Shown here: one piece after another, positions 1-64,000 of the stretch
Position numbering within the stretch: the first letter of the stretch is position 1
How the letters are laid out: every line of letters begins with the position of its first letter
Assembly: GCA_963813025.1 (NCBI GenBank)
Contig: CAWEXO010000004.1
Coordinates: 1 to 64,000, forward strand
Reading direction: 5' to 3'
DNA from: an uncultured Verrucomicrobiae bacterium
GTDB taxonomy: Bacteria > Verrucomicrobiota > Verrucomicrobiia > Chthoniobacterales > JAFAMB01
Length of the DNA stretch: 64,000 nt
The notes under the pieces: model-generated
What the model was told of the DNA's origin: nothing
The model's input: the letters and a program-made list of their open reading frames with translations, nothing else
Databases searched by the model: none
Program-made: the position numbers and the translations under genes

Positions 1-11
1 ACCAATGGAGC

Positions 12-210
12 ATGTCGAACGTCCTCAAAGTGAGCCTGCTAGCGGCAATATACAGTTTACACGACAGAGGTTGGTCCCGGGGGCGAATCGCACGCGAGCT
101 TGGACTCAATCGCGAGACGGTCGGCCGGTATTTGCGCTTGGCAAAACCAGCCATTTGACCACCGGCTTTGAGGAGAGTTGCCCCGCAAAACCGGCCATTT
201 CGACCACGAT
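12..210 (+). pseudogene. IS21-family transposase (IstA) N-terminal remnant
   Basis: ATG at 12 after GGAG reads MSNVLKVSLLAAIYSLHDRGWSRGRIARELGLNRETVGRYLRLAKPAI (HTH typical of the IstA N-terminus), stop at 156-158; the neighbouring frame continues TTGFEESCPAKPAISTT, so there is a 1-bp frameshift and then truncation. Confidence 0.7.
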
Positions 211-501
211 CGAAGCGCGTTTCTGGTTTCACGTTTCGCGTTTGTCGGGGAAAGCCGGGTGGCGCAACGGGGCGGTGCGTCTTACGCATTCCGTTTCTGA
301 ATCGTTGAAATCCGTGTGAATCTGTGGTTGGCATTTCTTCAAGTTGAAAACCTTGACCCTCCTCCTGCTCGGCCGCCTATTTTCGTTTGGCTCCTCGGCG
401 GCAAAAAACCGATTGGTTGTGGACTCCGGCTCGGCGCGCGAGGCTCGAATCGAACGCTGCGCGCTTGTCGCATGAACTGTAACTCTGAAGGATGCTGACC
501 C

Positions 502-749
502 TTGCGTTACCGAATTGAAATCAAAGAAGAGGCGCGTCGACAATTGCGGGCATTGAGTAAAGAGAAACGGCGCGTGATCGGTAAACGACTAGATCTACTG
601 CAACAGGATTTAAAAGGAGACGTCAAAAAGCTGAGCGGCAGGCATCACGAATATCGGCTTGGATTGGTCGCTACCGGGTGCTGTTCATGCTGGAAGCAGA
701 CCTGATCAGCGTTTACGCTGTGAGAGATCGTAAACAGGCTTATGAGTAA
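502..749 (+). pseudogene. RelE/ParE-family toxin, frameshifted near 661
   Basis: MRYRIEIKEEARRQLRAL...GDVKKLSGRHHEYRL continues in another frame as IGRYRVLFMLEADLISVYAVRDRKQAYE*, reconstituting the RelE YRLRIGRYRVLF motif. Confidence 0.8.
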
Positions 750-932
750 ATCGTTGGAAAAGCCCCGGAAGAAGGACCAAGTCTGCAAAGCTTGCAACGG
801 CAAGTCAAAGCGTTGCAACAGCGCATTGAAGATCTCGAAGATCTTTACGAACTCCGGGAAGCTGTCGCCCGCAATGCCGGGAAACCTGGGATCCCTTGGG
901 AACACGTGAAAACCGAACTCGAACTCGATTGA
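742..932 (+). pseudogene. Putative cognate antitoxin, frameshifted near 775
   Basis: ATG overlaps the toxin end; a shifted frame encodes SLQSLQRQVKALQQRIEDLEDLYELREAVARNAGKPGIPWEHVKTELELD*, an acidic antitoxin-like C-terminus. Confidence 0.6.
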
Positions 933-1513
933 ATACGTTTTCTACTAATCACCCGAGCGCCAGCGAGAGCTCTTCCTCCCTTGTGCCAGAGGAGTATCTA
1001 TCGCCACTGCCGCGCCGCAGGCGGGCAGGAGCAACGGTTGATAAACGAAAAGCCCGCGACCAGGGATTCCGGTGCGTTGTGCTTCTGACAAAGACTAACA
1101 ACTATCCCGGTTTCGAGACTTGCCCATCATTTTCCGCGATGGCGAATAACGATTTTCCATTCGAGGTTGGATCACTGGATCGCGCAACTTTATCGCGACT
1201 AATATCCTGGGTATCTACACGCTTTTAGAGTGTGCTCGGCATTATGGAGCGGCTTAAGGGCGGAAAGGCGGAATCCCGTTCGCTTCCTCCATGTTTCGAG
1301 CGACATAGCGTCGGCTGGGAGTACCCCCACTCATTGTTCGCTCTCTTTTGACGGGGTGCAGCGTCCGGCTGCGAAATCCTCGTCGGCTCGTTTACCTGCC
1401 AGGATCCAGTCGACCCGCCTTGACGTTCTCTTCGATCTGACGATCCCATCGATCAGCCATGAATTCCTCGAACCATGCAGAAAAGCGCGCGCAACATGGC
1501 CTTGGCCTGCTTC

Positions 1514-1636
1514 GGTAGGGCGAAAATTCATTCGAGCGTTAGCGAGAACTTGTTTGAGCCGTCTTGGCTATGGCAACCCCATCGTCCGGCTCGAACGAGT
1601 CTTCGCCGAAGGCTCAAATGAAATTTTCGCCCTACC
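1514..1636. repeat. Family A palindromic GTAG-REP/MITE-like repeat (complete inner unit)
   Basis: GGTAGGGCGAAAATTCATTCGAGC...GCTCAAATGAAATTTTCGCCCTACC terminal inverted repeats with internal inverted arms; many related copies in the window. Confidence 0.9.
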
Positions 1637-1817
1637 AGATCAGGGCCGGAACAACGTTGCGAGGTAATCCTTTCAATTTACCGGGCCGCGCGCTGATTAT
1701 CTTGGCACTTGTTAATGCCGCAGAGAATACAAAGACAGAAGGTTCTGGCAGAGATTTCTCCAGGCGTAGGGCCTCTGTTTCTATTAAATGCTCAGATGTG
1801 AAAGCGGGAGGCTTCAC

Positions 1818-2225
1818 CTAGCGGAAAGGATTAATGGCGACTACGCCGTCAAAATCCTGATGGTGTTGGAGATCTTCGGTGAGAACCTCGGGGCATCCCA
1901 TGCTTCGTGCCGCCTCGACGATCGCTGAGTCCCAATACGACAAACCGAACCGTTGCTGAGTCCGAATCGCGGCGAACACAATTTCGACCGTGGCTGGCTG
2001 GACCGGAAATCGAGTCCAGGAGCGGATAAGCCGGGCCGTCGTTAAGAATCCCACGCCGCTTCCTCTAGCCCGCGTGGCTTGCACATAGAACTCTTGTAAG
2101 ACCTGGGTGGAGAGTGCAAGGCCGCTGCGGGTCAGAATCCGACGAGCCACTCGCTTTTTTGTTGCCTCGGCGCCGTCGCTGCTGATCGCGTAGAGCAGAA
2201 TATTGGTATCAACGAAGCTTGCCAC
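1818..2225 (-). CDS. vapC: PIN-domain toxin (VapC family)
   Basis: FVDTNILLYA, STQVLQEFY, LSYWDSAIVEAA and LTEDLQH PIN motifs. Confidence 0.9.
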   Translation of the reverse strand: MASFVDTNILLYAISSDGAEATKKRVARRILTRSGLALSTQVLQEFYVQATRARGSGVGFLTTARLIRSWTRFPVQPATVEIVFAAIRTQQRFGLSYWDSAIVEAARSMGCPEVLTEDLQHHQDFDGVVAINPFR

Positions 2226-2451
2226 GCCGATGCAATTGGTCGCGCTTTAGTCTGGTCGAGGCGCGAAAGCTCTTGATTTCCGAATAGGCTTGTTCCTGGA
2301 GACGCTCCAGCTTCCGAAATTCATCTTCTTCATCACCCAATATCTGGAGGAACTGCCTCACCAACGCGCTCAGCGAGGTGTTTCGTTCCGCCGCCTTTAT
2401 CTTGGCATTCCGATAAACCTCATCCGTCAGTGAAACTGTGACATTTCTCAC
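2209..2451 (-). CDS. Ribbon-helix-helix antitoxin (VapB-like)
   Basis: MRNVTVSLTDEVYRNAKIKAAERNTSLSALVRQFL RHH pattern; overlaps the PIN gene start. Confidence 0.85.
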   Translation of the reverse strand: MRNVTVSLTDEVYRNAKIKAAERNTSLSALVRQFLQILGDEEDEFRKLERLQEQAYSEIKSFRASTRLKRDQLHRRGKLR

Positions 2452-2657
2452 AGTTTAACTGTCTCACCGAAAATCAGATTCGCCAGGAAAATTCAGGGCT
2501 TGCTAGTAGCGCCGACGGCCCCGTCGGTACTCGGTTTCCCTGAGGAACAGCATGAGCGTACTGCGTGTTTCCGCTTGCTCAGAAATCGTGATCCGTGTTT
2601 GCAAATGCGATAGGCTCTGGCGACATGAAGACGAATGATTTGGCCAGGACCTGCTTC

Positions 2658-2773
2658 GGTAGGGCGAAAATTCATTCGAGCCTTAGCGAGAACTTGTTTG
2701 AGCCGTCTTGGCTATGGCAACTCCATCGTCCGGCTCAAACGAGTCCTCGCCGAAGGCTCAAATGAAATTTTCG
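2658..2773. repeat. Family A repeat, left part (continues at 4459 after the IS110 insertion)
   Basis: Near-identical to 1514-1636 but stops at AAATTTTCG; the missing CCCTACCGAAGCAGG appears at 4459-4473. Confidence 0.9.
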
Positions 2774-2941
2774 TATAGCAAGTCCGGAGTTATTCAGCAA
2801 GCTGTGGTCGGAGGCCCTACCGGTCGAAGCTCCAGCTTGTGAATAACTCCGCCCGGAGAAAAGAAAGCTTTGGAAAAAAGAAAGGGTTTTCTTTGCCAAG
2901 GGCAGTCGGGCAAAATCCCGCGCTGCCCACGCGAAGAAGGA

Positions 2942-3095
2942 CGCGCCGGCTGGCTACGAATAGGATTTTCGGGTCCGCGAGATCTTTAGGGCAGAGTTTC
3001 GAGCCAGCCGGTCGCGCTTTGATTCGTCACAACGAATACTCTAGTTGAGGTCGAGCACTTCACACTTCGACGACTTAACTATACGGATTTCGGAC
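2942..3095 (+). ncRNA. Putative bridge RNA of IS110 element A
   Basis: Stem GCGCCGGCTGGCT(2943-2955)/AGCCAGCCGGTCGC(3002-3015) encloses ATTTTCG (2965-2971) and TAGGGC (2987-2992), matching both sides of the insertion site; second hairpin about 3042-3081. Ends are approximate. Confidence 0.65.
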
Positions 3096-3151
3096 GGCCA
3101 AAGCCAAGCGGCTTTTTTCGCGCTGGGTAAAACCAGAAAAAAGGAGCAAGC

Positions 3152-4426
3152 ATGAACCGATCAAATCCGTTTCCGGTCCCAGATCCCCATTATATGGTCA
3201 GCGTGGGAATCGATTGGGCTGATAAAGAACACGCTGTCTGTCAACGCTCTGGTCCGGAGGGAGGATGCCGGACATTCCAGCTGGGCGCCGATCCCGTTTC
3301 GGTTCGGACCTGGCTCGAAGAGCTCAAAAGCTTGGCTGGTCCGCAGGGGCGGGTGGCCATTGGTTTTGAACAAAATCGGGGAGCACTCTTTGAAATGCTC
3401 CGCACCCAGGGAGACTGGATCGACCTCTATCCGCTCAATCCTTTGAGTTTAAGCGAATACCGCAAGGTCTTCTTTACTAGTGGCGCCAAGGATGACCCTC
3501 GCGACAGCCAATTGATCGAAGAGCTCGTTGATCACCATCGGGATCGGCTCCGGCTTTATCAACCCCCGGAGCCGGTAGTGCGGGAACTGGATTTGCTCGG
3601 TCAGCACCGACGCAAAGCCGTCGAGGCCTCCGTGGTGTGCGAAAACCAACTCACCAGCTTACTCAAAGTCTACTATCCGCTGGCCCTCGAGCTCCTCGAT
3701 GATTTGGGCACCACTCTGGCGCTGCATTTTTTGAAACGCTGGCCGACCCTGCAGAGTTTAAAAAAAGCCAAGCCCCAGACCCTGCGCTCTTTTTTTTATC
3801 AGCACCACAGCCGCAGCCAGAGCTTGATCGAGGAGCGCTTGGAAAAGATTGCTCGGGCCCAAACCGTCACCGAGGATCGTTCTCTGCTGGAGCCCTCCGT
3901 GCTGAGTTGCAAGTGTTTGGTCAGTCAATTGTTGCCGCTGCGAGATTCCATCAAGGCTTTTGACAAAGCCATCCACACTCTGTTTGCCAAACATCCCGAT
4001 CGGCACATTTTTGAAAGTCTGCCCGGAGCCGGCCCGCAATTAGCCCCGCGCTTGTTGGTGGCTTTTGGCTCCAATCGGCAGGCTTTTGCCCAAGCCCTGG
4101 AGGTACAGAAAAAAAGCGGAATCGCTCCGGTCCAAGTGCGCAGCGGCCAAACCAAAAGCGTCCAGCGGCGGCGCTTTCGCTCCAAATTCCTGTGCCAGAG
4201 CTTCCACGAATTCGCGGCTCATTCCATTCCTTATTCCCAATGGGCCAAGCTCTATTATCAAGAGCAAATGGCCCGCGGTAAGTCCCACCACACTGCCGTG
4301 CGCGCCTTGGCCTTTAAATGGATCCGCGTCATCTTCCGGCTCTGGCAGGACCGCACCCCTTATGACGAAGAGCGCTACCTCCAAGTCCTCAAAAAACGCC
4401 ACTCACCAATCGGTGAAAAACTTTAA
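3152..4426 (+). CDS. IS110-family transposase/recombinase
   Basis: DEDD RuvC-like motifs VGIDWADKEH, IGFEQ, GAKDDPRDS; C-terminal SLPGAGPQLAPRLL and RSG serine motif; AGGAG RBS. Confidence 0.95.
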   Translation: MNRSNPFPVPDPHYMVSVGIDWADKEHAVCQRSGPEGGCRTFQLGADPVSVRTWLEELKSLAGPQGRVAIGFEQNRGALFEMLRTQGDWIDLYPLNPLSLSEYRKVFFTSGAKDDPRDSQLIEELVDHHRDRLRLYQPPEPVVRELDLLGQHRRKAVEASVVCENQLTSLLKVYYPLALELLDDLGTTLALHFLKRWPTLQSLKKAKPQTLRSFFYQHHSRSQSLIEERLEKIARAQTVTEDRSLLEPSVLSCKCLVSQLLPLRDSIKAFDKAIHTLFAKHPDRHIFESLPGAGPQLAPRLLVAFGSNRQAFAQALEVQKKSGIAPVQVRSGQTKSVQRRRFRSKFLCQSFHEFAAHSIPYSQWAKLYYQEQMARGKSHHTAVRALAFKWIRVIFRLWQDRTPYDEERYLQVLKKRHSPIGEKL

Positions 4427-4602
4427 CTTTTTCCCTTGCCAGACCTGCTCAGATACTACCCTACCGAAGCAGGGTCGGAAGCAACCTTGCGAGGCCAACC
4501 TTTCCATTCATCGGGCCGTGCGCTGATTATTTCCGGTCGGTGGTTCGCAGGGGGAATCTACTTCGCTTGCTGTTTAGCGGGTTTTATGGTTAACTTGTTT
4601 CC

Positions 4603-4875
4603 ATGAAAGCTACGATCGACTTTGAGGATGAGCTTTACCGCCGATTGAAAGCAACCGCCGCCCTGGAGGGACGCAAGGTCAAGGATTTGGTCGCCGAGGC
4701 GGTTCGCTCCCTTTTGACGGATGAAAAGCCGGCGCTCCGTCGACGCAAGCGAATCCAATTGCCGGTGGTGAAGTCCAAGAAGCCAGGAACACTCGCTCTG
4801 ACAAGCGAGGCGATTGCTGAACTGGAAACTCTGTTGGACCTAAGAGGACGCAATAAACAACCGGGCGGCCGTTAA
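4603..4875 (+). CDS. Orphan RHH antitoxin-like protein
   Basis: MKATIDFEDELYRRLKATAALEGRKVKDLVAEAVRSLL resembles VapB/CopG antitoxins; no toxin gene follows. Confidence 0.7.
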   Translation: MKATIDFEDELYRRLKATAALEGRKVKDLVAEAVRSLLTDEKPALRRRKRIQLPVVKSKKPGTLALTSEAIAELETLLDLRGRNKQPGGR

Positions 4876-5293
4876 TGTTTATCGTCAATTCCGAGCTGAC
4901 CCCCGGGTCGGATGGCTGGAAGAACCAGTTGGCGAAGACCAACCGGGCCGGACCAGAACGCGCCAATCTTTTTTTGAGTCGGGCGAATGATTCTAACGAA
5001 TTTGTCTTCTTCGCGATCTTAGCGAGCTTCTGTTTAAAATCCTCGACATTATCGGCTTCGGAAAGAGAACACCGAAGGCATGAAACAAGAAAACAAATTG
5101 TAATATAAGTCGATTACTCCGTACTACTGTCGGTGAAAAATGTTGTTTTCCTGCGAGGCGAGGACTCGTTTGAGCCGGGCGCCGGAGTTGCCACCGCCCA
5201 AGGTTTGAGCAGCATTTTCGTGGGCGTTGGAGTGATGATTTGGTTCCACACGATCAAAGCCGATATTTTTGCTATTTGAAATGCACTGGATTT

Positions 5294-5686
5294 ATGAGCA
5301 AGCGGGGCGGTAAAGAGAAGCGATCGAGGAAAGCGAGTCTGGGTTTCGAGGCATTTTCCTTTGGATCGATCCGCATTAATGGAACGACCTATGATTACGA
5401 CGTGGTGATCGATCGCTGCCACGTAAGCAAGCGGAATAAGAAACCATCAAAAAAGTTCCGCTCCTCCCTTGGACACACGCCGCTCTCAATCGAGGAGGAC
5501 ATACCCTGGAAGTGCCGGCGGCTGGTCGTCGGTACGGGTACCGGAGCCTTGCCGATCATGGACGAGGTTAAGCGTGAAGCCGATCGCCGCGAAATCGAAT
5601 TGGTCATTCTTCCGACGGCAGACGCGATCAAGACGTTTCAGGAGAATCCTGATAAGACCAACGCGATCCTGCACGTAACGTGCTAA
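5294..5686 (+). CDS. Mth938/NDUFAF3-like domain protein
   Basis: FSFGSIRINGTTYDYDVVI, LVVGTG.GALPIMDEV and AILHVTC motifs; start uncertain. Confidence 0.8.
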   Translation: MSKRGGKEKRSRKASLGFEAFSFGSIRINGTTYDYDVVIDRCHVSKRNKKPSKKFRSSLGHTPLSIEEDIPWKCRRLVVGTGTGALPIMDEVKREADRREIELVILPTADAIKTFQENPDKTNAILHVTC

Positions 5687-5753
5687 AGTTGAGCTAAATC
5701 AAACATCGAGGCCGTCCAATGAAAGACCGTGTGGGTTTAGTCGCAGGTGCCTA

Positions 5754-5896
5754 CCTGCTGACGGAGCCTTGTGAACACGGGCTCATGTTCCAACCCTGTT
5801 TGGAACGGCCTAAGATACGGTTCGGTCTTTTGCAAGGTGCGGCACGAGGAGGGGGGACTAATCTAGCGGACAGGTTCTACCGACCTTTGGGCGAAG
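5754..5896 (-). ncRNA. Orphan/truncated copy of the IS110 element B bridge RNA region
   Basis: Closely similar to 45213-45353; no transposase ORF adjacent; fused to family A repeat sequence at GGCGAAG. Confidence 0.7.
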
Positions 5897-5922
5897 ACTC
5901 GTTCGAGCCGGGCGCTGCGGCA

Positions 5923-6070
5923 GGTCACACTGAAGACGGCTCAAACAAGTTCTCGCTAAGGCTCGAATAAATTTTCGCCCTACCGGCGCAGGACCAAAGA
6001 CGCTTTGGGACATGTCTCGAACCTTAGCTCGATTGCGCGAGCTACAGATTGACCAAAGTCCGACAGACCC
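5923..6070. repeat. Family A repeat half with outer arm
   Basis: Reverse complement of 54500-54647 with one mismatch seen by eye. Confidence 0.9.
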
Positions 6071-6221
6071 AAAAAGGCCTTGCAGGCAGACCCTTTCGTT
6101 TTGGGCTACCGTTGGCCAATGATGCGCCCCGCCACGGCCACCAGCTCCGCGTTGTCCCGTCTCGACCGCCTTGAAAAAGGTTTCCACTTCGCCCCGACAA
6201 ACGCCCGGCGTTCGATAGTCC

Positions 6222-7436
6222 TTAGTCCTTGGGAAGTGCGACCAAGGGGGTCTCGCGCATCTCGGTTGGACGCTGGTGCTGGATGCTCTGTACCCTTTGC
6301 AGCGCCTGATCGACTGCCGCTTTGTCTGGCAAAAAGGTGTAAGTGATGTCGAAGCGGCGTTGCTCTTTCGGACCAATGGTCGGCACGCGATTCAACGCGC
6401 GTTGATAGCTGCGGTTATAGGCAAAGCTAGTGCCCGGTTCAAGGCCAGTGACATATCCCTGAGCGAGCGTATCTGTGTTTTTCCATAGCGAGAGCACGGG
6501 CAACTGTTGAATGTTAAAACCGAGGCTGATCCCAAGGTTACCCGCTGTGTTATGCAGCACGGCTAGCGTCTGGCCCTGCTCATCCCCGTACGGCACTACG
6601 TTGAACACAGTTTCGTCGTAGTCGCGCGTCGGTGGTTTGTAGGTCTGGTAATCACTGAGTTCAGGCGCCGCCCTATCATTGAAGGGGGAAACCTGCTGCA
6701 CAGGGGCGCTGAAGCCGGCCCCCGGGTCCAACAAGGGCGGACCAAAGTTGCTGTGGTAGAGCGCCTCGTATTCCTTGGGGTAGTCGCCCTGGTTTGTCAG
6801 CGTGTCGTGCAAGCTAAACTGTCGAGCGCCGGGTTCGGTGCTCAACTCTGTCGCGATAACAAAATTTACTAATTTGAACGCCTGTTCCTTCAAATCGCCT
6901 TTCAGTCGGATGGTGTAGGGTGGATCCTCGTCGATGCTCAGCACGACTTTCGAAGCCGGAATGTTGGCTGCGAGGCCATGCAAGGGGAGCATTACGCCTT
7001 TATCCATACCGGGGTGGCCAACCCATTCATAACCGCAACGAGTGACCATCTCATTAAAACCTTCAAGCCATCCTAGACCGCCACGTCCGTTTAGTTGAAT
7101 GAACGCCGGATTAACTACTTCGCTCACGGGCGAATGCCAACCGATCCGAACGTCTCCGGAAACAGCTTCCAAAACGTTCATGCCCCGCGTGGGGACCACC
7201 GAAATTCTCATCGCGCCAGTGTCGATGTCGACGATACTTACGCCTTCCTGACGTCCACCATGCAGAACGCGCATCCTGACGGAGAACGGTTTGTCAGGTT
7301 TCAAACCGAGATCCTGGCTGGTGATCTGCCAATTCTCTGCGGCCTTATCAGTATCGAGCAGTACGCGCTCCCAAGCAAGCGCCGGAGCGCCGGTCAGTAC
7401 GGCGCACAAACCGAGGAGGGAAACGATCGCTTTCAT
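6222..7436 (-). CDS. Secreted aldose 1-epimerase-family (DUF4432-like) protein
   Basis: LHGGRQEGV, VPTRGM, LPLHG, YHSNFGPPLL and GYVTGLEPGT motifs; N-terminal signal peptide MKAIVSLLGLCAVLTGAPALA. Confidence 0.85.
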   Translation of the reverse strand: MKAIVSLLGLCAVLTGAPALAWERVLLDTDKAAENWQITSQDLGLKPDKPFSVRMRVLHGGRQEGVSIVDIDTGAMRISVVPTRGMNVLEAVSGDVRIGWHSPVSEVVNPAFIQLNGRGGLGWLEGFNEMVTRCGYEWVGHPGMDKGVMLPLHGLAANIPASKVVLSIDEDPPYTIRLKGDLKEQAFKLVNFVIATELSTEPGARQFSLHDTLTNQGDYPKEYEALYHSNFGPPLLDPGAGFSAPVQQVSPFNDRAAPELSDYQTYKPPTRDYDETVFNVVPYGDEQGQTLAVLHNTAGNLGISLGFNIQQLPVLSLWKNTDTLAQGYVTGLEPGTSFAYNRSYQRALNRVPTIGPKEQRRFDITYTFLPDKAAVDQALQRVQSIQHQRPTEMRETPLVALPKD

Positions 7437-7550
7437 GACGGTGTATAGCATCTTTCTACACGGACTGCGAGTCCATTGTAAGGTCACACTCTCCGAAATC
7501 GAACCGAGAAGCGCTCGTCCCTGCACTTCGACCGCTCATCGGGCAGAAGG

Positions 7551-9296
7551 TCAAACTGGGTAGCAAAGGCGTACTGTCACCTGGCCCTTCTGCACCTTGA
7601 CCTGTTGACGGTCCACGGCCAAGCCGCGCAGGAAATTACGCAGTCCGACGATGGCGGCGGCTTCCTCGTTGTCGAGTTTACCCTCCAGGGGGGCCTGGTC
7701 CTCGCGCACCGTCGGCAGGCGTGCCATTGGAGTGCCCCGGTAAGAGATGTCCACGCGGAGTTCGACGCCATTGTAGACGGTGCGCAGGATGCCCTCGGGG
7801 TGGCGCGAGTGATTTTGCAGGATGTAGGTGATGACATCGCGGGAATGGACCGCACACGTTTCAATCAGATCCGTAGCGACCTTCCAGCCCTGCGCCTTGT
7901 CGCGCAGGAACGCCACCGCAACCCCGACCGAGCCCTCCGCATCGTTCCACGCAGCCTCGGCTGCTTGCTGCGTGCCCAAACGGAACAGTAGCGTGAGCGC
8001 GATCGCGGCGGTAAGGCAAAGCGCTAGAGGACTAGCAGTGAAGCTCCGAACTGCGGGAGGCAAGTCGCGAAAGTAGCCTGGGTAGACATTCTCACTGAGT
8101 GCCAGTAGGGTGGAGATACCGATCACATAGATGGCGCGGGTGTCTATGGGTCGTGACAGCATGACTTGCATGCCGCCAGAGATCATGAATGAGGCGGTAA
8201 AGACGAGCAGCGAGCCCGCCACTTCCTGCGGCACCAACAGGAAAAAACCGGAGAGCTTCGGCGAGAAGGCGAATATCAGCAGAACAACCGCCGCAGCAAA
8301 ACCGATCACGCGACTCGTGGCACCTGTAGCACCAGACACACCGACCAAGCTGGGCCCGATACTCATCCCAGGCACCCCGAGAGCGCTGCCCACCACATTA
8401 GAAAGCCCGTCGGCCAGCACCCCTTTGCGGATGTTAGTCTTGTCTGGCCGTCGCCAGGCAGCGTTGTTAATTCGCTGGCACGTCGTTATGACGCCCACAG
8501 CGCGCAAAGACGCTGCGACGCCGGCGGCCAGAAAAGCAGGTACCAGCCCGACATCGAAGCTGACCTGCAGAAAGGTTGGACGGGGCAACGCGACCCAGGC
8601 GGCATGCCCGATCGCCGCCAGCCCAGCGGGATCGATGAGCCCGATAACCGAACCGCCCGCCATCCCTGCAATAAGTCCAAACGAAGTACACAGAAGCTTT
8701 AGCGTTCCGCGACCCCAGATACTGAGACCGACGCAAACCGCAAGGGTGAGCGTCGTAACGCTAAGGTGCAAGGGAAAGGCAGGCAACGCTTCATGGCGGA
8801 CGTCGAGCGTTTCCCCGATTCCAACCACACCAAGCTGCAGGCCGACCACAAAAACGGTGAGGCCAGTGAGAACAGGTGTGATCACTACCTGGAGCCGGCG
8901 GAGGGCGAGGGCGACCAGGACCTCGACCGCTCCCGCAAGGAGAGTCAGCCCGAAGACCAGGGGCATACCGCCGATCTCGGCCGCTAAAACCGAGGGAGCC
9001 AGGTAGACAGCGGAAAAAAGGGGCGGCGCGAGAAAGCCCGAACCAACGGGTCCACGCGGCAGGGCCTGGAGTACCGTACCAATCGCGAGCCCAACGCAGG
9101 CAATGCCCATTGCGTCAACACTCATGGTCTGTGTTGCGCGAGCGTGGTGTAAGATGATGGTGACCAGAATCAGATAAATCGCGGCCATCACCGCATATTG
9201 ACAGCCAAGCAAGGCAAGGCGCAGCGGTGGCGGCCATTCATTGACAGCATAAAGGAGATTTGGCGGCCGCTCGGGTTGGTCAGGGACAGCAGTCAT
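7551..9296 (-). CDS. NCS2 (xanthine/uracil/vitamin C) permease with C-terminal soluble domain
   Basis: LLYAVNEWPP, IRKGVLADGL, TGATSRVIG and FSPKL motifs; many TM segments. Confidence 0.85.
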   Translation of the reverse strand: MTAVPDQPERPPNLLYAVNEWPPPLRLALLGCQYAVMAAIYLILVTIILHHARATQTMSVDAMGIACVGLAIGTVLQALPRGPVGSGFLAPPLFSAVYLAPSVLAAEIGGMPLVFGLTLLAGAVEVLVALALRRLQVVITPVLTGLTVFVVGLQLGVVGIGETLDVRHEALPAFPLHLSVTTLTLAVCVGLSIWGRGTLKLLCTSFGLIAGMAGGSVIGLIDPAGLAAIGHAAWVALPRPTFLQVSFDVGLVPAFLAAGVAASLRAVGVITTCQRINNAAWRRPDKTNIRKGVLADGLSNVVGSALGVPGMSIGPSLVGVSGATGATSRVIGFAAAVVLLIFAFSPKLSGFFLLVPQEVAGSLLVFTASFMISGGMQVMLSRPIDTRAIYVIGISTLLALSENVYPGYFRDLPPAVRSFTASPLALCLTAAIALTLLFRLGTQQAAEAAWNDAEGSVGVAVAFLRDKAQGWKVATDLIETCAVHSRDVITYILQNHSRHPEGILRTVYNGVELRVDISYRGTPMARLPTVREDQAPLEGKLDNEEAAAIVGLRNFLRGLAVDRQQVKVQKGQVTVRLCYPV

Positions 9297-9309
9297 TGTT
9301 TTGTGGTAT

Positions 9310-9623
9310 CTAGTGCGCCGTCTCATATATAACGATGACGTCGCCGCAGGTCAGTTGGCTGTTTTTCAAGGCGGTCCGAGCCGGACTGGCAGTAGAAGCG
9401 TCCATATCTGGATTCATACGGATCGAGGTCCAAGCCGGACTGGCAGTAGCAACGCCGAAAAACAGCCAACTGGCCGCGGCCCGAAGGGTTGCGTTGAAAA
9501 TGGGCCGGCGGCGGCGTTGCACCTCGGTCACGTATCGTTTCAGATATGCTCCCTCCTCGCGCCTTGCCGGCGGCCCATTTTGAACGCAACGACATCATCG
9601 GTATATATGAGACGGTGCACTAG
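9310..9623. mobile_element. MITE flanked by CTAG with about 30-bp terminal inverted repeats
   Basis: CTAGTGCGCCGTCTCATATATAACGATGA ... TCATCGGTATATATGAGACGGTGCACTAG; internal palindromes; a solo end at 16453-16467. Confidence 0.8.
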
Positions 9624-9912
9624 CCGCTGAGCCCGCCAAATGTCCAGGCGATGGCAAGACCGACACCAAATACGACCAAAAACAGCACGGTCATCACTCC
9701 CTTCCTTCCGGCTGAGGGCTGCGCAGCGGTCTGGTCGGATGATTTAGCCGATCGAGAAGTGTGCCAAAAGGTTAAACATTTCCGTGCGTCAACTACGTCG
9801 GCAGATTTGGAAAGAGAGACGAGATCGAATCGCAAAAGTTCGCATTGAATGGGAGGCGACACGCCGAATAGGGAAGTGAAGGACCTTCGGCGAAGTGCTA
9901 TGGATAACCGTT

Positions 9913-10692
9913 CTAAAGTTTGACGTAAACGTCTATAAAACGCTGCATCATGGCGTTAACTTGGTCCGGTACCTCCAAGGTTGGAAAATGGCCTGAACCA
10001 ACTACCTTGCCGACAACGAGTTGTGGACACACCTCCGAAAAGCGCGCCAGGTCACTATAACGGCCGCCGTTGTCTTCGATATATAGAATCGGTAACTTAC
10101 AGGCCTTGAGACGGTCGACGGCGTTATCATTCCAAGCGAACATCGTCTCAAAGTGCGCAATCCATTGTTGTTGAGGAACCGCCAAAAAGCTTTCCTTAGC
10201 GTAGGTTTTACAACGATCACTTGGCAAGCAGATCTGGTTAATCAATCCGCAAAGCGCGTCTTTATATGCTGGACTTCGGAGTCTCTCAAGAACATTTGCC
10301 TCATCAGCAAGGGCCGCACGGGGAAACAAAACGCCTGAACTGATTAAGACAGCTGCTGTTGAAAGAGATGGGTATTTTGCCGCGAACTCTACGGCTACCA
10401 TTCCACCCATGCTATGCCCAATGATGATTGCCTTTTGGATATTAAGCTGGTTGCAAAGATCGGCCAGATCTTCCGCATATTGTTCGATGGTGCCGTATTT
10501 CTCCAATCGACCGCTTTTCCCGTATCCCCTGAGGTCGAGGTTAATCGAACGATTCCGCTGAGAGAAAAAATCGAATTGAGGGGCTAAATGGGAGCGATCA
10601 GCCCCACCACCGTGAACGAAAAGAAACGACGGTGAATCCGTACCTGCGATATCAAAAGATAGCTCGACTCCATCGGAGGTTCTGATTTCCAT
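9913..10692 (-). CDS. Alpha/beta hydrolase
   Basis: FVHGGG, DLRGYGKS, GHSMGG nucleophile elbow, SGHF catalytic His. Confidence 0.9.
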   Translation of the reverse strand: MEIRTSDGVELSFDIAGTDSPSFLFVHGGGADRSHLAPQFDFFSQRNRSINLDLRGYGKSGRLEKYGTIEQYAEDLADLCNQLNIQKAIIIGHSMGGMVAVEFAAKYPSLSTAAVLISSGVLFPRAALADEANVLERLRSPAYKDALCGLINQICLPSDRCKTYAKESFLAVPQQQWIAHFETMFAWNDNAVDRLKACKLPILYIEDNGGRYSDLARFSEVCPQLVVGKVVGSGHFPTLEVPDQVNAMMQRFIDVYVKL

Positions 10693-10878
10693 GTTTTGAT
10701 CTTCGCTCAATACTTTTTGTGCTGGAAGCGAATAGTTTGAGCTCTCATTGTATCGCAGTACGATACTCTTGTCCGGGGATCCGCGAAGCGTTGGTTGCCG
10801 CGATTCCCATCGCAACCCTGGAGCGGATCACATCGGAGGCCGAGTCGGACGTGCGCCACCGCGCCAATCGGCCGACGC

Positions 10879-12273
10879 TTATACCACGTCGGGCGCGAGG
10901 TAGCGGATGCGCTTGTTCACGTCGGTGTTAATCGAATGATACGGCTGGGCGAGATTGGCCTGCGCAAAAAGTGTCGTGCGTTGATACTCCATGTCATCCC
11001 CACCGATGGCGTCGGTGAAAATCGGCACGAGGTAATCGATGCCCAGTCGTGATGGTTTCATCAGCTTCGGATCGTAGAGTTCGGCGTGCATGCGGCGCGC
11101 GTGAATAAGGCCCCAACGGTCGCGTAGACGGTTGGCATCATAGCCGTCTACGTGGAACCCTCGATTGGTGTCGTATTGCAAAATGGAGACGGCGTTGTTG
11201 CGACCTTCCAGCAGCAGCTCGACGGCTTTGGCACCGAGCTGTGCGGCATAAAAACGGTCGAATAATATCGGCCGTCCGCCGCGCTGAGTGTGGCCGACTT
11301 TTCGCGTGAAGATCGCTTCGCGCGCGGAGTTCCCGCGCCGATAGAGCTGGAAATACCTATCGCCGATGAGTTGGATGAGCTTGGTTCGCAACGCTTCGGC
11401 CGCGCCGGTCAGAACAATGTTTCCGGCGGGATCGGTCGATCTGGATTCGGCACCGAGCTCACGCCCCTGCTCATCGACGACGCCTTCTCCGCAGACGATG
11501 ACGACATTCTTTTGGAGGTCGTAAATGTTTTTCACTCGCGCCACGAGATGATCGAAGTCCAGGGGATGCTCCGGCACGAGGATGATGTCCGGGCGGCCGT
11601 ACGCGGTTCCAAGTGCGATGTAGCCGGAGTGCCGACCCATGACTTCGACAATCGCGATGCGCCGATGGCTTTCGGCGGTTGTGCGCAATCGCTCGATCCC
11701 ATTGGCGGAAACGAAAACCGCTGTCGCGTAGCCGGGGGTTACGTAATTCACAATCTGGTCGAGCGCGAACACGGCGCGGGATTCGCTGCGGCTGTAGTGA
11801 AATCGGTCCGCGCCACCCGGGTCCCGGACACGCACGATTTCGTCCGGCTCGCCCGGGTAATTGAGCCCGAGATCGTTATCGATTGTCTTCGGCGCGAGCA
11901 CAGCAGGAAACCGTTCAGCGAGCGGTTGGAGTCCATTGAGGGTGCCGTCACCGCCGACGCAGATGAGGCCCTCGATGCCCAGCTTAATCAAACGCGATGC
12001 AATGAGGTCGAGGCTTTCCTTTTTATCGGGATCGACAAAGTCGCGGGAGGAGCCGATGAGCGTGCCACCCTTGGTCGGGTCGAGCTCTGGGATAGGGTGG
12101 TAAAGCGGGTTGAGGTGGACATGCGGGACGCGTGGATTAAAGAGGCTGTTGAAACCTTTAATCAGGCCGATGATCTCGACCTTGAGCTGGTTCGCTCGCA
12201 CGACCGCCCCGTGAATCGTGGCATTCAATGCCGGCGTGTCGCCACCGGCGGTGAGGATGCCAATGCGTTTCAT
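10879..12273 (-). CDS. pfkA: 6-phosphofructokinase (PfkA family)
   Basis: IGILTAGGDTPALNA, GGTLIGSSR, VGGDGT, PKTIDND, EVMGRHSGYIA and GHTQRGG motifs. Confidence 0.9.
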   Translation of the reverse strand: MKRIGILTAGGDTPALNATIHGAVVRANQLKVEIIGLIKGFNSLFNPRVPHVHLNPLYHPIPELDPTKGGTLIGSSRDFVDPDKKESLDLIASRLIKLGIEGLICVGGDGTLNGLQPLAERFPAVLAPKTIDNDLGLNYPGEPDEIVRVRDPGGADRFHYSRSESRAVFALDQIVNYVTPGYATAVFVSANGIERLRTTAESHRRIAIVEVMGRHSGYIALGTAYGRPDIILVPEHPLDFDHLVARVKNIYDLQKNVVIVCGEGVVDEQGRELGAESRSTDPAGNIVLTGAAEALRTKLIQLIGDRYFQLYRRGNSAREAIFTRKVGHTQRGGRPILFDRFYAAQLGAKAVELLLEGRNNAVSILQYDTNRGFHVDGYDANRLRDRWGLIHARRMHAELYDPKLMKPSRLGIDYLVPIFTDAIGGDDMEYQRTTLFAQANLAQPYHSINTDVNKRIRYLAPDVV

Positions 12274-12570
12274 GTCAATTCTGTCGACGCATTGTTGCGC
12301 GGCGACGATGTTGTCCATTCCCTCGCGAAGAGGTCCACCTCCTGCAGCTCGGGCCGAAGCATCGCATCGGTGAAGAGGACGCCGGGATGATTAAAGACGC
12401 AACCGAAAAAGGCGGCGACGAAACGTCTGGTGATCCGGTAGCCAAGCAGACTTGCGCGAACCGTAAGGCCGTCGTGCTCGAAGTCGCAACATTTTTCCAG
12501 GTAGCCGCCATCGTTAAGAAAACGCGGGTGATCGCTTGTCCGTGAAAATCTTTTTTTCCTGCGAGGATTT

Positions 12571-12692
12571 ACGAGGAGCTGAACAGTTTGAAGATTCACC
12601 GGCAAAGATGCCGGTGTCACGGCGGGAAAGTGGCACAGGCTTCCAGCCTGTCACTGGACTCTGCACGGCCGCTTTGGTTGCAGCTCCGCCGC
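12571..12692. repeat. Family B repeat (ACCGGCAAGATGCCGGT / GTGGCACAGGCTTCCAGCCTGTCAC)
   Basis: Related copies at about 16753-16862, 24460-24630 (reverse, split), 41781-41818 (partial) and 49385-49458 (reverse). Confidence 0.8.
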
Positions 12693-12696
12693 GCTA

Positions 12697-12901
12697 GGAA
12701 TTCTCCAACTTTTGGAGACGGAGAAGCAGCTTCTCCGGATCAGCGAGCAGATGAGTCTCGAGCCCGATCTGGCCGCGGCAGGCTGCGCACTCACGCAGCT
12801 CGGCGGTGCCAGCCCGGCTGTGCAGTTCGACAACATCAAAGGCTACACCAACGCCCGGGTCGTGGTGAATGTGCACGGCTCGTGGGTCAACCATGCGCTA
12901 G
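12697..12901 (+). pseudogene. UbiD-family hydroxyaromatic acid decarboxylase subunit C, N-terminal fragment
   Basis: LETEKQLLRISEQMSLEPDLAAAG...FDNIKGYTNARVVVNVHGSWVNHAL matches the VdcC/BsdC N-terminus; truncated. Confidence 0.75.
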
Positions 12902-13255
12902 TGCACGCTGCGGATCAATGGGCCTGATTTCGAGCAAAAGGCCGCAGTCCAAACACGGGTCGCCTTTGGCGATCTGTACGGCTTCGTCGAGACTCTGAGC
13001 GACAATGAACCAGTAGCCGCCAATCGCTTCTTTGGATTCACCAAAGGGGCCGTCTGTTATCACATTCTTCCGCGCGACAGTTTTACCTTCAAACATGAGC
13101 CGTTGCCCGGCCTTCATTTTTCCTTCGCTAATCAATCGATCATACCAGATGTAAAATTTCTCCGTTGCGCTCTGTATTTCATTTGGGGAGAGGGTCTTGT
13201 CCCACTGTCCCCTGCAGATTGCTAGATATTCGGCTGTAGGAGGCTGCTCGCTCAT
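12887..13255 (-). CDS. YciI-family (DGPF) protein
   Basis: ITDGPFGESKEAIGGYWFIVAQSLDEAVQIA motif. Confidence 0.9.
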   Translation of the reverse strand: MSEQPPTAEYLAICRGQWDKTLSPNEIQSATEKFYIWYDRLISEGKMKAGQRLMFEGKTVARKNVITDGPFGESKEAIGGYWFIVAQSLDEAVQIAKGDPCLDCGLLLEIRPIDPQRALAHG

Positions 13256-13449
13256 GATTGTCTGGTTACGCCCTGATATCGGCCGGCGTCAAGCGAGCCC
13301 AGCCCGTTTTCGCGTACCGTTCTAGTCACCCGTTGATCGTCCACGTCTCGAACTTGTGCGATCGTGGAGAAGGCACATGCACTGGGTCAGTTATGCCAAC
13401 TGGCGGACAGAATTGTCCGCTTAAGCCAAAGTGGTACGTTTTACCGTCT

Positions 13450-16224
13450 ATGCCAATCCGCAAATCCGTTAGTGCCGCCGGCCAGCGTGTAGCACGACAA
13501 TCCGCCCTAAAACTCTTTACTGATCGAAACCATGAGCGCGAGCTTCTGCGCCATTTCTTCGAACGATTGGCTAGGGTCCACGGGGTGCACGACGTACGGT
13601 CCGAAAAGCCACTCCTGAGTATTTGGGGAGTCGGTGGGATCGGCAAAACTAAACTGTTGGAGAAAGCCATAGAAGAACTTGGCCAGAGGCTTGCCGGGCT
13701 ACGGTTGATTTCTCTCGATCTGGATCATGACCGGTGGACACCATCTTCCTCTGTGGCCGAGTTCTTCTGGCATTTGCGTTCTCGGCTATGGGAGGCAAAA
13801 CCGCGCGGCATCGGAGGCGGAGCCCGCATTGAAACACCGCTTTTCGATTATCTCTATTTCGCTCTCTGGCGAGCGCAGCATCCGGGTGAGAATTTTGCTT
13901 TGAATGACAGCGTGTTAAAGGACCTCCTAAACACTTCCACGCTAGGCACCACGATTCTCGCGGAAGCATCCGGGAAGCTGGCCGCGGGAGTTTACGATGT
14001 CGCTACTGCAGGTTCTGCCGTGGGTGGTCTGTTTCAGTTGCTCGGTAAAGCGCTGACTTACTTGCGCAACCGAGATCGCAAGGGCTTGTTGAATAAACGC
14101 GGGCTAAACCCTGAGTCCATGACTGAAAAGGACATGGAGGCGGAGTTGGCGCCCGTGCTAGCCGCGGATGTGGAGCAATGGCTGGAGGACCATCCCAATG
14201 ACGCGCTTTGCGTCGCGATCGATGGGTTTGAACGTATTCAATCAACCACTCTAGCAGAGGACATCCAGAAATATTTGGCCGACTGGTGCGGGATACTGAC
14301 GGATCCCGACGGGGCGTTCTCCGGACGCTTTGGCTGCGTGTTGCTTGGGCGAAATAAGAACCGTTGGGATGAGCTTTACGACACGGAATGGCAGACGCGA
14401 ATCAGTGAACACTCCGTTGGCGGACTCGGAAAAGAAGACGCGCTGAGATTTCTAGAATCGGCAGGGACTTATCATAAAGAACACGGAGACCTGACTACGG
14501 CCGACAATTTGCGAAAACACGCGGACGCGATCCTTGCGGTCACTCGGGAGCAGCGTAGCCAGGACAAACCGTCGTCATTCCACCCTTATTACCTCGACCT
14601 CGCCTATGGCATTGTCTATGAGCAGGGAGTTCACTTCCGACCCGCTGACTTAGGCCAAACGCCGGCTGAACTGCAAATCCGCTTTCTTCGCTATCTACAA
14701 ACAGGGCAGCGAGGGGTGTTCGAAACCTTTCGTTGCCTGGCACTAGCTGGCACCTTCGATGAAGCGCTTTTCGATCATCTTGTTGCGTTACGCTTGATTC
14801 CAGCTGGCTTCCATTTCGCGGCCCTCACCGGAGAGGATTACTCTTACGTGGAGGAAATTCGCGATCTTCCCGGAACATTCCGGTTCCATCGATTGATGGA
14901 ACTAGCCCTCATTAAAGATCAGTCAGCAAAGGCAGAGGACCGGCCCGTGGCTCGCGAGCGTATTGATGCGATCTTGGACTATTTCAAAAACAAGGCGGAG
15001 TTTTCGAAACTCGCCGACTGTTCCCAATGGCATCTCAGTGCATACCAGAAAGGGATGACGATAGCGTTCGACAGGCATCATGACGGTTTATTAGACTTTC
15101 CGTCTTTGGATGCGTTCTTCCTCGCACTGGAAGAGCCATTTGATTTCACAGCGTTTGTCGGTGCGCGAATCGATTGGTGGCGCAAGCTGGCTCATCTGTG
15201 GAAGCGCCATCAGCCAGAGGATGAGCGTTCATTAGACACCTTGTCTGGTCTTGCTGCAATGCTGCATGCGCAAGGCCAATATGGAGAGGCAGAAGATGTG
15301 GAACGTCAGATCCTTCAAAGCTCTGAGCGCGTGCTTGGGTCCGACCACCCGAACACACTGTCGTCGATGAACAACCTGGCCCAGACGCTGAAAGCGCAAG
15401 GAGACCTGGCCAAGGCACACGAGCTCCAGGAGCAGGTGGTCGAAGCCATGGCTCGGCTGCTGGGTAAGGAGCACCCGGACACACTGACGTCGATGAACAA
15501 CCTGGCCCAAACGTTATATGCACAAGGAGATCTGACCGGGGCACGCAAGCTCCAGGAGGAGGTGCTTGAGGCCATGGCTCGGCTGCTGGGTAAGGAGCAC
15601 CCGGACACACTGACGTCGATGAACAACCTGGCCCAGACGCTGAAAGCGCAAGGAGATCTGGCCAGGGCGCACAAGCTCCAGGAGCAGGTGCTTGAGGCCA
15701 GGGCTCGGCTGCTGGGTAAGGAGCATCCGGACACACTGACGTCGATGAACAACCTGGCCCAGACGCTTTACGCGCAAGGAGATCCGGCCGGGGCACGCAA
15801 GCTCCAGGAGCAGGTGCTTGAGGCCATGGCTCGGCTGCTGGGTAAGGAGCACCCGAACACGCTGACGTCCATGAACAACCTGGCCCAGACGCTTTACGCG
15901 CAAGGAGATCTGGCCCGGGCACGCGAGCTCCAGGAGCAGGTCCTCGAGGCCAGGACTCGGCTGCTGGGTAAGGAGCACCCGCACACACTGACGTCGATGA
16001 ACAACCTGGCCCAAACGTTATATGCAGAAGGAGATCCGGCCGGGGCACGCAAGCTCCAGGAGCAGGTGCTCGAGGCCATGGCTCGGCTGCTGGGTAAGGA
16101 GCACCCAAACACACTGACGTCGATGCTCAACTTGGCCCAGATGCTGCAAGCGGAAGGAGATTTGGCCGGGGCCGAGCGGCTTTACCGACTGGCGCTGGAA
16201 GGCCGCAAGCGCGTGCTTGGATAA
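13450..16224 (+). CDS. P-loop NTPase (STAND-like) with C-terminal 42-aa TPR repeats
   Basis: FTDRNHE, Walker A GVGGIGKT, Walker B-like VAIDGFE; seven HPxTLTSMNNLA repeats. Start uncertain. Confidence 0.85.
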   Translation: MPIRKSVSAAGQRVARQSALKLFTDRNHERELLRHFFERLARVHGVHDVRSEKPLLSIWGVGGIGKTKLLEKAIEELGQRLAGLRLISLDLDHDRWTPSSSVAEFFWHLRSRLWEAKPRGIGGGARIETPLFDYLYFALWRAQHPGENFALNDSVLKDLLNTSTLGTTILAEASGKLAAGVYDVATAGSAVGGLFQLLGKALTYLRNRDRKGLLNKRGLNPESMTEKDMEAELAPVLAADVEQWLEDHPNDALCVAIDGFERIQSTTLAEDIQKYLADWCGILTDPDGAFSGRFGCVLLGRNKNRWDELYDTEWQTRISEHSVGGLGKEDALRFLESAGTYHKEHGDLTTADNLRKHADAILAVTREQRSQDKPSSFHPYYLDLAYGIVYEQGVHFRPADLGQTPAELQIRFLRYLQTGQRGVFETFRCLALAGTFDEALFDHLVALRLIPAGFHFAALTGEDYSYVEEIRDLPGTFRFHRLMELALIKDQSAKAEDRPVARERIDAILDYFKNKAEFSKLADCSQWHLSAYQKGMTIAFDRHHDGLLDFPSLDAFFLALEEPFDFTAFVGARIDWWRKLAHLWKRHQPEDERSLDTLSGLAAMLHAQGQYGEAEDVERQILQSSERVLGSDHPNTLSSMNNLAQTLKAQGDLAKAHELQEQVVEAMARLLGKEHPDTLTSMNNLAQTLYAQGDLTGARKLQEEVLEAMARLLGKEHPDTLTSMNNLAQTLKAQGDLARAHKLQEQVLEARARLLGKEHPDTLTSMNNLAQTLYAQGDPAGARKLQEQVLEAMARLLGKEHPNTLTSMNNLAQTLYAQGDLARARELQEQVLEARTRLLGKEHPHTLTSMNNLAQTLYAEGDPAGARKLQEQVLEAMARLLGKEHPNTLTSMLNLAQMLQAEGDLAGAERLYRLALEGRKRVLG
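15346..16221 (+). repeat. Seven tandem 126-bp TPR-coding repeats
   Basis: Near-identical CACCCGGACACACTGACGTCGATGAACAACCTGGCCCA units at 126-bp period. Confidence 0.9.
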
Positions 16225-16517
16225 CCACGCACTCTGTCTGCCAGCCATGGATCGTTCTCGAGAGCCGGCAATCCTTCGCTCCACGTTCTGAAGAGGGTTA
16301 CTGTCACTTTTCCGTTGAAAAAGTGCTTCTCCAAAGCAGCGTTTTGGTACGTTATCACAAGGTTAGTTTGCCAGGTTTTCGAACTCCGCCGGGGTGAATC
16401 CGATCGATCCGTTTCCGGCTGTGCTTGGGCCCGCGATGGCATCATTATATGAGAGACGGTGCACTAGCTGCACATCTTCCTTGGCCCGAGCACTCGGATT
16501 ACTCCGCCGTTCCAGCC

Positions 16518-16750
16518 TCAAGGGAGCAATTCGCGAACGCGCTGAGCAAAGACCTCGTAAACGATGCTGCGCGGAGCAGCGTACACGCACCGGATAATCC
16601 TACTTTCGCTTCGAACGTGATAGAAAAAAATGCTCCGATACCGCAGTACGCGCAGCCGATAAAAACCCTCGAGTTCGCCTTCAAGCGGTCGGATATCTCC
16701 TTTTTCCTTTTCCAGGTTCTTGAAACTGCGCCGCAGGGCTTGGCGCGAGG
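16518..16750 (-). pseudogene. RelE-like toxin, N-terminus replaced by a family B repeat
   Basis: GDIRPLEGELEGFYRLRVLRYRSIFFY...RSIVYE; upstream codons come from the repeat. Confidence 0.65.
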
Positions 16751-16926
16751 TTACGAGGAGCTGAACAGTTTGAAGATTGACCGGCAAGATGCCGGTGTCC
16801 GGGTGGAAAAGTGGCACAGGCTTTCAGCCTGTCAGTGGACTGCGCGGCCGCTTTGGTTGCGGCCACGCCGCGCTGTGCACACCGTGGCCTCTGTGCGTTG
16901 CACGACGTTGCGAATAGATTTCCTGG

Positions 16927-19158
16927 ATGTGGCTCAACCAGCAACTGACGAAGCTGTTGACGGGTGCCAGATGCCGCATTAAGCCGTTGAGCGCAACCAA
17001 TAATTTTATCAGAGAGAAATTGGAACCACTATCAATTGACGAACCCGTCGGGCTCACCCCTTCGAGCCGCGGTTCTCGCCTTCAACAGAGCGTTTCGATT
17101 CCTTTGAAGGCCTGCGTTTATTGGAACACTTTTTTCGCAACACTCGTTGTTCTGAGTTGCGCTTCTGCGGTCTTCAGGGTTCCGATCAGACGATCTTCCT
17201 GGTTCTTGCTAGGAGCTTCACTGTGTCTCGGACTTTACCTGGCTTCGCATTTGCGGGTCCAAGTCATCGTGAGGTGTCTCGTTCACTCTGGGATTGCGCT
17301 TGCTGCTGGACTGAGTGCAGCCTTTCTGTCCACCCGATTCCTCTATACCGGCTTTCTCAGTTGGTATCCCGATGCATGGTCCTACTGTGGTTTCGCCCAG
17401 TACCTGGAAAAATATTCGCGTGGTCTACTTCCTGGATCCAATCCAATGACCGCGATGGCCGCGGGCTTGTCGGGAACTCGTTTTGGAACACCGGCTCTGC
17501 TCGCCCTCTTCAACAACTTGACAAGAGTCAACGTTGTCACCTGCGCTGTCTTTTTTTGGTGTTTCGTCACGATTACGCTTTATCTCGGCAGCTACCTGTT
17601 GGCCAGGGCATGCAAATTCAAGACTTTTGGCGCGATTTTCTTCGCTCTGTTCTGCGTGACGAGTGGCTCGGCCTTGGACGCTCTGCTTATCGGGAGTTGG
17701 GATAACCTGCTCTTCGTGTGTTTTCTGCCCGGAGTAATTGCCAGTAGTATTCTTCTAAGCAAAAGATCATTCTCGAGGCGATTCCTTATTCTGGTGGCGG
17801 TGCCACTGGGCGCGTTGTTCTATGTCTATCCGGAAGGCGTCCTCATTTCGGCTGTTCTCTTTTCTCCTTTATTGTTTTTGCTGACCTTGAGGCTATTGAG
17901 AGGTGCGCCGCAGCGCATATGGCAATTTCTGCTGCTCATCTGCGGTGCGATAATCGTGGCGTTACCCTATTTGCCGATCTTTTCGCCTTTCATCGTCCAG
18001 CAGCTCGCTACCGGAGCTCATCATCCGCGCCCAGGTGAGGGTACTTTTCCGAGGCTTTTGGCCATCAATCCTGACTTGTTGCCTTCTCTGCTCGGATTCG
18101 GGACTGAGTTCGGCACAGTCAAGGTCGGTCTATCGGACCACATTCTGGCAGTTGCGGCCTTTGTCACCTTGGCTGCCGGATTCGTCGGCGCCAACAAAAT
18201 TGTGAAAAGCCTCACTTGGTCCCTTCTCCCGCTGGGTGGGCTGCTTCTTTGGTTCGAGTTGCGCGAGAAGTGGGACTATGCCGCCTTCAAGCTGCTCTTG
18301 ATTGCCTTGCCGGCTTATGGAATTGCGCTGTGCCAGGGAGCCATGAATCTCAGCAGCATCTTCTCGGATAAGCGCACGCGCATATTCCTATCGGCCGCGA
18401 TTCTATTTCTGCCGCCATGGGTCGGCAGGGTGTCACATTCGTGGCTCTTCGCAAAACAACCGGCCATCGCGCTCGACCCCTACAATACACGCAGTCTCCA
18501 CAAGTACGCGGATCTGGTCCAAGTTGTTCGGATCGCCCAAAAGCGTCCGATTCTTTTTCTAGCAGACGATGAAGCCAAGCTGGCTTGGGGCCTGATTTTT
18601 CTGAATGGCTCTTCTCTCGTGGTCCCGACTAAACCTTGGTATCTGGCTGCACCTGGGTATATGGCTCTGGCCGCTCGAATGGAACCGGTGCGCGGCCCTG
18701 TCGATCTTGTGCTAAGCGAGTTTGCAAGCGGGACCAGTCGCTGGAACAACGGCATTCTATTTCTCCGGCAAGTCTCCGAGGGGGGCACCATTGTCAATGT
18801 GCAAGCTCCTTGCGGTCTGGAAAACCAAGGCGATGAGACGTGCTTTTGGATGGACAAGCGACCCGTCACAATTTCCGTTTATTGTCTTCGGCCAGAGCGC
18901 GCGCGACTAACCGTCTCTGGTTGGTCGCCTGGCCCAGATATCGCGCAACAGGGGCAGACCTCGGTTCGGTTCCAGCTAGGTAGCCACATCAAGACGCTTA
19001 GTCCGGATCAACGAGAGCTTGGCGTGGTAGATCTCAGAGCCGGATTAAACCAAATTTCGCTTCAGTGCCTGGCCGAAGATAATGGTGCAACAAATAGCAA
19101 CGGTGATCCCCGACGCCTGCTGATTGGTTTGAAGGGCTTGACTCTGGAGTCCAAATGA
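16927..19158 (+). CDS. Polytopic membrane protein, possible GT-C-fold glycosyltransferase
   Basis: More than 10 hydrophobic segments, early loop with DAWSY, soluble C-terminal domain; lies in the glycan locus. Start uncertain. Confidence 0.6.
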   Translation: MWLNQQLTKLLTGARCRIKPLSATNNFIREKLEPLSIDEPVGLTPSSRGSRLQQSVSIPLKACVYWNTFFATLVVLSCASAVFRVPIRRSSWFLLGASLCLGLYLASHLRVQVIVRCLVHSGIALAAGLSAAFLSTRFLYTGFLSWYPDAWSYCGFAQYLEKYSRGLLPGSNPMTAMAAGLSGTRFGTPALLALFNNLTRVNVVTCAVFFWCFVTITLYLGSYLLARACKFKTFGAIFFALFCVTSGSALDALLIGSWDNLLFVCFLPGVIASSILLSKRSFSRRFLILVAVPLGALFYVYPEGVLISAVLFSPLLFLLTLRLLRGAPQRIWQFLLLICGAIIVALPYLPIFSPFIVQQLATGAHHPRPGEGTFPRLLAINPDLLPSLLGFGTEFGTVKVGLSDHILAVAAFVTLAAGFVGANKIVKSLTWSLLPLGGLLLWFELREKWDYAAFKLLLIALPAYGIALCQGAMNLSSIFSDKRTRIFLSAAILFLPPWVGRVSHSWLFAKQPAIALDPYNTRSLHKYADLVQVVRIAQKRPILFLADDEAKLAWGLIFLNGSSLVVPTKPWYLAAPGYMALAARMEPVRGPVDLVLSEFASGTSRWNNGILFLRQVSEGGTIVNVQAPCGLENQGDETCFWMDKRPVTISVYCLRPERARLTVSGWSPGPDIAQQGQTSVRFQLGSHIKTLSPDQRELGVVDLRAGLNQISLQCLAEDNGATNSNGDPRRLLIGLKGLTLESK

Positions 19159-19268
19159 GAAACTCGGAGCAAAGTAGCAATGGCCAAGGCCTGTCTGTCG
19201 GCAATCTGTGAAAAAGTTGACCGCGCGAGAGTTAGAGCTCGTCTCAGAATGCCGCACTGTCCTGTGCC

Positions 19269-19394
19269 GGTAGGGCGAAAATTTATTCGAGCCTTAGCGA
19301 GAACTTGTTTGAGCCGGACGCTGAGGTGAGCCAGCCGCTCAGGCGGCTCAAACAAGTTCTCGCCCAAGGGGCTCGAATAAATTTTCGCCCTACC
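19269..19394. repeat. Family A repeat
   Basis: GGTAGGGCGAAAATTTATTCGAGCC...GGCTCGAATAAATTTTCGCCCTACC between convergent genes. Confidence 0.9.
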
Positions 19395-19503
19395 GAAACA
19401 GGACCGATAAGGTGCGGAGTGCTTAGAGCCGTCACACCAATCAGCAAATCGGGTCATCTCACCTTTCGCTACGTAATGGGCCAAAGCTAAAACCTCAGTT
19501 TGA

Positions 19504-20394
19504 CTAACTTTTTTCCAGGCGGGCAACGACCCGGATGCCGACAGGGTAGGAAACAAACGCTCCGAGCAACCGCTCAAAACCGAATACTGCAGACAGAATC
19601 TGGAAATTTTTGGTCGTTCGGATCTGTTTAGCGACCAAGAGTTTTTTCTCAGCCAGGCTCAACCCCGTTCCCAGTGTTTGATTCCGCCTTTTCACTTGCT
19701 TGAAGATCGGGTAGAGAAAAAAACCGAGATGAGTGGCCTTGCGAATCGTGAACCCCGCCTGCCGGACTATCGTTACGAGATCCTCAAGCTGATATCTGCG
19801 AAAATGTAAAAGTACCTGGTCGTACAGATCGAAGCTGGCCGGATCAGCCGGCACTTCGATGTGAGCGATTCCGCGAGGCTTTAGAATACGAAAGATCTCC
19901 GCCAGAGCCTTGCGATCGTCGGCTATATGCTCGAGCACATTGAGTGCGGTCACGCCGTCGATACAGGCTTCTGGTAGGGGACACTCGCGTAAATCAAACT
20001 GGAGGAATGGGTTACTCGGCAGGCGCGTCGCCGCCTTTAACACAAGTTCCTGGAGGTTGTCCGCTCCGATAACCTCCGCCTCAGGTATGCATCGCATCAG
20101 ATCTTCTACGAGAAAACCACTTGAACACCCTACATCCAGGATGGTCGGCCGCAGCCGACCGTTAAGGAGTTTCATCGATTCGACTGCCATCGCCCGCGAG
20201 GCCAAGTCGATCGGATGCGACGATGCCGCTTCCCTCTCGTGCATTTCGGTCAATTCCGGACTCCAAGCACTGTCGCTTTGCGTAAACGACAGGATTTTGA
20301 GCCGGTTTGAGCCAACCTCAAAATGGGTGCCGCGCCAGATCGGTATCTCTTTGCCGTCACCGACAGCCGGCCACGGAAAATCCTCAAATTGCAC
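19504..20394 (-). CDS. Class I SAM-dependent methyltransferase
   Basis: ILDVGCSSG, LNVLEHI and RILKPRG motifs; GTG start inferred. Confidence 0.85.
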   Translation of the reverse strand: MQFEDFPWPAVGDGKEIPIWRGTHFEVGSNRLKILSFTQSDSAWSPELTEMHEREAASSHPIDLASRAMAVESMKLLNGRLRPTILDVGCSSGFLVEDLMRCIPEAEVIGADNLQELVLKAATRLPSNPFLQFDLRECPLPEACIDGVTALNVLEHIADDRKALAEIFRILKPRGIAHIEVPADPASFDLYDQVLLHFRRYQLEDLVTIVRQAGFTIRKATHLGFFLYPIFKQVKRRNQTLGTGLSLAEKKLLVAKQIRTTKNFQILSAVFGFERLLGAFVSYPVGIRVVARLEKS

Positions 20395-21118
20395 GGTCGG
20401 CAAGAGGTACGGTTTGCGGCTTTTGATACACGAATTTCCCGATTCGAATTGGCGATACCCATCCCGGCACTTCAAAGCCGAGGGTCATAATGTTGCCAAC
20501 CTTCGGTATCCACGCCATTTCCACCTGCTTGAAACCAGCCTCGAGAGCCGCTCGTTGAATCTCACGAAAGTAGTACTGAAAAGTGGGGGGGTGCTTTAAC
20601 GGCCAAATCTTTAGAAGAAAGGGATAAAGCGGCTTGTAAATTGAGGCAAACCAGGCAGGTACGGTACTCTCGATAAGCACCAATTTTCCTTCGACCTGCA
20701 ATGCCTGAAAAATAATTGCCAGAATGCGGTGCAAATTGCGATAGCATTGCGCAACGTTATCCCCAACCACGTGATGCAAGCAGTTAATTGCGATGATCGT
20801 GTCGAACCGTTCCCGGTCAGTGAGGTTGAGAATGTTCATTGCCCGCCATAGCACTTTTGGATAACGTTGCTTAAAAGCTGGCTCGATAAAGACATCGACA
20901 GCTTCAACGTGCGGAATGTGGTCGATCGGGAAAAGGAAAACACCGCCATTTCCGATATCAAGCAGGTGTTCTGCCCGTTCTACCTCGTGAGCTGCCGATT
21001 GGGCAATTAAGCGGTAAGTTTCCAGCCGGAGTTGGTTTGATTTGTACCAGTCATTCTCTGCAAAAAATTCAGCGTTTTTCTGCAGAGCTTCCCGGTTTTG
21101 ACCTGCCTCCGGCGTCAT
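20384..21118 (-). CDS. Class I SAM-dependent methyltransferase
   Basis: LLDIGNGG, FDTIIAINCLHH and GKLVLIE motifs. Confidence 0.8.
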   Translation of the reverse strand: MTPEAGQNREALQKNAEFFAENDWYKSNQLRLETYRLIAQSAAHEVERAEHLLDIGNGGVFLFPIDHIPHVEAVDVFIEPAFKQRYPKVLWRAMNILNLTDRERFDTIIAINCLHHVVGDNVAQCYRNLHRILAIIFQALQVEGKLVLIESTVPAWFASIYKPLYPFLLKIWPLKHPPTFQYYFREIQRAALEAGFKQVEMAWIPKVGNIMTLGFEVPGWVSPIRIGKFVYQKPQTVPLADRAI

Positions 21119-21237
21119 GATCTTAGCTGCCGCACTGTCGACTGTATTATCTCCTTTGCGTCTTTACTCCGATCGAGTCAAGCGCAGCCTGGTGCACTAG
21201 CTTGCACAGGAGCATGGTTGTTGGAAACTAGGGCGTC

Positions 21238-22257
21238 ATGTCCAGTGCGGGTTGTGTTCTGGTAACCGGGGCTGCGGGTGGAGTGGGGCGATCCATCTGT
21301 AAAACGCTGCTCCGCGAGGGATTCACGGTGCGCGCACTTATTCGACCGGAGGATGATTGCAAAGCCACTTGCTTGAATACTGACTCCATTTTTTTGGGGT
21401 CTGTTCAGGACCGCGCGTGCGTCAGCCGGGCAATCGATGGCGCAGACGCTGTTGTCCATTGCGCTGCCCTACTGCCGAACGCTCCGGGCGTAACGGCAGC
21501 AAAATACCTCGCCGTCAACTTTGGTGGAACAGAAACCGTGCTGAAAGCTGCTTTGCGTTATCAAATCAAGACTGCCGTATTTTTCTCAACGATCAGCGTT
21601 GTCGATCATAACAGCAGAAAAATAGATCGGAGCCGTCTTTGTGAATATGTGGCCGCTCCAGGCGACGCTTATCTCGCATCGAAGATCGCCGCGGAGCGAT
21701 GCGTGCTTGCAGCACGGGACGCTTTTCCGGGGCACTTGGCGGTAATTCGACCGGCCTTCGTTTACGGAGAGGGGGCGACCGGAGTTTGGCGCCGCCCGTT
21801 GCGTTTTGCATCCAGAGGACGAATGGTCCTGATCGGAGGTGGTCAGGTCGGTCTCCCACTCGCTTATGCCGACGACATTGCGGCTTACGTTGCGGCGTTG
21901 CTCCGGGCGCCTCGTTATGCCCCTCCATATGATATACACGTGTTCGCAAATCCCGAGCCGACAACGATCGCCGATGTTTTCAGGTTTATAGCCGATTACC
22001 TGGACGCACCGCATCCGCATTACGTTCCCTATTGGCCGTTTGCCGTGAGCAGCGTGATCTCTGAACTGATTCCGAAATCGCTAAAAATCGGCCAATTAGC
22101 CGCTCTGGCGGCAGCGAGGGTTCGCCAATACTCGATGGGTTACGATTTGTCCCAAGCGCTTGACCATCCCCTTCTGTCCCAAATCCGGATGACTAGTTAT
22201 CGAGTCGGCCTAAGCCGTATGCTGGACGAATACCAGACGCACCCTGAACGGTTTTGA
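21238..22257 (+). CDS. NAD-dependent epimerase/dehydratase
   Basis: VLVTGAAGGVG, YLASK, IRPAFVYG. Confidence 0.85.
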   Translation: MSSAGCVLVTGAAGGVGRSICKTLLREGFTVRALIRPEDDCKATCLNTDSIFLGSVQDRACVSRAIDGADAVVHCAALLPNAPGVTAAKYLAVNFGGTETVLKAALRYQIKTAVFFSTISVVDHNSRKIDRSRLCEYVAAPGDAYLASKIAAERCVLAARDAFPGHLAVIRPAFVYGEGATGVWRRPLRFASRGRMVLIGGGQVGLPLAYADDIAAYVAALLRAPRYAPPYDIHVFANPEPTTIADVFRFIADYLDAPHPHYVPYWPFAVSSVISELIPKSLKIGQLAALAAARVRQYSMGYDLSQALDHPLLSQIRMTSYRVGLSRMLDEYQTHPERF

Positions 22258-22261
22258 CGAC

Positions 22262-23239
22262 GTGAAATCACTGGTGATCGGCGCTTCGGGTCATTTGGGC
22301 GCACACCTCGTTCGGGAACTGGCGGCTGATGGCGAAGCTGTGCGAGTACTTGTTCGTCCTGCCACCGATTTAAGGGGGCTTGCATCCCTCGACGTTGAGA
22401 TTAAGCATGGCGACATCCGCGACCCGCAGTCCCTCGCGACGGCCGTGCAGGGGTGTCGTCAAGTTTATCATCTCGGGGCGCCAACCCGGATAGAACCGGG
22501 TCTTTTTCGAACCGTGGTGGCAGGGGCGCGATACGTACTCGAGAGCGCACGTGCCGCCGGCGTAGAGCGGCTCGTATACACTAGCTCCACTGTGACAGTC
22601 GGTTATTCGGCTAACCCGCAGCAGCTGCTCGACGAATCTTCCAACGACTTGACGCCGGCTTCCGACTATCACATTGCAAAGTGGCACGCGGAAAAACTCG
22701 TTCTTGCTTTTTGGGCCCAGACCGGATTGCCAATTGTGGTGGTGAACCCGTCGCATATAATCGGTCCGCTGGATTATCGCGGAACTGCCAGTACCGAACC
22801 GATCCGTCGCTGCGTTCAGGGTCGCGTGCTCTTCACGTTCCCCGGCGGCCTCACCCTTGTCCATGCTCAGGATGTTGCCCGAGGTCACATTCTGGCAATG
22901 CGCCGGGGTACTCCGGGCCAGCGATACATTCTGGGTGGCGAGCCGGTGCATATCGCAGAGTACGTGCAGATGGCTGCAGAAGCGTGCGGCCGGCCGTCGA
23001 CACGCCTTTGGCTTCCGCGGTGGGCCGTGATGGCCGCCGGTCTCGGGTTTAGTACGTTAGGGGCACTCACTAGAACCCACCCGCCATTGAGTTTCACTAG
23101 TGCTCGCCACACGGTGGGCCGTTTTGCCTGGTATAGCAGCGCAAAGGCTGAAAGCGAACTTTCGTACTCTTGGCGTCCTGCTCGCGTCGCTGTGTGCCAG
23201 ACAGTCGATTGGATGATGAAGGTCTTTGGCAAGCGCTGA
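22262..23239 (+). CDS. NAD-dependent epimerase (HpnA/dihydroflavonol reductase-like)
   Basis: GASGHLG, YHIAK, VNPSHIIGP, DVARGHILA, GQRYILGG. Confidence 0.85.
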   Translation: MKSLVIGASGHLGAHLVRELAADGEAVRVLVRPATDLRGLASLDVEIKHGDIRDPQSLATAVQGCRQVYHLGAPTRIEPGLFRTVVAGARYVLESARAAGVERLVYTSSTVTVGYSANPQQLLDESSNDLTPASDYHIAKWHAEKLVLAFWAQTGLPIVVVNPSHIIGPLDYRGTASTEPIRRCVQGRVLFTFPGGLTLVHAQDVARGHILAMRRGTPGQRYILGGEPVHIAEYVQMAAEACGRPSTRLWLPRWAVMAAGLGFSTLGALTRTHPPLSFTSARHTVGRFAWYSSAKAESELSYSWRPARVAVCQTVDWMMKVFGKR

Positions 23240-23282
23240 TTTGATTTGGTTTGCTTGGCACCTGGTGCACTAGCACCTTCAA

Positions 23283-24347
23283 ATGATAATGAATGGCGAG
23301 TTTGAGAACACGACATCTGAACGTGAACAGCCTGGACGGATTCTCTCGAACGAAATACGGAGTGCTAATGACAGCGAACCTTCCCAGGCAAATAGTAGAG
23401 CCCTGATCCTGCTGTCGGTCATCGTTCCAGTCTATAAAGAGGCGGATAACATTGAAGAATTTTTGAGACGCATACTTCCAGTACTGGAAAGCATCACCAA
23501 TGCATTCGAGATCATTTTCGCGATGGATCCCTCGCCCGATCGAACGGAAGAGAAGATTCTGGCGGCTCGGATCAATGATTGCCGGGTCAAGCTGCTCAAA
23601 TTCTCGCGAAGATTTGGTCAGCCCTTTTCGACTTTAGCAGGCTTACAATATTCCTCTGGAAGAGCGGTCATCGTAATCGACGTAGACCTGCAGGATCCGC
23701 CCGAGTTGATTACGACGATGGTCGAAAAGTGGCGTGAAGGATATGATGTGGTGTATGCGCAGCGACGCCGGCGTGAAGGAGAAACTTGGATTAAAAGGGC
23801 TGTTTCCGAAATCGGGTACAAGGTCATCAATCGAATTGCCGACGTCGAGATTCCAAAGAACACGGGTGATTTTCGGCTAATGAGCAGGCGAGTGGTTAAT
23901 GAGATCAACCGCTTGAAAGAATGTCACGGATTTTTGCGGGGGATGGTGGCGTTGGTGGGATTCCGGCAAACCTCGATTCTTTTTGACCGACCTCCCAGAT
24001 TTTCCGGTAGAGGCAACTACAACCGGTTCTTTGGTTCTCTCCGTATAGGATTCAACGGTATTTTCTGCTTTTCCAACTATGCCCTAACTCTCAGCACTTC
24101 GGCAGGATTTGTTGTCGCACTGACGGCGTTCAGCCTTGGTATCTTGTACGCCGCTCTCAGAATCTTCGGATTCCCGTTTCCGTTGGGAAATCCTACTATC
24201 GTTATTCTCGTACTGTTTTTGGGAGGGATTCAGTTGATCAGCATAGGCATTTTGGGAGAATACATCGGGCGAATATACGAAGAGGTACGGCAGCGGCCCA
24301 GGTATATTGTCGAACGCGCAGAGGGCCTGAGGCGGGGTCCTGAATAG
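23283..24347 (+). CDS. GT2 polyisoprenyl-phosphate glycosyltransferase (GtrB-like)
   Basis: SVIVPVYKE, SRRFGQ, DVDLQDPPELI, GDFRLMSRRV, two C-terminal TM helices and GEYIGRIYEE. Confidence 0.9.
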   Translation: MIMNGEFENTTSEREQPGRILSNEIRSANDSEPSQANSRALILLSVIVPVYKEADNIEEFLRRILPVLESITNAFEIIFAMDPSPDRTEEKILAARINDCRVKLLKFSRRFGQPFSTLAGLQYSSGRAVIVIDVDLQDPPELITTMVEKWREGYDVVYAQRRRREGETWIKRAVSEIGYKVINRIADVEIPKNTGDFRLMSRRVVNEINRLKECHGFLRGMVALVGFRQTSILFDRPPRFSGRGNYNRFFGSLRIGFNGIFCFSNYALTLSTSAGFVVALTAFSLGILYAALRIFGFPFPLGNPTIVILVLFLGGIQLISIGILGEYIGRIYEEVRQRPRYIVERAEGLRRGPE

Positions 24348-24728
24348 GTCGATCTCGCGATCTTGGCCATCTTCTGCTCGATTTCTTCGGTCTTCTCGTT
24401 CCCCTGTCGATTCTCAGAGAGTGTTTTTAACAGAAGGCCACAGCGCGGCGTAGCCGCAACCAAGCGGTCGCGCAAAGTCCGGTGACAGGCTGGAAGGGTG
24501 TTGGATCAATCTGGATCCGGACGAGCTGGAGCTCGTCCCTACCGCCAATCGCTTGATGGCGCGCTACGAATTACCCCAAAGTCCGACGCTCCCTGGAAGC
24601 CTGTGCCACATTTCCACCGTTACACCGGCATTTTCGGTCTGTCGGACTCTGGAAATCTGTAGGACGCCATCAAGCATCTGGTCGCGCCAGCGCTAGGATC
24701 GTCTCAGAATGCCGCACTGTCCTGCGCC

Positions 24729-24812
24729 GGTAGGACGAAAATTTATTTGAGCCGGACGCTTAGGTGAGCCACCCGCTCCAGATGGCTCCGCCTTCGCCAA
24801 GGCTATGGCGGA
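24729..24812. repeat. Family A repeat, degenerate
   Basis: GGTAGGACGAAAATTTATTTGAGCCGGACGC...; outer arm from about 24636. Confidence 0.75.
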
Positions 24813-25028
24813 CTGATGTTTATTAATAGCGCGGCTCTGCGGAGAATCTTCTTTGTGACCTTGGCGATCTTCTGTTCAATTTCTTTGGTGTTCTCGTTGC
24901 AGAACGACGATGAGCACTTGCACGATTTTGGTTGCGGCTAACCGCGTTATGATTATTCGTTTGTCTTTCGAAGCAAACTTTAGCAGCACGCTGCCCGTTG
25001 CCATTGTTCCCGCTTCCAAGGAGTGCTG

Positions 25029-26003
25029 ATGCAAAGGGCCTTCGTAACAGGCGCTGCAGGATTTATAGGTAGCAGCCTCTGTGACCGTCTATTACAAGAG
25101 GATTGGGAAGTTACCGGCTGGGATAATTTCTCCACGGGTCAGCCGAACTTCCTTGAGAAGGCGGCCAAGGCGGCTCGCTTTCGGTTGATAGAAGGTGATA
25201 ACCTGGATTTGTCAGCGTTGACCAAGGCCATGGGCGGCTGCGATCTCGTGTTTCATTTGGCGGCGAACGCTGACGTCCGGCTGGGCCTGGAACATCCGGC
25301 GAAAGACCTCGAACAAAACACGATCGCCACGTTCAACGTCCTTTCAGCGATGCTAACTAACCAAATTGATCGGATTGCTTTTTCTTCCACTGGATCTGTC
25401 TATGGCGAGGCTGAAATAATTCCTACGCCAGAAGACGCGCCTTTCCCGGTGCAGACTTCGCTTTACGGCGCTTCGAAAATTGCCGGCGAGGCTTTGATTC
25501 AGGCGTACTGCGAGGGGTTCGGGATGGAAAGCTACATCTTCCGTTTCGTGTCGATCCTGGGGGAACGGTACACCCATGGACATGTCTTCGATTTTCTAGG
25601 ACAATTGAGGAACGATCCGGGGCATTTGCGGGCGCTCGGTAACGGCAGGCAGCGAAAATCTTATTTGTACGTGCAGGATTGTATCACTGCGATGTTGCAT
25701 GTGATCGGGCAAAAAAGCGCTCAAACTGCAAAGCATCGGTGCGCGATTTATAACTTGGGCGTTGATGAGTATTGCACAGTTAAAGAGTCGATCGGCTGGA
25801 TCTGTGCTCGGCTGGGAGTCAAACCCGAAATTGAGTACACCGGCGGCGAAAGAGGCTGGGCGGGCGATAATCCGTTTATATTCCTTGATACAAAGAAAAT
25901 CCGAACAAGTGGCTGGCAGCCGACGCTGAACATCCGCGCGGCGATCGAACGAACGGTCGATTGGCTCACCCAAAATCCCTGGGTGTTTACCGAACGCGCA
26001 TGA
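25029..26003 (+). CDS. NAD-dependent nucleotide-sugar epimerase
   Basis: VTGAAGFIGS, HLAANADVR, FSSTGSVYG, YGASK. Confidence 0.9.
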   Translation: MQRAFVTGAAGFIGSSLCDRLLQEDWEVTGWDNFSTGQPNFLEKAAKAARFRLIEGDNLDLSALTKAMGGCDLVFHLAANADVRLGLEHPAKDLEQNTIATFNVLSAMLTNQIDRIAFSSTGSVYGEAEIIPTPEDAPFPVQTSLYGASKIAGEALIQAYCEGFGMESYIFRFVSILGERYTHGHVFDFLGQLRNDPGHLRALGNGRQRKSYLYVQDCITAMLHVIGQKSAQTAKHRCAIYNLGVDEYCTVKESIGWICARLGVKPEIEYTGGERGWAGDNPFIFLDTKKIRTSGWQPTLNIRAAIERTVDWLTQNPWVFTERA

Positions 26004-27265
26004 AGATTGTTGTCCTCGGTCTCTGGCACCTGGGCTGCGTGACAGCAGCGTGTGTCGCAAAATTCTATCGGGTGACTGGGCTGGACTTCTCAAAGGACAC
26101 CGTGGAACAACTTGCCGTTGCCCGGCCGCCAGTTTCTGAGCCCGGTTTGGTTGAATTAGTACAAAAGGGCCTGGCCAGCGGTCAACTCGAGTTCACGATC
26201 GATCCGGCGAGAACTTGCCAGGAAGCAGACTTGCTTTGGGTCTGTTATGATACGCCCGTCGATGACGATGATGTTGCCGATCCACGTCCGGTTATTGAAG
26301 GTATTCAGCGATGTCTTCCTTTCCTCGCGCCGGGCACGTTGATTCTCGTTTCATCCCAGGTGCCCGTTGGAACCTGCCGCAAGCTTGAGAAGCTGGCCCC
26401 GCGGCATCGGTTTGCCTATTCTCCTGAAAACCTGCGCCTCGGAAAGGCAATCGACATCTTTCAGAACCAGGATCGAATTGTTGTTGGCGTTTGCTCCGAA
26501 GCGGATGCGGTAGAGTTGATTCCCGTACTGCAAAATTTTTCACCAGAAATCTTGGTTGTCCGAACCGAATCGGCTGAAATGATCAAGCACGCGATCAATT
26601 CCTTTCTGGCGCTTTCCGTCAGCTTCATGAACGAGATCGCCCGGCTCTGTGAAGCGGTCGGAGCAGACGCCAAGGAAGTCGAAAAAGGGCTCAAAACCGA
26701 GAGCCGGATCGGACCGCGCGCTTATCTTGCCCCGGGCGGGCCGTTTGCGGGGGGAACACTCGCGCGGGATGTGGTGGCTCTGGCGAATCTTGGAAGAGAA
26801 AAAAACGAGAACCTCGTTCTCATTCCGGCGATTAAGCGGAGCAACGATGAGCACAAGAACTGGACGGAGCGACGCCTGGAAGAGGAACTAGGCCCGCTCG
26901 CCGGCAAACAAATCGCTGTGCTGGGACTCACTTACAAGCCGGATACAGATACGTTACGGCGAAGTTTCGCCGTCGAAATCTGCCGGAGGATTGCTCGTGC
27001 CGGCGCAGTTGTGCGAGTTTTTGACCCGGCCGTGAAGCTTTTGCCGCAAGACTTTGCCGGAGTTATTTTAACCGGGAGTCTCGCCGAAGCAGTGGACGGC
27101 GCCGACGGTGTGGTGGTCTGCACGGAATGGCCAGAGTTCCTTTCGGTAGACTGGGATCGTCTACTGCGGCCGGGAACTGTGGTGGTTGACGCGAATGGAT
27201 TTCTCGCGTGCACTCTGGCAAATAGTCCTGGGCTGATTTACCGCCGCGTCGGACAGAAGATATGA
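26000..27265 (+). CDS. UDP-glucose/GDP-mannose dehydrogenase-family protein
   Basis: GLWHLG, PENLRLG, AEMIKHAINSFLA, LGLTYKPDTD; the catalytic Cys position reads GGTLARD. Confidence 0.85.
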   Translation: MKIVVLGLWHLGCVTAACVAKFYRVTGLDFSKDTVEQLAVARPPVSEPGLVELVQKGLASGQLEFTIDPARTCQEADLLWVCYDTPVDDDDVADPRPVIEGIQRCLPFLAPGTLILVSSQVPVGTCRKLEKLAPRHRFAYSPENLRLGKAIDIFQNQDRIVVGVCSEADAVELIPVLQNFSPEILVVRTESAEMIKHAINSFLALSVSFMNEIARLCEAVGADAKEVEKGLKTESRIGPRAYLAPGGPFAGGTLARDVVALANLGREKNENLVLIPAIKRSNDEHKNWTERRLEEELGPLAGKQIAVLGLTYKPDTDTLRRSFAVEICRRIARAGAVVRVFDPAVKLLPQDFAGVILTGSLAEAVDGADGVVVCTEWPEFLSVDWDRLLRPGTVVVDANGFLACTLANSPGLIYRRVGQKI

Positions 27266-28122
27266 GACTCAGCAATCTGGTGACCCTGGTGACTGGAGGA
27301 AGCCAAGGCTTGGGAAAAGCAACTGCCAAGGCGTTTCTGGACGAGGGTGCGCATGTTGCCATTTGCGGACGCGATCGCGCGTTACTGGACGCGGCGAAAG
27401 CCGAGCTGAATGGTGGCGCCGACTCAGGCCGAGAAATCCTCGCCGTGTCCTGTGACGTCTCCGATGATAAAGCAGTTTCTGCCTTATTCAGCGAGATTGA
27501 ACAACATTTCGGGTCCGTTGATGTGCTGGTGAACAATGCGGGCGTCTATGGTCCCATGGGACCGAGCGAGGAAGTACCGCTGGAGAGCTGGAAGCGTGCA
27601 ATCGAGATCAACCTTCTGGGAACGTTTGTGCCGATCCGCCATGCAGTCCGGCAGATGAAAGCTAAAGGCCATGGAAAAATTATTAACCTTTCGGGCGGCG
27701 GCGCGACGAGTCCGTTGCCGAGGTTTAGTGCCTACGCCGCGTCCAAAGCAGCCGTGGTCCGGCTCACTGAAACCTTGGCCGAAGAACTTCGGCCTCACTC
27801 GATCGATGTGAACGCGATTGCTCCCGGCCCTCTGAATACGAGACTGCTTGGTGAGGTGCTGGCAGCTGGTCCGGAGGTTGTCGGAGGCGAGTTCTATGAG
27901 AAAGCTTTGAAACAACAAAGTTCAGGAGGGGCGCCGTTAGAAAAAGCGGCAGACCTTTGCGTCTATCTCGCGTCATCGCTAAGCGATGGAATTACCGGGA
28001 AATTGATCAGTGCGCTCTGGGATCCGTGGCCAAAACTGCACGAGTTGCGGACCCAGCTCAATAACTCCGACATTTACGCCTTGCGCCGAATCACCCCAAA
28101 AGATCGCGGGTTGAAGTGGTAA
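27262..28122 (+). CDS. SDR oxidoreductase
   Basis: TGGSQGLG, NNAG, YAASK. Confidence 0.9.
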   Translation: MRLSNLVTLVTGGSQGLGKATAKAFLDEGAHVAICGRDRALLDAAKAELNGGADSGREILAVSCDVSDDKAVSALFSEIEQHFGSVDVLVNNAGVYGPMGPSEEVPLESWKRAIEINLLGTFVPIRHAVRQMKAKGHGKIINLSGGGATSPLPRFSAYAASKAAVVRLTETLAEELRPHSIDVNAIAPGPLNTRLLGEVLAAGPEVVGGEFYEKALKQQSSGGAPLEKAADLCVYLASSLSDGITGKLISALWDPWPKLHELRTQLNNSDIYALRRITPKDRGLKW

Positions 28123-28126
28123 TAGT

Positions 28127-28427
28127 GGACGTGTCGGGCTTTGGGTAATCTGTGGTGCGCGCAATCGAGCTATGGTTCGGAGAGGAGGTTAGAGACTGCC
28201 CCACACCGTCTTTGGTCCTGCACCGGTAGGGCGAAAATTTATTTGAGCCGGACGCTGGTTCGAGCCATCCGTTCCAGACGGCTCCGCCTTCGCCAAGACT
28301 ATGGCGGACACGTCAAACAAGTTCTCGCTAAGGCTCAAATAAATTTTCGCCCTACCGCCACAGCACTAGCTCTCGCGCGATCAATCGCTTGGTGGCGTAC
28401 TACAGATTTCCAAAGTCCGACAGAAGC
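28127..28427. mobile_element. Full-length family A composite MITE (outer TIRs plus inner GTAG palindrome 28225-28356)
   Basis: Outer arms GTGTCGGGCTTTGGGTAATCTGT / ACAGATTTCCAAAGTCCGACAG enclose the inner repeat. Confidence 0.75.
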
Positions 28428-28618
28428 AATAGGGCCAGCGCTCGCGTCGGTGCCAGTGCCAGTGCCACCGACACATTTGAGGTAAAAGTGGAGAGCGAGA
28501 ACCGCACAACGCTGATGGTGATGAGCCAGCTGGTAATCACAACGACCGAGTATTGGAGCAGTTGAAGAAGGTAATCGCTGCGGCGGCAGCGAAAGACCCA
28601 GAATTTGTTCAGACAGAA

Positions 28619-29635
28619 ATGACAGGCGACTACCAGCAAGTTTTAGGATTTGCAATTGTCGGTTGCGGATTAATGGGCCGCAAACGCGCCGCGGCTTTGC
28701 CCTCCGGTACTCTGCGCTATGCCTGCGATGTTCAACCGGAACGAGCTCAGCAGCTCGTGCAAATGGTTGGCTCGGGGATCGCGACTGACGACTTTCCGGC
28801 GCTGCTGCGAGAGCAGAACGTCAATGTCATGATTGTGTCCGCGGCAAACGCCGCGCTGGCACCATTGACGTTGGCGGCCGTTCGAGCAGGCAAACATGTC
28901 CTGGTGGAAAAGCCGGGTGCCGTGGAGTCCCGGGACCTCGATGAGATCAAAGCCGCAGCGGTAAAGAGCGGATCACTCGTGCGGGTCGGGTACAATCACC
29001 GGTTTCATCCCGCTTTTTTGAAGGTTTTTGAGATCATGAAAAAAGAGAGCGGGGGAGAATTACTGTTTGTGCGCGGCCGTTACGGCCATGGCGGCCGGAT
29101 TGGTTATGACCGGGAATGGCGCGCCGATCCCCGGCTGAGTGGAGGCGGAGAGTTGATCGACCAGGGAGTGCACCTGATCGATCTGGCTGGAACCTTTTTG
29201 GGCAGCTTTACGGAAGTTCAGGGACATGCTGTCACCTACTTCTGGGATATGCCGGTGGATGATAATGCTTTCATCAGTCTCAGGAATGCGGCCGGCAAAA
29301 CCGCTTGGCTTCAGGTGAGCTGTACCGAGTGGAAGAATCTTTTTTCGTTCGAAATCTACACTCGCTCGGCCAAGTTTGAGATCAGCGGTCTGGGCGGAAG
29401 CTACGGGGTAGAGAAGCTTTACCATTATCGGATGCTTCCGGAGATGGGGCCGCCCGAGACGACGATTTACGAATTTCCCCGCGGCGACTCTTCCTGGCAA
29501 CTCGAGCTTGAGGCTTTTGTGGAAGATATCCGGTTGTCCCGCACCCCGGTGCCGGGAATCGCCGAAGCGAAAAGAACCCTTGAAGTGGTGGAAAAGATCT
29601 ATCGATCCAGCGGATACCGAACCGGTCAGTACTAA
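28619..29635 (+). CDS. Gfo/Idh/MocA-family oxidoreductase
   Basis: GCGLMG, HVLVEKP, GYNHRFHP, GGGELIDQGVH. Confidence 0.9.
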   Translation: MTGDYQQVLGFAIVGCGLMGRKRAAALPSGTLRYACDVQPERAQQLVQMVGSGIATDDFPALLREQNVNVMIVSAANAALAPLTLAAVRAGKHVLVEKPGAVESRDLDEIKAAAVKSGSLVRVGYNHRFHPAFLKVFEIMKKESGGELLFVRGRYGHGGRIGYDREWRADPRLSGGGELIDQGVHLIDLAGTFLGSFTEVQGHAVTYFWDMPVDDNAFISLRNAAGKTAWLQVSCTEWKNLFSFEIYTRSAKFEISGLGGSYGVEKLYHYRMLPEMGPPETTIYEFPRGDSSWQLELEAFVEDIRLSRTPVPGIAEAKRTLEVVEKIYRSSGYRTGQY

Positions 29636-29710
29636 GGCGAAAACTTGTTTGAGCCGTCTGGAGTGGGTGGCTCACCCCAGCGTCCGGCTCAAACAAGTTC
29701 TCGCTAAGCC
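29635..29710. repeat. Family A repeat, inner hairpin only
   Basis: ACTTGTTTGAGCCG...CGGCTCAAACAAGT immediately after a stop codon. Confidence 0.8.
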
Positions 29711-29957
29711 TGCGGTAGCAGTACCAAGCCGCCATCGCTGCTCACTTCCCCACCGTCGAAATTGCCTTCAATCTTTCTCCCTTTTAGTCCTGGCAATTCA
29801 AAATCGAACTCTCTACATTCTGTCATTAGCGAAGTTTCCTGTTGCTTTGTTTGTAAGCGATTCATTGCTAACAGGTTCTATAAAAAACTTCGCTACTTTT
29901 TTGCCTTCATGATGAAATATCCGGGCTAGAGATCGTCTCAGAATGCCGCACTGTCCT

Positions 29958-30064
29958 GGTAGGGCGAAAATTTATTTGAGCCGGACGCTTGGGTGAGCCA
30001 CCCGCTCCAGATGGCTCCGCTTTCGCCAAGGCTAATTGAGGCTCAAATAAATTTTCGCCCTACC
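29958..30064. repeat. Family A repeat
   Basis: Both terminal arms present. Confidence 0.9.
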
Positions 30065-30128
30065 GCCACAGGACCAAAGACGCCTTGGGACATCCTTCGA
30101 ACTTTCTTGCGCGCGCCAACGTCTGGAG

Positions 30129-33100
30129 TCAATTGGTGATCGGTGCCTTCCAGACTACATCCTGCTTACGGGGGCGACAGTGGTTGCTGGCGTTCTGGAT
30201 TGCTATGATTGCCGACGGGCGCAGCGGTTTTTCATGGAGGAGCAGCTCGCAGGCTTGAACGCGGGGGTCGGCGTGAAACCAGCGATGTATGGCGCCGTCG
30301 AAAAGCACATTGGCCAGCGCCAGTAAGGTGATTCCCTGATGGTGCGCCATCCACGATCGGACGATAACTGGCTCAGACTTTCGCTTGGGCGCGTTTTTGG
30401 ACGCTCGATAGTCGCCACCCTCATAGAATCCGTATTCGCCGATCCAGCCCAGGTCAGCGATGTGTTGCAGATTGGCCAGCGCTGCTTCTCGATCGAGAGG
30501 CATTGCTAGAAAGCTGGAATAGGGAGAAATGACTGGGCCGTCGTCAGCGCTCAGGGAAAGAGCCAGAGCCGGAATGCCGAAGGGGTGGTATTGGTAATGT
30601 CCGTCCTTGTCCAGGGTGCTATAAGCCGCCTCCGAGATTCCCCAGGGAATATGGAGCGAACTCACGTGAGCGCGCTGGGCAGCGACCGCGCCGCGCAACG
30701 AGCCATCGAGCATGGTGTCGCGGTAGGTGCGCATCCATAACGCCGGCATTAGGTATTCGAACATAGTGCCGGTCCACGAGCTAAGCACGGGGCTGCCGGT
30801 GGCGAGCGTGTGTGAACGACCCATTGAAAACCAGGTGCTGGGCGGAATATCGCCCTTGGCGATGGCCAAGAACCCTGCCGTACGTGCCTCGGATGCCAGA
30901 AGATCGTAGCAGGCGTCATCTACCTTGTCGTTATTGGCGCGCAACGCAACGCTGAGCAGATTCCGCCCACGATGCAGAAGGCGGCCGAAATCCATAACCT
31001 TGGTCAGTTGTTCAGTGCGCACTGCGATCCGCTGGAGGTTTTCTCTCAGCTTGATGAAGTTCTTACGTGTTTCCGCCAGCCGACTACGGAGCTGCTCCGC
31101 GAGCAGGTGGAGGTCCGAGTCTTGCTCTGCAAGCGGACAAATGCGCTGTAAAGCGGTATTCAATTCATCGATAAACGCAGGTGCGTTACGCGGAGAAAGA
31201 TCGCGGGCAGTTGGAGCCGACAGATTAAGGTCCTCTATACGGCGCAAGGGAGCGAACTCCGGCAGCAACCAGGGGAGGTAGTTGCCGATGAGATGGGCGA
31301 CTGCACTGAAGCGTTGTTGAGTGGCCGCAATCCAATATTCATCCTCAGGAGTGTGCGCCGCGGCCTGCGTAAGAAATGAAGCCGGAGAGCTTTTCCCGTC
31401 ATGCGATCGCGAATCACCACGCAGACTTCGTGCAAAAGCCAGCAGCATCTGGACCCAGTCTTCCCCCTCGAGCGAGGTTGATTGAAAGGTACCGGCGTCC
31501 TTGCCAGTGATGATGCGCAGCTGCTGGAGCAACCGCAGGTGATCAGTCGCACTGCGGAACAGGCGGTTTAGGAGCAACGGCTTGTCGACCAGCTCCAAGC
31601 AGTGCATACGCAGCGTCCATAGGGAGGCGACGAGGTTACCACTATCTACACTTGAGATGAGGCCGGGTACGAAGGCCTCCATGGTGATGATGTTGTACCA
31701 ATTCTTTATGTGTCCGTGGCACTTCTCCATCCGATCGAGCGAATCGAGAGTGCGCTGCGTCAGATCGAGATATTCAACAAGGGTAAGATGACCGGCTTCC
31801 AGTGCCACGTCGCGTGAGTTAAACAGCAACCCAAGATTTGTCGGCGACACCCGCTGAGCAACTTGCCAATTATCTTCTTCGACGTTGTCGGGGATGAGCC
31901 AGTGGTTGGTCTCATTGCAGAAATGAGTGAAGTAGCGCCAAGTGCGCAGCAGAATGTCACGCAAAAACAGTTCATCCTTGGCACTGGTCGGCATTAGCTC
32001 TTCGCGGGGCGGGCGATTGATCCAAAGCGACAGCCGCGGGCTGAAAGCCCAAAGCAGGAGAATGGGAGAGGCGATAAGGAAAGAATGCGGATAGAGCCAG
32101 GCAAGTAGCAGTCCGATAAAGATAGAGACGGCCGGCACTACACTGAGATAGCGATCTACGGCGGTAATTTTGTGGCCGGCTTCGGCTTCGGCTGCGGTCT
32201 CCCATTCCAGCAGGCGTTTGCGTGTGACAAAACTGCGGACCAGCGTGCGGACAATTGCGTCGATCGAAAGCAAGGCCTGCTGCGGGAGGAAAGCCAACGT
32301 GAGCAAGCCTATGGCCTGACTGGAATAGAACCTTTCAAGTCCGTCTACGAGGACGGCACTTCTCGACGCGGCAAATGCGGCTCGAATGAGCGAGAACAGT
32401 AACTGGACATAGCTCGGCAGGAAGAGAAGTACCAACGTGGCCAGCGTCCAGAATACCGGACCGCGCGGCAGGCCAAACCAACCGGCTAGAAAGAGGGCAA
32501 ACGTTGCCGGCTCAACCAGGCTGCGGCGCAGATTGTCGAGTATTTTCCATCGCGAGGCAGTGGAGATCGGGTTAGAGACGAGATGACCCGACTCGTCTGG
32601 TACTCGCCCAAACAGCCACCGTACAATTTGCCAATCGCCGCGCACCCAGCGATGCTTGCGGCGACTGTAGGCGCTGACGTGCGAAGGATAATCATCAATC
32701 ACTTGGACATCGGTCACCAGCCCGGCGCGGGCATAGAAGCCTTCGATCAGGTCGTGGCTGAGCAGGAAATTGCGCGGGAAACGTCGGTCGAGCACCTGAT
32801 GCAATACATCGACTTCGTAGAGACCTTTGCCGGTAAAAATCCCTTCACCGTATAGATCCTGGTAAACATCAGAGACAGCGTTCGAGTAGACATCAAGCCC
32901 GGTCTGCCCGGAATACAAGTTGGCCAACCGTGAGCGGGAGGCAGATTGGACGCTTACGCCCACGCGCGGCTGGAGAATGCCATAACCGGCACGAACGATA
33001 CGGCGAACAGGGTCAATGATGGCGCGATTCAGAGGGTGACAAATTGTGCCGACCAACTGCGCAGCGACGCCGGGCGGTAATTGAGTATCCGAATCGAGTG

Positions 33101-34799
33101 TCAGGACGTACTTTACTTTTGGCAGTATCGATAGATCGCCTACTCGGACGGGAAAACTATCATTGTGGCCTCGCAGCAGCTTGTCTAGATCAAGCAGCTT
33201 GCCGCGTTTGCGCTCCCAGCCCATCCACACTCCTTGCTTCGGATTGAAAATGCGATGCCGGTGCAGCAAAAGAAATGATCCGGAATCCGGGTACTTACGA
33301 TTCAGATCGAGAATGAGCTGTGCAGCAAGCTCGACCAGGGGATGCGCATCGGGCTCGCGCGGCTCTTCAACCGAATCAGGCAGATCGGTCAAAAGCGCAA
33401 AGTGGAGATTGTTGTCACGATTCCCCAGGTAGCGGACCTCGATATCGTTGACCAGCTTCCGCGTCTGCTTTTCGTTGAGCAGCAGTGCCGGAACCGCAAC
33501 AAGAGTTGTGGCCCCAAGAGGTAGGCCGTCGCTGTAGTCGAGCTTCGGCAGCGGCACCGCGTTAAAGAGCGCGGTCACGAGATGGTTAACGAGCTCGACA
33601 GCGCCTTGCGAAGCCGGGATCAGAGTGAACAGAAACGCCAGCCCAAGCCCGAGCACCGGATAGTCATCGGCCAAGCCCGGGACCAGGATGATCCCGATGA
33701 AAACGATCGAGACCACTAAAATGGCGCCGATGAAGAAGCCGTCGGCGTGCCCTTTTACGAGACCGCGAATCCAATCGATCCACGAGGGATAGTATCCAAC
33801 GCGAGCGAACAGTGCTTCGCGGCCCTCGGCGATCAAGTAATAGCCGACATGCGCTCGGCGCGCGTGAGTGCGGTCCTGGGTGATTGGTTCGGCTTTTGCC
33901 TTTGTGGCGAGATCCGCTGCTGTTGCTGCAATATCGGCCTCGGAGAGTTCGGAACGCTGGGCAATTTCGGCGACTGCGCGACGATACTCTTCACGACTGG
34001 CATAGTCCATCCGGCGATAGACAGCGTCCTTGCGGAGGATCTGGTCGATTACAATCAGAGGCTCGAGCAGGTCGCGCCAGCCGGTAATCGAGAGAGCCTG
34101 CAGGCTGCGCATCAGGCAAGGGATGCGCACAATCTGTTCATCAGTGGCCTTGCCTTGAATCAGCGCGTTAGCCGCTGGCACAAGCTTTTCGAGAATGGCT
34201 TGCTTTAAAGCCGGCGGAAACACGAACAGCTCCCGCAATGCGAGCGGTTGCAGCTTCTGGAATTCTTCGATGTAGGCGGTGAATCCGGGTTCCGACCACT
34301 GGTCATGGAGTGCTCCGAGCAAGTTACGGGAGAGAGCTACGACACGGGGATGCTCCCGAGCGCCAGTGCGCACGCAGGGGACGCGATTCAATTCTCGTTC
34401 TGAGCCGGTTATTTCCAGCATGGCTCCACGTAAAAGGCCAGGATTTTCCTTTAACCAAAGCCCGGCGATGGTTAATTTATCCGCTTGGCTATTTTCCTTG
34501 GCCGGCTGGCCTGCAGCCCCCTGTTCCAGATCGCTCAATAGCTGAACTATCATCGCTTGCGTTCTGGCCCACTCTGACTTCCAGGACTCTGGATTTTGTG
34601 GTTGGCGAAGCGCCTGACAGGTGTTCGCGGCCTTGGAGGCTTTCTGCCGCACATCGATTTCATTAATCTGAAGCTGCGCTTCAGATTTCTTTTCGGCTCG
34701 CGCGGCGGCCGGACGCCCAACATCGAATGTAGAGTTAATCATTGCGTTTGATCGTGACGGAGCGGCCGTCTTATCGATAACTTGCCGCCTGCATTTCAA
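30129..34799 (-). CDS. Cyclic beta-1,2-glucan synthase-like protein (GT84 plus glucoamylase-like domain, no C-terminal GH94)
   Basis: WERKRGK, LDSDTQLP, SHDLIEG, RWVRGDWQ, SPTNLG, PWGISE and WMAHHQG motifs of Cgs/NdvB; ends at 1556 aa. Confidence 0.85.
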   Translation of the reverse strand: MKCRRQVIDKTAAPSRSNAMINSTFDVGRPAAARAEKKSEAQLQINEIDVRQKASKAANTCQALRQPQNPESWKSEWARTQAMIVQLLSDLEQGAAGQPAKENSQADKLTIAGLWLKENPGLLRGAMLEITGSERELNRVPCVRTGAREHPRVVALSRNLLGALHDQWSEPGFTAYIEEFQKLQPLALRELFVFPPALKQAILEKLVPAANALIQGKATDEQIVRIPCLMRSLQALSITGWRDLLEPLIVIDQILRKDAVYRRMDYASREEYRRAVAEIAQRSELSEADIAATAADLATKAKAEPITQDRTHARRAHVGYYLIAEGREALFARVGYYPSWIDWIRGLVKGHADGFFIGAILVVSIVFIGIILVPGLADDYPVLGLGLAFLFTLIPASQGAVELVNHLVTALFNAVPLPKLDYSDGLPLGATTLVAVPALLLNEKQTRKLVNDIEVRYLGNRDNNLHFALLTDLPDSVEEPREPDAHPLVELAAQLILDLNRKYPDSGSFLLLHRHRIFNPKQGVWMGWERKRGKLLDLDKLLRGHNDSFPVRVGDLSILPKVKYVLTLDSDTQLPPGVAAQLVGTICHPLNRAIIDPVRRIVRAGYGILQPRVGVSVQSASRSRLANLYSGQTGLDVYSNAVSDVYQDLYGEGIFTGKGLYEVDVLHQVLDRRFPRNFLLSHDLIEGFYARAGLVTDVQVIDDYPSHVSAYSRRKHRWVRGDWQIVRWLFGRVPDESGHLVSNPISTASRWKILDNLRRSLVEPATFALFLAGWFGLPRGPVFWTLATLVLLFLPSYVQLLFSLIRAAFAASRSAVLVDGLERFYSSQAIGLLTLAFLPQQALLSIDAIVRTLVRSFVTRKRLLEWETAAEAEAGHKITAVDRYLSVVPAVSIFIGLLLAWLYPHSFLIASPILLLWAFSPRLSLWINRPPREELMPTSAKDELFLRDILLRTWRYFTHFCNETNHWLIPDNVEEDNWQVAQRVSPTNLGLLFNSRDVALEAGHLTLVEYLDLTQRTLDSLDRMEKCHGHIKNWYNIITMEAFVPGLISSVDSGNLVASLWTLRMHCLELVDKPLLLNRLFRSATDHLRLLQQLRIITGKDAGTFQSTSLEGEDWVQMLLAFARSLRGDSRSHDGKSSPASFLTQAAAHTPEDEYWIAATQQRFSAVAHLIGNYLPWLLPEFAPLRRIEDLNLSAPTARDLSPRNAPAFIDELNTALQRICPLAEQDSDLHLLAEQLRSRLAETRKNFIKLRENLQRIAVRTEQLTKVMDFGRLLHRGRNLLSVALRANNDKVDDACYDLLASEARTAGFLAIAKGDIPPSTWFSMGRSHTLATGSPVLSSWTGTMFEYLMPALWMRTYRDTMLDGSLRGAVAAQRAHVSSLHIPWGISEAAYSTLDKDGHYQYHPFGIPALALSLSADDGPVISPYSSFLAMPLDREAALANLQHIADLGWIGEYGFYEGGDYRASKNAPKRKSEPVIVRSWMAHHQGITLLALANVLFDGAIHRWFHADPRVQACELLLHEKPLRPSAIIAIQNASNHCRPRKQDVVWKAPITN

Positions 34800-36606
34800 A
34801 CATGGTGGCGTATCGTCCGCCGCTAGCTAGGAGTTGCGCATGTGTTCCTTCTTCCACGAGTTTTCCACCTTCGAGTACGACTATTCGATCCGCCATGCGC
34901 ACTGTTGAAAAACGATGTGAGATCAGAAGCGCCATCTTACCAGCGGTGAGTTCTGCAAAACGCTCGAAGACTTGAAGTTCGCTTTTGGCATCGAGTGCTG
35001 CTGTGGGCTCATCCAGAATCAGAAGCTGCGCGTCCCGGAGATAGGCTCGCGCCAGCGCCAGGCGTTGCCATTCGCCCGCAGAGAGATCGACGCCGCCTTC
35101 AAACCGTCGGCCCAACATCTGGTCGTAGCGTTCCGGAAGCTTCCGAATCACCTGCGAGGCCTGGCTTTTTCGGGCAGCTTCCTCGATGGATGCAAACCGG
35201 ATGGACTCAAGGGATGCGTTGCCGTCCACACGTCCGACGACAATGTTTTCTCGCGCTGTCATCTCGTACCGCATGAAGTCCTGAAATATCACGCCAATTT
35301 CGTGATGCAGATCCTCGATGGAATAATCGCGCAAATCGACACCGTCGAGCAGGATTTGACCCTCGGTGACATCGTAGAGGCGGGTAATGAGCTTGACGAC
35401 CGTGGTCTTTCCCTCCCCATTCTCTCCGATCAGCGCAATCCGCTCACCCGGCGCGAAGACAAAGTTGAAATTCCTTAGTATATAGCGATCGGTTCCTGGA
35501 TAGGTAAATGAGACATTGCGAAACTCAAAGCCTGCCCGAATCGGACGAGGTGCCGGAAGTGCGTCCGGCTTGGATCGCAACGTCGGCTTCATTTCGAAAA
35601 AGGCGATCAAATCGGTCAGAAACAATGCCTGGTCGGCGATGCCTGAAGCGGTGGAGAATGCCTGCTGCAAATTCGAACTGGCTTGCTGAATTGCCGTGGT
35701 CAAAAGGGTGAAGATGCCGATGTTATAGTCACCATGCAACGCCCGCCAGATCACGAAGGCGTATGAGCCGTAGTAACCCAAAGTGCCCACCAGGGCGAGC
35801 GAGCCTCCCCAAAAGAGCTTGCGCCGGGAAAGCGCGACATTTTCTTCACAAATCCTTTGGGAGATCTCACGGAAGCGTCCTGTCAGGAAGCCGCTCAGAC
35901 CAAACACCTTGAGTTCTTTCGCTCCTTCGCGGCTGCCAGCAACCTGCCGCAGGTAGTCCATCTGTCGCTTGGATGGTGTCTGACGGAAATTCTTGGCATA
36001 GCCAAGGAAGGCATAATGGGTTTCGCCGAGAAAGGATGGAAGGACGCCCGCTGCCATCAGCAGTAAGAGCCACGGCGAGGATCGCAGTAGCAAGCCAGTA
36101 AAGGCCAGAGTAGTGACCGATTGCTGCAACAGGCGGCCCATCTGCTGGATCATCGCCAGCCTGTCGGTGGCTTGCACGCGGGCGCGCTCCAGGCGGTCAT
36201 AAAAAATGGGGTCCTCGTAGGTAGTCAGATCGAGCTTCGAGGCCTGATCCATGACCCGGATGCTGACATAGTGCGTGTAGCGATCCGCAAGCACGGAATC
36301 GAGATAGTCGATGATGCGCAGTAAGGCTGCCATGGTCACAGCTAGAACCACTTCCAGCGCTACCATCCACCAGAAATGCGGGCGGAGTTCCTGACCCATA
36401 ATGCGACCTTGCACGCCGTTGACGATCCAGGCAGCAACCGCGGCGATTCCCAGGGGCGCAAAAGCCACGATGATGCGAAGAAGAATGCCCCAGGTAACGA
36501 CTGAGGGACCGGAGTCCCACAAGATTCGTAGGAGGGGAGGAAGATTGCGCAAGGCGCGCACGCGATCTCCCCATGCACTGCTGACTTTTTGTTTGGCTTC
36601 AGGCAT
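34771..36606 (-). CDS. ABC exporter, fused TM and ATP-binding domains
   Basis: GENGEGKT, LSAGEWQR, ILDEPT, ISHR. Confidence 0.9.
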   Translation of the reverse strand: MPEAKQKVSSAWGDRVRALRNLPPLLRILWDSGPSVVTWGILLRIIVAFAPLGIAAVAAWIVNGVQGRIMGQELRPHFWWMVALEVVLAVTMAALLRIIDYLDSVLADRYTHYVSIRVMDQASKLDLTTYEDPIFYDRLERARVQATDRLAMIQQMGRLLQQSVTTLAFTGLLLRSSPWLLLLMAAGVLPSFLGETHYAFLGYAKNFRQTPSKRQMDYLRQVAGSREGAKELKVFGLSGFLTGRFREISQRICEENVALSRRKLFWGGSLALVGTLGYYGSYAFVIWRALHGDYNIGIFTLLTTAIQQASSNLQQAFSTASGIADQALFLTDLIAFFEMKPTLRSKPDALPAPRPIRAGFEFRNVSFTYPGTDRYILRNFNFVFAPGERIALIGENGEGKTTVVKLITRLYDVTEGQILLDGVDLRDYSIEDLHHEIGVIFQDFMRYEMTARENIVVGRVDGNASLESIRFASIEEAARKSQASQVIRKLPERYDQMLGRRFEGGVDLSAGEWQRLALARAYLRDAQLLILDEPTAALDAKSELQVFERFAELTAGKMALLISHRFSTVRMADRIVVLEGGKLVEEGTHAQLLASGGRYATMFEMQAASYR

Positions 36607-37364
36607 TAAAATCTATGATGCTGTACGCTCGGCCAGGGCCGCGCCCGATTGGTTTCAGATCACCTGCGCCTCTTCCATCCATGCGCAGCGGTAGATGACA
36701 GGATATTCGAGATTAGGCCGGATCCGACGGCGGCCGGAGCGCGCCTTTTACAAGGTCGATGGCGCGCAGCATCTCTGCGAGGATCTCGGCGATGCTCGCT
36801 CTTTTGACAATGTGTGTTTGAGCCAAGCTGCGGATGCGAGCATTGGACGAAAGGTGGACTAGGCTGTTTGTTTCTAAGCTGACCCGATTGTTGCCTCAAG
36901 TTGCTGAGGCGACACCGGCTTTACCAGATGGACCCGGAACTCGGTGGCATGGCTGCGTCCGACAGCTTCCTGCAGCCTGACCGAAAAATTACGGGACTTA
37001 AACGCGGCAAGCGCATTCAACACAATGTCCATCGTATCGGCGTCGCAGGGGAAATCTAGTGGAAATCCTAGTAAAAGGTGCCTGATACCTCGATCAGGGA
37101 TCCACCCGATCTCATTTGATGATGACGCCCTATTAACACAGCCCCGAATCAGGCTGCAAAATTGATGTGAGGAGCGCCTGCCTGAACTATTCCTCGCTAG
37201 TGCTCAGAGACGGCATCGACCGAATTATTCTCAAGGATTTCTCTTCTTTGTGATCTTTGCGCGCTTCTGTTAGATCTCTTCGGTGTTCTCGATTCCTGCC
37301 GTGATCTTCGTATCCTTCTGTGCAAGGTCCGTTTTGATGTTGCCTGCGGGCCCAGACGCGCGAC

Positions 37365-37420
37365 GCGCAACTCGGGACACACAACACGCAACGCGCAACG
37401 CGGGACACGCAACTCGCGAC
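37365..37420. repeat. Degenerate heptamer tandem repeat upstream of hddA
   Basis: GCGCAAC TCGGGAC ACACAAC ACGCAAC GCGCAAC GCGGGAC ACGCAAC TCGCGAC. Confidence 0.75.
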
Positions 37421-37424
37421 TAGT

Positions 37425-38408
37425 ATGATCATCACCCGTTCCCCGTTACGGATTTCTCTCGGAGGCGGAGGTACTGACCTGCCTTCCTACTACGAAGAGT
37501 ACTCCGGATTTTTGATTGCCGCCGCGATCGACAAGTACGTCTACATCACGCTGCATCGTACGTTCGTCCAGGAACTGATTATCAAGTACTCGAAGATGGA
37601 ACGGGTCAAAACAGTGGAGGAAGTCGAACACCCAATCATCCGCGAAGCGCTCAAGGTGGTTGGCGTTTCCGCGCCTTTTCTGGAGGTTTCCTCTTTGGCC
37701 GATATCCCAGCCGGGACCGGGCTCGGTTCTTCCGGAAGTTTTACCACGGCGCTGCTGAAAGCGCTGCACGCTTGGAAAATGAACCTGGTTCATCCGGCCG
37801 CGCTCGCTGAACAGGCCTGCGATATTGAGATCAATCGGTTAGGCGAACCAGTTGGAAAACAGGACCAGTACATTGCGGCTTATGGCGGGATTACGTGCTT
37901 TACGTTTATGCCGGATGGACGCGTTGACGCCTGGCCGCTCAAGATAGACCAGGAAACGCTTTACAATTTAGAGGACAATCTGCTCCTTTTTTTTACCGGC
38001 TACTCACGGGCTGCTGCCACCATCCTGAAAGAGCAGAAACAAAAGTCCTTAGCCTCGGAAAAGGCGATGATTGAAAACCTGCATTTCGTCAAGGATCTGG
38101 GGAAACAGAGCCAGCGAGCGCTCGAGGCCGGTAACTTGGAAGAGTTTGCCCGGTTGATGGATGTGCATTGGCAGCGCAAGAAAGAGCGTTCCAATGACAT
38201 GTCCAATCAGCAGATTAACGAATGGTACGACCACGCGATGGCCAGCGGAGCGCTCGGGGGAAAGCTGATCGGTGCCGGGGGAGGTGGATTTCTCATGTTT
38301 TATGCTGCGGACAAAACAAAGCTCCGGCGCGCGATGCGCGAAAAAGGTCTGACTGAGGTCCGTTTTCGTTTCGATTTCGAGGGTACCAAGGTCGTGATTC
38401 AATCCTGA
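37425..38408 (+). CDS. hddA: GHMP kinase, D-glycero-alpha-D-manno-heptose-7-phosphate kinase-like
   Basis: PLRISLGGGGTD, PAGTGLGSS, GKQDQY, GAGGGG. Confidence 0.8.
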   Translation: MIITRSPLRISLGGGGTDLPSYYEEYSGFLIAAAIDKYVYITLHRTFVQELIIKYSKMERVKTVEEVEHPIIREALKVVGVSAPFLEVSSLADIPAGTGLGSSGSFTTALLKALHAWKMNLVHPAALAEQACDIEINRLGEPVGKQDQYIAAYGGITCFTFMPDGRVDAWPLKIDQETLYNLEDNLLLFFTGYSRAAATILKEQKQKSLASEKAMIENLHFVKDLGKQSQRALEAGNLEEFARLMDVHWQRKKERSNDMSNQQINEWYDHAMASGALGGKLIGAGGGGFLMFYAADKTKLRRAMREKGLTEVRFRFDFEGTKVVIQS

Positions 38409-38466
38409 TTTTTCCCGAAACCGCGAGAGCTAGAGATCGTCTCAGAATGCCCCACTGTCCTGTGGC

Positions 38467-38569
38467 GGTAGGGCGAAAATTTATTCGAGCCTTAGCGAGA
38501 ACTTGTTTGAGCCGGACGCTTGGGTGAGCCACCCCTCCAGATGGCTCAAACACAAGTTTTCGCCCTACC
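38467..38569. repeat. Family A repeat
   Basis: Both terminal arms; outer arm extends to about 38667. Confidence 0.9.
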
Positions 38570-38758
38570 GGCGCACGGCCAAAGACGCCTTGGGACATCC
38601 CTCGAACCCTCCCTTCCGAACCATGGCTCGATTGCGCGCTACAGATTGCCCAAGGTCCGATAGACCCGAGAACGCCCGTGACTCCGCATGCTGCCGGTCA
38701 GCCCTGGCGCCGAGGCGGCTTGCAACATGGGAGACTGTATGGGAGGTGCTCTCTTGGA

Positions 38759-39499
38759 ATGATTGAACCGGAGCCGCTGCCAGAGCCAGAGTCGCTGACA
38801 GCGGTCATTCTCGCCGGGGGATACGCTACCCGATTGCGTCCGAAAACCGAAAAAGTCCCGAAAGCTCTCATTGAGGTTGCCGGAAAGCCGTTTCTTGAAC
38901 ATCAGCTTGAGATGCTCCGGCGACAGGGCATCCGGCGCGTTGTCCTCTGTGTCGGTTATCTAGGCGAGATGATTCAGGATAAATATGGTTCAGGAGCCGC
39001 GATCGGGGTGGACCTGCTGTACTCCTATGATGGGGACCAGTTGCTCGGAACTGGCGGAGCGATTAAAAAAGCGATCCCTCTTTTGCCGGAGAGCTTTTTT
39101 GTGCTTTACGGCGACTCTTATCTGCCGATCGATTATCAAGCGGTCGCTAACGCGTTTTACGTTTCGGAAAAGTCCGCTCTCATGACTGTTTTCCAGAACC
39201 GCGACAGCTGGGAAGCAAGTAATGTCTGGTTCGCCGATTCCCGCGTGCGTCTTTACAGCAAGGAACGGCGGATGCCCCAAATGCAATACATCGATTATGG
39301 ATTAAGTGTTTGCCGTCGGGAAATTTTCGAGGACTACCCGTCCTCAAGTGCTTTCGATCTCGCCTCGATCCTGGAGTCACTGTCGGAACAGGGCGAGCTT
39401 GCCGGACATGAAGTTTTTCACCGGTTCTATGAAATCGGCTCTCTCTCTGGATTAGCCGAGCTCGACGAGCTTCTCCGCGATCGCAGGATCTCCACCTGA
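38759..39499 (+). CDS. hddC: Sugar-1-phosphate nucleotidyltransferase (HddC-like)
   Basis: ILAGGYATRL, PKALI, LLGTGGA, YGDS. Confidence 0.75.
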   Translation: MIEPEPLPEPESLTAVILAGGYATRLRPKTEKVPKALIEVAGKPFLEHQLEMLRRQGIRRVVLCVGYLGEMIQDKYGSGAAIGVDLLYSYDGDQLLGTGGAIKKAIPLLPESFFVLYGDSYLPIDYQAVANAFYVSEKSALMTVFQNRDSWEASNVWFADSRVRLYSKERRMPQMQYIDYGLSVCRREIFEDYPSSSAFDLASILESLSEQGELAGHEVFHRFYEIGSLSGLAELDELLRDRRIST

Positions 39500-39525
39500 T
39501 CCAACTTTCGGCCGCAAATCCTGAA

Positions 39526-40179
39526 ATGTCCTATTCCGCTCAACATTTGGCCGAGGCCGGCGACATCATCGTCCGGCTCGATCCGGCCACTCTCGAAAAG
39601 ATGGTCGAGCACCTTTTACGGATCCGGGACCAGGGTGGGCGCCTCTTCTTTCTCGGTGTCGGAGGGAGTGCGGCGAATGCATCGCACGCCGTTAATGATT
39701 TCCGCAAGATCGCTGGCTTTGAAGCCTATGCTCCGACTGACAATGTCTCGGAGCTGACCGCGCGGACAAATGACGAAGGATGGCAGTCCGTGTTTGTCGA
39801 ATGGCTCCGAGGCAGTCGCTTAAGAAGAGAAGATGGCCTGTTCGTCTTTTCCGTTGGCGGCGGCAGCCTGGAAAAGAACGTTAGCCCCAATCTGGTCTCC
39901 GCCCTGGAGTTTGCTAAGGAAGTCGGTGCTACCGTTTTCGGCATTGTCGGCCGGGACGGTGGCTACACCGCGAAAGTCGCCGATGTTTGTTGCATTGTTC
40001 CGACGGTGAATCCCCAAAATGTCACGCCTCACGCGGAGGCGTTTCAGGCGGTGATCTGGCATTTGCTGGTCTCTCATCCGAAACTCAAGCTGCAACAAAC
40101 CAAATGGGAAAGGGCGGAAAGCGGAGGGAGCTGTGGGAGCGCGGAAAGCGGCGGGAGCGGCCTCAGCGGAGGGAGGTAG
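39526..40179 (+). CDS. gmhA: SIS-domain phosphoheptose isomerase
   Basis: GVGGSAANASHAVNDF, LTARTND. Confidence 0.8.
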   Translation: MSYSAQHLAEAGDIIVRLDPATLEKMVEHLLRIRDQGGRLFFLGVGGSAANASHAVNDFRKIAGFEAYAPTDNVSELTARTNDEGWQSVFVEWLRGSRLRREDGLFVFSVGGGSLEKNVSPNLVSALEFAKEVGATVFGIVGRDGGYTAKVADVCCIVPTVNPQNVTPHAEAFQAVIWHLLVSHPKLKLQQTKWERAESGGSCGSAESGGSGLSGGR

Positions 40180-40397
40180 CTGGAGAGTGCGCAGCTGATA
40201 GGATGCAGAAAGCAAAGATGCGCGAACCTCCTCAATCACCTGCGAACGAGAGAGATATGATCAGCGAGGCCGCGCCTCAGCATGACGAGATTTACAGGAA
40301 AAAGGCGCGTTGGAGATATGGCCTAACACTTGGTCAGCGGCCCTCGCTGTACAGAGTCCTTGAAAGGCGAAGAATAGAATAAGGGGAAAAGATCCGC

Positions 40398-41003
40398 GTG
40401 AAGAAACGTGATTCATCTACGCCGAACTTCAGTGTCAAGGACTCTAGATCGAGAACTGAGCGGAGAGCGGTTTTCCTGGATCGCGATGGCGTGATCAACC
40501 GACCGATCGTGCGCGAAGGAAAGCCATATCCTCCTACGACGGTGGAGCAGTTTGAGATCTTGCCAGGGGTGCCGGAAGGCTGCCAGAGATTGCACGATGC
40601 AGGCTTTTTGTTGATCGTTGCGACCAACCAGCCGGATGTTGGACGAGGCAACTTGGAGCGTTCAAGGGTGGAGGAGATCCATGCGGCGATGCTCAAGTCG
40701 GTACCGATCGATCAGGTGCTCGTATGCTATCACGCAGGCGAAGCTTTCGGGGAGAGCTGCAATTGTCGCAAACCGAAACCCGGTATGCTCTTGAGCGCGG
40801 CCAAAGCATTTGGGATTGACCTCGCGCAATCTTTCATGATTGGTGATCGATGGCGCGATATGGAGTGCGGACGTCGCGCCGGCTGCCGAACCATTTTCGT
40901 AGACTGGGATTATCGGGAGGTCTGCGCTGAGGAGCCGAATTATCGAGTGTCAAATCTGATGGAAGCGGCAGAGATCGTCGTTTCGAACTCGGCCCAACAG
41001 TGA
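40398..41003 (+). CDS. gmhB: Heptose-1,7-bisphosphate phosphatase (HAD IIIA)
   Basis: FLDRDGVIN, TNQ, CNCRKPKPGM, MIGDRWRD. Confidence 0.85.
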   Translation: MKKRDSSTPNFSVKDSRSRTERRAVFLDRDGVINRPIVREGKPYPPTTVEQFEILPGVPEGCQRLHDAGFLLIVATNQPDVGRGNLERSRVEEIHAAMLKSVPIDQVLVCYHAGEAFGESCNCRKPKPGMLLSAAKAFGIDLAQSFMIGDRWRDMECGRRAGCRTIFVDWDYREVCAEEPNYRVSNLMEAAEIVVSNSAQQ

Positions 41004-41719
41004 AAACGATTGAAAATCTCGCGGTAAAGATCTTTGCGGACGGCGCGGATCGAGCTGGAATGATCAGCCTCTATCGCAATCCGTTGATCAAAGGTCTGAC
41101 AACTAATCCTACCTTGATGCGCAAGGCAGGCGTTCAGGATTTTGAGCGGTTTGCCCGACAAATTCTCGAGACTGTTCGGGACAAACCGATTTCCTTTGAG
41201 GTCTTTTCGGATGACTTCGCGGAGATGAAGAGGCAGGCGCTGAAGATTCGGGATTGGCAACGGAATGTTTTCGTAAAGATCCCGGTGACGAATTCCCACG
41301 GCGATTCCTCCATTCCGCTGATCCAAGAGTTGGCGCGGGAAGGTGTGCAACTGAATATCACGGCAATCCTGACTTTGCGCCAGGTGAAGGAGGTAACCAC
41401 CGTCCTCGCTTCCGAGGTAGCAGCGGTGGTGTCGGTCTTCGCAGGTCGCGTCGCTGATACCGGACGCGACCCGGCTCCAATCATGCGGGCGAGCAAGGCG
41501 CTGCTCGCAGACTTGCCGCGGGCCGAGCTTCTTTGGGCGAGCGTGCGCGAAGTTTTGAACATCGTGCAGGCCGACGAGTGCGGCAGTGACATTGTCACGG
41601 TTCCACACGATATTTTGAACAAGGCACAAAAGCTGATTGGACAAGACTTGGACGCGCTCTCTGTTGACACCGTCCGGATGTTCGCGCGAGACGCTCGCGA
41701 GGCCGGTTTTATCTTGTAA
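41000..41719 (+). CDS. tal: Transaldolase (short type)
   Basis: IFADGAD, TTNPTL, VKIP, SVFAGR, LWASVRE. Confidence 0.85.
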   Translation: MKTIENLAVKIFADGADRAGMISLYRNPLIKGLTTNPTLMRKAGVQDFERFARQILETVRDKPISFEVFSDDFAEMKRQALKIRDWQRNVFVKIPVTNSHGDSSIPLIQELAREGVQLNITAILTLRQVKEVTTVLASEVAAVVSVFAGRVADTGRDPAPIMRASKALLADLPRAELLWASVREVLNIVQADECGSDIVTVPHDILNKAQKLIGQDLDALSVDTVRMFARDAREAGFIL

Positions 41720-41988
41720 GCGTTTTCACGTTTCCGGTTTCGCGTTTGTGACGGGAGAAGGGTTTTCCTGTGATTAATCTACGAGGAGCTGAACAGTTTG
41801 ATTTGAAGATTCACTGGCAGAGTGGGCGTGTCGGACATTGGAAATCTGTAGTACGCCATCAAGCGATTGATCGCGCGAGAGTTAGAGACCGTCTCAGAAC
41901 GCCGCTCTGCCCTACCGGCGCAGGACCAAGGACGCGTTGGGACCTCCCTCTAACGTGTCAAGCGTTGCAAGACATTTTCCAGGAAATC

Positions 41989-43590
41989 TTACAGTTCAAC
42001 GATGTCCAAGAGCACGACTCCGGATCGACTGATTGTATGCAATGTATGCCCCCAGTCAGGCTCCGTCTGCTGTCTTTGACGGCGTAAGCTTAAATAGATT
42101 CTTGGCGCTTCTCCTGCTATCGCCCGCCGCAATCTCACGGCCGGCTGGGGTGGTGCCAACATGAAATAATCGGTTAGCTCTGGCAACGCATTCGAAGAAT
42201 AAATGATTTCCGACACTCCGGAGGGTCGGTAATATTCGCGCACCCAGATTGCTGCCTCGCGAAAGGCAGTACCCCAATATTCCAGCTCAAATTGTCTATT
42301 TGCTTGTGCTAATCCTCCTGCAACCAGCCGATTGAAGTAAATATACTCATAAGGATGCAGCGCGCGCATATCCATTATCGTTACTAGGACCAGAAACAGA
42401 TAGAGCCCCAACGTTACCGTCTGAACTGTCCTGTTCCTAACCACTTCCAAAAACGTGCATAGACCAAACGCCGCAAGGATTATTAGTGGGGGAATCGTGA
42501 AAAGCACATGTCTGAAATTGTCGTAGAGCGGCACATGCTTTAAGACGATAACCATCAGCGGACCGGCAGCTGCCGCCAAAATTATGCTTACCGCGAGGGA
42601 GTGGCGGTCAAGCACAACCCGCCTTGACAGGACTGCGCGCAGCCCTGAGACCAGGCCCAATAGCCAACTTAGCAGAATGAACTCGGGAAGGCAATTGGTT
42701 AACAGTACTGGCAAATAACCGTAGGGAAGTTGTGTCCACTTAATTAAATGACCTCCAAAAAAGACCGTGCTGTTCCACGGAAAGCTGGAAAACTCCTTTA
42801 GCGCGACAAAGGGAGCGCCGATAAACGGGAGTCCGAAGAATGGTGCTGTGAGATGCCGCTTCCAAGCAAAGGGCCAGCAGAATAGCATAACTAACCACGC
42901 CAGAAAGATGATCGCGACCACATGCGTCGCACCCGCTGTTACGAGATACCTAGCCAACACTCGGCGATCCTTGCTTTTAATATTCCAGAGCACGGAACAA
43001 AAAAGGCTGCCAATTAGAACAGGAAATAACGCGAGAGCAGCAACGCGCATTCCTAGCGCGGCACCCAGAAACACACCAGTTTTGGTCGTATGGCTCCATT
43101 TCAACTCGGGAAAATCGATCGCGATTCGAACAATGTGGCAAAGGCTTAGGACGTAAAGCGCGGCAAATGGGATATCTTTTGGGTTAATGAATTCGTGGCC
43201 GTAGTAGACAGGTGTCAGCGTCAGAAACAGTGCGGAAATAAGCCCAACCATCGGACCGAAAGCTAGTGTTCCGAGCTGAAATGTTGCCCAGACGCCGAGC
43301 AATCCGAAGAGAGCACTTGTTAGATTGCGGCCTTCGAGCCAACCCAGGTGTGTTAAGCGTGTCACGGCTGCCGACAGAAGTTCGAACAAACCTCCGTAAA
43401 GCCGAAGTTCGTGCGTTCGCGCAGCCGCGTTGCGGCCAAGGCTCTCATAGAAATCCAGAACCGCTTTACCGTACTCATGTTGAACCGGTTGGTCCCAGCT
43501 CATGCCGTAATCACCAAAGCTGAGCAAAATCACGACGAGATGGCATGTTAACAAAAGGGCAAATGCCTGATAGATGCGTTTGCTCGACAT
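41989..43590 (-). CDS. ArnT/GT39-like membrane glycosyltransferase
   Basis: DYGMSWDQ, YGGLFE, NPKDIPFA, LYDNFRH, HPYEYIYFN and EYWG; many TM segments. Confidence 0.8.
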   Translation of the reverse strand: MSSKRIYQAFALLLTCHLVVILLSFGDYGMSWDQPVQHEYGKAVLDFYESLGRNAAARTHELRLYGGLFELLSAAVTRLTHLGWLEGRNLTSALFGLLGVWATFQLGTLAFGPMVGLISALFLTLTPVYYGHEFINPKDIPFAALYVLSLCHIVRIAIDFPELKWSHTTKTGVFLGAALGMRVAALALFPVLIGSLFCSVLWNIKSKDRRVLARYLVTAGATHVVAIIFLAWLVMLFCWPFAWKRHLTAPFFGLPFIGAPFVALKEFSSFPWNSTVFFGGHLIKWTQLPYGYLPVLLTNCLPEFILLSWLLGLVSGLRAVLSRRVVLDRHSLAVSIILAAAAGPLMVIVLKHVPLYDNFRHVLFTIPPLIILAAFGLCTFLEVVRNRTVQTVTLGLYLFLVLVTIMDMRALHPYEYIYFNRLVAGGLAQANRQFELEYWGTAFREAAIWVREYYRPSGVSEIIYSSNALPELTDYFMLAPPQPAVRLRRAIAGEAPRIYLSLRRQRQQTEPDWGHTLHTISRSGVVLLDIVEL

Positions 43591-44143
43591 GGCTCATTTC
43601 GGGTCAAAGTAGCCCTTAATCTTGTTGTTACCGCCGGCTTTGGTCGAGAAGATTATCAGCGCTGCCAGTGCTAGTGCCAGTGTGAGTTGAAGACTCTTTG
43701 CGTCCGGTTTCGCGTTTGTGCGGGAGAAGGGTGGCGGACTAGGTCGCGTGTCTTAGCGATTTCTTTGCGCACAGAGGTAACGGAGCACACAGAGGGCGCC
43801 TTAGCCGTTGATCGGGCTTTGATGCCACTCGTAAGCTGCGCTTTCGCCAAAATAAGAAGATAAGAGAGGCGTTAGAGGAGCGCCGCGAATTCTGGCGAAC
43901 CGCTCGTCCTTCGCTAAAGCTTTCGAATCGGTGAAAATCTGTGTTAATCGGTAGTTCACCTTTCTGGTTCGCGTTGTGCGGGTAGGACAAGCTTCCAGGT
44001 TGTCAGGTTTCAGGACCGGCAGGATGGATCTGCCAGACTTTTGAGTTATCTGTGGCCCACGCGCTGGAGCTATGGTTCGGAAGGGAGGTTAGAGACTTGT
44101 CCCAACACGTCTTTGATTCTGTGCCGGTAGATACGGTCTTGGA

Positions 44144-44149
44144 TGTCAA
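44144..44149 (-). promoter_or_regulatory. -35 box (TTGACA) of a circle-junction promoter
   Basis: On circularisation TTGACA is followed by 17 nt and then TACCTT (45448-45443). Confidence 0.7.
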
Positions 44150-45156
44150 GGGCATTGCTTTAAGGAATGGCGGGCCAGATTAGGGTTGTAGGGTTGTTGG
44201 TGAGAGAGAACACCGAAGGCGATGTGCAGGAGTTTTCGCATGACGGCACCGCGGATAGCCAGGGAGTGGAGCTTGCGTGACTCGAGACCTGCGGCCCATT
44301 GCTGGATGGGTTTACACCAGCGGCGAGCAACGGCGGCCGGCAAATAGAGTGCTTTGCGCAGGAAAGGGTTGCCGATTTTGCACAGGGTGGTTTTGCCGTA
44401 GAGCGAGACACCGGAACGGAATTCAGAAGGAGTCAGCCCAGCATAGGCCGCCAACTGCCGAGCCGATTGGAACTCTTTACCGGCCAGCTCGGCCAGCAGC
44501 TTGGCGGCCGTGAGCTGGGCAATGCCGGGAATAGAGCACAGCAGTTGGCTTTGGCGGCTTAAAGCCTGATCAGCCGCGACTAAGCCGAAGATGGCCGACT
44601 CCAGCTGAGCGATTTCTTTCTTGAGCTGGGCGAGTCGTTGGCCACGCTGTTGGCTGACAAGCTCGGGCAGCGCAATTGGGTAAGGGTCTTTTTTCACCCG
44701 GTTCTGTTCCCGGATGAGCTCGCCAACCCGGCTTTCGCGCTCCCGCACCAGCAGTTTGAATTCTTCCTCAAGGGGGCGCAGCGGCCGAGTGGCCAGTGGT
44801 TTTCGCTCCAGACAAAACTGGGCAATGATGGCCGCATCAACCCGATCATTTTTGGTGCGGCGCAGGACCGAGAAAGCAAAGTATTTGACTTGGGCGGGAT
44901 TGAGCACGCTGACCGCCAAGCCTGCTTGGTGCAGAGCGGCGATCAATCTCTTCCCGTAGACCCCGGTGGCTTCCAGGGCGAAGTGGATCTGGGAGAGCGG
45001 CCAAGAGCGGGCCTGGAGTTGGGCTAAAAATGCTCCAATGCCGGTCGCATCATTGCTGAACTTTCCCCGCCACAGGCGAGTGCCATTCTTGGAGAGCAGG
45101 CAAAAGTCAAAGCTTGCTTTTGCCATATCAATACCCATGCAGTAGCGTTTTTTCAT
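44146..45156 (-). CDS. IS110-family transposase/recombinase
   Basis: GIDMAK, ALEATG, KNDRVDA, SIPGIA, AYAGLTP.EFRSG, GNPFLRKALY. Confidence 0.95.
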   Translation of the reverse strand: MKKRYCMGIDMAKASFDFCLLSKNGTRLWRGKFSNDATGIGAFLAQLQARSWPLSQIHFALEATGVYGKRLIAALHQAGLAVSVLNPAQVKYFAFSVLRRTKNDRVDAAIIAQFCLERKPLATRPLRPLEEEFKLLVRERESRVGELIREQNRVKKDPYPIALPELVSQQRGQRLAQLKKEIAQLESAIFGLVAADQALSRQSQLLCSIPGIAQLTAAKLLAELAGKEFQSARQLAAYAGLTPSEFRSGVSLYGKTTLCKIGNPFLRKALYLPAAVARRWCKPIQQWAAGLESRKLHSLAIRGAVMRKLLHIAFGVLSHQQPYNPNLARHSLKQCP

Positions 45157-45204
45157 CAGACAGGAATTCGCGTTGAATTGGTTCTTTGTTTGATGAAGCG
45201 CTTG

Positions 45205-45436
45205 GGCGCGCGCCTGCTGACAGAGCCTTGTGAACACGGCTTATGTTCCAACCCTGTTTGGAACGGCCTAAGATACGGTACGGTCTTATGCAGGTGCGGC
45301 ACGAGGAAGGGTGGACTAATCTACCGGACAGGTTCTACCGACCTTTGGGCGAGGCAGTTTCCCACCCTCCTCGGCCAAGTTCTTCACCTCCAGAGTTCCG
45401 CCCTTGCGGGCGGCTTTAAAAGGGAAAAAAATTTGG
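45205..45436 (-). ncRNA. Bridge RNA of IS110 element B
   Basis: 5' hairpin (45399-45414), target loop closed by 45303-45314/45362-45372, donor loop closed by 45210-45217/45290-45297; four guide segments match the target and donor. Ends are approximate. Confidence 0.85.
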
Positions 45437-45490
45437 TGGGGCAAGGTACAAGGGCGAAAACTTGTTTGAGCCGTCTGGAGCGGGTGGCTC

Positions 45491-47034
45491 GGTAGTGTCC
45501 GCTTTTTTGTGTGCGGGTCGATTGGTGCTTTGCTGTTTAACTCCGGGCAAGTTGTTCTGAGGACGTCAGCTCGAGCCGGCGAGACCGCCCTCCAGGCGGT
45601 CGGTCCAGCGCCGGGCGAGCAGTGAGCAACACGCCTTGGTGTTGTTCAAGTCCTCGGCAACAACTTGCCACTTTTCTCTTTTCTTTCTCCATCACAGGCC
45701 GGCTTCCGTTGCCAGAAAGCGCTCGCCAAATTGGATGGCAAACTGGGTGGCCGCCAATTTCCAGGTGATCGGCGGATTTTTCCATTTTTTAGTGATGTTG
45801 CGTAGGGCGAAATAAATCAACTTAGTGGCAGCTTCATCATTGGGAAAATGACCTCTGGTTTTGAGCACCTTGCGCAATTGCATGTGCAAACTTTCGAATC
45901 GCGTTGGTCGTGTAAATGATCCGGCGAATTTCCGTTGGATAAGCAAAAAAGGAACGACTTGGTCCCATACTCTTCGCCAGCCCTGGACCACAGCTGGTAG
46001 TTTTTTACCCAACTCGCTTGCGCAAATTCCTCCAACCGTTTGGCGGCTAGCTCCGCCGTCTCGGCGTTGTAAATCGCTTCAGTTCCCGAGCCACGGGCTG
46101 ATGCTGTTTCCAGTTGCAGAAGGATAGTGAGTTGCGAATCAGATGCACAATACAGGTCTGGATTTGGGTCTCGGAAAAACCGCGGTAATGGCTTCCGGAA
46201 AACCTTTAAGCCCATCGATGACCGCGACCAAAATATCCTCCACCCCGCGATGTTGAAGTTCGTTCATGACCGCTAGCCAGAACTTGGCTCCCTCGGTTTG
46301 CTGGATCCACAGACCCAGCACCTCTTTGGTCCCGTCCCGCTGGATACCCAAGGCGAGGTAAACCGCTTTGTTTTTCACCGTTCCTTCGTCGCGGATTTTG
46401 ACCCTAAAGCGTCAAAGAAGATCACCGGATACATCGTCTCCAGGGGCCGGTTCTGCCACTCCAGCACATCCTCCAGGACCGAATCAGTTACCGTGCTGAT
46501 CAGATCGGCCGAGACCTCCACTTTGTATTGCTCTTCCAGAAGCGCCTTGATCTCCCGCACCGTCATACCTTGGGCGTACATCGCGATGATCTTGGAATCG
46601 CAGCCACCAAAGCGCTTCTGCCCTTTGCGGATGAACTGCGGTTCAAACCTCCGAGAGCCGATCCCGCGATACTCAATCTCTAGCTTTCCATCCTCACTGA
46701 GCAGAGTCTTTTTGCTGGTTCCGTTCCGATGGTTTTCCCGCAGCTGGTCGGCTTCCCGCTTGGGGGCTTGGCCCTTCCCATAACCCAGATAATGGGTCAG
46801 TCTCGGCTCCAAGCACCCGTTCGTACAGGCGCTTGGTAAGTTGCTTCCATGATCCCTCCCGGACCGGTCAAATCTTCCGGCCGCTCGTAGCCCTTCATCA
46901 GCTCTTCAATGATCGCCGGATCGATCTCCGGCTTCCTGCTTTGCTTTCCCTGCTCTGCTTGCTCTTTTTTCTTGGTCACTTCCATCTTCTTATCTCAAGT
47001 TGTGTGACCCACACACAAAATTTAAGACACCCTC
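45491..47034 (-). mobile_element. IS256-family element
   Basis: Imperfect 29-bp TIRs (GGTAGTGTCCGCTTTTTTGTGTGCGGGTC / GAGGGTGTCTTAAATTTTGTGTGTGGGTC); 8-bp duplication GGTGGCTC at 45483-45490 and 47035-47042. Confidence 0.9.
45692..46985 (-). pseudogene. IS256 transposase, multiply frameshifted
   Basis: Fragments [34 protein letters not shown]...[16 protein letters not shown] and TRGHFPNDEAA lie in different frames. Confidence 0.9.
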
Positions 47035-47263
47035 GGTGGCTCACCCAGCGTCCGGCTCAAACAAGTTCTCGCTAATGCTCGAATAAATTTTCGCCCTGCC
47101 GGCACAGGGCAGTGCGGCATTCTGAGACGATCTCTAACTTTCACGCGGCCAATCGCTCGATGGCGTACCGCAGATTCCCAAAGTCCGACACGCTCAGGAT
47201 TCCGGTGTTACTTGAGAGCCACTGGCACTAGCACTCACACTGCCACTGGCACTAATAGTGGCA

Positions 47264-49285
47264 CTAACTCCCCTCCGGCACCTTCAACACCGTTATTCCC
47301 CGATCCACCACTGCCGGCCAGCCCAGTTGCTCCAGAGCAACGCGGAGCGGCGCGGGCGTACCCGGACCGATCAGAATAGCGGTCACTCGATGGGTCGCGC
47401 AAAACGACCGGAGGTTTTCCGCGAAGTTCGGGCTGGGCTGTCCATGGAAGAAGTCTTGAACGCTCGGTAGACCTGCCTCGGCCTCCGGCACTGTCCCGAG
47501 GTAACCACCGGACTGGGTGAATCGCATCCGCGCTTGCAGTTGCCATAGCATGCTGGGCCCGGTCCACCCGTACGGGAGCATGACGACATTCGCGTTCTTT
47601 TTTTCTAGGACGGAATCGATGTGCGCCGGTTCGAAGAAAGGCTCCAGTGGAAGCATTGTCCAGCGGGTCAGGTCGCGATTGGGAAACAGGAAAACACAGG
47701 CCACGACGGCCACTCCCAATCGGAGCCAACCGAGAGCTTCACCTCCTGATTCCCGATTCCTGATTCCTGACTCCTGACTCCTTGCTCCTGGAGTTTCGAG
47801 CCAGATCGCAACCGCGATGGAGGCAAACAAAGCGACATGGAGTGAAAGTCTTATCGGTAAAGCTTGATGAATGAACGGCACCGGAAGGACAAGTCTCCAT
47901 GGCAACCACCAGCCGAGATCGACCCCAGCGACATGCAGCGCCGGCCCCAAACTCAGCACGACGACAATACCCAGGGTAGTGATCAACGCCCGGACCGCCG
48001 GCCGGTCTTTTGCCTGCCAGAACTGGACCGCCAAAAGGAGAATCAGCGGGAAGCCCAGGTAAGAGCCTTGCTCAAGCAAGTTGGCGGTGAACCTGGCCGT
48101 AATGGAAGTTGACTCTCGGTGTCCAAGCTGCGTAACCGAAGTGGGCACAAAGTAGTTCAGCAGATCCGCAGAATAGAACTCCGGATCGTTTAGTTGCAGC
48201 TTGATGTCGGAAAGATCTCGCAAAACGTAAAACAAAAGTGGAGCGGCCAATACCAGCATCACAAACAGGGCCAGACCGATTTCCCAGGCAAGAGCCCGGA
48301 GCTGCCGCCGCGCTGGCGCATCGCCGAACCCGTAAAAGACCAGCCAGGTCAGGGCGCCAATCAGGCAAGTCGTCGCCAGAATTTCGGTAGCGAGCCCGAA
48401 CTGCAACGCCAGTCCCAACCCCAGCAAGAGAATGAATGTCCAGCGCGAAAGCTTTCCCTCGTAGCGTTTGACGACAAGCAGCGAAAAGAGCGGGAGCAGA
48501 AAAACCAGAACTAGATTCAGGTGCCCGAGCAAATGGGCCAGCTCATAGGATGAAAACCCGAATAAATAGCCAGCGATCAAAGACGCCAGGAAACGGCGGA
48601 GCGTTTCACGTTTCACGTTTCGCGTTTCGCGGAGGTTAACCGGCAGGATGCCGGTGCCATTGGCCATTGGCGATCGTCCATCGGCTATTGCGAACGCAAG
48701 AAGATAGGCGGTCCAGGCGGACAACGCCGGCGCGACGAGCGCCAGCAGATTAAAGGCGACCCCCGGTCCCGCCGACAGCGTAATGGGGGTCAACGCGAGC
48801 GCGGCGACGGGCATCGAGGCTGCCCACATCATATTGAATCCGTGCGGATACCAGACGTAATAGCTGATGAACGGGTTCAGGTGATGCTGAATCGCCCAGG
48901 GCCACCAGTGGAGGAACCAGATATATGCCGTCGGATCCGTGCCCTGGCCGAAGTACGCGCGATCGAGAGGGACAGGTCCGAGAAAAAACCAGAAGGAAAG
49001 TCCGAGATAGATAAGGAATGCTGCGGCGTTGAGCAACCCGCGTTTCCGAAAAAGGGGAATCGCGCGAAGCGCGGCAGGTGTCGCAGCAGTGTCAGTTGTT
49101 TGCGATCTGCGATCTGCGATTTCGAACCGACACTGGCACCGGCACCTGACACACCAGGCCACAAAGGTCTCAAAGATATGGTTCACTCTACACCAACATT
49201 GTTTTCTCTTCTTCGTACTGCGGCCGATCAAAATCTTGTTTTTCCGGCAGGATTTTTGTTCATTCGCTCGCGAGAGCGAGAACAA
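47264..49285 (-). CDS. Polytopic membrane protein, GT-C-like glycosyltransferase
   Basis: DPTAYIWFLHWWP, YPHGFNMMW, LFGFSSY...GHLNL, SYLG and GGY motifs; the true start is probably near 49040. Confidence 0.7.
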   Translation of the reverse strand: MFSLSRANEQKSCRKNKILIGRSTKKRKQCWCRVNHIFETFVAWCVRCRCQCRFEIADRRSQTTDTAATPAALRAIPLFRKRGLLNAAAFLIYLGLSFWFFLGPVPLDRAYFGQGTDPTAYIWFLHWWPWAIQHHLNPFISYYVWYPHGFNMMWAASMPVAALALTPITLSAGPGVAFNLLALVAPALSAWTAYLLAFAIADGRSPMANGTGILPVNLRETRNVKRETLRRFLASLIAGYLFGFSSYELAHLLGHLNLVLVFLLPLFSLLVVKRYEGKLSRWTFILLLGLGLALQFGLATEILATTCLIGALTWLVFYGFGDAPARRQLRALAWEIGLALFVMLVLAAPLLFYVLRDLSDIKLQLNDPEFYSADLLNYFVPTSVTQLGHRESTSITARFTANLLEQGSYLGFPLILLLAVQFWQAKDRPAVRALITTLGIVVVLSLGPALHVAGVDLGWWLPWRLVLPVPFIHQALPIRLSLHVALFASIAVAIWLETPGARSQESGIRNRESGGEALGWLRLGVAVVACVFLFPNRDLTRWTMLPLEPFFEPAHIDSVLEKKNANVVMLPYGWTGPSMLWQLQARMRFTQSGGYLGTVPEAEAGLPSVQDFFHGQPSPNFAENLRSFCATHRVTAILIGPGTPAPLRVALEQLGWPAVVDRGITVLKVPEGS

Positions 49286-49811
49286 CGCCCCTCTCTGCGA
49301 CCTTTGGGCGCTTCTGTTAAATGTCTTTGGTAGTCTTATTTTCCTGCCGAGAAATTCGAAGATTTAAAGATCGCCGATGTCACAGCGCGGCGCAGCTGGA
49401 ACCAAAGCGGCCGCGCAGACTCCAGTGACAGGCTGGAAGCCTGTGCCACTTTTCCACGGCTGGGATCTCTGCAGCCTTTTTTACAGAGGCTTTCCGCTTG
49501 CCCTTCGAAGCCGGAATCGATACAGCTTGTTTCCGGGTCAAGGGTCGATCTTCTGTAACAGCTGCGCGGCACGCTTTTCGGCGGCGAGTTTGCCACCTAT
49601 TCCGCGACGGCTTCAATTCAGAACTCGGGTCTGATCACGGGCACGAATGCGCTGCAAATCAGGTTGGGCGCCGTAGCCTTGCGGAGGCGGCCTGCTCGGT
49701 AGGGATGAGCTCCTTGGGCAAGCTCCGGCTTGACCGCAGCGCGGTGGGGCCACCTCTCGATCTGGACGAGCCGGAGCTCATCCCTACCGCAGATAGCTTT
49801 TGCCCTGCACC

Positions 49812-49915
49812 GGTAGGGCGAAAATTTATTTGAGTCGGACCCTTGGGTGAGCCACCCGCTCCAGATCGCTCAAACAAGTCCTCGCCTACCGCTCGAATAA
49901 ATTCTCGCCACTACC
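49812..49915. repeat. Family A repeat, slightly degenerate
   Basis: GGTAGGGCGAAAATTTATTTGAG...CTCGAATAAATTCTCGCCACTACC. Confidence 0.85.
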
Positions 49916-49930
49916 GGCGCACGGTCCAGT

Positions 49931-50761
49931 CTAACCTTTGACCCGGCCCACTAACTGTGCGGGGTTGACCAAACGCAGTGCAAACAGCAGGCAAACCAGA
50001 CTCGTGACCATATAGATCACCGCCATTGCATCTACCGATTGTCCGGCCCGCACCCCCGCCGCAAAAACCGTATAGTAGAGCGCGACAACCAAGGTCTGAC
50101 TATCCGACCCGGCGGTCAGAAAAGTGAGCTCAAACATCGCCATCGTTCGGATTAGCACCAAAAGCCCGGCAGTTAGCATTCCAGGCGTCAGAAGCGGTAG
50201 CAGTACATGGACGAAGAGACGAAAAGTGTTTGCGCCAAAAACGCGAGCGGCCGCCTCCAGCCGAGGATCGATTTGCTCAACAAAAGGAGTCATGACTAAC
50301 ACGACAAAAGGCACGGAAGGCACCAGGTTCGCCAGGATAACTCCGAAGATTGTTCCAGCAAGATGTAATTGGTAAAGGACGGTGGCGAGCGGGATGCCGT
50401 AAGTCATCGGCGGAACAAGCAGCGGCAAGAGAAACAAGAAAAGCAGCGCTCGTCGCAGCCGAAAATTTCGGCGCGCTAAAGCGTAAGCGGCCGGCACACC
50501 CAGGAGTAAGGAAATAGCAACGACCGCAGCCACTACCTGAACTGTGACCAACAGGACAGAGTCGAGCTGGAACTCACTCCAGGCGGAAGCGTACCACCGA
50601 AAGGTAAAGCCGGCAGGCAGCCAGGTCCCCAGCCAGCGCGTCGCGAATGAATTAACCGCGACGGCGGAGATCAGCGCAAAAATGTTAAGAACAAAAAAGC
50701 CGGCTACCAGCCAAACCAGACCAACGCCAAAAGCGGCCAAACTCGGGACACGCGGTTTCAT
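49931..50761 (-). CDS. ABC importer permease (PotC-like)
   Basis: DPRLEAAARVFGAN EAA motif; TM segments. Confidence 0.9.
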   Translation of the reverse strand: MKPRVPSLAAFGVGLVWLVAGFFVLNIFALISAVAVNSFATRWLGTWLPAGFTFRWYASAWSEFQLDSVLLVTVQVVAAVVAISLLLGVPAAYALARRNFRLRRALLFLFLLPLLVPPMTYGIPLATVLYQLHLAGTIFGVILANLVPSVPFVVLVMTPFVEQIDPRLEAAARVFGANTFRLFVHVLLPLLTPGMLTAGLLVLIRTMAMFELTFLTAGSDSQTLVVALYYTVFAAGVRAGQSVDAMAVIYMVTSLVCLLFALRLVNPAQLVGRVKG

Positions 50762-51648
50762 TTGTCCGCGCCCATCGGGCCGCGATAAAGAAAGAGGCGA
50801 CTGGTGAGGATCAAGGCAACAATCAGGAACTGCACAGTGGCCATGATCATGGCGATCGCCGATGCCATCGGGTAATTGTAATCTTCAAAAGCCGCCTGGT
50901 AAGCCGCGATGGATATGACCCGGGTCGGGCCGGCCGGCGCTCCGAGCAGGACTGCCGAAGGGAACACGGAAAACGCCTGAACAAACGACAGGCAAAAAGC
51001 AATCAACAGTCCGGGGAGCATGAGAGGTAGATAAATGTGCGTGAATTGCTGCCCACTATCCGCACCGAGCGTAGCCGCGGCCTGCGCCAGGGTTGGGTCG
51101 ATCCCAGTGAGGTAGCTGAGGAGCAGGAGATAAGCGAATGGGAAACCGCTGACGACCAGAGACAGGAAAACACCCCAGAAATTATGCGTTAAATGGACCG
51201 GGCCGGACACTAAATGCATCGCCAACAATGCTCGATTGAACCAACCTTGAGGCCCCAGGTAGTTCAGCATGCCTTCCGCGATTAACACCGTGCCGAGGCT
51301 GATCGGAATTACCAGAATCGCTGCCAAAAGCCGTTGGCAACGATGGCGGCGAGTCACAAAAGCGATCGGTAAGGCGAGGCCGATATTCACCAAAGTAGCC
51401 GGAACGGAAATCCAGAGCGTGGTGGCGATTGTTCTGCTCAGAAAGGGTGTCGAGAAAAATTTGAGATAATTACCTGGTCCGAATCCCGTCTGGCTAGAAA
51501 ACGAAAGCAAAAATCCGTACAAACAAGGATAGACAAAGAGGAACACTACCACCAGCGCTCCTGGAACAGCCAACAGGGGTATCTGCATCCTTCTCTGTCG
51601 ATCGGAAATACCGACGAGGCCGTCGGCGCTACGGTCGGTCTTATTCAC
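50758..51648 (-). CDS. ABC importer permease (PotB-like)
   Basis: DPTLAQAAATLGAD motif; TM segments. Confidence 0.9.
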   Translation of the reverse strand: MNKTDRSADGLVGISDRQRRMQIPLLAVPGALVVVFLFVYPCLYGFLLSFSSQTGFGPGNYLKFFSTPFLSRTIATTLWISVPATLVNIGLALPIAFVTRRHRCQRLLAAILVIPISLGTVLIAEGMLNYLGPQGWFNRALLAMHLVSGPVHLTHNFWGVFLSLVVSGFPFAYLLLLSYLTGIDPTLAQAAATLGADSGQQFTHIYLPLMLPGLLIAFCLSFVQAFSVFPSAVLLGAPAGPTRVISIAAYQAAFEDYNYPMASAIAMIMATVQFLIVALILTSRLFLYRGPMGADK

Positions 51649-52773
51649 GTGGAAAAGACCAGGACTCTAGACGGATCAACGAACAGGGTTAATTGATCCC
51701 CTGGGGTGAATCGTTTGCTTGTCCGGGCCTGCAAGACCAGGTCCGGTTCAGCCAAAACCGTGACCAGATAATCGCGGCCGCAGTACTCGACCAGCCCGAC
51801 CCGGGCGGGAAGAACATTGGCCGGGCACGATGAGGCCGGTCGATCCGCGGCTTCCTGCACACGAATATCGTCCGGACGAATCGCCACAATTACTTTTCGG
51901 GAGGATAACGTTTCCCGAGCGACGCCTTCCAGGCGAAGGCCCGTGCGAAACAAGGAAACGCGACTGCCATCTTGCCGCTCCAGATCGAACTCAACAACGT
52001 TGCGAAAACCCATAAAACGAGCCACGCGCAGGTTTGCCGGACTTTGATACAAAGCTTCCGGCTCCCCGATCTGTTGAATACATCCGTCATGAAGCACAAC
52101 GATCCGATCGGCCAGGGACAGGGCCTCATCCTGGTCGTGGGTAACGTAGACGGTTGTGCGCCGAAGATCTCTATGGATGCGCTTGATTTCCGAACGCATC
52201 TCGATGCGCAGTTTTGCGTCGAGATTGGAGAGCGGCTCATCCATGAGAATTAACGGCGGTTCTATCACGATCGCCCGCGCGATTGCGACACGCTGCTGCT
52301 GCCCACCCGAGAGCCGCGCCGGCAGTTTATCGCCGTGCGCTCGCAATTGAACCAACTCGAGCGCGGCCTCCACGCGTCGATGTATCTCCTTTCGGGCCGA
52401 CTCCGCGCATCGCCAAGCCGAAGCCGATATTTCTCCGCACGTTCAGGTGTGGAAAAAGCGCATAGCTCTGGAAAACCATCCCGAAGCCACGCCGCTCCGG
52501 AGGCAGATGGTCGATTCTGCGTTCGTCCAGCCAAATGCTTCCTTCGGATAAGGGGAGAAGTCCTGCTAAGCAGTTCAGGGCGGTCGACTTTCCGCAGCCG
52601 GACGGTCCAAGGAAAGCAATAAATTCTCCCGCGGAAATCGTCAGATTCAGTTGCCTCACCGCGGTTGTCTTCCCAAAACGTCGCGTTACCCCATCGAGAC
52701 GCAGTTGCTGAAAGACCTGACCCGCTTCACCGCAGCGCATCCGCCTCGGGCTGGCCGGCAAGGAAGAGTTCAC
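51645..52773 (-). pseudogene. ABC ATP-binding subunit (PotA-like), frameshift near 52390-52396
   Basis: GPSGCGKST and FQSYALFPH in one frame, LSGGQQQR and DEPLSNLD in another; the shift sits in short homopolymers and may be an assembly error. Confidence 0.8.
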
Positions 52774-54107
52774 CTCAGCTTGGCTGCTCCGATTTCCTCA
52801 TCCCACCGATGGAAAGCCGTAACCATCGCCTTTGGTTCGAGCGGTGTTTCTGTCGGGTTTTCGGCGATGAGCTTCTCATATTGAGGCCGGCCGAAATCTC
52901 TGATTGCTTGCTGGCTCGGTTCCGGCGCCATCGACAGCGGGACATCCTTGATCGCCGGTCCCGGATAGAAATATCCTTCATCGTAGATATTGGCTTGCTG
53001 TTCCGGCCGCAACAGAAATGGCATCAGGTCGAGGAGGACAGCCACTTTGTCCGGTGCCGCTCCTTTCGGAATCGCCATGTAATGCGCATCGGTAACCCAA
53101 TGAAATCCCTTCAGGATGGAGATCTCCGCCGACTTTGGCACAATTCCTAAAACCCGCGGGTTGATGTCCCAGCCTGTCGTTGTGACAATCAAGTCCCGTG
53201 AGCCCTCCCCGAGTTCCTTCATCGTGGCGGTGGTACCCGACGGATAGTATTCGATGGAGCCGTCCAGCTCTTTGAGGTACGCCCAGGTTTTTGTCCAGCC
53301 CTCGACCGGATCCTTCGGGTTGGGATCGCCCAAGAGATAAGGCAATCCCATCAGGAACGTACGACCCGGCCCTGAATTAGCCGGTCGCGCATACATAAAG
53401 CGGTTAGGGTGGGCTTTTGCCCAGGCCAACAACTCAGCAGTGCTGGTAGGCGGATCTTTAACCCGCTCGGGCGCGTACTCGAGCAGTGGTCCGGAAGGAT
53501 AATAGGTAACGGTAATTCCGTAGCCGCTTCCCAGTTCGTACATCTTCAGGGCCGGAGGCAAGTAATTTGTTTTCAGGCCCGGAAATTTTTCCTCGTAGTC
53601 CGGAATGAGTTTCAGCCAAAGGTCCTGATCGATTCCCGCGGCAAGTCCGTCGAGGCCGGTCAGCACCAAGTCGATATCCAAGCGCCCGGCGTTTTGCTGG
53701 GCTTTGATTTTGCTGGGCAGCTCCGGAGCCGGAGCCTGGGTGAAATGAATTCGATCGACCAGCTTGGGGTTCTGTTTGCGGTAGTTCTCGATGCTCTGCT
53801 GGGTCAGCCGCAGGTTACCTGCGACGTCATAGATATTTAGCGAAACCGGCGATTTTGGTAGGGGTGGCGCGCTAGCCAGAGCCCGGCTAAGGCCGCTACG
53901 CCAGAAAACTGCGGCGGTTGCTCCGACCGAAAGCCCTGTGATAAAGCGCCGCCGGGAAATTCCCGCTTCAGGCCGGGAAGCTGAGACCTGGTGAGAAAAA
54001 GAAAGCATGGAGTTCGCAATCGGGTAAGGGGGGAGAACCAGAGTGGTATCGTCTCCGCGTCCTGTTAGCAAGGCCGATCCGACCAGCTCTGACCGTGCCG
54101 AGTACAT
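52770..54107 (-). CDS. ABC substrate-binding protein with Tat-like signal
   Basis: SRRRFI twin-arginine motif, ARPANSGPGRTFL; start uncertain (possibly 54008). Confidence 0.85.
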   Translation of the reverse strand: MYSARSELVGSALLTGRGDDTTLVLPPYPIANSMLSFSHQVSASRPEAGISRRRFITGLSVGATAAVFWRSGLSRALASAPPLPKSPVSLNIYDVAGNLRLTQQSIENYRKQNPKLVDRIHFTQAPAPELPSKIKAQQNAGRLDIDLVLTGLDGLAAGIDQDLWLKLIPDYEEKFPGLKTNYLPPALKMYELGSGYGITVTYYPSGPLLEYAPERVKDPPTSTAELLAWAKAHPNRFMYARPANSGPGRTFLMGLPYLLGDPNPKDPVEGWTKTWAYLKELDGSIEYYPSGTTATMKELGEGSRDLIVTTTGWDINPRVLGIVPKSAEISILKGFHWVTDAHYMAIPKGAAPDKVAVLLDLMPFLLRPEQQANIYDEGYFYPGPAIKDVPLSMAPEPSQQAIRDFGRPQYEKLIAENPTETPLEPKAMVTAFHRWDEEIGAAKLR

Positions 54108-54169
54108 CAGGTTCCGCCAAGCAAGTCAATGTCCGCAGAACACGCAGGCGGAGGTTTAGCGAAGGAGCA

Positions 54170-54278
54170 GCCTTCGGCGAAGACTCGTTCGAGCCGGTCG
54201 ATCGAGTTGCCATAGCCAAGACGGCTCAAACAAGTTCTCGCTGACGCTCGAATGAATTTTCGCCCTAACGAAGCAGGC
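54170..54278. repeat. Family A repeat, reverse orientation, partial
   Basis: Reverse-complement match to 1506-1613. Confidence 0.85.
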
Positions 54279-54499
54279 ACAAGGCCGTGTTGCGAGACAA
54301 TCTCTAATTTTCGCCGAACCGGCACAGGGCAGATGCTGAAGCAGCGGAAGCTTCCAGTACCTGCGTCCGGAGGAACAATAGGCGAGCCTCGTCGGCGATT
54401 CACCTGCATGGCCTTCCGTACGTTCAAGCCGTTCAGAGTACGGTCGAGGCCGTCCGCACTACGCCATGCGCTCAAGCCGTTCAAAGTACGGACGACGCC

Positions 54500-54647
54500 G
54501 GGTCTGTCGGACTTTGGTCAATCTGTAGCTCGCGCAATCGAGCTAAGGTTCGAGACATGTCCCAAAGCGTCTTTGGCCCTGCGCCGGTAGGGCGAAAATT
54601 TATTCGAGCCTTAGCGAGAACTTGTTTGAGCCGTCTTCAGTGTGACC
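54500..54647. repeat. Family A repeat half with outer arm
   Basis: Reverse complement of 5923-6070. Confidence 0.9.
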
Positions 54648-55091
54648 CGGTCCAAAAGCTTCCACTCTGGCGTAGCAAGCCGTGCAAAACGACAATCACC
54701 ATCGACGTTCTTGCTCGAAATGCTTTGCAAGAAGGCTCGAGTCTTGACGCGGGAAACCGTGTAGCGCACCCAAACTAGAGCTTTAGCGTGGTTTATTTTC
54801 CGTTTCGTGCGCGCATGGTGATGCCGGAATGAAGGGGACTATCCCCAGGCGCTCCAGTCTTTACTCGCCGCGCTCGACCACGCCGAGACTTTCATCGAAT
54901 AGGCAACTCGTACCCCCGGCCTGATTCGCGCGCGGGTCTGCGCGCGATTGATCGAGCGAGCGTCACGCTCGATCCCTACGACCTCTCCTGAGGGACCAAC
55001 GAGACCTCGGCCTCGGCGGCCGGCCAAGCGCACGCTTATTCCGGTTTCGTGCGCTAAGGCCTGACCTCAGCGCTCGACCCCTGCAGCACTT

Positions 55092-56951
55092 TCAGAACAC
55101 GTAGGAACTGTCACCCGCCGTCCCCGCTTCGCTTTCCCGGATGGCCCGTCGAACCACGTCAAATTTGGCATCCATTTGAGCAAGGATTGTCTGGAACTCC
55201 ATGTCATCGCGGAAGACGTGAAGCATTGGATCCTTCAACCCGAGCGGCAAGTGTAACAAGGTTCGATTAGCCAGATAACGCTGCAGATAACGATAGGCTT
55301 CCACGCTGTTCTTGAGGCAGCGGTAGCCCCAGGCGACGCATATCGGAATATCCCACGGAACGTCCGGCTGTCCTGGGCGTTCCAGCCGTGCCGCGCCAGC
55401 CTGCACAATTTCTCTCGCCAATTCGCGCGCCTCGGTCTGCCGGCCGCTTTCGCGCATCGCGATCGCCAAATAGGTTCTTGTCCAAACGTTCTCAGAATGC
55501 GGCCGAACGTTACATTGCTTGATGACCGCCGCCCATTTTCGGTGCCGATCGCACAGAAAAACAGCCCGTCCTGGACAGAATAGTCGTAGTTTTTCAGGTC
55601 CGCTGGCAACTGCGCAAAGCCCGCCGCCGCGACCTCGAACTGCCCGCGCCACATCGCGCGGTAGCACTCCAACATGTGATGACGTTGCGGATTACTTTCC
55701 CGATCGAGCGCTTGCTCGATCCAGCGGTCCGCCACGTCTTTGAGATCTGCGCCAAAGAGGATCTTTGCCGCATAATAGACAAATCTTGGCTCGCTATCCG
55801 TAGAGCAAGCTTTGCGGAAAAATTGGTAAGCCTCGCCAAACTCGTGCTTCGCCACTTGACGCATGGCGGCAAGCGCGTTGGCCCGGCCGTCATGGGGGCC
55901 TAGCTCCAGCGCTTTTTGTAACGCCTTGTCACATTGAGCATACCAGCCTTTGGCATAATAAACGCGGCCAAGCTGCTCGTACCCACGGACCTCGGTCGGA
56001 TCGAGGGCGTGGGAGACGGGCGATGGGCAAAGAAGCATGCTGGTGCTGGTGCATGATTTCGGCCGGAGTACCCAGGAAAGGCGGTTGTCCGCTCAACATC
56101 TTCCAGAGGGTTACCCCGAGAGAATAAAGATCAGATCTTATGTCGACCCCGACTCCGGCGAACTGCTCCGGGCTGGCGTAGGCCGGCGTCCCGGCGAAAA
56201 CACCCGGCACGGAAATGTCGCCGGCCAACGACTCGTCCGTAGCGGCTTTAGCCAAACCCAGATCAATGATCTTCGCGTTTGCGGCGCCCTCGTCGTCGAC
56301 CCCAACCATCACGTTGCTTGGCTTAATGTCGCGGTGCACCAAGTGCTGCCGGTGAATGGCAGCCAGACCGGCCGCAATCTGCCCGGCGATCTCCAAGGCC
56401 TCTCGCGGTTCCAGGTGGCCGGTGCGCAGGATCAAATTTTCCAGTGTCTCACCTTCGACAAATTCCATGGCATAGAAGATGTCGCGCCCCCGGAAACCGA
56501 GATGATAGACCGAAGCGACGTTCGGATGGCGGACACTCGCGGCCGCCCGAGCCTCGCGGAAAAATCGGCGACGAGCGGCTTCTTCCTGAAACAATCGTAA
56601 ATTGAGTACCTTTAGGGCAATCGGAATCCGCAAGTTCAGGTCGACGGCTTTGAAAGTGATGCCCATCGCGCCGTGCCCCAGCTCATAAAGATGACCATCC
56701 GCCCGGCGCAGAATTTCGTAATGCGCGAATCGGCGCGGATCAGTTTCCGGCAGTGGGGCCGTGGCCTCGTCGCGGATTCGATTTTCCGCGTTTTCCGGAT
56801 CAAGATCGGTGCGTAGAAGGCAGACTGAACAAAGGCCCGGCGGATCGTCCGCTGCCAATGTGGCCCCGCAAAGGGAACACACCGAGGCGGTCGAGCGCAC
56901 CCGGTCTTCCGCGCGCGTTTTATGTTCCGATTCATTCATGGGCGGCGGCAA
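55092..56951 (-). pseudogene. Hanks-type Ser/Thr kinase with TPR C-terminus, disrupted
   Basis: LGHGAMG, HRDIKPSN, IIDLGLA, GTPAYASPEQ and DLYSLG; the kinase breaks off near 56030 and TPR-like sequence continues in two other frames. Confidence 0.8.
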
Positions 56952-57075
56952 TCTGGGGTGGCAAAAGAGGATAATGACAAGCGCGAGAATTTCACTGCTT
57001 TTCTCGACCCTTGATAGTCTTCTCGGACTTCAACAGTGCCGATGTCAGTCTCAGTTACTTGCACTTGCACTGGCA

Positions 57076-58572
57076 CTAGGCACTTTCCTGGAACCAACTT
57101 TTCAGCCGGGGGTACAGGTCAAGAAATCGGTGATAATGGGATTCGTAGAGCGAGCTTTGCTTCATCTCGGGCGCGCTCACCTCGGAAAACGTTGGAGCAA
57201 ATCGCCGGGCGTCCTCGTAGTCTTTCAACAATCCAGCTCCAATACCCCCAATCAAAGCGGCCCCGACACTAGCGCGTTCAGTAGCATGTTTGTCCTTGCC
57301 CTGGTAAAGGGACCTACCCAGAACGTCCGTAAGAATCTGCCGCCACACCGGGCTGCTCAATCCGTTTCCGGACGCAACCAGGTAGTCCGGAGCCGCCCCG
57401 CAACTCACCATGACTTCAACGATTTGGCGCAGGGCGCACGCTACACCTTCGAGAAGAGCGCGAACCAGATGCCCCGGGCCGTGTCTTAAGGTCATTCCAA
57501 CAAATCCACCTTTCGCCCGCGGATCCATTAGCGGCGACCTTTCGCCGACGAGGTAAGGCAAGAAAAACAACCCCTCCGAGCCGGGTTCGACACTCGAAGC
57601 GAGCCGGTCCAGTTCCGCGTAGGAGCATTTTTCGATTCCCAAAGTTGCGCGCAACCAGCGCAGAGCCATTCCGGCCGACAACATCGCACCCAGCAAATAC
57701 CATCTCGTTTCAGGTGCATGACAAAATGTGTGCAGCCGGAGCTGCGCATCGAAAACTGGTTTGCTCAGCGGGACAAAGACCTGACCGCCGGTACCGATGG
57801 TTACCGAACCAAGCGGGGGATCAATCAGGCCGTTTCCGACGGCCTGCGCGGGCTGGTCGGCGCATCCTGCCGCTACGGGGATTCCCGCGGTTAGCCCAAG
57901 CTCCTCGGCAGGTTTCCGACTCAGTCCGCCAACGATCTCGGCCGATGAATGTACCGGCGGAAAAATCGCCCGGGGAAACTTCAGTCGGCTAATCGTTTCA
58001 TCGGACCAAACGCGTCTGCCGACATCAAAAACTCCCGTGGCGGCGGCATCACTTTGATCGGTGCCAAATTGGTCAGTCAGTTTGAAACGCAAATAGTCCT
58101 TGGGCATCAAGAGGATCTCTGCTTGCTCAATCGTTGCCGGTTCATATTCCTGGAGCCAGAACAGGGTGGAAACTAAAAACCCCGCGGCCGGAGCGGTTCC
58201 GCAGGTGCTCGCCAGCAGCTCCGGTCCGACCAGTTCTCGGATTTGCGGCAACAAAGGAGCGCTTCGCTGATCCGCCCAGATGATCGCCGGACGGAGCGGT
58301 CTGCGGTTTGACCCCATGGCGACAAACCCGTGCATCTGACCGCTGAGACCGATTGCTCGTATCTCCACGGTGCCTGCCTTCTGCATGGCTTCTCTCCCGG
58401 CGGCAATCGTGGCTTTCCACCAATCGTCCGGTTCCTGTTCCGCCTGACCCGCAAGAGGTGTTAAGATGGGATACTCGGTGGTCCCGGTGCCAAGAATGGT
58501 CCCGTCGTCGCTCGAACAGACCGCGACTTTTACGCTCGATGTGCCGAGGTCAATGCCAAGAAGCGCGCTCAC
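57076..58572 (-). CDS. xylB: Xylulokinase (FGGY family)
   Basis: GIDLGTSSVK, GLSGQMHG, AIIWADQR, PKDYL, FLPYLVGERSP. Confidence 0.85.
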   Translation of the reverse strand: MSALLGIDLGTSSVKVAVCSSDDGTILGTGTTEYPILTPLAGQAEQEPDDWWKATIAAGREAMQKAGTVEIRAIGLSGQMHGFVAMGSNRRPLRPAIIWADQRSAPLLPQIRELVGPELLASTCGTAPAAGFLVSTLFWLQEYEPATIEQAEILLMPKDYLRFKLTDQFGTDQSDAAATGVFDVGRRVWSDETISRLKFPRAIFPPVHSSAEIVGGLSRKPAEELGLTAGIPVAAGCADQPAQAVGNGLIDPPLGSVTIGTGGQVFVPLSKPVFDAQLRLHTFCHAPETRWYLLGAMLSAGMALRWLRATLGIEKCSYAELDRLASSVEPGSEGLFFLPYLVGERSPLMDPRAKGGFVGMTLRHGPGHLVRALLEGVACALRQIVEVMVSCGAAPDYLVASGNGLSSPVWRQILTDVLGRSLYQGKDKHATERASVGAALIGGIGAGLLKDYEDARRFAPTFSEVSAPEMKQSSLYESHYHRFLDLYPRLKSWFQESA

Positions 58573-58760
58573 CGTGGAAGCTTAGGCCGGTTAGACATTT
58601 GCCAGACGGTTTCCCACTGCGTTTCTAACTTTGTAATCCGGTGGTCATGCGATCGAAGCTCTTCGGCGAGCTTTTCCAGCCTTTCTCCGGCTTTCTTCAC
58701 ATCTTCGGTAATATTGAGGACTTGCCGGAGAGCGGCAACCGCATCGGTGAGATTGCTCAC
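58569..58760 (-). CDS. Small coiled-coil hypothetical protein
   Basis: 63-aa heptad-like ORF overlapping both neighbours by 4 nt. Confidence 0.6.
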   Translation of the reverse strand: MSNLTDAVAALRQVLNITEDVKKAGERLEKLAEELRSHDHRITKLETQWETVWQMSNRPKLPR

Positions 58761-59047
58761 GATTGACGTACGGCTAGTTTTCGATCTGTCCGCGAACGTT
58801 TCGCCTGCAGTTCGGCCAGCACCTCGTCTGCCTTTCGGATGCCTCTCTGGAGAGTGGATCGCGCTTCAGCAATCGACTTGGCGACCTCGGCCGTAAGCGC
58901 AGCGAGAACGGCCTCGTCCGGGGCCGGTTTCTCGTCGCAGCGGCTGCGAATCAATTGTGATACACTCACTCCGTTGCGCCGAGCCTCACGATGGAGCTGC
59001 GCCTTGAACTCTCTAGTCACCAGCAGAGTGACACGTTCTGTCTGCAT
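58757..59047 (-). CDS. CopG/RHH-like DNA-binding protein
   Basis: RVTLLVTREFKAQLHREARRNGVSVSQLIR pattern. Confidence 0.65.
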   Translation of the reverse strand: MQTERVTLLVTREFKAQLHREARRNGVSVSQLIRSRCDEKPAPDEAVLAALTAEVAKSIAEARSTLQRGIRKADEVLAELQAKRSRTDRKLAVRQS

Positions 59048-59188
59048 ATTAACATGTTAATGCACATGACAATAACGTCAAATTCTGTTCTTGGATTGAG
59101 TGAACAGCCTGTGTCACTCGCAAAAATCGCTGACGGACTTTGCAAGCGATGCAGGCTATGGCTTTCTCAAAAACTGATGCAAAATACG

Positions 59189-60238
59189 ATGCGCTACCAA
59201 CTTCTCGGCCGCAGTGGTCTGCGGGTTTCACAGGCCTGTCTGGGCACCATGACCTTTGGCGAAGACTGGGGCTGGGGTGCCTCCAAGGACGAAGCGCGCC
59301 GCCTCTACGACACTTTTCGCGAGGCGGGAGGCAACTTCGTGGACACGGCCAATGTCTATACTGGTGGGACGAGTGAAAAGTTCCTCGGCGAGTTCATGGT
59401 GGGCCACCGCGACGAGGTCGTTTTGGCGACTAAATACACCAACGCCATGCCGGGAAAGGATCCCAACGCCGCCGGTAACCATCGCAAGAGTATGGTTCAG
59501 GCGGTGGAAGCCAGTCTCGAACGATTGCAAACCGATCGTCTGGATCTTCTCTGGATGCACATCTGGGACCGGATCACCCCGGTGGAGGAGATCATGCGAG
59601 CGCTGGACGATCTCGTGCGCCAAGGCAAGGTGCTGTATGTCGGAGTCTCCGACGCGGCAGCCTGGTGGATAGCGCGGGCCAACACATTGGCTCATTTCCG
59701 AGGCTGGACGCCCTTTGTCGGCCTGCAGATCGAGTACAACCTTCTGGAGCGCACACCGGAAAGAGAGCTGGTGCCGATGGCCGACGCCCTCGGGTTGACG
59801 ATCACCGCGTGGAGTCCCCTGGGCAGCGGGCTGCTCTCGGGCAAATACCGCGTAACAGAGGAAGGGGTGCAGAGCGAGGACGGCCATAGCCGGTTGGACA
59901 GCCCCGAGATGCAGCAATTCGTCGGGAACCGGGAGCGGGTCAATCGAGTCATTGATGCCCTGAAAAAAGTCGCCGCCGAGTCAGGCCATTCTCCGGCCCA
60001 AGTCGCTCTGGCGTGGCTGCGGCACCGGGCGCATCCCGTCATCCCTATTGTGGGCGCGCGCAAGCTCGAACAACTCCAAACCAACCTGGCCGCCACGGAA
60101 TTGCAGCTCGACGCCGAACATCTCAGGCGGCTTGAGGAGGCCAGTGCGATTGAACTGGGGTTCCCCCACGATTTCCTGGACAAGCCGATGGTGCAGGGGT
60201 TCACTTTCGGCGGCACCCGCGAGTTGATCGATCCATGA
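59189..60238 (+). CDS. Aldo/keto reductase
   Basis: LGRSGLRVS, LGTMTFG, DTANVY, LATKY, WSPLGSGLLSGKY. Confidence 0.95.
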   Translation: MRYQLLGRSGLRVSQACLGTMTFGEDWGWGASKDEARRLYDTFREAGGNFVDTANVYTGGTSEKFLGEFMVGHRDEVVLATKYTNAMPGKDPNAAGNHRKSMVQAVEASLERLQTDRLDLLWMHIWDRITPVEEIMRALDDLVRQGKVLYVGVSDAAAWWIARANTLAHFRGWTPFVGLQIEYNLLERTPERELVPMADALGLTITAWSPLGSGLLSGKYRVTEEGVQSEDGHSRLDSPEMQQFVGNRERVNRVIDALKKVAAESGHSPAQVALAWLRHRAHPVIPIVGARKLEQLQTNLAATELQLDAEHLRRLEEASAIELGFPHDFLDKPMVQGFTFGGTRELIDP

Positions 60239-60296
60239 TGTGCAAGCAGGTCGGGAAGACCAGGAAATGAACGCAGACTGACCAATAGGAGGCACG

Positions 60297-60677
60297 TTGA
60301 ATATTCGTCCCGCTCAAAACGGGGATCGCGACGCCATTTGGTCCATTCTCGAACCTGTAATTCGGGCCGCCGACACATACGCCTTGCCGAAAGACTGGAA
60401 CAAAGAGCACGCGCTTTCCTACTGGTTTTCAGAAGATCATCTAGTCTTTGTCGCCGAAGAAGAAGGTGCGGTCTTAGGCTCTTACTACATACTAGCAAAC
60501 CAGCTCGGAGGAGGCTCCCATGTGGCGAACTGTGGATATATGACATCCACCGCGGCGACGGGGCGCGGAGTAGGGCGCGCCATGTGTGCGCATTCTCTGG
60601 AATATGCGCGCACCCGCGCTTTTAAGGCGATGCAGTTTAATTTCGTCGTGAGCACGAATCAGCGGGCAATCCGCTGA
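60297..60677 (+). pseudogene. GNAT acetyltransferase, C-terminally truncated
   Basis: GGGSHVANCGY, GRGVGRAM, AMQFNFVVSTN then a stop before the usual final helix and strands. Confidence 0.7.
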
Positions 60678-60813
60678 ATTCTGCCGTTTTCTTCGGGACA
60701 AACGCTCCGAACCGAGTGTGCTCCTTTTGAGAAAATCGAGAGCGTATCTTAACGCATGGGAGTAGTTCCCTTCCGTAGGAGAATATCCGATAGCGACAAA
60801 CGTCGCCGCCTAC

Positions 60814-63800
60814 TCAGAAACTGAAGCTCAAGGTGCCGGTCACGCCATTGGAATAAAAATGGTCGCGCCCGAGTTGGCCCTGGTAGCCAATGTAGGTCGA
60901 AATCCTCTGCGTCCACTGCACCCCAACGCCGCTGTTGAGAATCGCGCTATCATGCCCTACGCGCGGGCCAAAGAGGGTTGTGGTTGCTCCACCAAAGTTC
61001 GGCGCCGTAACCGTGATCGGCAGCGCGGTATACTTATACTCGTGTTCCCACGCGGCGCTGATTGTCGGATAGAAGGTAAAATGCCCCAGCTTGACCGTGT
61101 GGGTAAGTTGCAGCCCTAAGTCGCTGCGTAGGGATTCTTCCGAATCTTCGTGAATCTGGAGCGGTATCAGGGAGCCTCGCTCCGTATACCCCCGGATGTT
61201 GACATTGGTGTATTGCACCGAGGCCAGCGGGCCGAAGGTAATAGCCCCCCAATGGAAGTTATATCCGGTGGACGCAAATAAACTGTATTGCTCCCCGTCC
61301 GAAGATCCGCTCGCATCACCCAGAATCGCCTGTCTGCGCGTGTCGTAGGAGTTATAGCCCCCAGTCGCCCCGAACCCGAAATAGAAATTTCGGTCAAAAT
61401 AGATTCCATACAAGCCGCCAAAGCCGCTGTCGACATCGGCGTGCCCGGTTGGATTCAGGTGGGTCCAAGTATGCGCATAGCCGCCTACCACCCCAAGAGC
61501 GAAATGCTCGGTGATTCGGTAGTCGAGTCCGACGGTCACGCTGCCCGTGGTAAAATTATAGCCGCGGGCAAAAACCGCTGCGTCGTCCTCGACCGTAGCG
61601 AAGGTTCCACCGCCGTTGACCCAGACACCCCAGCGATTCTCCGGGGTTGGCTGCAGTATAGGTTGGACCGCTTCTTTTCCCCCCTTGCCTTCGCTGATCA
61701 CATTCTTCCCGCTGGGCGCGATCGGAGCCTGATTGTAAGTGACGTTTGAGGTGAATCCAGTAGCACCCTGCTGGATCGCGGCGAAGCGATCGAACAGATT
61801 AAACCTCTGCACGTTCGCCCCTGTAAAACTGATCTCGTAGAGAGAAGTTAATTGCGTCACGGTCGGATCGAGGATCGCAATCAGCCCGGAAAATGGTTTT
61901 TCCGGATCAATGGGCGGAAGAGGCTCAGGAGTTATGATATCGATCGGTGGTTTCGGAGGTGGAGTCGGGCTTGGCTGCGGAGTTGGGCTCGGCTGTGGAG
62001 TCGGGCTCGGCTGTGGAGTCGGGCTCGGCTGTGGAGTCGGGCTCGGACTGGGCTGGACGGTCGGTCCGACGTAAGCCAGAACCACGGCGTTCGGCGCATA
62101 GATATTCACCCGGGTGAGTTCCGGGTTATTATTAAGCGTATCATTCACCCGGGCGAATGTGCCGCTGCGATCGTTGCGATCACTGTGGATGATCTCGAAG
62201 GCGTTGCCACTGACCGGCCGGAAGCCGCCCAGTGAACCCACATTCAAGTTCCCGTTGACAGCAACGCTGCCGTGCACATTGAGGTGATCGAACTGTTCTC
62301 CGTTGAGCCCGCCGATGAGCAACGAGAGTATTGCATGAGGGCCTTGCGTGTAGTTGCCCCCGATGTTGACGGCGAGCGGAATGCCGGTCTCAAGGCTGGT
62401 GGTACGAAGGACGGCGCTGTTGTTGAGAAAGACATTGCTTGTTCCAAACGCGAACGAGGTCTGGTCCGACTCAGCCGATTCGGAACCGCTGCCCGGCGGC
62501 ACATTTGTTCCGGCGATAAAGGTCCCTTCGTTGATAAAGGTACTGCCGCTGTAACTATTATGCGCCAGGACAGTGAGCGCGCCGGCCCCGAGTTTGGTGA
62601 CGTTCCCGGTTCCGCTGATATTGCCGGCAAAAGTGCCGTCATTCGCCTGATTAAAAACCAGCGATGCGTTGTCGATGATGTTACCCCGAAGGCTGGTAGT
62701 ATTACCGGCAAGGGCCCCTTGCTCGATGAGCGTGCCACCGCTGTAGGTGTTCGCTCCTGACAGATTCAAAACGCCATTGCCGGTTTTTGTGAGCGAACCA
62801 GGGCCGGTAATTGCGCCCATAGCCGTTGAGTCGAACCCGTTCGTATCGATCGTGCCGCCCAGCGGGTTCAGCAGAATCGGGCGATTCGTGGTGATAGAAC
62901 CAAGCGTCTGTAGGGTGCCTCCGTTAAAAGCTAATCGGGCGCCGCTCGCACCCAGGTTCTGATCCGAATCGATGGCAAGGGTTCCGCCGTCGATGTTTGT
63001 CCCCCCACTGTAGGTGTTGTCGCCGGTGAGGGTTGTGGTGCCGGAACCGACTTGAGTCAGGCTGCCGGCGCCCGAGATTACTCCGGGCAGGGTAATTTCG
63101 TTGCTGCGGTCGACCACTAGGGCTGTGTTGTCTATGACATTGCCGACAATGCCGCCGGTCGTGCCGCCGTTGCCCAACCGGAGTATGCCGGCCGAGATGG
63201 TTGTGTTACCGGTATAGGTATTATCGCCCGTGAGAGTCGTCGTTCCGGGACCGACTTGAGCCAGGGTGCCGGTGCCCGAGATTACTCCGGCCAGGGTGAC
63301 CGCGTCGCTGCGATTGACCACTAAGGCGGCATCATCGGTAATGTCCCCGACAATGCTGCCGGTGGTGCCCCCATTTCCCAACTGGAGCGTACCATGCGAG
63401 ATGGTTGTGCCACCGGTGTAGGTGTTATCGGCAGTAAAGATTGTGGTGCCGGACCCAATCTGAGTTACGGCGCCATTACCTGAAATCACGCCGGGGAAGA
63501 TCACCTCATCGCTGCGATCAAAACTCAAGGTCCCATCGTCGGTGACGTTGCCGACAATGCTGCCGGTCGTGCCGCCGGCGCCCAATTGAAGCGTGCCGGC
63601 CGAGATGGTTGTGCCACCACTGTAGGTGTTGGCATTAGTAAAGATTGTGGTGCCAGTCCCAGTCTGGGTTACCGCCCCAGTACCTGAAATCACGCCTGGG
63701 AAGGTCACCAGATCGCTGTGGTCAAAACTCAAGGTCCCAGTGTCGGTGACATTGCCGACAATGCTGCCGGTCGTCCCCCCATTGCCCAATTGGAGCGTGC

Positions 63801-64000
63801 CGGCTAAGATGGTCGTGCCGCCGGTGTAGGTGTTATTGCCCGTGAGGGTCGTTGTGCCGGTCCCGGCTTGAGTCAGGCTGCCGGTGCCCGAGATTACTCC
63901 AGGCAGAGTGACTGCATTGCTGCGATCGACCACTAAGGCGGCGTTATCGGTGACATTGCCGATAATGCTCCCGGAAGTACCGCCGTTGCCTAATTGAAGC
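60814..64000 (-). CDS. Autotransporter with passenger-associated repeats (5' end outside the window)
   Basis: Repeated GTGTTTLTG.NTY.GGTTI..GTLQLG units, Pro-rich linker, beta-barrel ending LSFSF; frame open to the window edge. Confidence 0.95.
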   Translation of the reverse strand, partial: LQLGNGGTSGSIIGNVTDNAALVVDRSNAVTLPGVISGTGSLTQAGTGTTTLTGNNTYTGGTTILAGTLQLGNGGTTGSIVGNVTDTGTLSFDHSDLVTFPGVISGTGAVTQTGTGTTIFTNANTYSGGTTISAGTLQLGAGGTTGSIVGNVTDDGTLSFDRSDEVIFPGVISGNGAVTQIGSGTTIFTADNTYTGGTTISHGTLQLGNGGTTGSIVGDITDDAALVVNRSDAVTLAGVISGTGTLAQVGPGTTTLTGDNTYTGNTTISAGILRLGNGGTTGGIVGNVIDNTALVVDRSNEITLPGVISGAGSLTQVGSGTTTLTGDNTYSGGTNIDGGTLAIDSDQNLGASGARLAFNGGTLQTLGSITTNRPILLNPLGGTIDTNGFDSTAMGAITGPGSLTKTGNGVLNLSGANTYSGGTLIEQGALAGNTTSLRGNIIDNASLVFNQANDGTFAGNISGTGNVTKLGAGALTVLAHNSYSGSTFINEGTFIAGTNVPPGSGSESAESDQTSFAFGTSNVFLNNSAVLRTTSLETGIPLAVNIGGNYTQGPHAILSLLIGGLNGEQFDHLNVHGSVAVNGNLNVGSLGGFRPVSGNAFEIIHSDRNDRSGTFARVNDTLNNNPELTRVNIYAPNAVVLAYVGPTVQPSPSPTPQPSPTPQPSPTPQPSPTPQPSPTPPPKPPIDIITPEPLPPIDPEKPFSGLIAILDPTVTQLTSLYEISFTGANVQRFNLFDRFAAIQQGATGFTSNVTYNQAPIAPSGKNVISEGKGGKEAVQPILQPTPENRWGVWVNGGGTFATVEDDAAVFARGYNFTTGSVTVGLDYRITEHFALGVVGGYAHTWTHLNPTGHADVDSGFGGLYGIYFDRNFYFGFGATGGYNSYDTRRQAILGDASGSSDGEQYSLFASTGYNFHWGAITFGPLASVQYTNVNIRGYTERGSLIPLQIHEDSEESLRSDLGLQLTHTVKLGHFTFYPTISAAWEHEYKYTALPITVTAPNFGGATTTLFGPRVGHDSAILNSGVGVQWTQRISTYIGYQGQLGRDHFYSNGVTGTLSFSF
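61958..62056 (-). repeat. 18-bp tandem repeat encoding a (PSPTPQ)n linker
   Basis: GGAGTCGGGCTCGGCTGT repeated on the plus strand. Confidence 0.9.

What the first reader, a model, noticed from the sequence alone, without database searches (positions are those of the whole stretch)
2658..45490. Two unrelated IS110 recombinases converge on one terminal motif of a multicopy repeat
Elements A (424 aa) and B (about 336 aa) have dissimilar proteins and non-coding ends, yet both sit in TTTTCGCCCTACC, about 4 nt apart, and both carry guides for it. About a dozen unoccupied copies of the motif remain in this window. Inference: the repeat acts as an abundant intergenic landing pad for RNA-guided elements, and independent guides evolved onto it. 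The recombinases might also rearrange or spread repeat copies, which could explain the many half and chimeric copies.
Basis: partly seen in the sequence, partly recalled or inferred. Interest (0 to 1): 0.75.

Follow-up and report, generated by a model that had tools for sequence, protein, structure and literature searches.

The report
Two jumping genes share one repeat
Two distantly related RNA-guided jumping genes in this bacterium both steer themselves into the same end of an abundant palindromic repeat between genes; the overlap is real and clean, but this behaviour is already known from E. coli and Pseudomonas.

Summary
Confirmed, but of a known kind. A (2774-4457, 424 aa) and B (44131-45450, 336 aa, IS621-like) are IS110 elements with 22-24% protein identity. 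Genome-wide, 11 of 11 A left junctions and 12 of 13 B-family insertions lie in TTYTCGCCCTACC. That motif is the GTAG head of a REP: about 190 free arms in inverted doublets, flanking three RAYT-like genes. Each element carries its own bridge-RNA guides. A reads the inner stem (ATTTTCG, single-base G core). B reads the outer flank (CT core; ACCGG at 12 of 12 sites, p=1e-4). Guides covary with targets in relatives. More distant relatives use other repeats, an AU test rejects one origin, and a third, IS1111-like lineage hits B's site in another genome, so convergence holds. Precedent: ISPpu9 and ISPpu10 share one REP base in P. putida, and IS621 inserts at the matching CT. The idea that the recombinases spread or fragment the repeat is not supported: breakpoints avoid both cores, and a relative has the repeat plus RAYT without A or B. 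This scan had already noted A's REP targeting and one-base core elsewhere in this genome. Unexplained: a 13-nt left-end duplication in 3 of 11 A copies.

The parts
2658..2773 (.). REP doublet (REPIN) hosting A: intact left arm (GTAG head at 2658) and right arm up to the core G at 2773
   Evidence: 95% identical to the free doublet region 1497-1629
2774..4457 (+). IS110 element A, 1684 bp; 10 full copies (98.3-100%) and one left-end fragment in the genome
2774..3151 (+). A non-coding left end, predicted bridge RNA: 5' stem-loop 2786-2850, target-binding loop 2946-3011, donor-binding loop about 3020-3095
   Evidence: fold z -5.47, 0 of 100 shuffles as stable; scaffold recurs in relatives
2965..2971 (+). 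A left target guide ATTTTCG
   Evidence: equals the left junction at 11 of 11 sites; covaries in relatives
2987..2993 (+). A right target guide plus handshake base, TAGGGCA
   Evidence: reverse complement equals the right junction in 9 of 10 full copies
3035..3085 (+). A donor guides AATACTC (3035-3041) and CTATACG (3079-3085)
   Evidence: the second is the reverse complement of the left junction
3152..4426 (+). A recombinase, 424 aa
4436..4441 (+). -35-like TTGCCA; 17 nt from TATAGC (2774-2779) once the ends are joined
   Evidence: computed only
4458..4465 (+). Core position (A in this copy) and the right half of the REP head, CCCTACC
5754..5896 (-). Orphan fragment of a B-family bridge-RNA gene, fused to a REP inner unit exactly at its left-target-guide DNA (5889-5896)
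   Evidence: 93.7% over 142 nt; alignment and absence at the matching G001 locus
44124..44130 (-). B right junction: core CT and ACCGG
44131..45450 (-). IS110 element B, 1320 bp; 7 intact copies, 1 with a short deletion, 1 interrupted, 3 internally deleted older derivatives, 1 left-end-only relic
44146..45156 (-). B recombinase, 336 aa, IS621-like
   Evidence: E 3.2e-46 to IS621 (8wt6), E 4.5e-44 to ISCro4
45226..45376 (-). B bridge RNA core: left target guide CTCGCCC (45347-45353), right target guide plus handshake CCGGTAGAT (45319-45327), donor guides at 45271-45279 and 45226-45231
   Evidence: (z -2.97)
45451..45490 (-). B left junction: core CT, TTTTCGCC and the REP hairpin up to the IS256 insertion
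45491..47034 (.). IS256-type element (family recalled from its ends and ORF text, not scanned) in the centre of B's REP doublet, with 8-bp direct repeat GGTGGCTC; the doublet resumes at 47035
1514..1636 (.). Free REP doublet (example); others at 19269-19394, 28225-28356, 29958-30064, 38467-38569
   Evidence: long DNA hairpins, -28 to -57 kcal/mol, no shuffle control

Best explanation
The repeat is a GTAG-headed REP (GGTAG-GGC-GA-stem/loop-GA-GCC) in inverted doublets and mosaics, most likely multiplied by an HUH/Y1 RAYT-like transposase. It offers about 190 safe intergenic sites. Two unrelated IS110 lineages have each reprogrammed the target-binding loop of their bridge RNA to its most conserved part, the head. 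Each element excises as a circle, the joined ends form a promoter for the bridge RNA, and the recombinase-RNA complex pairs with both target strands and recombines at the core. A uses a one-base G core and reads 6 nt of the inner stem, so it takes only TTTT-type arms. B uses the IS621-type CT core two bases further out and reads ACCGG, so it takes only arms followed by GG. The IS110s are riders on the repeat, not its makers. Shown: junctions, guide matches, covariation, separate origins, RAYT association. Inferred: RNA expression, circles, strand-exchange chemistry, RAYT activity on this REP.
For: Junctions. Guide-site agreement: B sites are followed by GG in 12 of 12 vs 84 of 189 free arms, Fisher p=1e-4; A sites are TTTT-type in 11 of 11 vs 136 of 189, p=0.039. 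Cross-checks show no bias: A with GG 4 of 10, B with TTCT 5 of 12. The 12-mer spelled by A's guides occurs 136 times, 135 of them in the repeat by my reading of the flanks. Covariation: A relatives at 68-70% have guide GGTTTTCG and sit on the GGTTTTCG stem variant; 19 of 19 metagenome left ends, about 15 distinct sites, end in TTTCG; A relatives at 40-47% have other guides matching other junctions. B relatives: the right guide tracks ACCGT in G023 and TTTGTG in G012. Trees: 2 changes with A and B, 3 with the third lineage; one clade for A+B rejected, p-AU 1e-45. REP identity: 8 of 192 motifs lie in ORFs of 200 aa or more, which cover 66% of the genome. RAYT-like genes are flanked by the repeat at 3 loci in G000 and near it in G007, G010 and G023. 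Other IS families are at background near the repeat: IS630 groups 1 of 51, 0 of 24, 1 of 12, 0 of 9 ends; background 1.5%. In soil run X1, contigs cover A at depth about 24 with flanks at 0-4 and stop 8-9 nt outside its ends, as a multicopy element with a shared target would (X1 may not be independent of this genome).
Against: The RAYT-like proteins score 59-60 bits, below the NF047646 cut-off of 80, and were not among the Pfam Y1_Tnp hits. One old B relic (C14:421122, 87%) lies outside the repeat, though it still has TCGCC before the core. G015's B relatives and two G000 derivatives have a right guide with one mismatch to their sites. The window copy of A has A instead of G at the right core. 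No circle junction is in the assembly. The proximity test is crude: it scored only 12 of 21 A ends and 12 of 22 B ends because split heads escape its pattern.
Confidence: 0.85

Rival explanations
1. The recombinases themselves spread or fragment the repeat by target-target or element-adjacent recombination, producing the half and chimeric copies.
For: ISPpu10 insertions in REPs mark the borders of amplifications over 100 kb (10.64898/2026.03.19.712850, section 5). G000, with A and B, has 176 motif copies; G001 of the same genus, with neither found, has 11. A clean exchange at the core between two arms would restore the motif and escape my breakpoint count.
Against: Of 329 headless units, 210 are inner tandem units with a degenerate head, 17 are IS junctions, 58 are isolated (31 matches in the reversed-genome control) and 44 are terminal. 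Of the 44, 3 break at A's core and 1 just after B's; 35 break after one or two C. Rebuilt empty sites match free copies across the junction in 16 of 22 cases, up to 99% over 120 nt; the other 6 had no spanning match. G007 (95% complete, 2 contigs) has 60 REP-pattern matches and RAYT-like genes beside them, but no A hit and no B hit at E<=1e-30; it does hold one copy of a third IS110 in the repeat. G001 also lacks a close copy of the RAYT (best 50%). IS621 target-target recombination is reported as inefficient (PMC11208158 passage).
Confidence: 0.07
2. Targeting needs the REP hairpin as well as RNA pairing, so the convergence is partly on a DNA structure (as proposed for ISPpu10).
For: Abstract of 10.64898/2026.03.19.712850. 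The GGC-GA..GA-GCC frame is kept while stems differ across genomes. All three lineages cut within 5 nt of the GTAG head.
Against: Guides alone already confine A to the repeat (135 of 136 sites). One A copy (C16) and one B derivative (C12) sit in a secondary head that lacks the standard hairpin. Metagenome A relatives sit on arms with very different stems.
Confidence: 0.25
3. Not convergence: A and B inherited the target, or swapped bridge RNAs, from a common source.
For: Both lineages also share this REP family in G023, so the pairing is old.
Against: Proteins 22-24% identical; no nucleotide match between the two elements; different scaffolds, cores and registers; each lineage has nearer relatives on other targets; one clade rejected.
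Confidence: 0.02

Closest known systems
ISPpu9 and ISPpu10 in Pseudomonas putida KT2440 REPs (PMC1525189 passages; PMC12288879 passages)
   Same: Two different IS110 elements in one genome, all copies (7 of 7 each) in the same REP, mostly in REP clusters.
   Different: There both insert at the same base and the proteins are 57.8% similar. Here the proteins are 22-24% identical, the cores differ (G vs CT), the cut registers are about 4 nt apart and each element prefers a different subset of arms.
IS621 of E. coli and its bridge RNA (PMC11208160 passages and section 6; PMC11208158 passages)
   Same: B: closest solved relative, CT core inside the complement of the REP's GTAG head (IS621 target ATCAGGCCTAC), the same donor letters at positions 6-10, AU handshake, left-end RNA, junction promoter.
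   Different: Different host, REP and guides. A belongs to a longer-protein clade and has a one-base core, which these papers do not describe in the passages read.
GTAG REP / REPIN / BIME with RAYT (PMC2817692 passages; PMC3733652 passages; 10.1101/2021.07.10.451892 passages)
   Same: GTAG head plus imperfect palindrome, inverted doublets, mosaics, over 100 intergenic copies, flanking an HUH/Y1 gene with an NPxRxG motif; GTAG repeats are known in Verrucomicrobia; REPINs are named as preferred IS targets.
   Different: This sequence family was not found in the text of PMC3733652 (figures and supplements not seen). The RAYT-like gene is in three copies 92-95% identical, whereas REP-linked RAYT groups rarely have near-identical duplicates (10.1101/119735 passages). 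It scores below the NCBIfam cut-off.
IS1111-group REP and attC targeting (ISPa11, ISKpn4, ISPst6; PMC11187229 passages)
   Same: Several family members converge on one structured multicopy target. The third lineage in G007 (L165) has the downstream non-coding region of this group.
   Different: A and B have their non-coding region upstream (IS110 group).

Membership tests
IS110 family (A and B) | N-terminal DEDD RuvC domain plus C-terminal Transposase_20 domain | tested here: met
IS110 group (A and B) | Long non-coding region upstream of the gene | tested here: met
   378 nt in A, 294 nt in B
IS110 group (A and B) | No 11-13 bp subterminal inverted repeats | tested here: inconclusive
   Read by eye only; A has an imperfect 8-of-10 inverted match at offsets unlike those given for IS1111
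Bridge-RNA elements | Two internal loops with left/right target and donor guides that covary with the DNA | tested here: met
Bridge-RNA elements | Joined ends form a sigma70-like promoter | tested here: met
   Computed 17-nt spacing: A TTGCCA and TATAGC, B TTGACA and TACCTT; activity untested
Bridge-RNA elements | RNA is expressed, binds the recombinase, and circles form | not testable with these tools
   No RNA run listed; no circle junction in the assembly or contigs
IS621-type | Two-base CT core at both ends (element B) | tested here: met
   12 of 12 B-family copies with both ends
IS621-type | Two-base CT core at both ends (element A) | tested here: not met
   Only G is shared, 9 of 10 full copies; also in the 68-70% relatives; several 44-47% relatives have CT
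GTAG REP / REPIN | GTAG head followed by an imperfect palindrome | tested here: met
   Stem variants keep pairing across G000, G007, G010, G015, G023, G027
GTAG REP / REPIN | High copy number, intergenic, inverted doublets or mosaics | tested here: met
   143 exact motifs, 193 headed units, 8 of 192 in long ORFs, architectures
GTAG REP / REPIN | Cognate RAYT gene flanked by inverted REPs | tested here: inconclusive
   Three flanked genes with HLH and NPIRAG; best family is NF047646, E 2e-16 to 5e-16, but 59-60 bits against a cut-off of 80
GTAG REP / REPIN | RAYT cleaves or mobilises the REP | not testable with these tools
   Needs biochemistry

The most novel reading that the evidence does not exclude
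This REP family hosts a standing community of at least three unrelated RNA-guided recombinase lineages that divide the arms between them and retune their guides as the REP stem drifts. One of them (A) has moved to a single-base G core whose insertion chemistry recurrently duplicates 13 nt of its own left end. It would be a natural, resolvable case of guide-target co-evolution and niche partitioning, and a bridge recombinase free of the CT-core constraint.
Probability: 0.2. Interest if true: 0.58.

Novelty: new member of a known kind. Interest (0 to 1): 0.3.

Why it matters
It extends REP targeting by IS110 elements to a soil lineage whose nearest named A relatives come from Verrucomicrobiota assemblies (lineage of the window inferred). 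It is a cleaner test of convergence than the P. putida pair, because the proteins, scaffolds, cores and registers all differ. A and B are two natural, probably orthogonal bridge systems for one 13-bp site, and A's one-base G core could widen the targets open to bridge recombinases. It does not change the general picture.

Tried and rejected
1) Repeat as a MITE of a DDE transposon: the outer layer looks like a terminal inverted repeat (118 matches), but I saw no multicopy IS with those ends in the visible part of the self-comparison, so an origin for the outer layers stays open. 2) GCCCTACCGG at 2814-2823 inside A's 5' stem-loop as a decoy or third guide: not conserved in relatives; rejected. 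3) All IS110s of the genome use this motif: no. Family C (about 13 copies) has short CTAG-like sites, 4 of 26 ends near the repeat at other positions; family D 0 of 8. 4) A and B in the same doublet: none; nearest pair 13.5 kb apart. 5) Duplicated unique flanks beside A or B (composite transposition): none within 1.5 kb beyond repeat, IS256 and RAYT sequence. 6) Expression: no RNA holder listed, no evidence either way. 7) No circle or empty-site joint in contigs of X1-X4; contigs cannot show absence. 8) B left-end pattern in viral contigs: 0. 9) Right-half breakpoint scan was uninformative, since the reversed control gave 127 matches against 241. 10) The careful tree did not finish; quick trees are reported, and the AU test used 16 proteins under LG+G4. 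11) The alignment had three rows on the wrong strand and was not used; one search replaced it. 12) Literature: no paper held all of IS110, same target, different, bridge RNA, convergen from 2024 on; two papers listed for IS110, core, single nucleotide, neither read. Subscription papers, including the original IS621 and ISPpu10 reports, are outside the library, and no supplements were read.
Full report
Observation. The window holds two IS110-family genes, 3152-4426 (+, 424 aa) and 44146-45156 (-, 336 aa). Both carry PF01548 and PF02371 and pass NF033542. They share 22-24% identity in weak local alignments and no nucleotide match. B is close to IS621 (E 3e-46); A is distant (E 9e-6). TTTTCGCCCTACC occurs 14 times exactly in the window (19 with two mismatches, 1.72 expected) and 143 times in the 4.4-Mb genome.

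Genome-wide junctions. A has 10 full copies and one left fragment. All 11 left junctions end in ATTTTCG, and all 10 right junctions continue CCCTACC after a core base that is G in 9 and A in the window copy. B has 12 copies with both ends (7 intact, 1 with a short deletion, 1 interrupted by another IS, 3 internally deleted derivatives about 90% identical). All 12 are in the repeat, with a CT core and ACCGG to the right; two have a changed base to the left. A thirteenth, left-end-only relic lies outside the repeat. Other IS110 families of the genome use other sites, and other IS families lie near the repeat at about background rate (a crude test that also undercounts A and B).

Guides. A's 378-nt left end folds well (z -5.47). 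Its target loop holds ATTTTCG and TAGGGCA, its donor loop AATACTC and CTATACG. The two right-hand guides each extend by a base that pairs with the junction product, not the substrate, which matches the handshake pairing described for IS621 (PMC11208158 passages). B's left end (z -2.97) holds CTCGCCC and CCGGTAGAT, plus donor guides. Site choice follows the guides: B sites are followed by GG in 12 of 12 against 84 of 189 free arms (p=1e-4); A sites are TTTT-type in 11 of 11 against 136 of 189 (p=0.039); neither shows the other's bias. The 12-mer spelled by A's guides occurs 136 times, 135 in the repeat. Joined ends would give -35 and -10-like hexamers 17 nt apart in both. Expression is untested.

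Convergence. Close A relatives (68-70% identity; L001-L003, L027 and L054, partly overlapping and not counted as independent) carry GGTTTTCG and sit on a stem variant of the same REP. All 19 metagenome left ends, about 15 distinct sites, end in TTTCG. A relatives at 40-47% keep the RNA scaffold with other guides that match other junctions. B relatives at 72-77% in G015, G023 and G026 have the same CT-ACC junction, while those at 49% in G012 use another repeat with matching guides. One mismatch in the right guide is tolerated in G015. G023 holds both an A and a B relative on this REP family. G007 holds a third, 382-aa IS110 (L165; NF033542 136 bits, just under the cut-off) with a downstream non-coding region. 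It is inserted at B's CT in a sister REP unit and carries the words CTTCGCCCT and TGGTAGAT. A quick tree of 33 proteins needs 2 changes for A and B; a 16-protein tree needs 3 with the third lineage, and AU tests reject one clade (p 1e-45 for A+B, 1e-6 for all).

What the repeat is. Read on the other strand the motif is GGTAGGGCGAAAA, a GTAG head followed by GGC-GA-stem-GA-GCC. Stems vary in length and sequence but stay paired across genomes. Arms form inverted doublets of about 78-130 bp that fold into long hairpins, with inner tandem units and up to about 100 bp of outer mosaic. Only 8 of 192 motifs lie in long ORFs. Three genes, 92-95% identical, at C14:454669-455073, C11:605021-605458 and C15:124821-125225 are flanked by the repeat. 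Their best family is REP-associated tyrosine transposase, below the cut-off, with HLH and NPIRAG against the published NP(L/V)(R/K)xG. Homologues in G007, G010 and G023 also have the motif nearby; 8 of the 13 RAYT loci examined have none. I call the repeat a GTAG REP with high confidence and the RAYT link probable.

Do the recombinases spread the repeat? Of 522 hairpin units, 193 have a full head and 329 do not. The 329 are 210 inner tandem units with a worn head, 17 IS junctions, 58 isolated matches, largely chance, and 44 terminal units. Of the 44, 3 break at A's core and 1 just after B's. Rebuilt empty sites match free copies across the junction in 16 of 22 cases. G007 has 60 pattern matches with no A or close B hit. 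Against my reading: G000 has 176 motif copies and G001, without A or B found, has 11; G001 is 79% complete and also lacks the close RAYT, so this does not separate the causes. A precise exchange at a core would not show in my counts. IS110 copies in REPs can border large amplifications, so occasional rearrangement is plausible, but it is not needed here.

Comparison. Tobes and Pareja report ISPpu9 and ISPpu10, dissimilar IS110s, in the same base of the P. putida REP (PMC1525189 passages; PMC12288879 passages). IS621 put 144 of 173 insertions into REPs, at a CT inside the complement of the GTAG head (PMC11208160 passages). The finding is therefore a new member of a known kind. What is particular is the depth of divergence, the offset registers, the division of arms, A's one-base core and the third lineage. 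Earlier notes in this genome (e1-7688196, e1-7688197) covered A's REP targeting and core; a words look-up found no note on the two-element convergence. No supplements were read; IS target tables there may list further shared targets.

Left over. Three of 11 A left junctions carry a tandem repeat of the first 13 nt, in both sequence subtypes, while the nearest sibling of one lacks it. None of 19 metagenome relatives has it. One B relative in G012 has an 11-nt unit repeated at the same place (L085). The guides do not fit the internal site, and I cannot exclude slippage or an assembly effect.

Verdict. Real, well supported, largely precedented. Interest 0.3.

Noticed in passing
G000 C13:92658-92683, C11:77976-77951, C1:207997-207972: 13-nt tandem duplication of A's left end in 3 of 11 copies; a similar 11-nt repeat at the left end of a B relative (L085). 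Unexplained.
   Followed up: partly
window 5754-5896 (-): Orphan B-family bridge-RNA fragment fused to a REP unit at its left-target-guide DNA. Either microhomology deletion or recombination at the guide gene; it keeps the donor loop and a variant right guide.
   Followed up: partly
G000 C14:454669-455073, C11:605021-605458, C15:124821-125225; fragment C11:78014-78091: RAYT-like gene in three near-identical copies with REP flanks at unrelated loci, suggesting it still moves. Two have a B-family element in a flanking doublet and the fragment is next to an A copy; too few to call enriched.
   Followed up: partly
window 1497-1768, 2641-2773 and 4458-4540; genes 1818-2225 and about 4603-4880: Near-duplicate REP doublets with similar downstream flanks bracket a PIN-domain gene and a small antitoxin-like ORF (not scanned). 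Window 1769-5113 is missing at the matching G001 locus, while its genes occur elsewhere in G001.
   Followed up: partly
window 45491-47034; G000 C11:732216-733628: An IS256-type element splits the REP doublet that holds B, and a relative does the same beside another B copy, in the opposite orientation.
   Followed up: partly
G000 C5:185410-185640, C14:330817-331038, C11:985769-985993: Other Y1/RAYT-like genes; two are flanked by a second GTAG repeat family (over 100 matches), so the genome has several REP families.
   Followed up: partly
G000 C13:18498-20151: A family-D IS110 copy sits in a third palindromic repeat that does not match its left guide, unlike its 99% identical siblings, and abuts a 10-kb self-inverted region (C13:8361-18494) that may be a fold-back or an assembly artefact.
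   Followed up: no
L165 (G007:C2:1171850-1175068): IS1111-like 382-aa element in a tandem REP array at B's CT core, with guide words like B's downstream of the gene.
   Followed up: partly
window 15206-16261, 61953-62064, 62515-64000: Coding repeats: 126-nt TPR units and repeats in an autotransporter with passenger-associated repeats.
   Followed up: no
window about 5000-5080, 24349-24398, 24847-24896, 37242-37291, 49289-49338: A separate dispersed 50-nt repeat family (D12), also matched in G001; not examined.
   Followed up: no

What the first reader, a model, noticed from the sequence alone, without database searches (positions are those of the whole stretch)
2774..4458. IS110 element A: readable target-guide loop against the REP-like repeat, with no core clearly shared between target and donor
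Seen: the insert splits the family A terminus as AAATTTTCG|CCCTACC. Upstream of the recombinase, a strong stem (2943-2955/3002-3015) encloses GGATTTTCG (2963-2971), which ends exactly at the insertion point, then a small hairpin, then TAGGGC (2987-2992), the reverse complement of GCCCTA. Established: IS110 bridge RNAs use left and right target guides in such an internal loop, and IS621 needs a matching core dinucleotide in target and donor. Inference: the junctions here are TTTTCG|TATAG and GATACTA|CCCTA, so the target core would be CG and the donor core TA. That suggests a bridge-recombinase clade tolerating mismatched cores. Donor-guide candidates (ATACT 3036-3040, CTATA 3079-3083) are weaker.
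Basis: partly seen in the sequence, partly recalled or inferred. Interest (0 to 1): 0.85.

Follow-up and report, generated by a model that had tools for sequence, protein, structure and literature searches.

The report
Bridge-RNA jumping gene, one-base core
This RNA-guided jumping gene joins its own ends to a repeated DNA site with which it shares only one base instead of the usual two, and its guide RNA seems built to use that mismatch to push the reaction forward, which if true would loosen a design rule for programmable DNA insertion.

Summary
An intact IS110 bridge-RNA element, with ten full copies in this genome, all at the same base of a repeat end (TTTTCG|CCCTA). The 'TA donor core' is not the element's core: the A at 4458 is private to this copy, and 9 of 10 copies end GATACTG. 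Target CG and donor TG therefore share one base (position 9) and differ at position 8. There the guides are cross-set: the target loop pairs the donor's T, the donor loop the target's C, so both pair fully only after top-strand exchange, like IS621's handshake bases. Across 37 related lineages, position 9 is always shared; position 8 differs in 4, cross-set in 3, and in those 3 the usual handshake positions give no net drive. Best reading (0.62): one-base core, with position 8 acting as handshake. A cut one base further left, giving a fully unmatched core, is not excluded (0.15). Nothing is shown experimentally. The scan already noted the one-base core on another copy in this genome (e1-7688197). 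Not seen in the papers searched.

The parts
2658..2672 (+). Left terminus (GGTAGGGCGAAAATT) of the ~120-bp repeat unit with inverted GTAG-type ends that is the target
   Evidence: 76 units with both inverted termini in the genome
2765..2773 (+). Left target plus target core, AAATTTT-CG (positions 1-9)
   Evidence: 11 of 11 left junctions end TTTTCG
2774..2779 (+). Left end: right donor TATAG; also the -10-like hexamer TATAGC of the junction promoter (inferred)
2777..2788 (+). Left arm of a short imperfect subterminal inverted repeat
   Evidence: 9 of 12 match to 4438-4449; conserved offset in 37 lineages
2785..2851 (+). Long 5' hairpin of the leader
   Evidence: fold
2943..3015 (+). Target-binding loop: outer stem 2943-2955/3002-3015, conserved ACGAAU 2956-2961, inner hairpin 2971-2985
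2963..2971 (+). Left target guide GGAUUUUCG
   Evidence: score 8.5 of 9 against own target, at most 5.0 against 36 other lineages' targets
2987..2995 (+). Right target guide UAGGG, core guide CA, handshake GA; pairs the right junction CTG|CCCTA (A2993 with donor T8, not target C8)
3039..3047 (+). Left donor guide CUC(U)AGUUG against donor CTCAGATA (one bulge, one mismatch, one wobble)
   Evidence: family layout and covariation
3079..3087 (+). Right donor guide CUAUA, core guide CG, handshake GA; pairs the left junction TTCG|TATAG (G3085 with target C8; wobble with donor T8)
3152..4426 (+). IS110 recombinase, 424 aa; D21, E73, D115, D118, S331 conserved
   Evidence: PF01548 and PF02371; NF033542 148.4 bits over cut-off 140; alignment
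4436..4441 (+). -35-like hexamer TTGCCA, 17 nt from TATAGC in the inferred circle junction
   Evidence: sequence; promoter function inferred
4450..4458 (+). Left donor CAGATAC plus donor core: TA in this copy, TG in the other nine
4459..4465 (+). Right target CCCTA(CC), remainder of the repeat end
   Evidence: 10 of 10 right junctions

Best explanation
An active-looking IS110 bridge recombinase element that targets a repeat end. SHOWN in sequence: target AAATTTT-CG-CCCTA, element ends CAGATAC-TG and TATAG, and guides that match them. INFERRED by analogy with IS621: a circle with junction CAGATAC-TG-TATAG makes the bridge RNA from a promoter formed across the junction; top strands are cut after position 9 (the shared G) and swapped; bottom-strand mismatches are repaired or replicated from the top strand, so the left junction keeps the target's CG and the right junction the donor's TG. 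The shared core is thus one base. Position 8 acts as a handshake position: the guides pair it poorly before exchange (mismatch, wobble) and by Watson-Crick pairs after it, supplying the forward drive that positions 6-7 do not supply here. The window copy's A4458 is then a private mutation or assembly error.
For: Junctions uniform in 11 of 11 left and 9 of 10 right ends and in 68-70% relatives. In 37 lineages the same layout gives a base shared at position 9 in 37 of 37 and cross-pairing at position 7 (right target guide with donor 32 of 37, with target 6 of 37; right donor guide with target 28 of 37, with donor 6 of 37), which fixes the register. The nearest relatives on the tree have TG/TG cores with CA guides in both loops (L061, L065) or CA/TA with the same cross-setting in a standard layout (L028; empty target with CA found 7 times, with TA 0 of 10 matches). 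Net pairing gain at positions 6-7 is zero or negative in 3 of 3 cross-set lineages but positive in 26 of 33 matched lineages. In one cluster of ten insertions the left core varies (GA, AA, GG) while the right is always GA, as a cut after position 9 with top-strand inheritance predicts. IS621: cut after position 9, incoming core pairs the opposite guide, handshake pairing drives exchange (PMC11208158).
Against: No circle junction seen (0 in the genome; no joint) and no RNA data. The target loop has one extra base before its closing motif, so its own layout fits a cut one base to the left equally well (11/1 vs 10/0 tie). The window's A is more easily explained by that other register. Only three cross-set lineages, two in one clade, so P = 0.02 overstates. 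Three other clusters have unmatched cores without cross-setting (L078 group, L149 group, L258). L004's empty site was not found and its left guide fits only with an offset. IS621 prefers T at position 9 through a protein contact and CT and GT cores did not cross-react (10.64898/2026.04.29.721476).
Confidence: 0.62

Rival explanations
1. One-base core, but the position-8 mismatch is only tolerated: insertion is decided by the top strand, core identity matters little, and the cross-set guide bases are drift (the target-loop A is simply ancestral, the donor-loop G a wobble-compatible change).
For: Unmatched cores without cross-setting occur in three clusters. A is the ancestral-looking target-loop base in the clade. 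CazIS110-1 integrates mainly by the top strand (10.1101/2025.10.25.684509). 7 of 33 matched-core lineages also lack drive at 6-7.
Against: The guide state is kept between proteins 30% apart and recurs with other letters in L028 and L004; all three lack drive at 6-7.
Confidence: 0.2
2. The cut lies one base to the left, before the G: target core TC, donor core CT, no core base shared; the G is the first base of both right arms. The window copy then records insertion into a repeat variant with A at that place.
For: The target loop reads as a standard AG-AG layout in this register. Empty repeat ends with A at that place exist: 4 pattern matches, 3 in repeat context, against 205 with G, while private changes are few (about 6 private sites in 10 copies).
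Against: The donor loop, the TATAG end and the spacing of the subterminal repeats are standard for the other register. Two TG/TG relatives (L061, L055) also carry the extra base. It would be the only one of 37 lineages unmatched at position 9 as a rule. The window copy has a second private G-to-A change at 2827.
Confidence: 0.15
3. Ordinary shared two-base core (TA, TG or CG) misread from one copy.
For: None beyond the fact that most relatives have matched cores (33 of 37).
Against: Empty sites read TTTTCGCCCTAC 147 times, TTTTTGCCCTAC 4 times, TTTTCGTACCCTA 0 times; no left junction with TG and no right junction with CG in the genome.
Confidence: 0.01

Closest known systems
IS621 and ISCro4/IS622 bridge recombinases (PMC11208160, PMC11208158, 10.1101/2025.05.14.653916)
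   Same: DEDD plus Tnp-serine recombinase; bridge RNA upstream with two guide loops; right guides spanning arm, core and handshake; REP-type target; promoter-like hexamers formed across the junction. These two are the only solved-structure matches (E 2e-6 and 9e-6).
   Different: Distant protein (424 aa against 328-341); CT core shared by target and donor there, here CG against TG with G at position 9; handshake-type pairing at position 8; left donor guide does not reach the core; short imperfect subterminal inverted repeats.
ISPpu9 and ISPpu10 of Pseudomonas putida (PMC12288879; 10.64898/2026.03.19.712850)
   Same: IS110 elements inserted in REP sequences at a fixed base.
   Different: Both have a two-base core present at both ends (AG; CT) in the passages read.
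CazIS110-1 (10.1101/2025.10.25.684509)
   Same: IS110 bridge system whose mainly top-strand integration would let unmatched bases persist.
   Different: Core composition not given in the text I saw ('core' 0 occurrences in the listing; figures not held); relationship to this clade not tested.
IS1111 group (PMC11187229)
   Same: Subterminal inverted repeats near both ends.
   Different: Here the repeats are short and imperfect, the non-coding arm is upstream, and the protein is 424 aa (IS1111 group 330-350 aa; subgroup of IS110 itself 395-455 aa).

Membership tests
IS110 family | N-terminal DEDD domain and C-terminal domain with conserved SG | tested here: met
   PF01548, PF02371; NF033542 over cut-off; D21, E73, D115, D118, S331-G332
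IS110 family | Mobile, inserted at a specific target without added target bases | tested here: met
   10 full copies at one motif, different flanks; joined flanks restore the empty site
IS110 family | Circular intermediate with joined ends | not testable with these tools
   No junction in the assembly or in contigs laid; needs PCR or raw reads
IS110 group (not IS1111) | Long non-coding arm upstream; subterminal repeats absent or short and imperfect | tested here: met
   378 bp upstream, 32 bp downstream; repeats 9 of 12 here, mean 5.3 of 10 in 37 lineages vs 3.9 between-lineage null; criteria from PMC11187229 section 6
IS621-type bridge RNA system | Two internal loops, each with a left guide, inner hairpin and right guide | tested here: met
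   Outer stems covary in 30 sequences (the target-loop stem was also used to pick them); inner target hairpin more stable than shuffles in 35 of 37; the single-sequence best fold closes the loop
IS621-type bridge RNA system | Target guides covary with the insertion site | tested here: met
   Left guide mean 6.73 vs permuted 4.11 (max 4.99); right guide 4.76 vs 2.84 (max 3.23); low-match loci had been dropped first, which inflates this
IS621-type bridge RNA system | Handshake pairing at position 7 with the opposite partner | tested here: inconclusive
   Met for the family; in this element positions 6-7 give equal pairing before and after exchange
IS621-type bridge RNA system | Identical core dinucleotide in target and donor | tested here: not met
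   CG against TG
IS621-type bridge RNA system | RNA expressed and bound by the recombinase; cut after position 9 | not testable with these tools
RAYT-associated REP/REPIN (target repeat) | GTAG-type inverted ends and a Y1 transposase gene flanked by the repeats | tested here: inconclusive
   Inverted GTAG ends in 76 units; three PF01797 matches, none flanked by this repeat; genome 80% complete. The label GTAG-type REP is recalled.

The most novel reading that the evidence does not exclude
In this IS110 lineage no identity between target and donor core is required at all: the junction is set by the guide RNA alone, each core base can be programmed to pair only after strand exchange, and here the cut may lie before the G so that a TC target recombines with a CT donor. 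Natural insertions with G against A at position 9 under U guides (L151, L155, L156) point the same way.
Probability: 0.22. Interest if true: 0.82.

Novelty: new variant of a known kind. Interest (0 to 1): 0.55.

Why it matters
Bridge-recombinase design pairs sites by matching core dinucleotides (10.1101/2025.05.14.653916), and mining pipelines rebuild target and donor around a shared core and drop elements whose boundaries cannot be set that way (10.64898/2026.10.21.760802), so such elements may be under-counted. A natural enzyme working with a G at position 9 and an unmatched, cross-guided position 8 would widen the addressable sites, add a third handle on directionality, and give a direct test of whether the 'core' is a chemical need or only a by-product of guide pairing.

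Tried and rejected
Shared TA, TG or CG core: rejected by copy and empty-site counts. ATACT as left donor guide: rejected by family layout. Sequencing runs: no RNA holder listed; contigs of four runs laid gave no joint, and did not settle base 4458, which lies near a contig end. Search of viral contigs for the circle junction: 26 matches, 0 of 26 continued like the element, taken as chance. Rfam: nothing above a gathering score. Promoter scan of the linear element: one minus-strand site, at chance level. Clade-specific residues that might explain a purine at position 9: four columns differ (136, 239, 343, 348), none beside E73; not interpretable. Empty site for L004: no exact TT match among 43 loose matches, at control level. 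Class and phylum searches gave few new loci. The careful tree did not finish; the quick tree was used. No structure or complex prediction was run, since it could not place the cut.

Full report
1. Observation. The ORF at 3152-4426 encodes a 424-aa IS110 recombinase (PF01548, PF02371; NF033542 over its cut-off) with D21, E73, D115, D118 and S331 conserved among 19 aligned relatives. The genome holds ten full copies, 98.8-100% identical in protein, and one truncated copy. All 11 left ends follow TTTTCG and start TATAG; all 10 right ends are followed by CCCTACC. Nine of ten right ends read GATACTG; only the window copy reads GATACTA, and it has a second private G-to-A change at 2827. The empty motif ATTTTCGCCCTA occurs 136 times against 0.57 expected; it is the end of a roughly 120-bp unit with inverted GTAG-type termini (76 units with both ends). 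TTTTCGTACCCTA occurs 0 times. So the target is AAATTTT-CG-CCCTA, the inferred donor CAGATAC-TG-TATAG, and one G is shared.

2. Guides. Numbered as in IS621 (core = positions 8-9, cut after 9; PMC11208158), the left target guide is 2963-2971. The right target guide runs UAGGG-CA-GA (2987-2995) and pairs the right junction CTG|CCCTA with eight Watson-Crick pairs; at position 8 its A pairs the donor's T and mismatches the target's C. The right donor guide runs CUAUA-CG-GA (3079-3087) and pairs the left junction TTCG|TATAG with eight pairs and one wobble; at position 8 its G pairs the target's C and only wobbles with the donor's T. The left donor guide is CUC(U)AGUUG at 3039-3047. The best single-sequence fold closes the target loop, and opening the guides costs 13 kcal/mol; the loop rests on family evidence.

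3. Relatives. Of 268 loci held, 212 had a recombinase match. 104 were dropped: 44 no donor-guide parse, 19 no target loop, 15 no left junction, 8 no right junction, 4 cut short, 14 poor guide match (mostly CT/CT; L008 and L254 looked unmatched). The 108 left are 88 distinct insertions, 54 clusters at 90% and 37 at 65% protein identity. One member per 65% cluster was counted (the first; for this element a copy with the majority G). Ends were located by the motifs CTCAG and the reverse complement of the donor guide, and the right-hand register by best guide match, so guide-match scores are partly built in; the core and handshake columns were not used for selection. Position 9 is shared in 37 of 37, position 8 in 33 of 37, position 7 in 4 of 37. 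At position 7 the guides pair the opposite partner (32 vs 6 of 37; 28 vs 6 of 37), the handshake described for IS621. Matched cores are CT, CC, TT, AT, TG and GA. Position 8 differs in this element and its 68-70% relatives (CG/TG; 7 left and 8 right junction rows uniform, 5 empty sites in G005), L028 (CA/TA; empty CA site 7 times), L004 (TT/AT; empty site not found) and the L078 group (CT/GT). The first three are cross-set in both loops; the L078 group is not. Counting any member, 6 of 37 clusters hold an insertion with unequal cores. On the quick tree (54 of 54 rows, SH-aLRT only) this element, L028 and the TG/TG pair L061/L065 form one clade (support 100); L004 lies elsewhere, so cross-setting has two or three origins.

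4. Mechanism. In IS621 the top strands are cut after position 9 and swapped, the incoming core pairs the opposite right guide, and the bottom strand is left with mismatches next to the core. An extra mismatch at position 8 would fall in that same tract (inference). In the L149 cluster ten insertions have variable left cores and a fixed right core, including G against A at position 9, which fits top-strand inheritance. Here positions 6-7 pair equally before and after exchange, and the whole gain lies at position 8; the gain at 6-7 is also zero or negative in L028 and L004, but positive in 26 of 33 matched lineages (P = 0.02 if independent, which they are not). I therefore read position 8 as a handshake position and the core as one base (0.62). 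Junction identity is shown; cut site, RNA, circle and the handshake role are inferred.

5. Against. The target loop has one base more than the usual layout, so a cut before the G scores equally; that would give TC against CT and would explain A4458 as inherited from a variant target, of which three exist in repeat context against 205 with G. The donor loop, the end geometry and the sister lineages favour the other register. The mismatch may also be merely tolerated, as in three clusters without cross-setting. No circle junction or RNA was seen.

6. Literature. Five searches listed no paper describing a natural one-base or unmatched core with cross-set guides; the one 'core mismatch' hit was a word-adjacency match in a methods sentence. 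The library lacks most subscription papers, figures are not held, and I read no supplements, where tables of natural cores could bear on this. Seen: PMC11208158 passages and section 11; PMC11187229 passages and section 6; 10.64898/2026.08.31.748434 part 1 of 6 and passages; 10.1101/2025.10.25.684509 part 1 of 5 and passages; passages only of PMC11208160, 10.1101/2024.01.24.577089, 10.1101/2025.05.14.653916, PMC13626964, PMC12288879, 10.64898/2026.04.29.721476, 10.64898/2026.10.21.760802, 10.64898/2026.08.14.744561 and 10.64898/2026.03.19.712850. In these, cores were reprogrammed in target and donor together, and CT and GT cores were used as non-cross-reacting. PMC11187229 notes that duplications are not characteristic of these families, so absence of a two-base repeat is not in itself unheard of. 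The scan's own notes record the one-base core and the repeat targeting on other copies in this genome; I had reached that reading before the look-up.

7. Verdict. Works like IS621; member of the IS110 family; fails the shared-dinucleotide feature of the IS621 model. New variant of a known kind, interest 0.55.

Noticed in passing
G000 C11:77956(-), C13:92678(+), C1:207977(-); corresponds to window 2774-2786: Three of 11 left ends carry a 13-bp duplication of the first bases. The new junction pairs the right donor guide better (12 of 13, one wobble) than the normal junction, and the two full copies belong to different haplotypes. Possibly a donor-loop half-match product; slippage is not excluded.
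   Followed up: partly
window 2777-2788 and 4438-4449: Short imperfect subterminal inverted repeat at fixed offsets (3 and 9 nt) across 37 lineages that have an upstream bridge RNA.
   Followed up: partly
L149-L163 (IMG/VR contigs): One element family whose two core guides are UU and which sits at GA, AA and GG target cores with a fixed GA donor core: natural wobble tolerance at both core positions.
   Followed up: partly
L004:700-760 and right flank: A relative inserted at the GTTAG end of what looks like an integron attC site (recalled pattern), with TT/AT core and a left guide offset by two bases.
   Followed up: no
window 2815-2826: The 5' hairpin of the leader holds a 12-nt stretch identical to the right half of one target-repeat subfamily (25 matches in the genome, element copies included); not kept in the 69% relatives.
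   Followed up: no
G000 C1:207977(-): Truncated copy ends inside the target loop at GCGAGA, a word also found downstream of the target repeats; looks like a microhomology deletion.
   Followed up: no
window 3400-3850: Three copies share a block of about 20 substitutions in the gene, also seen in run X1: two recombining haplotypes of the element.
   Followed up: no
window 1818-2451(-) and 4603-4875(+): The target repeat lies between toxin-antitoxin-like genes: PIN domain with DUF6364 partner, and a ParD-like gene.
   Followed up: partly
window 9310-9623: Another structure of nested inverted repeats, unrelated to the target repeat.
   Followed up: no
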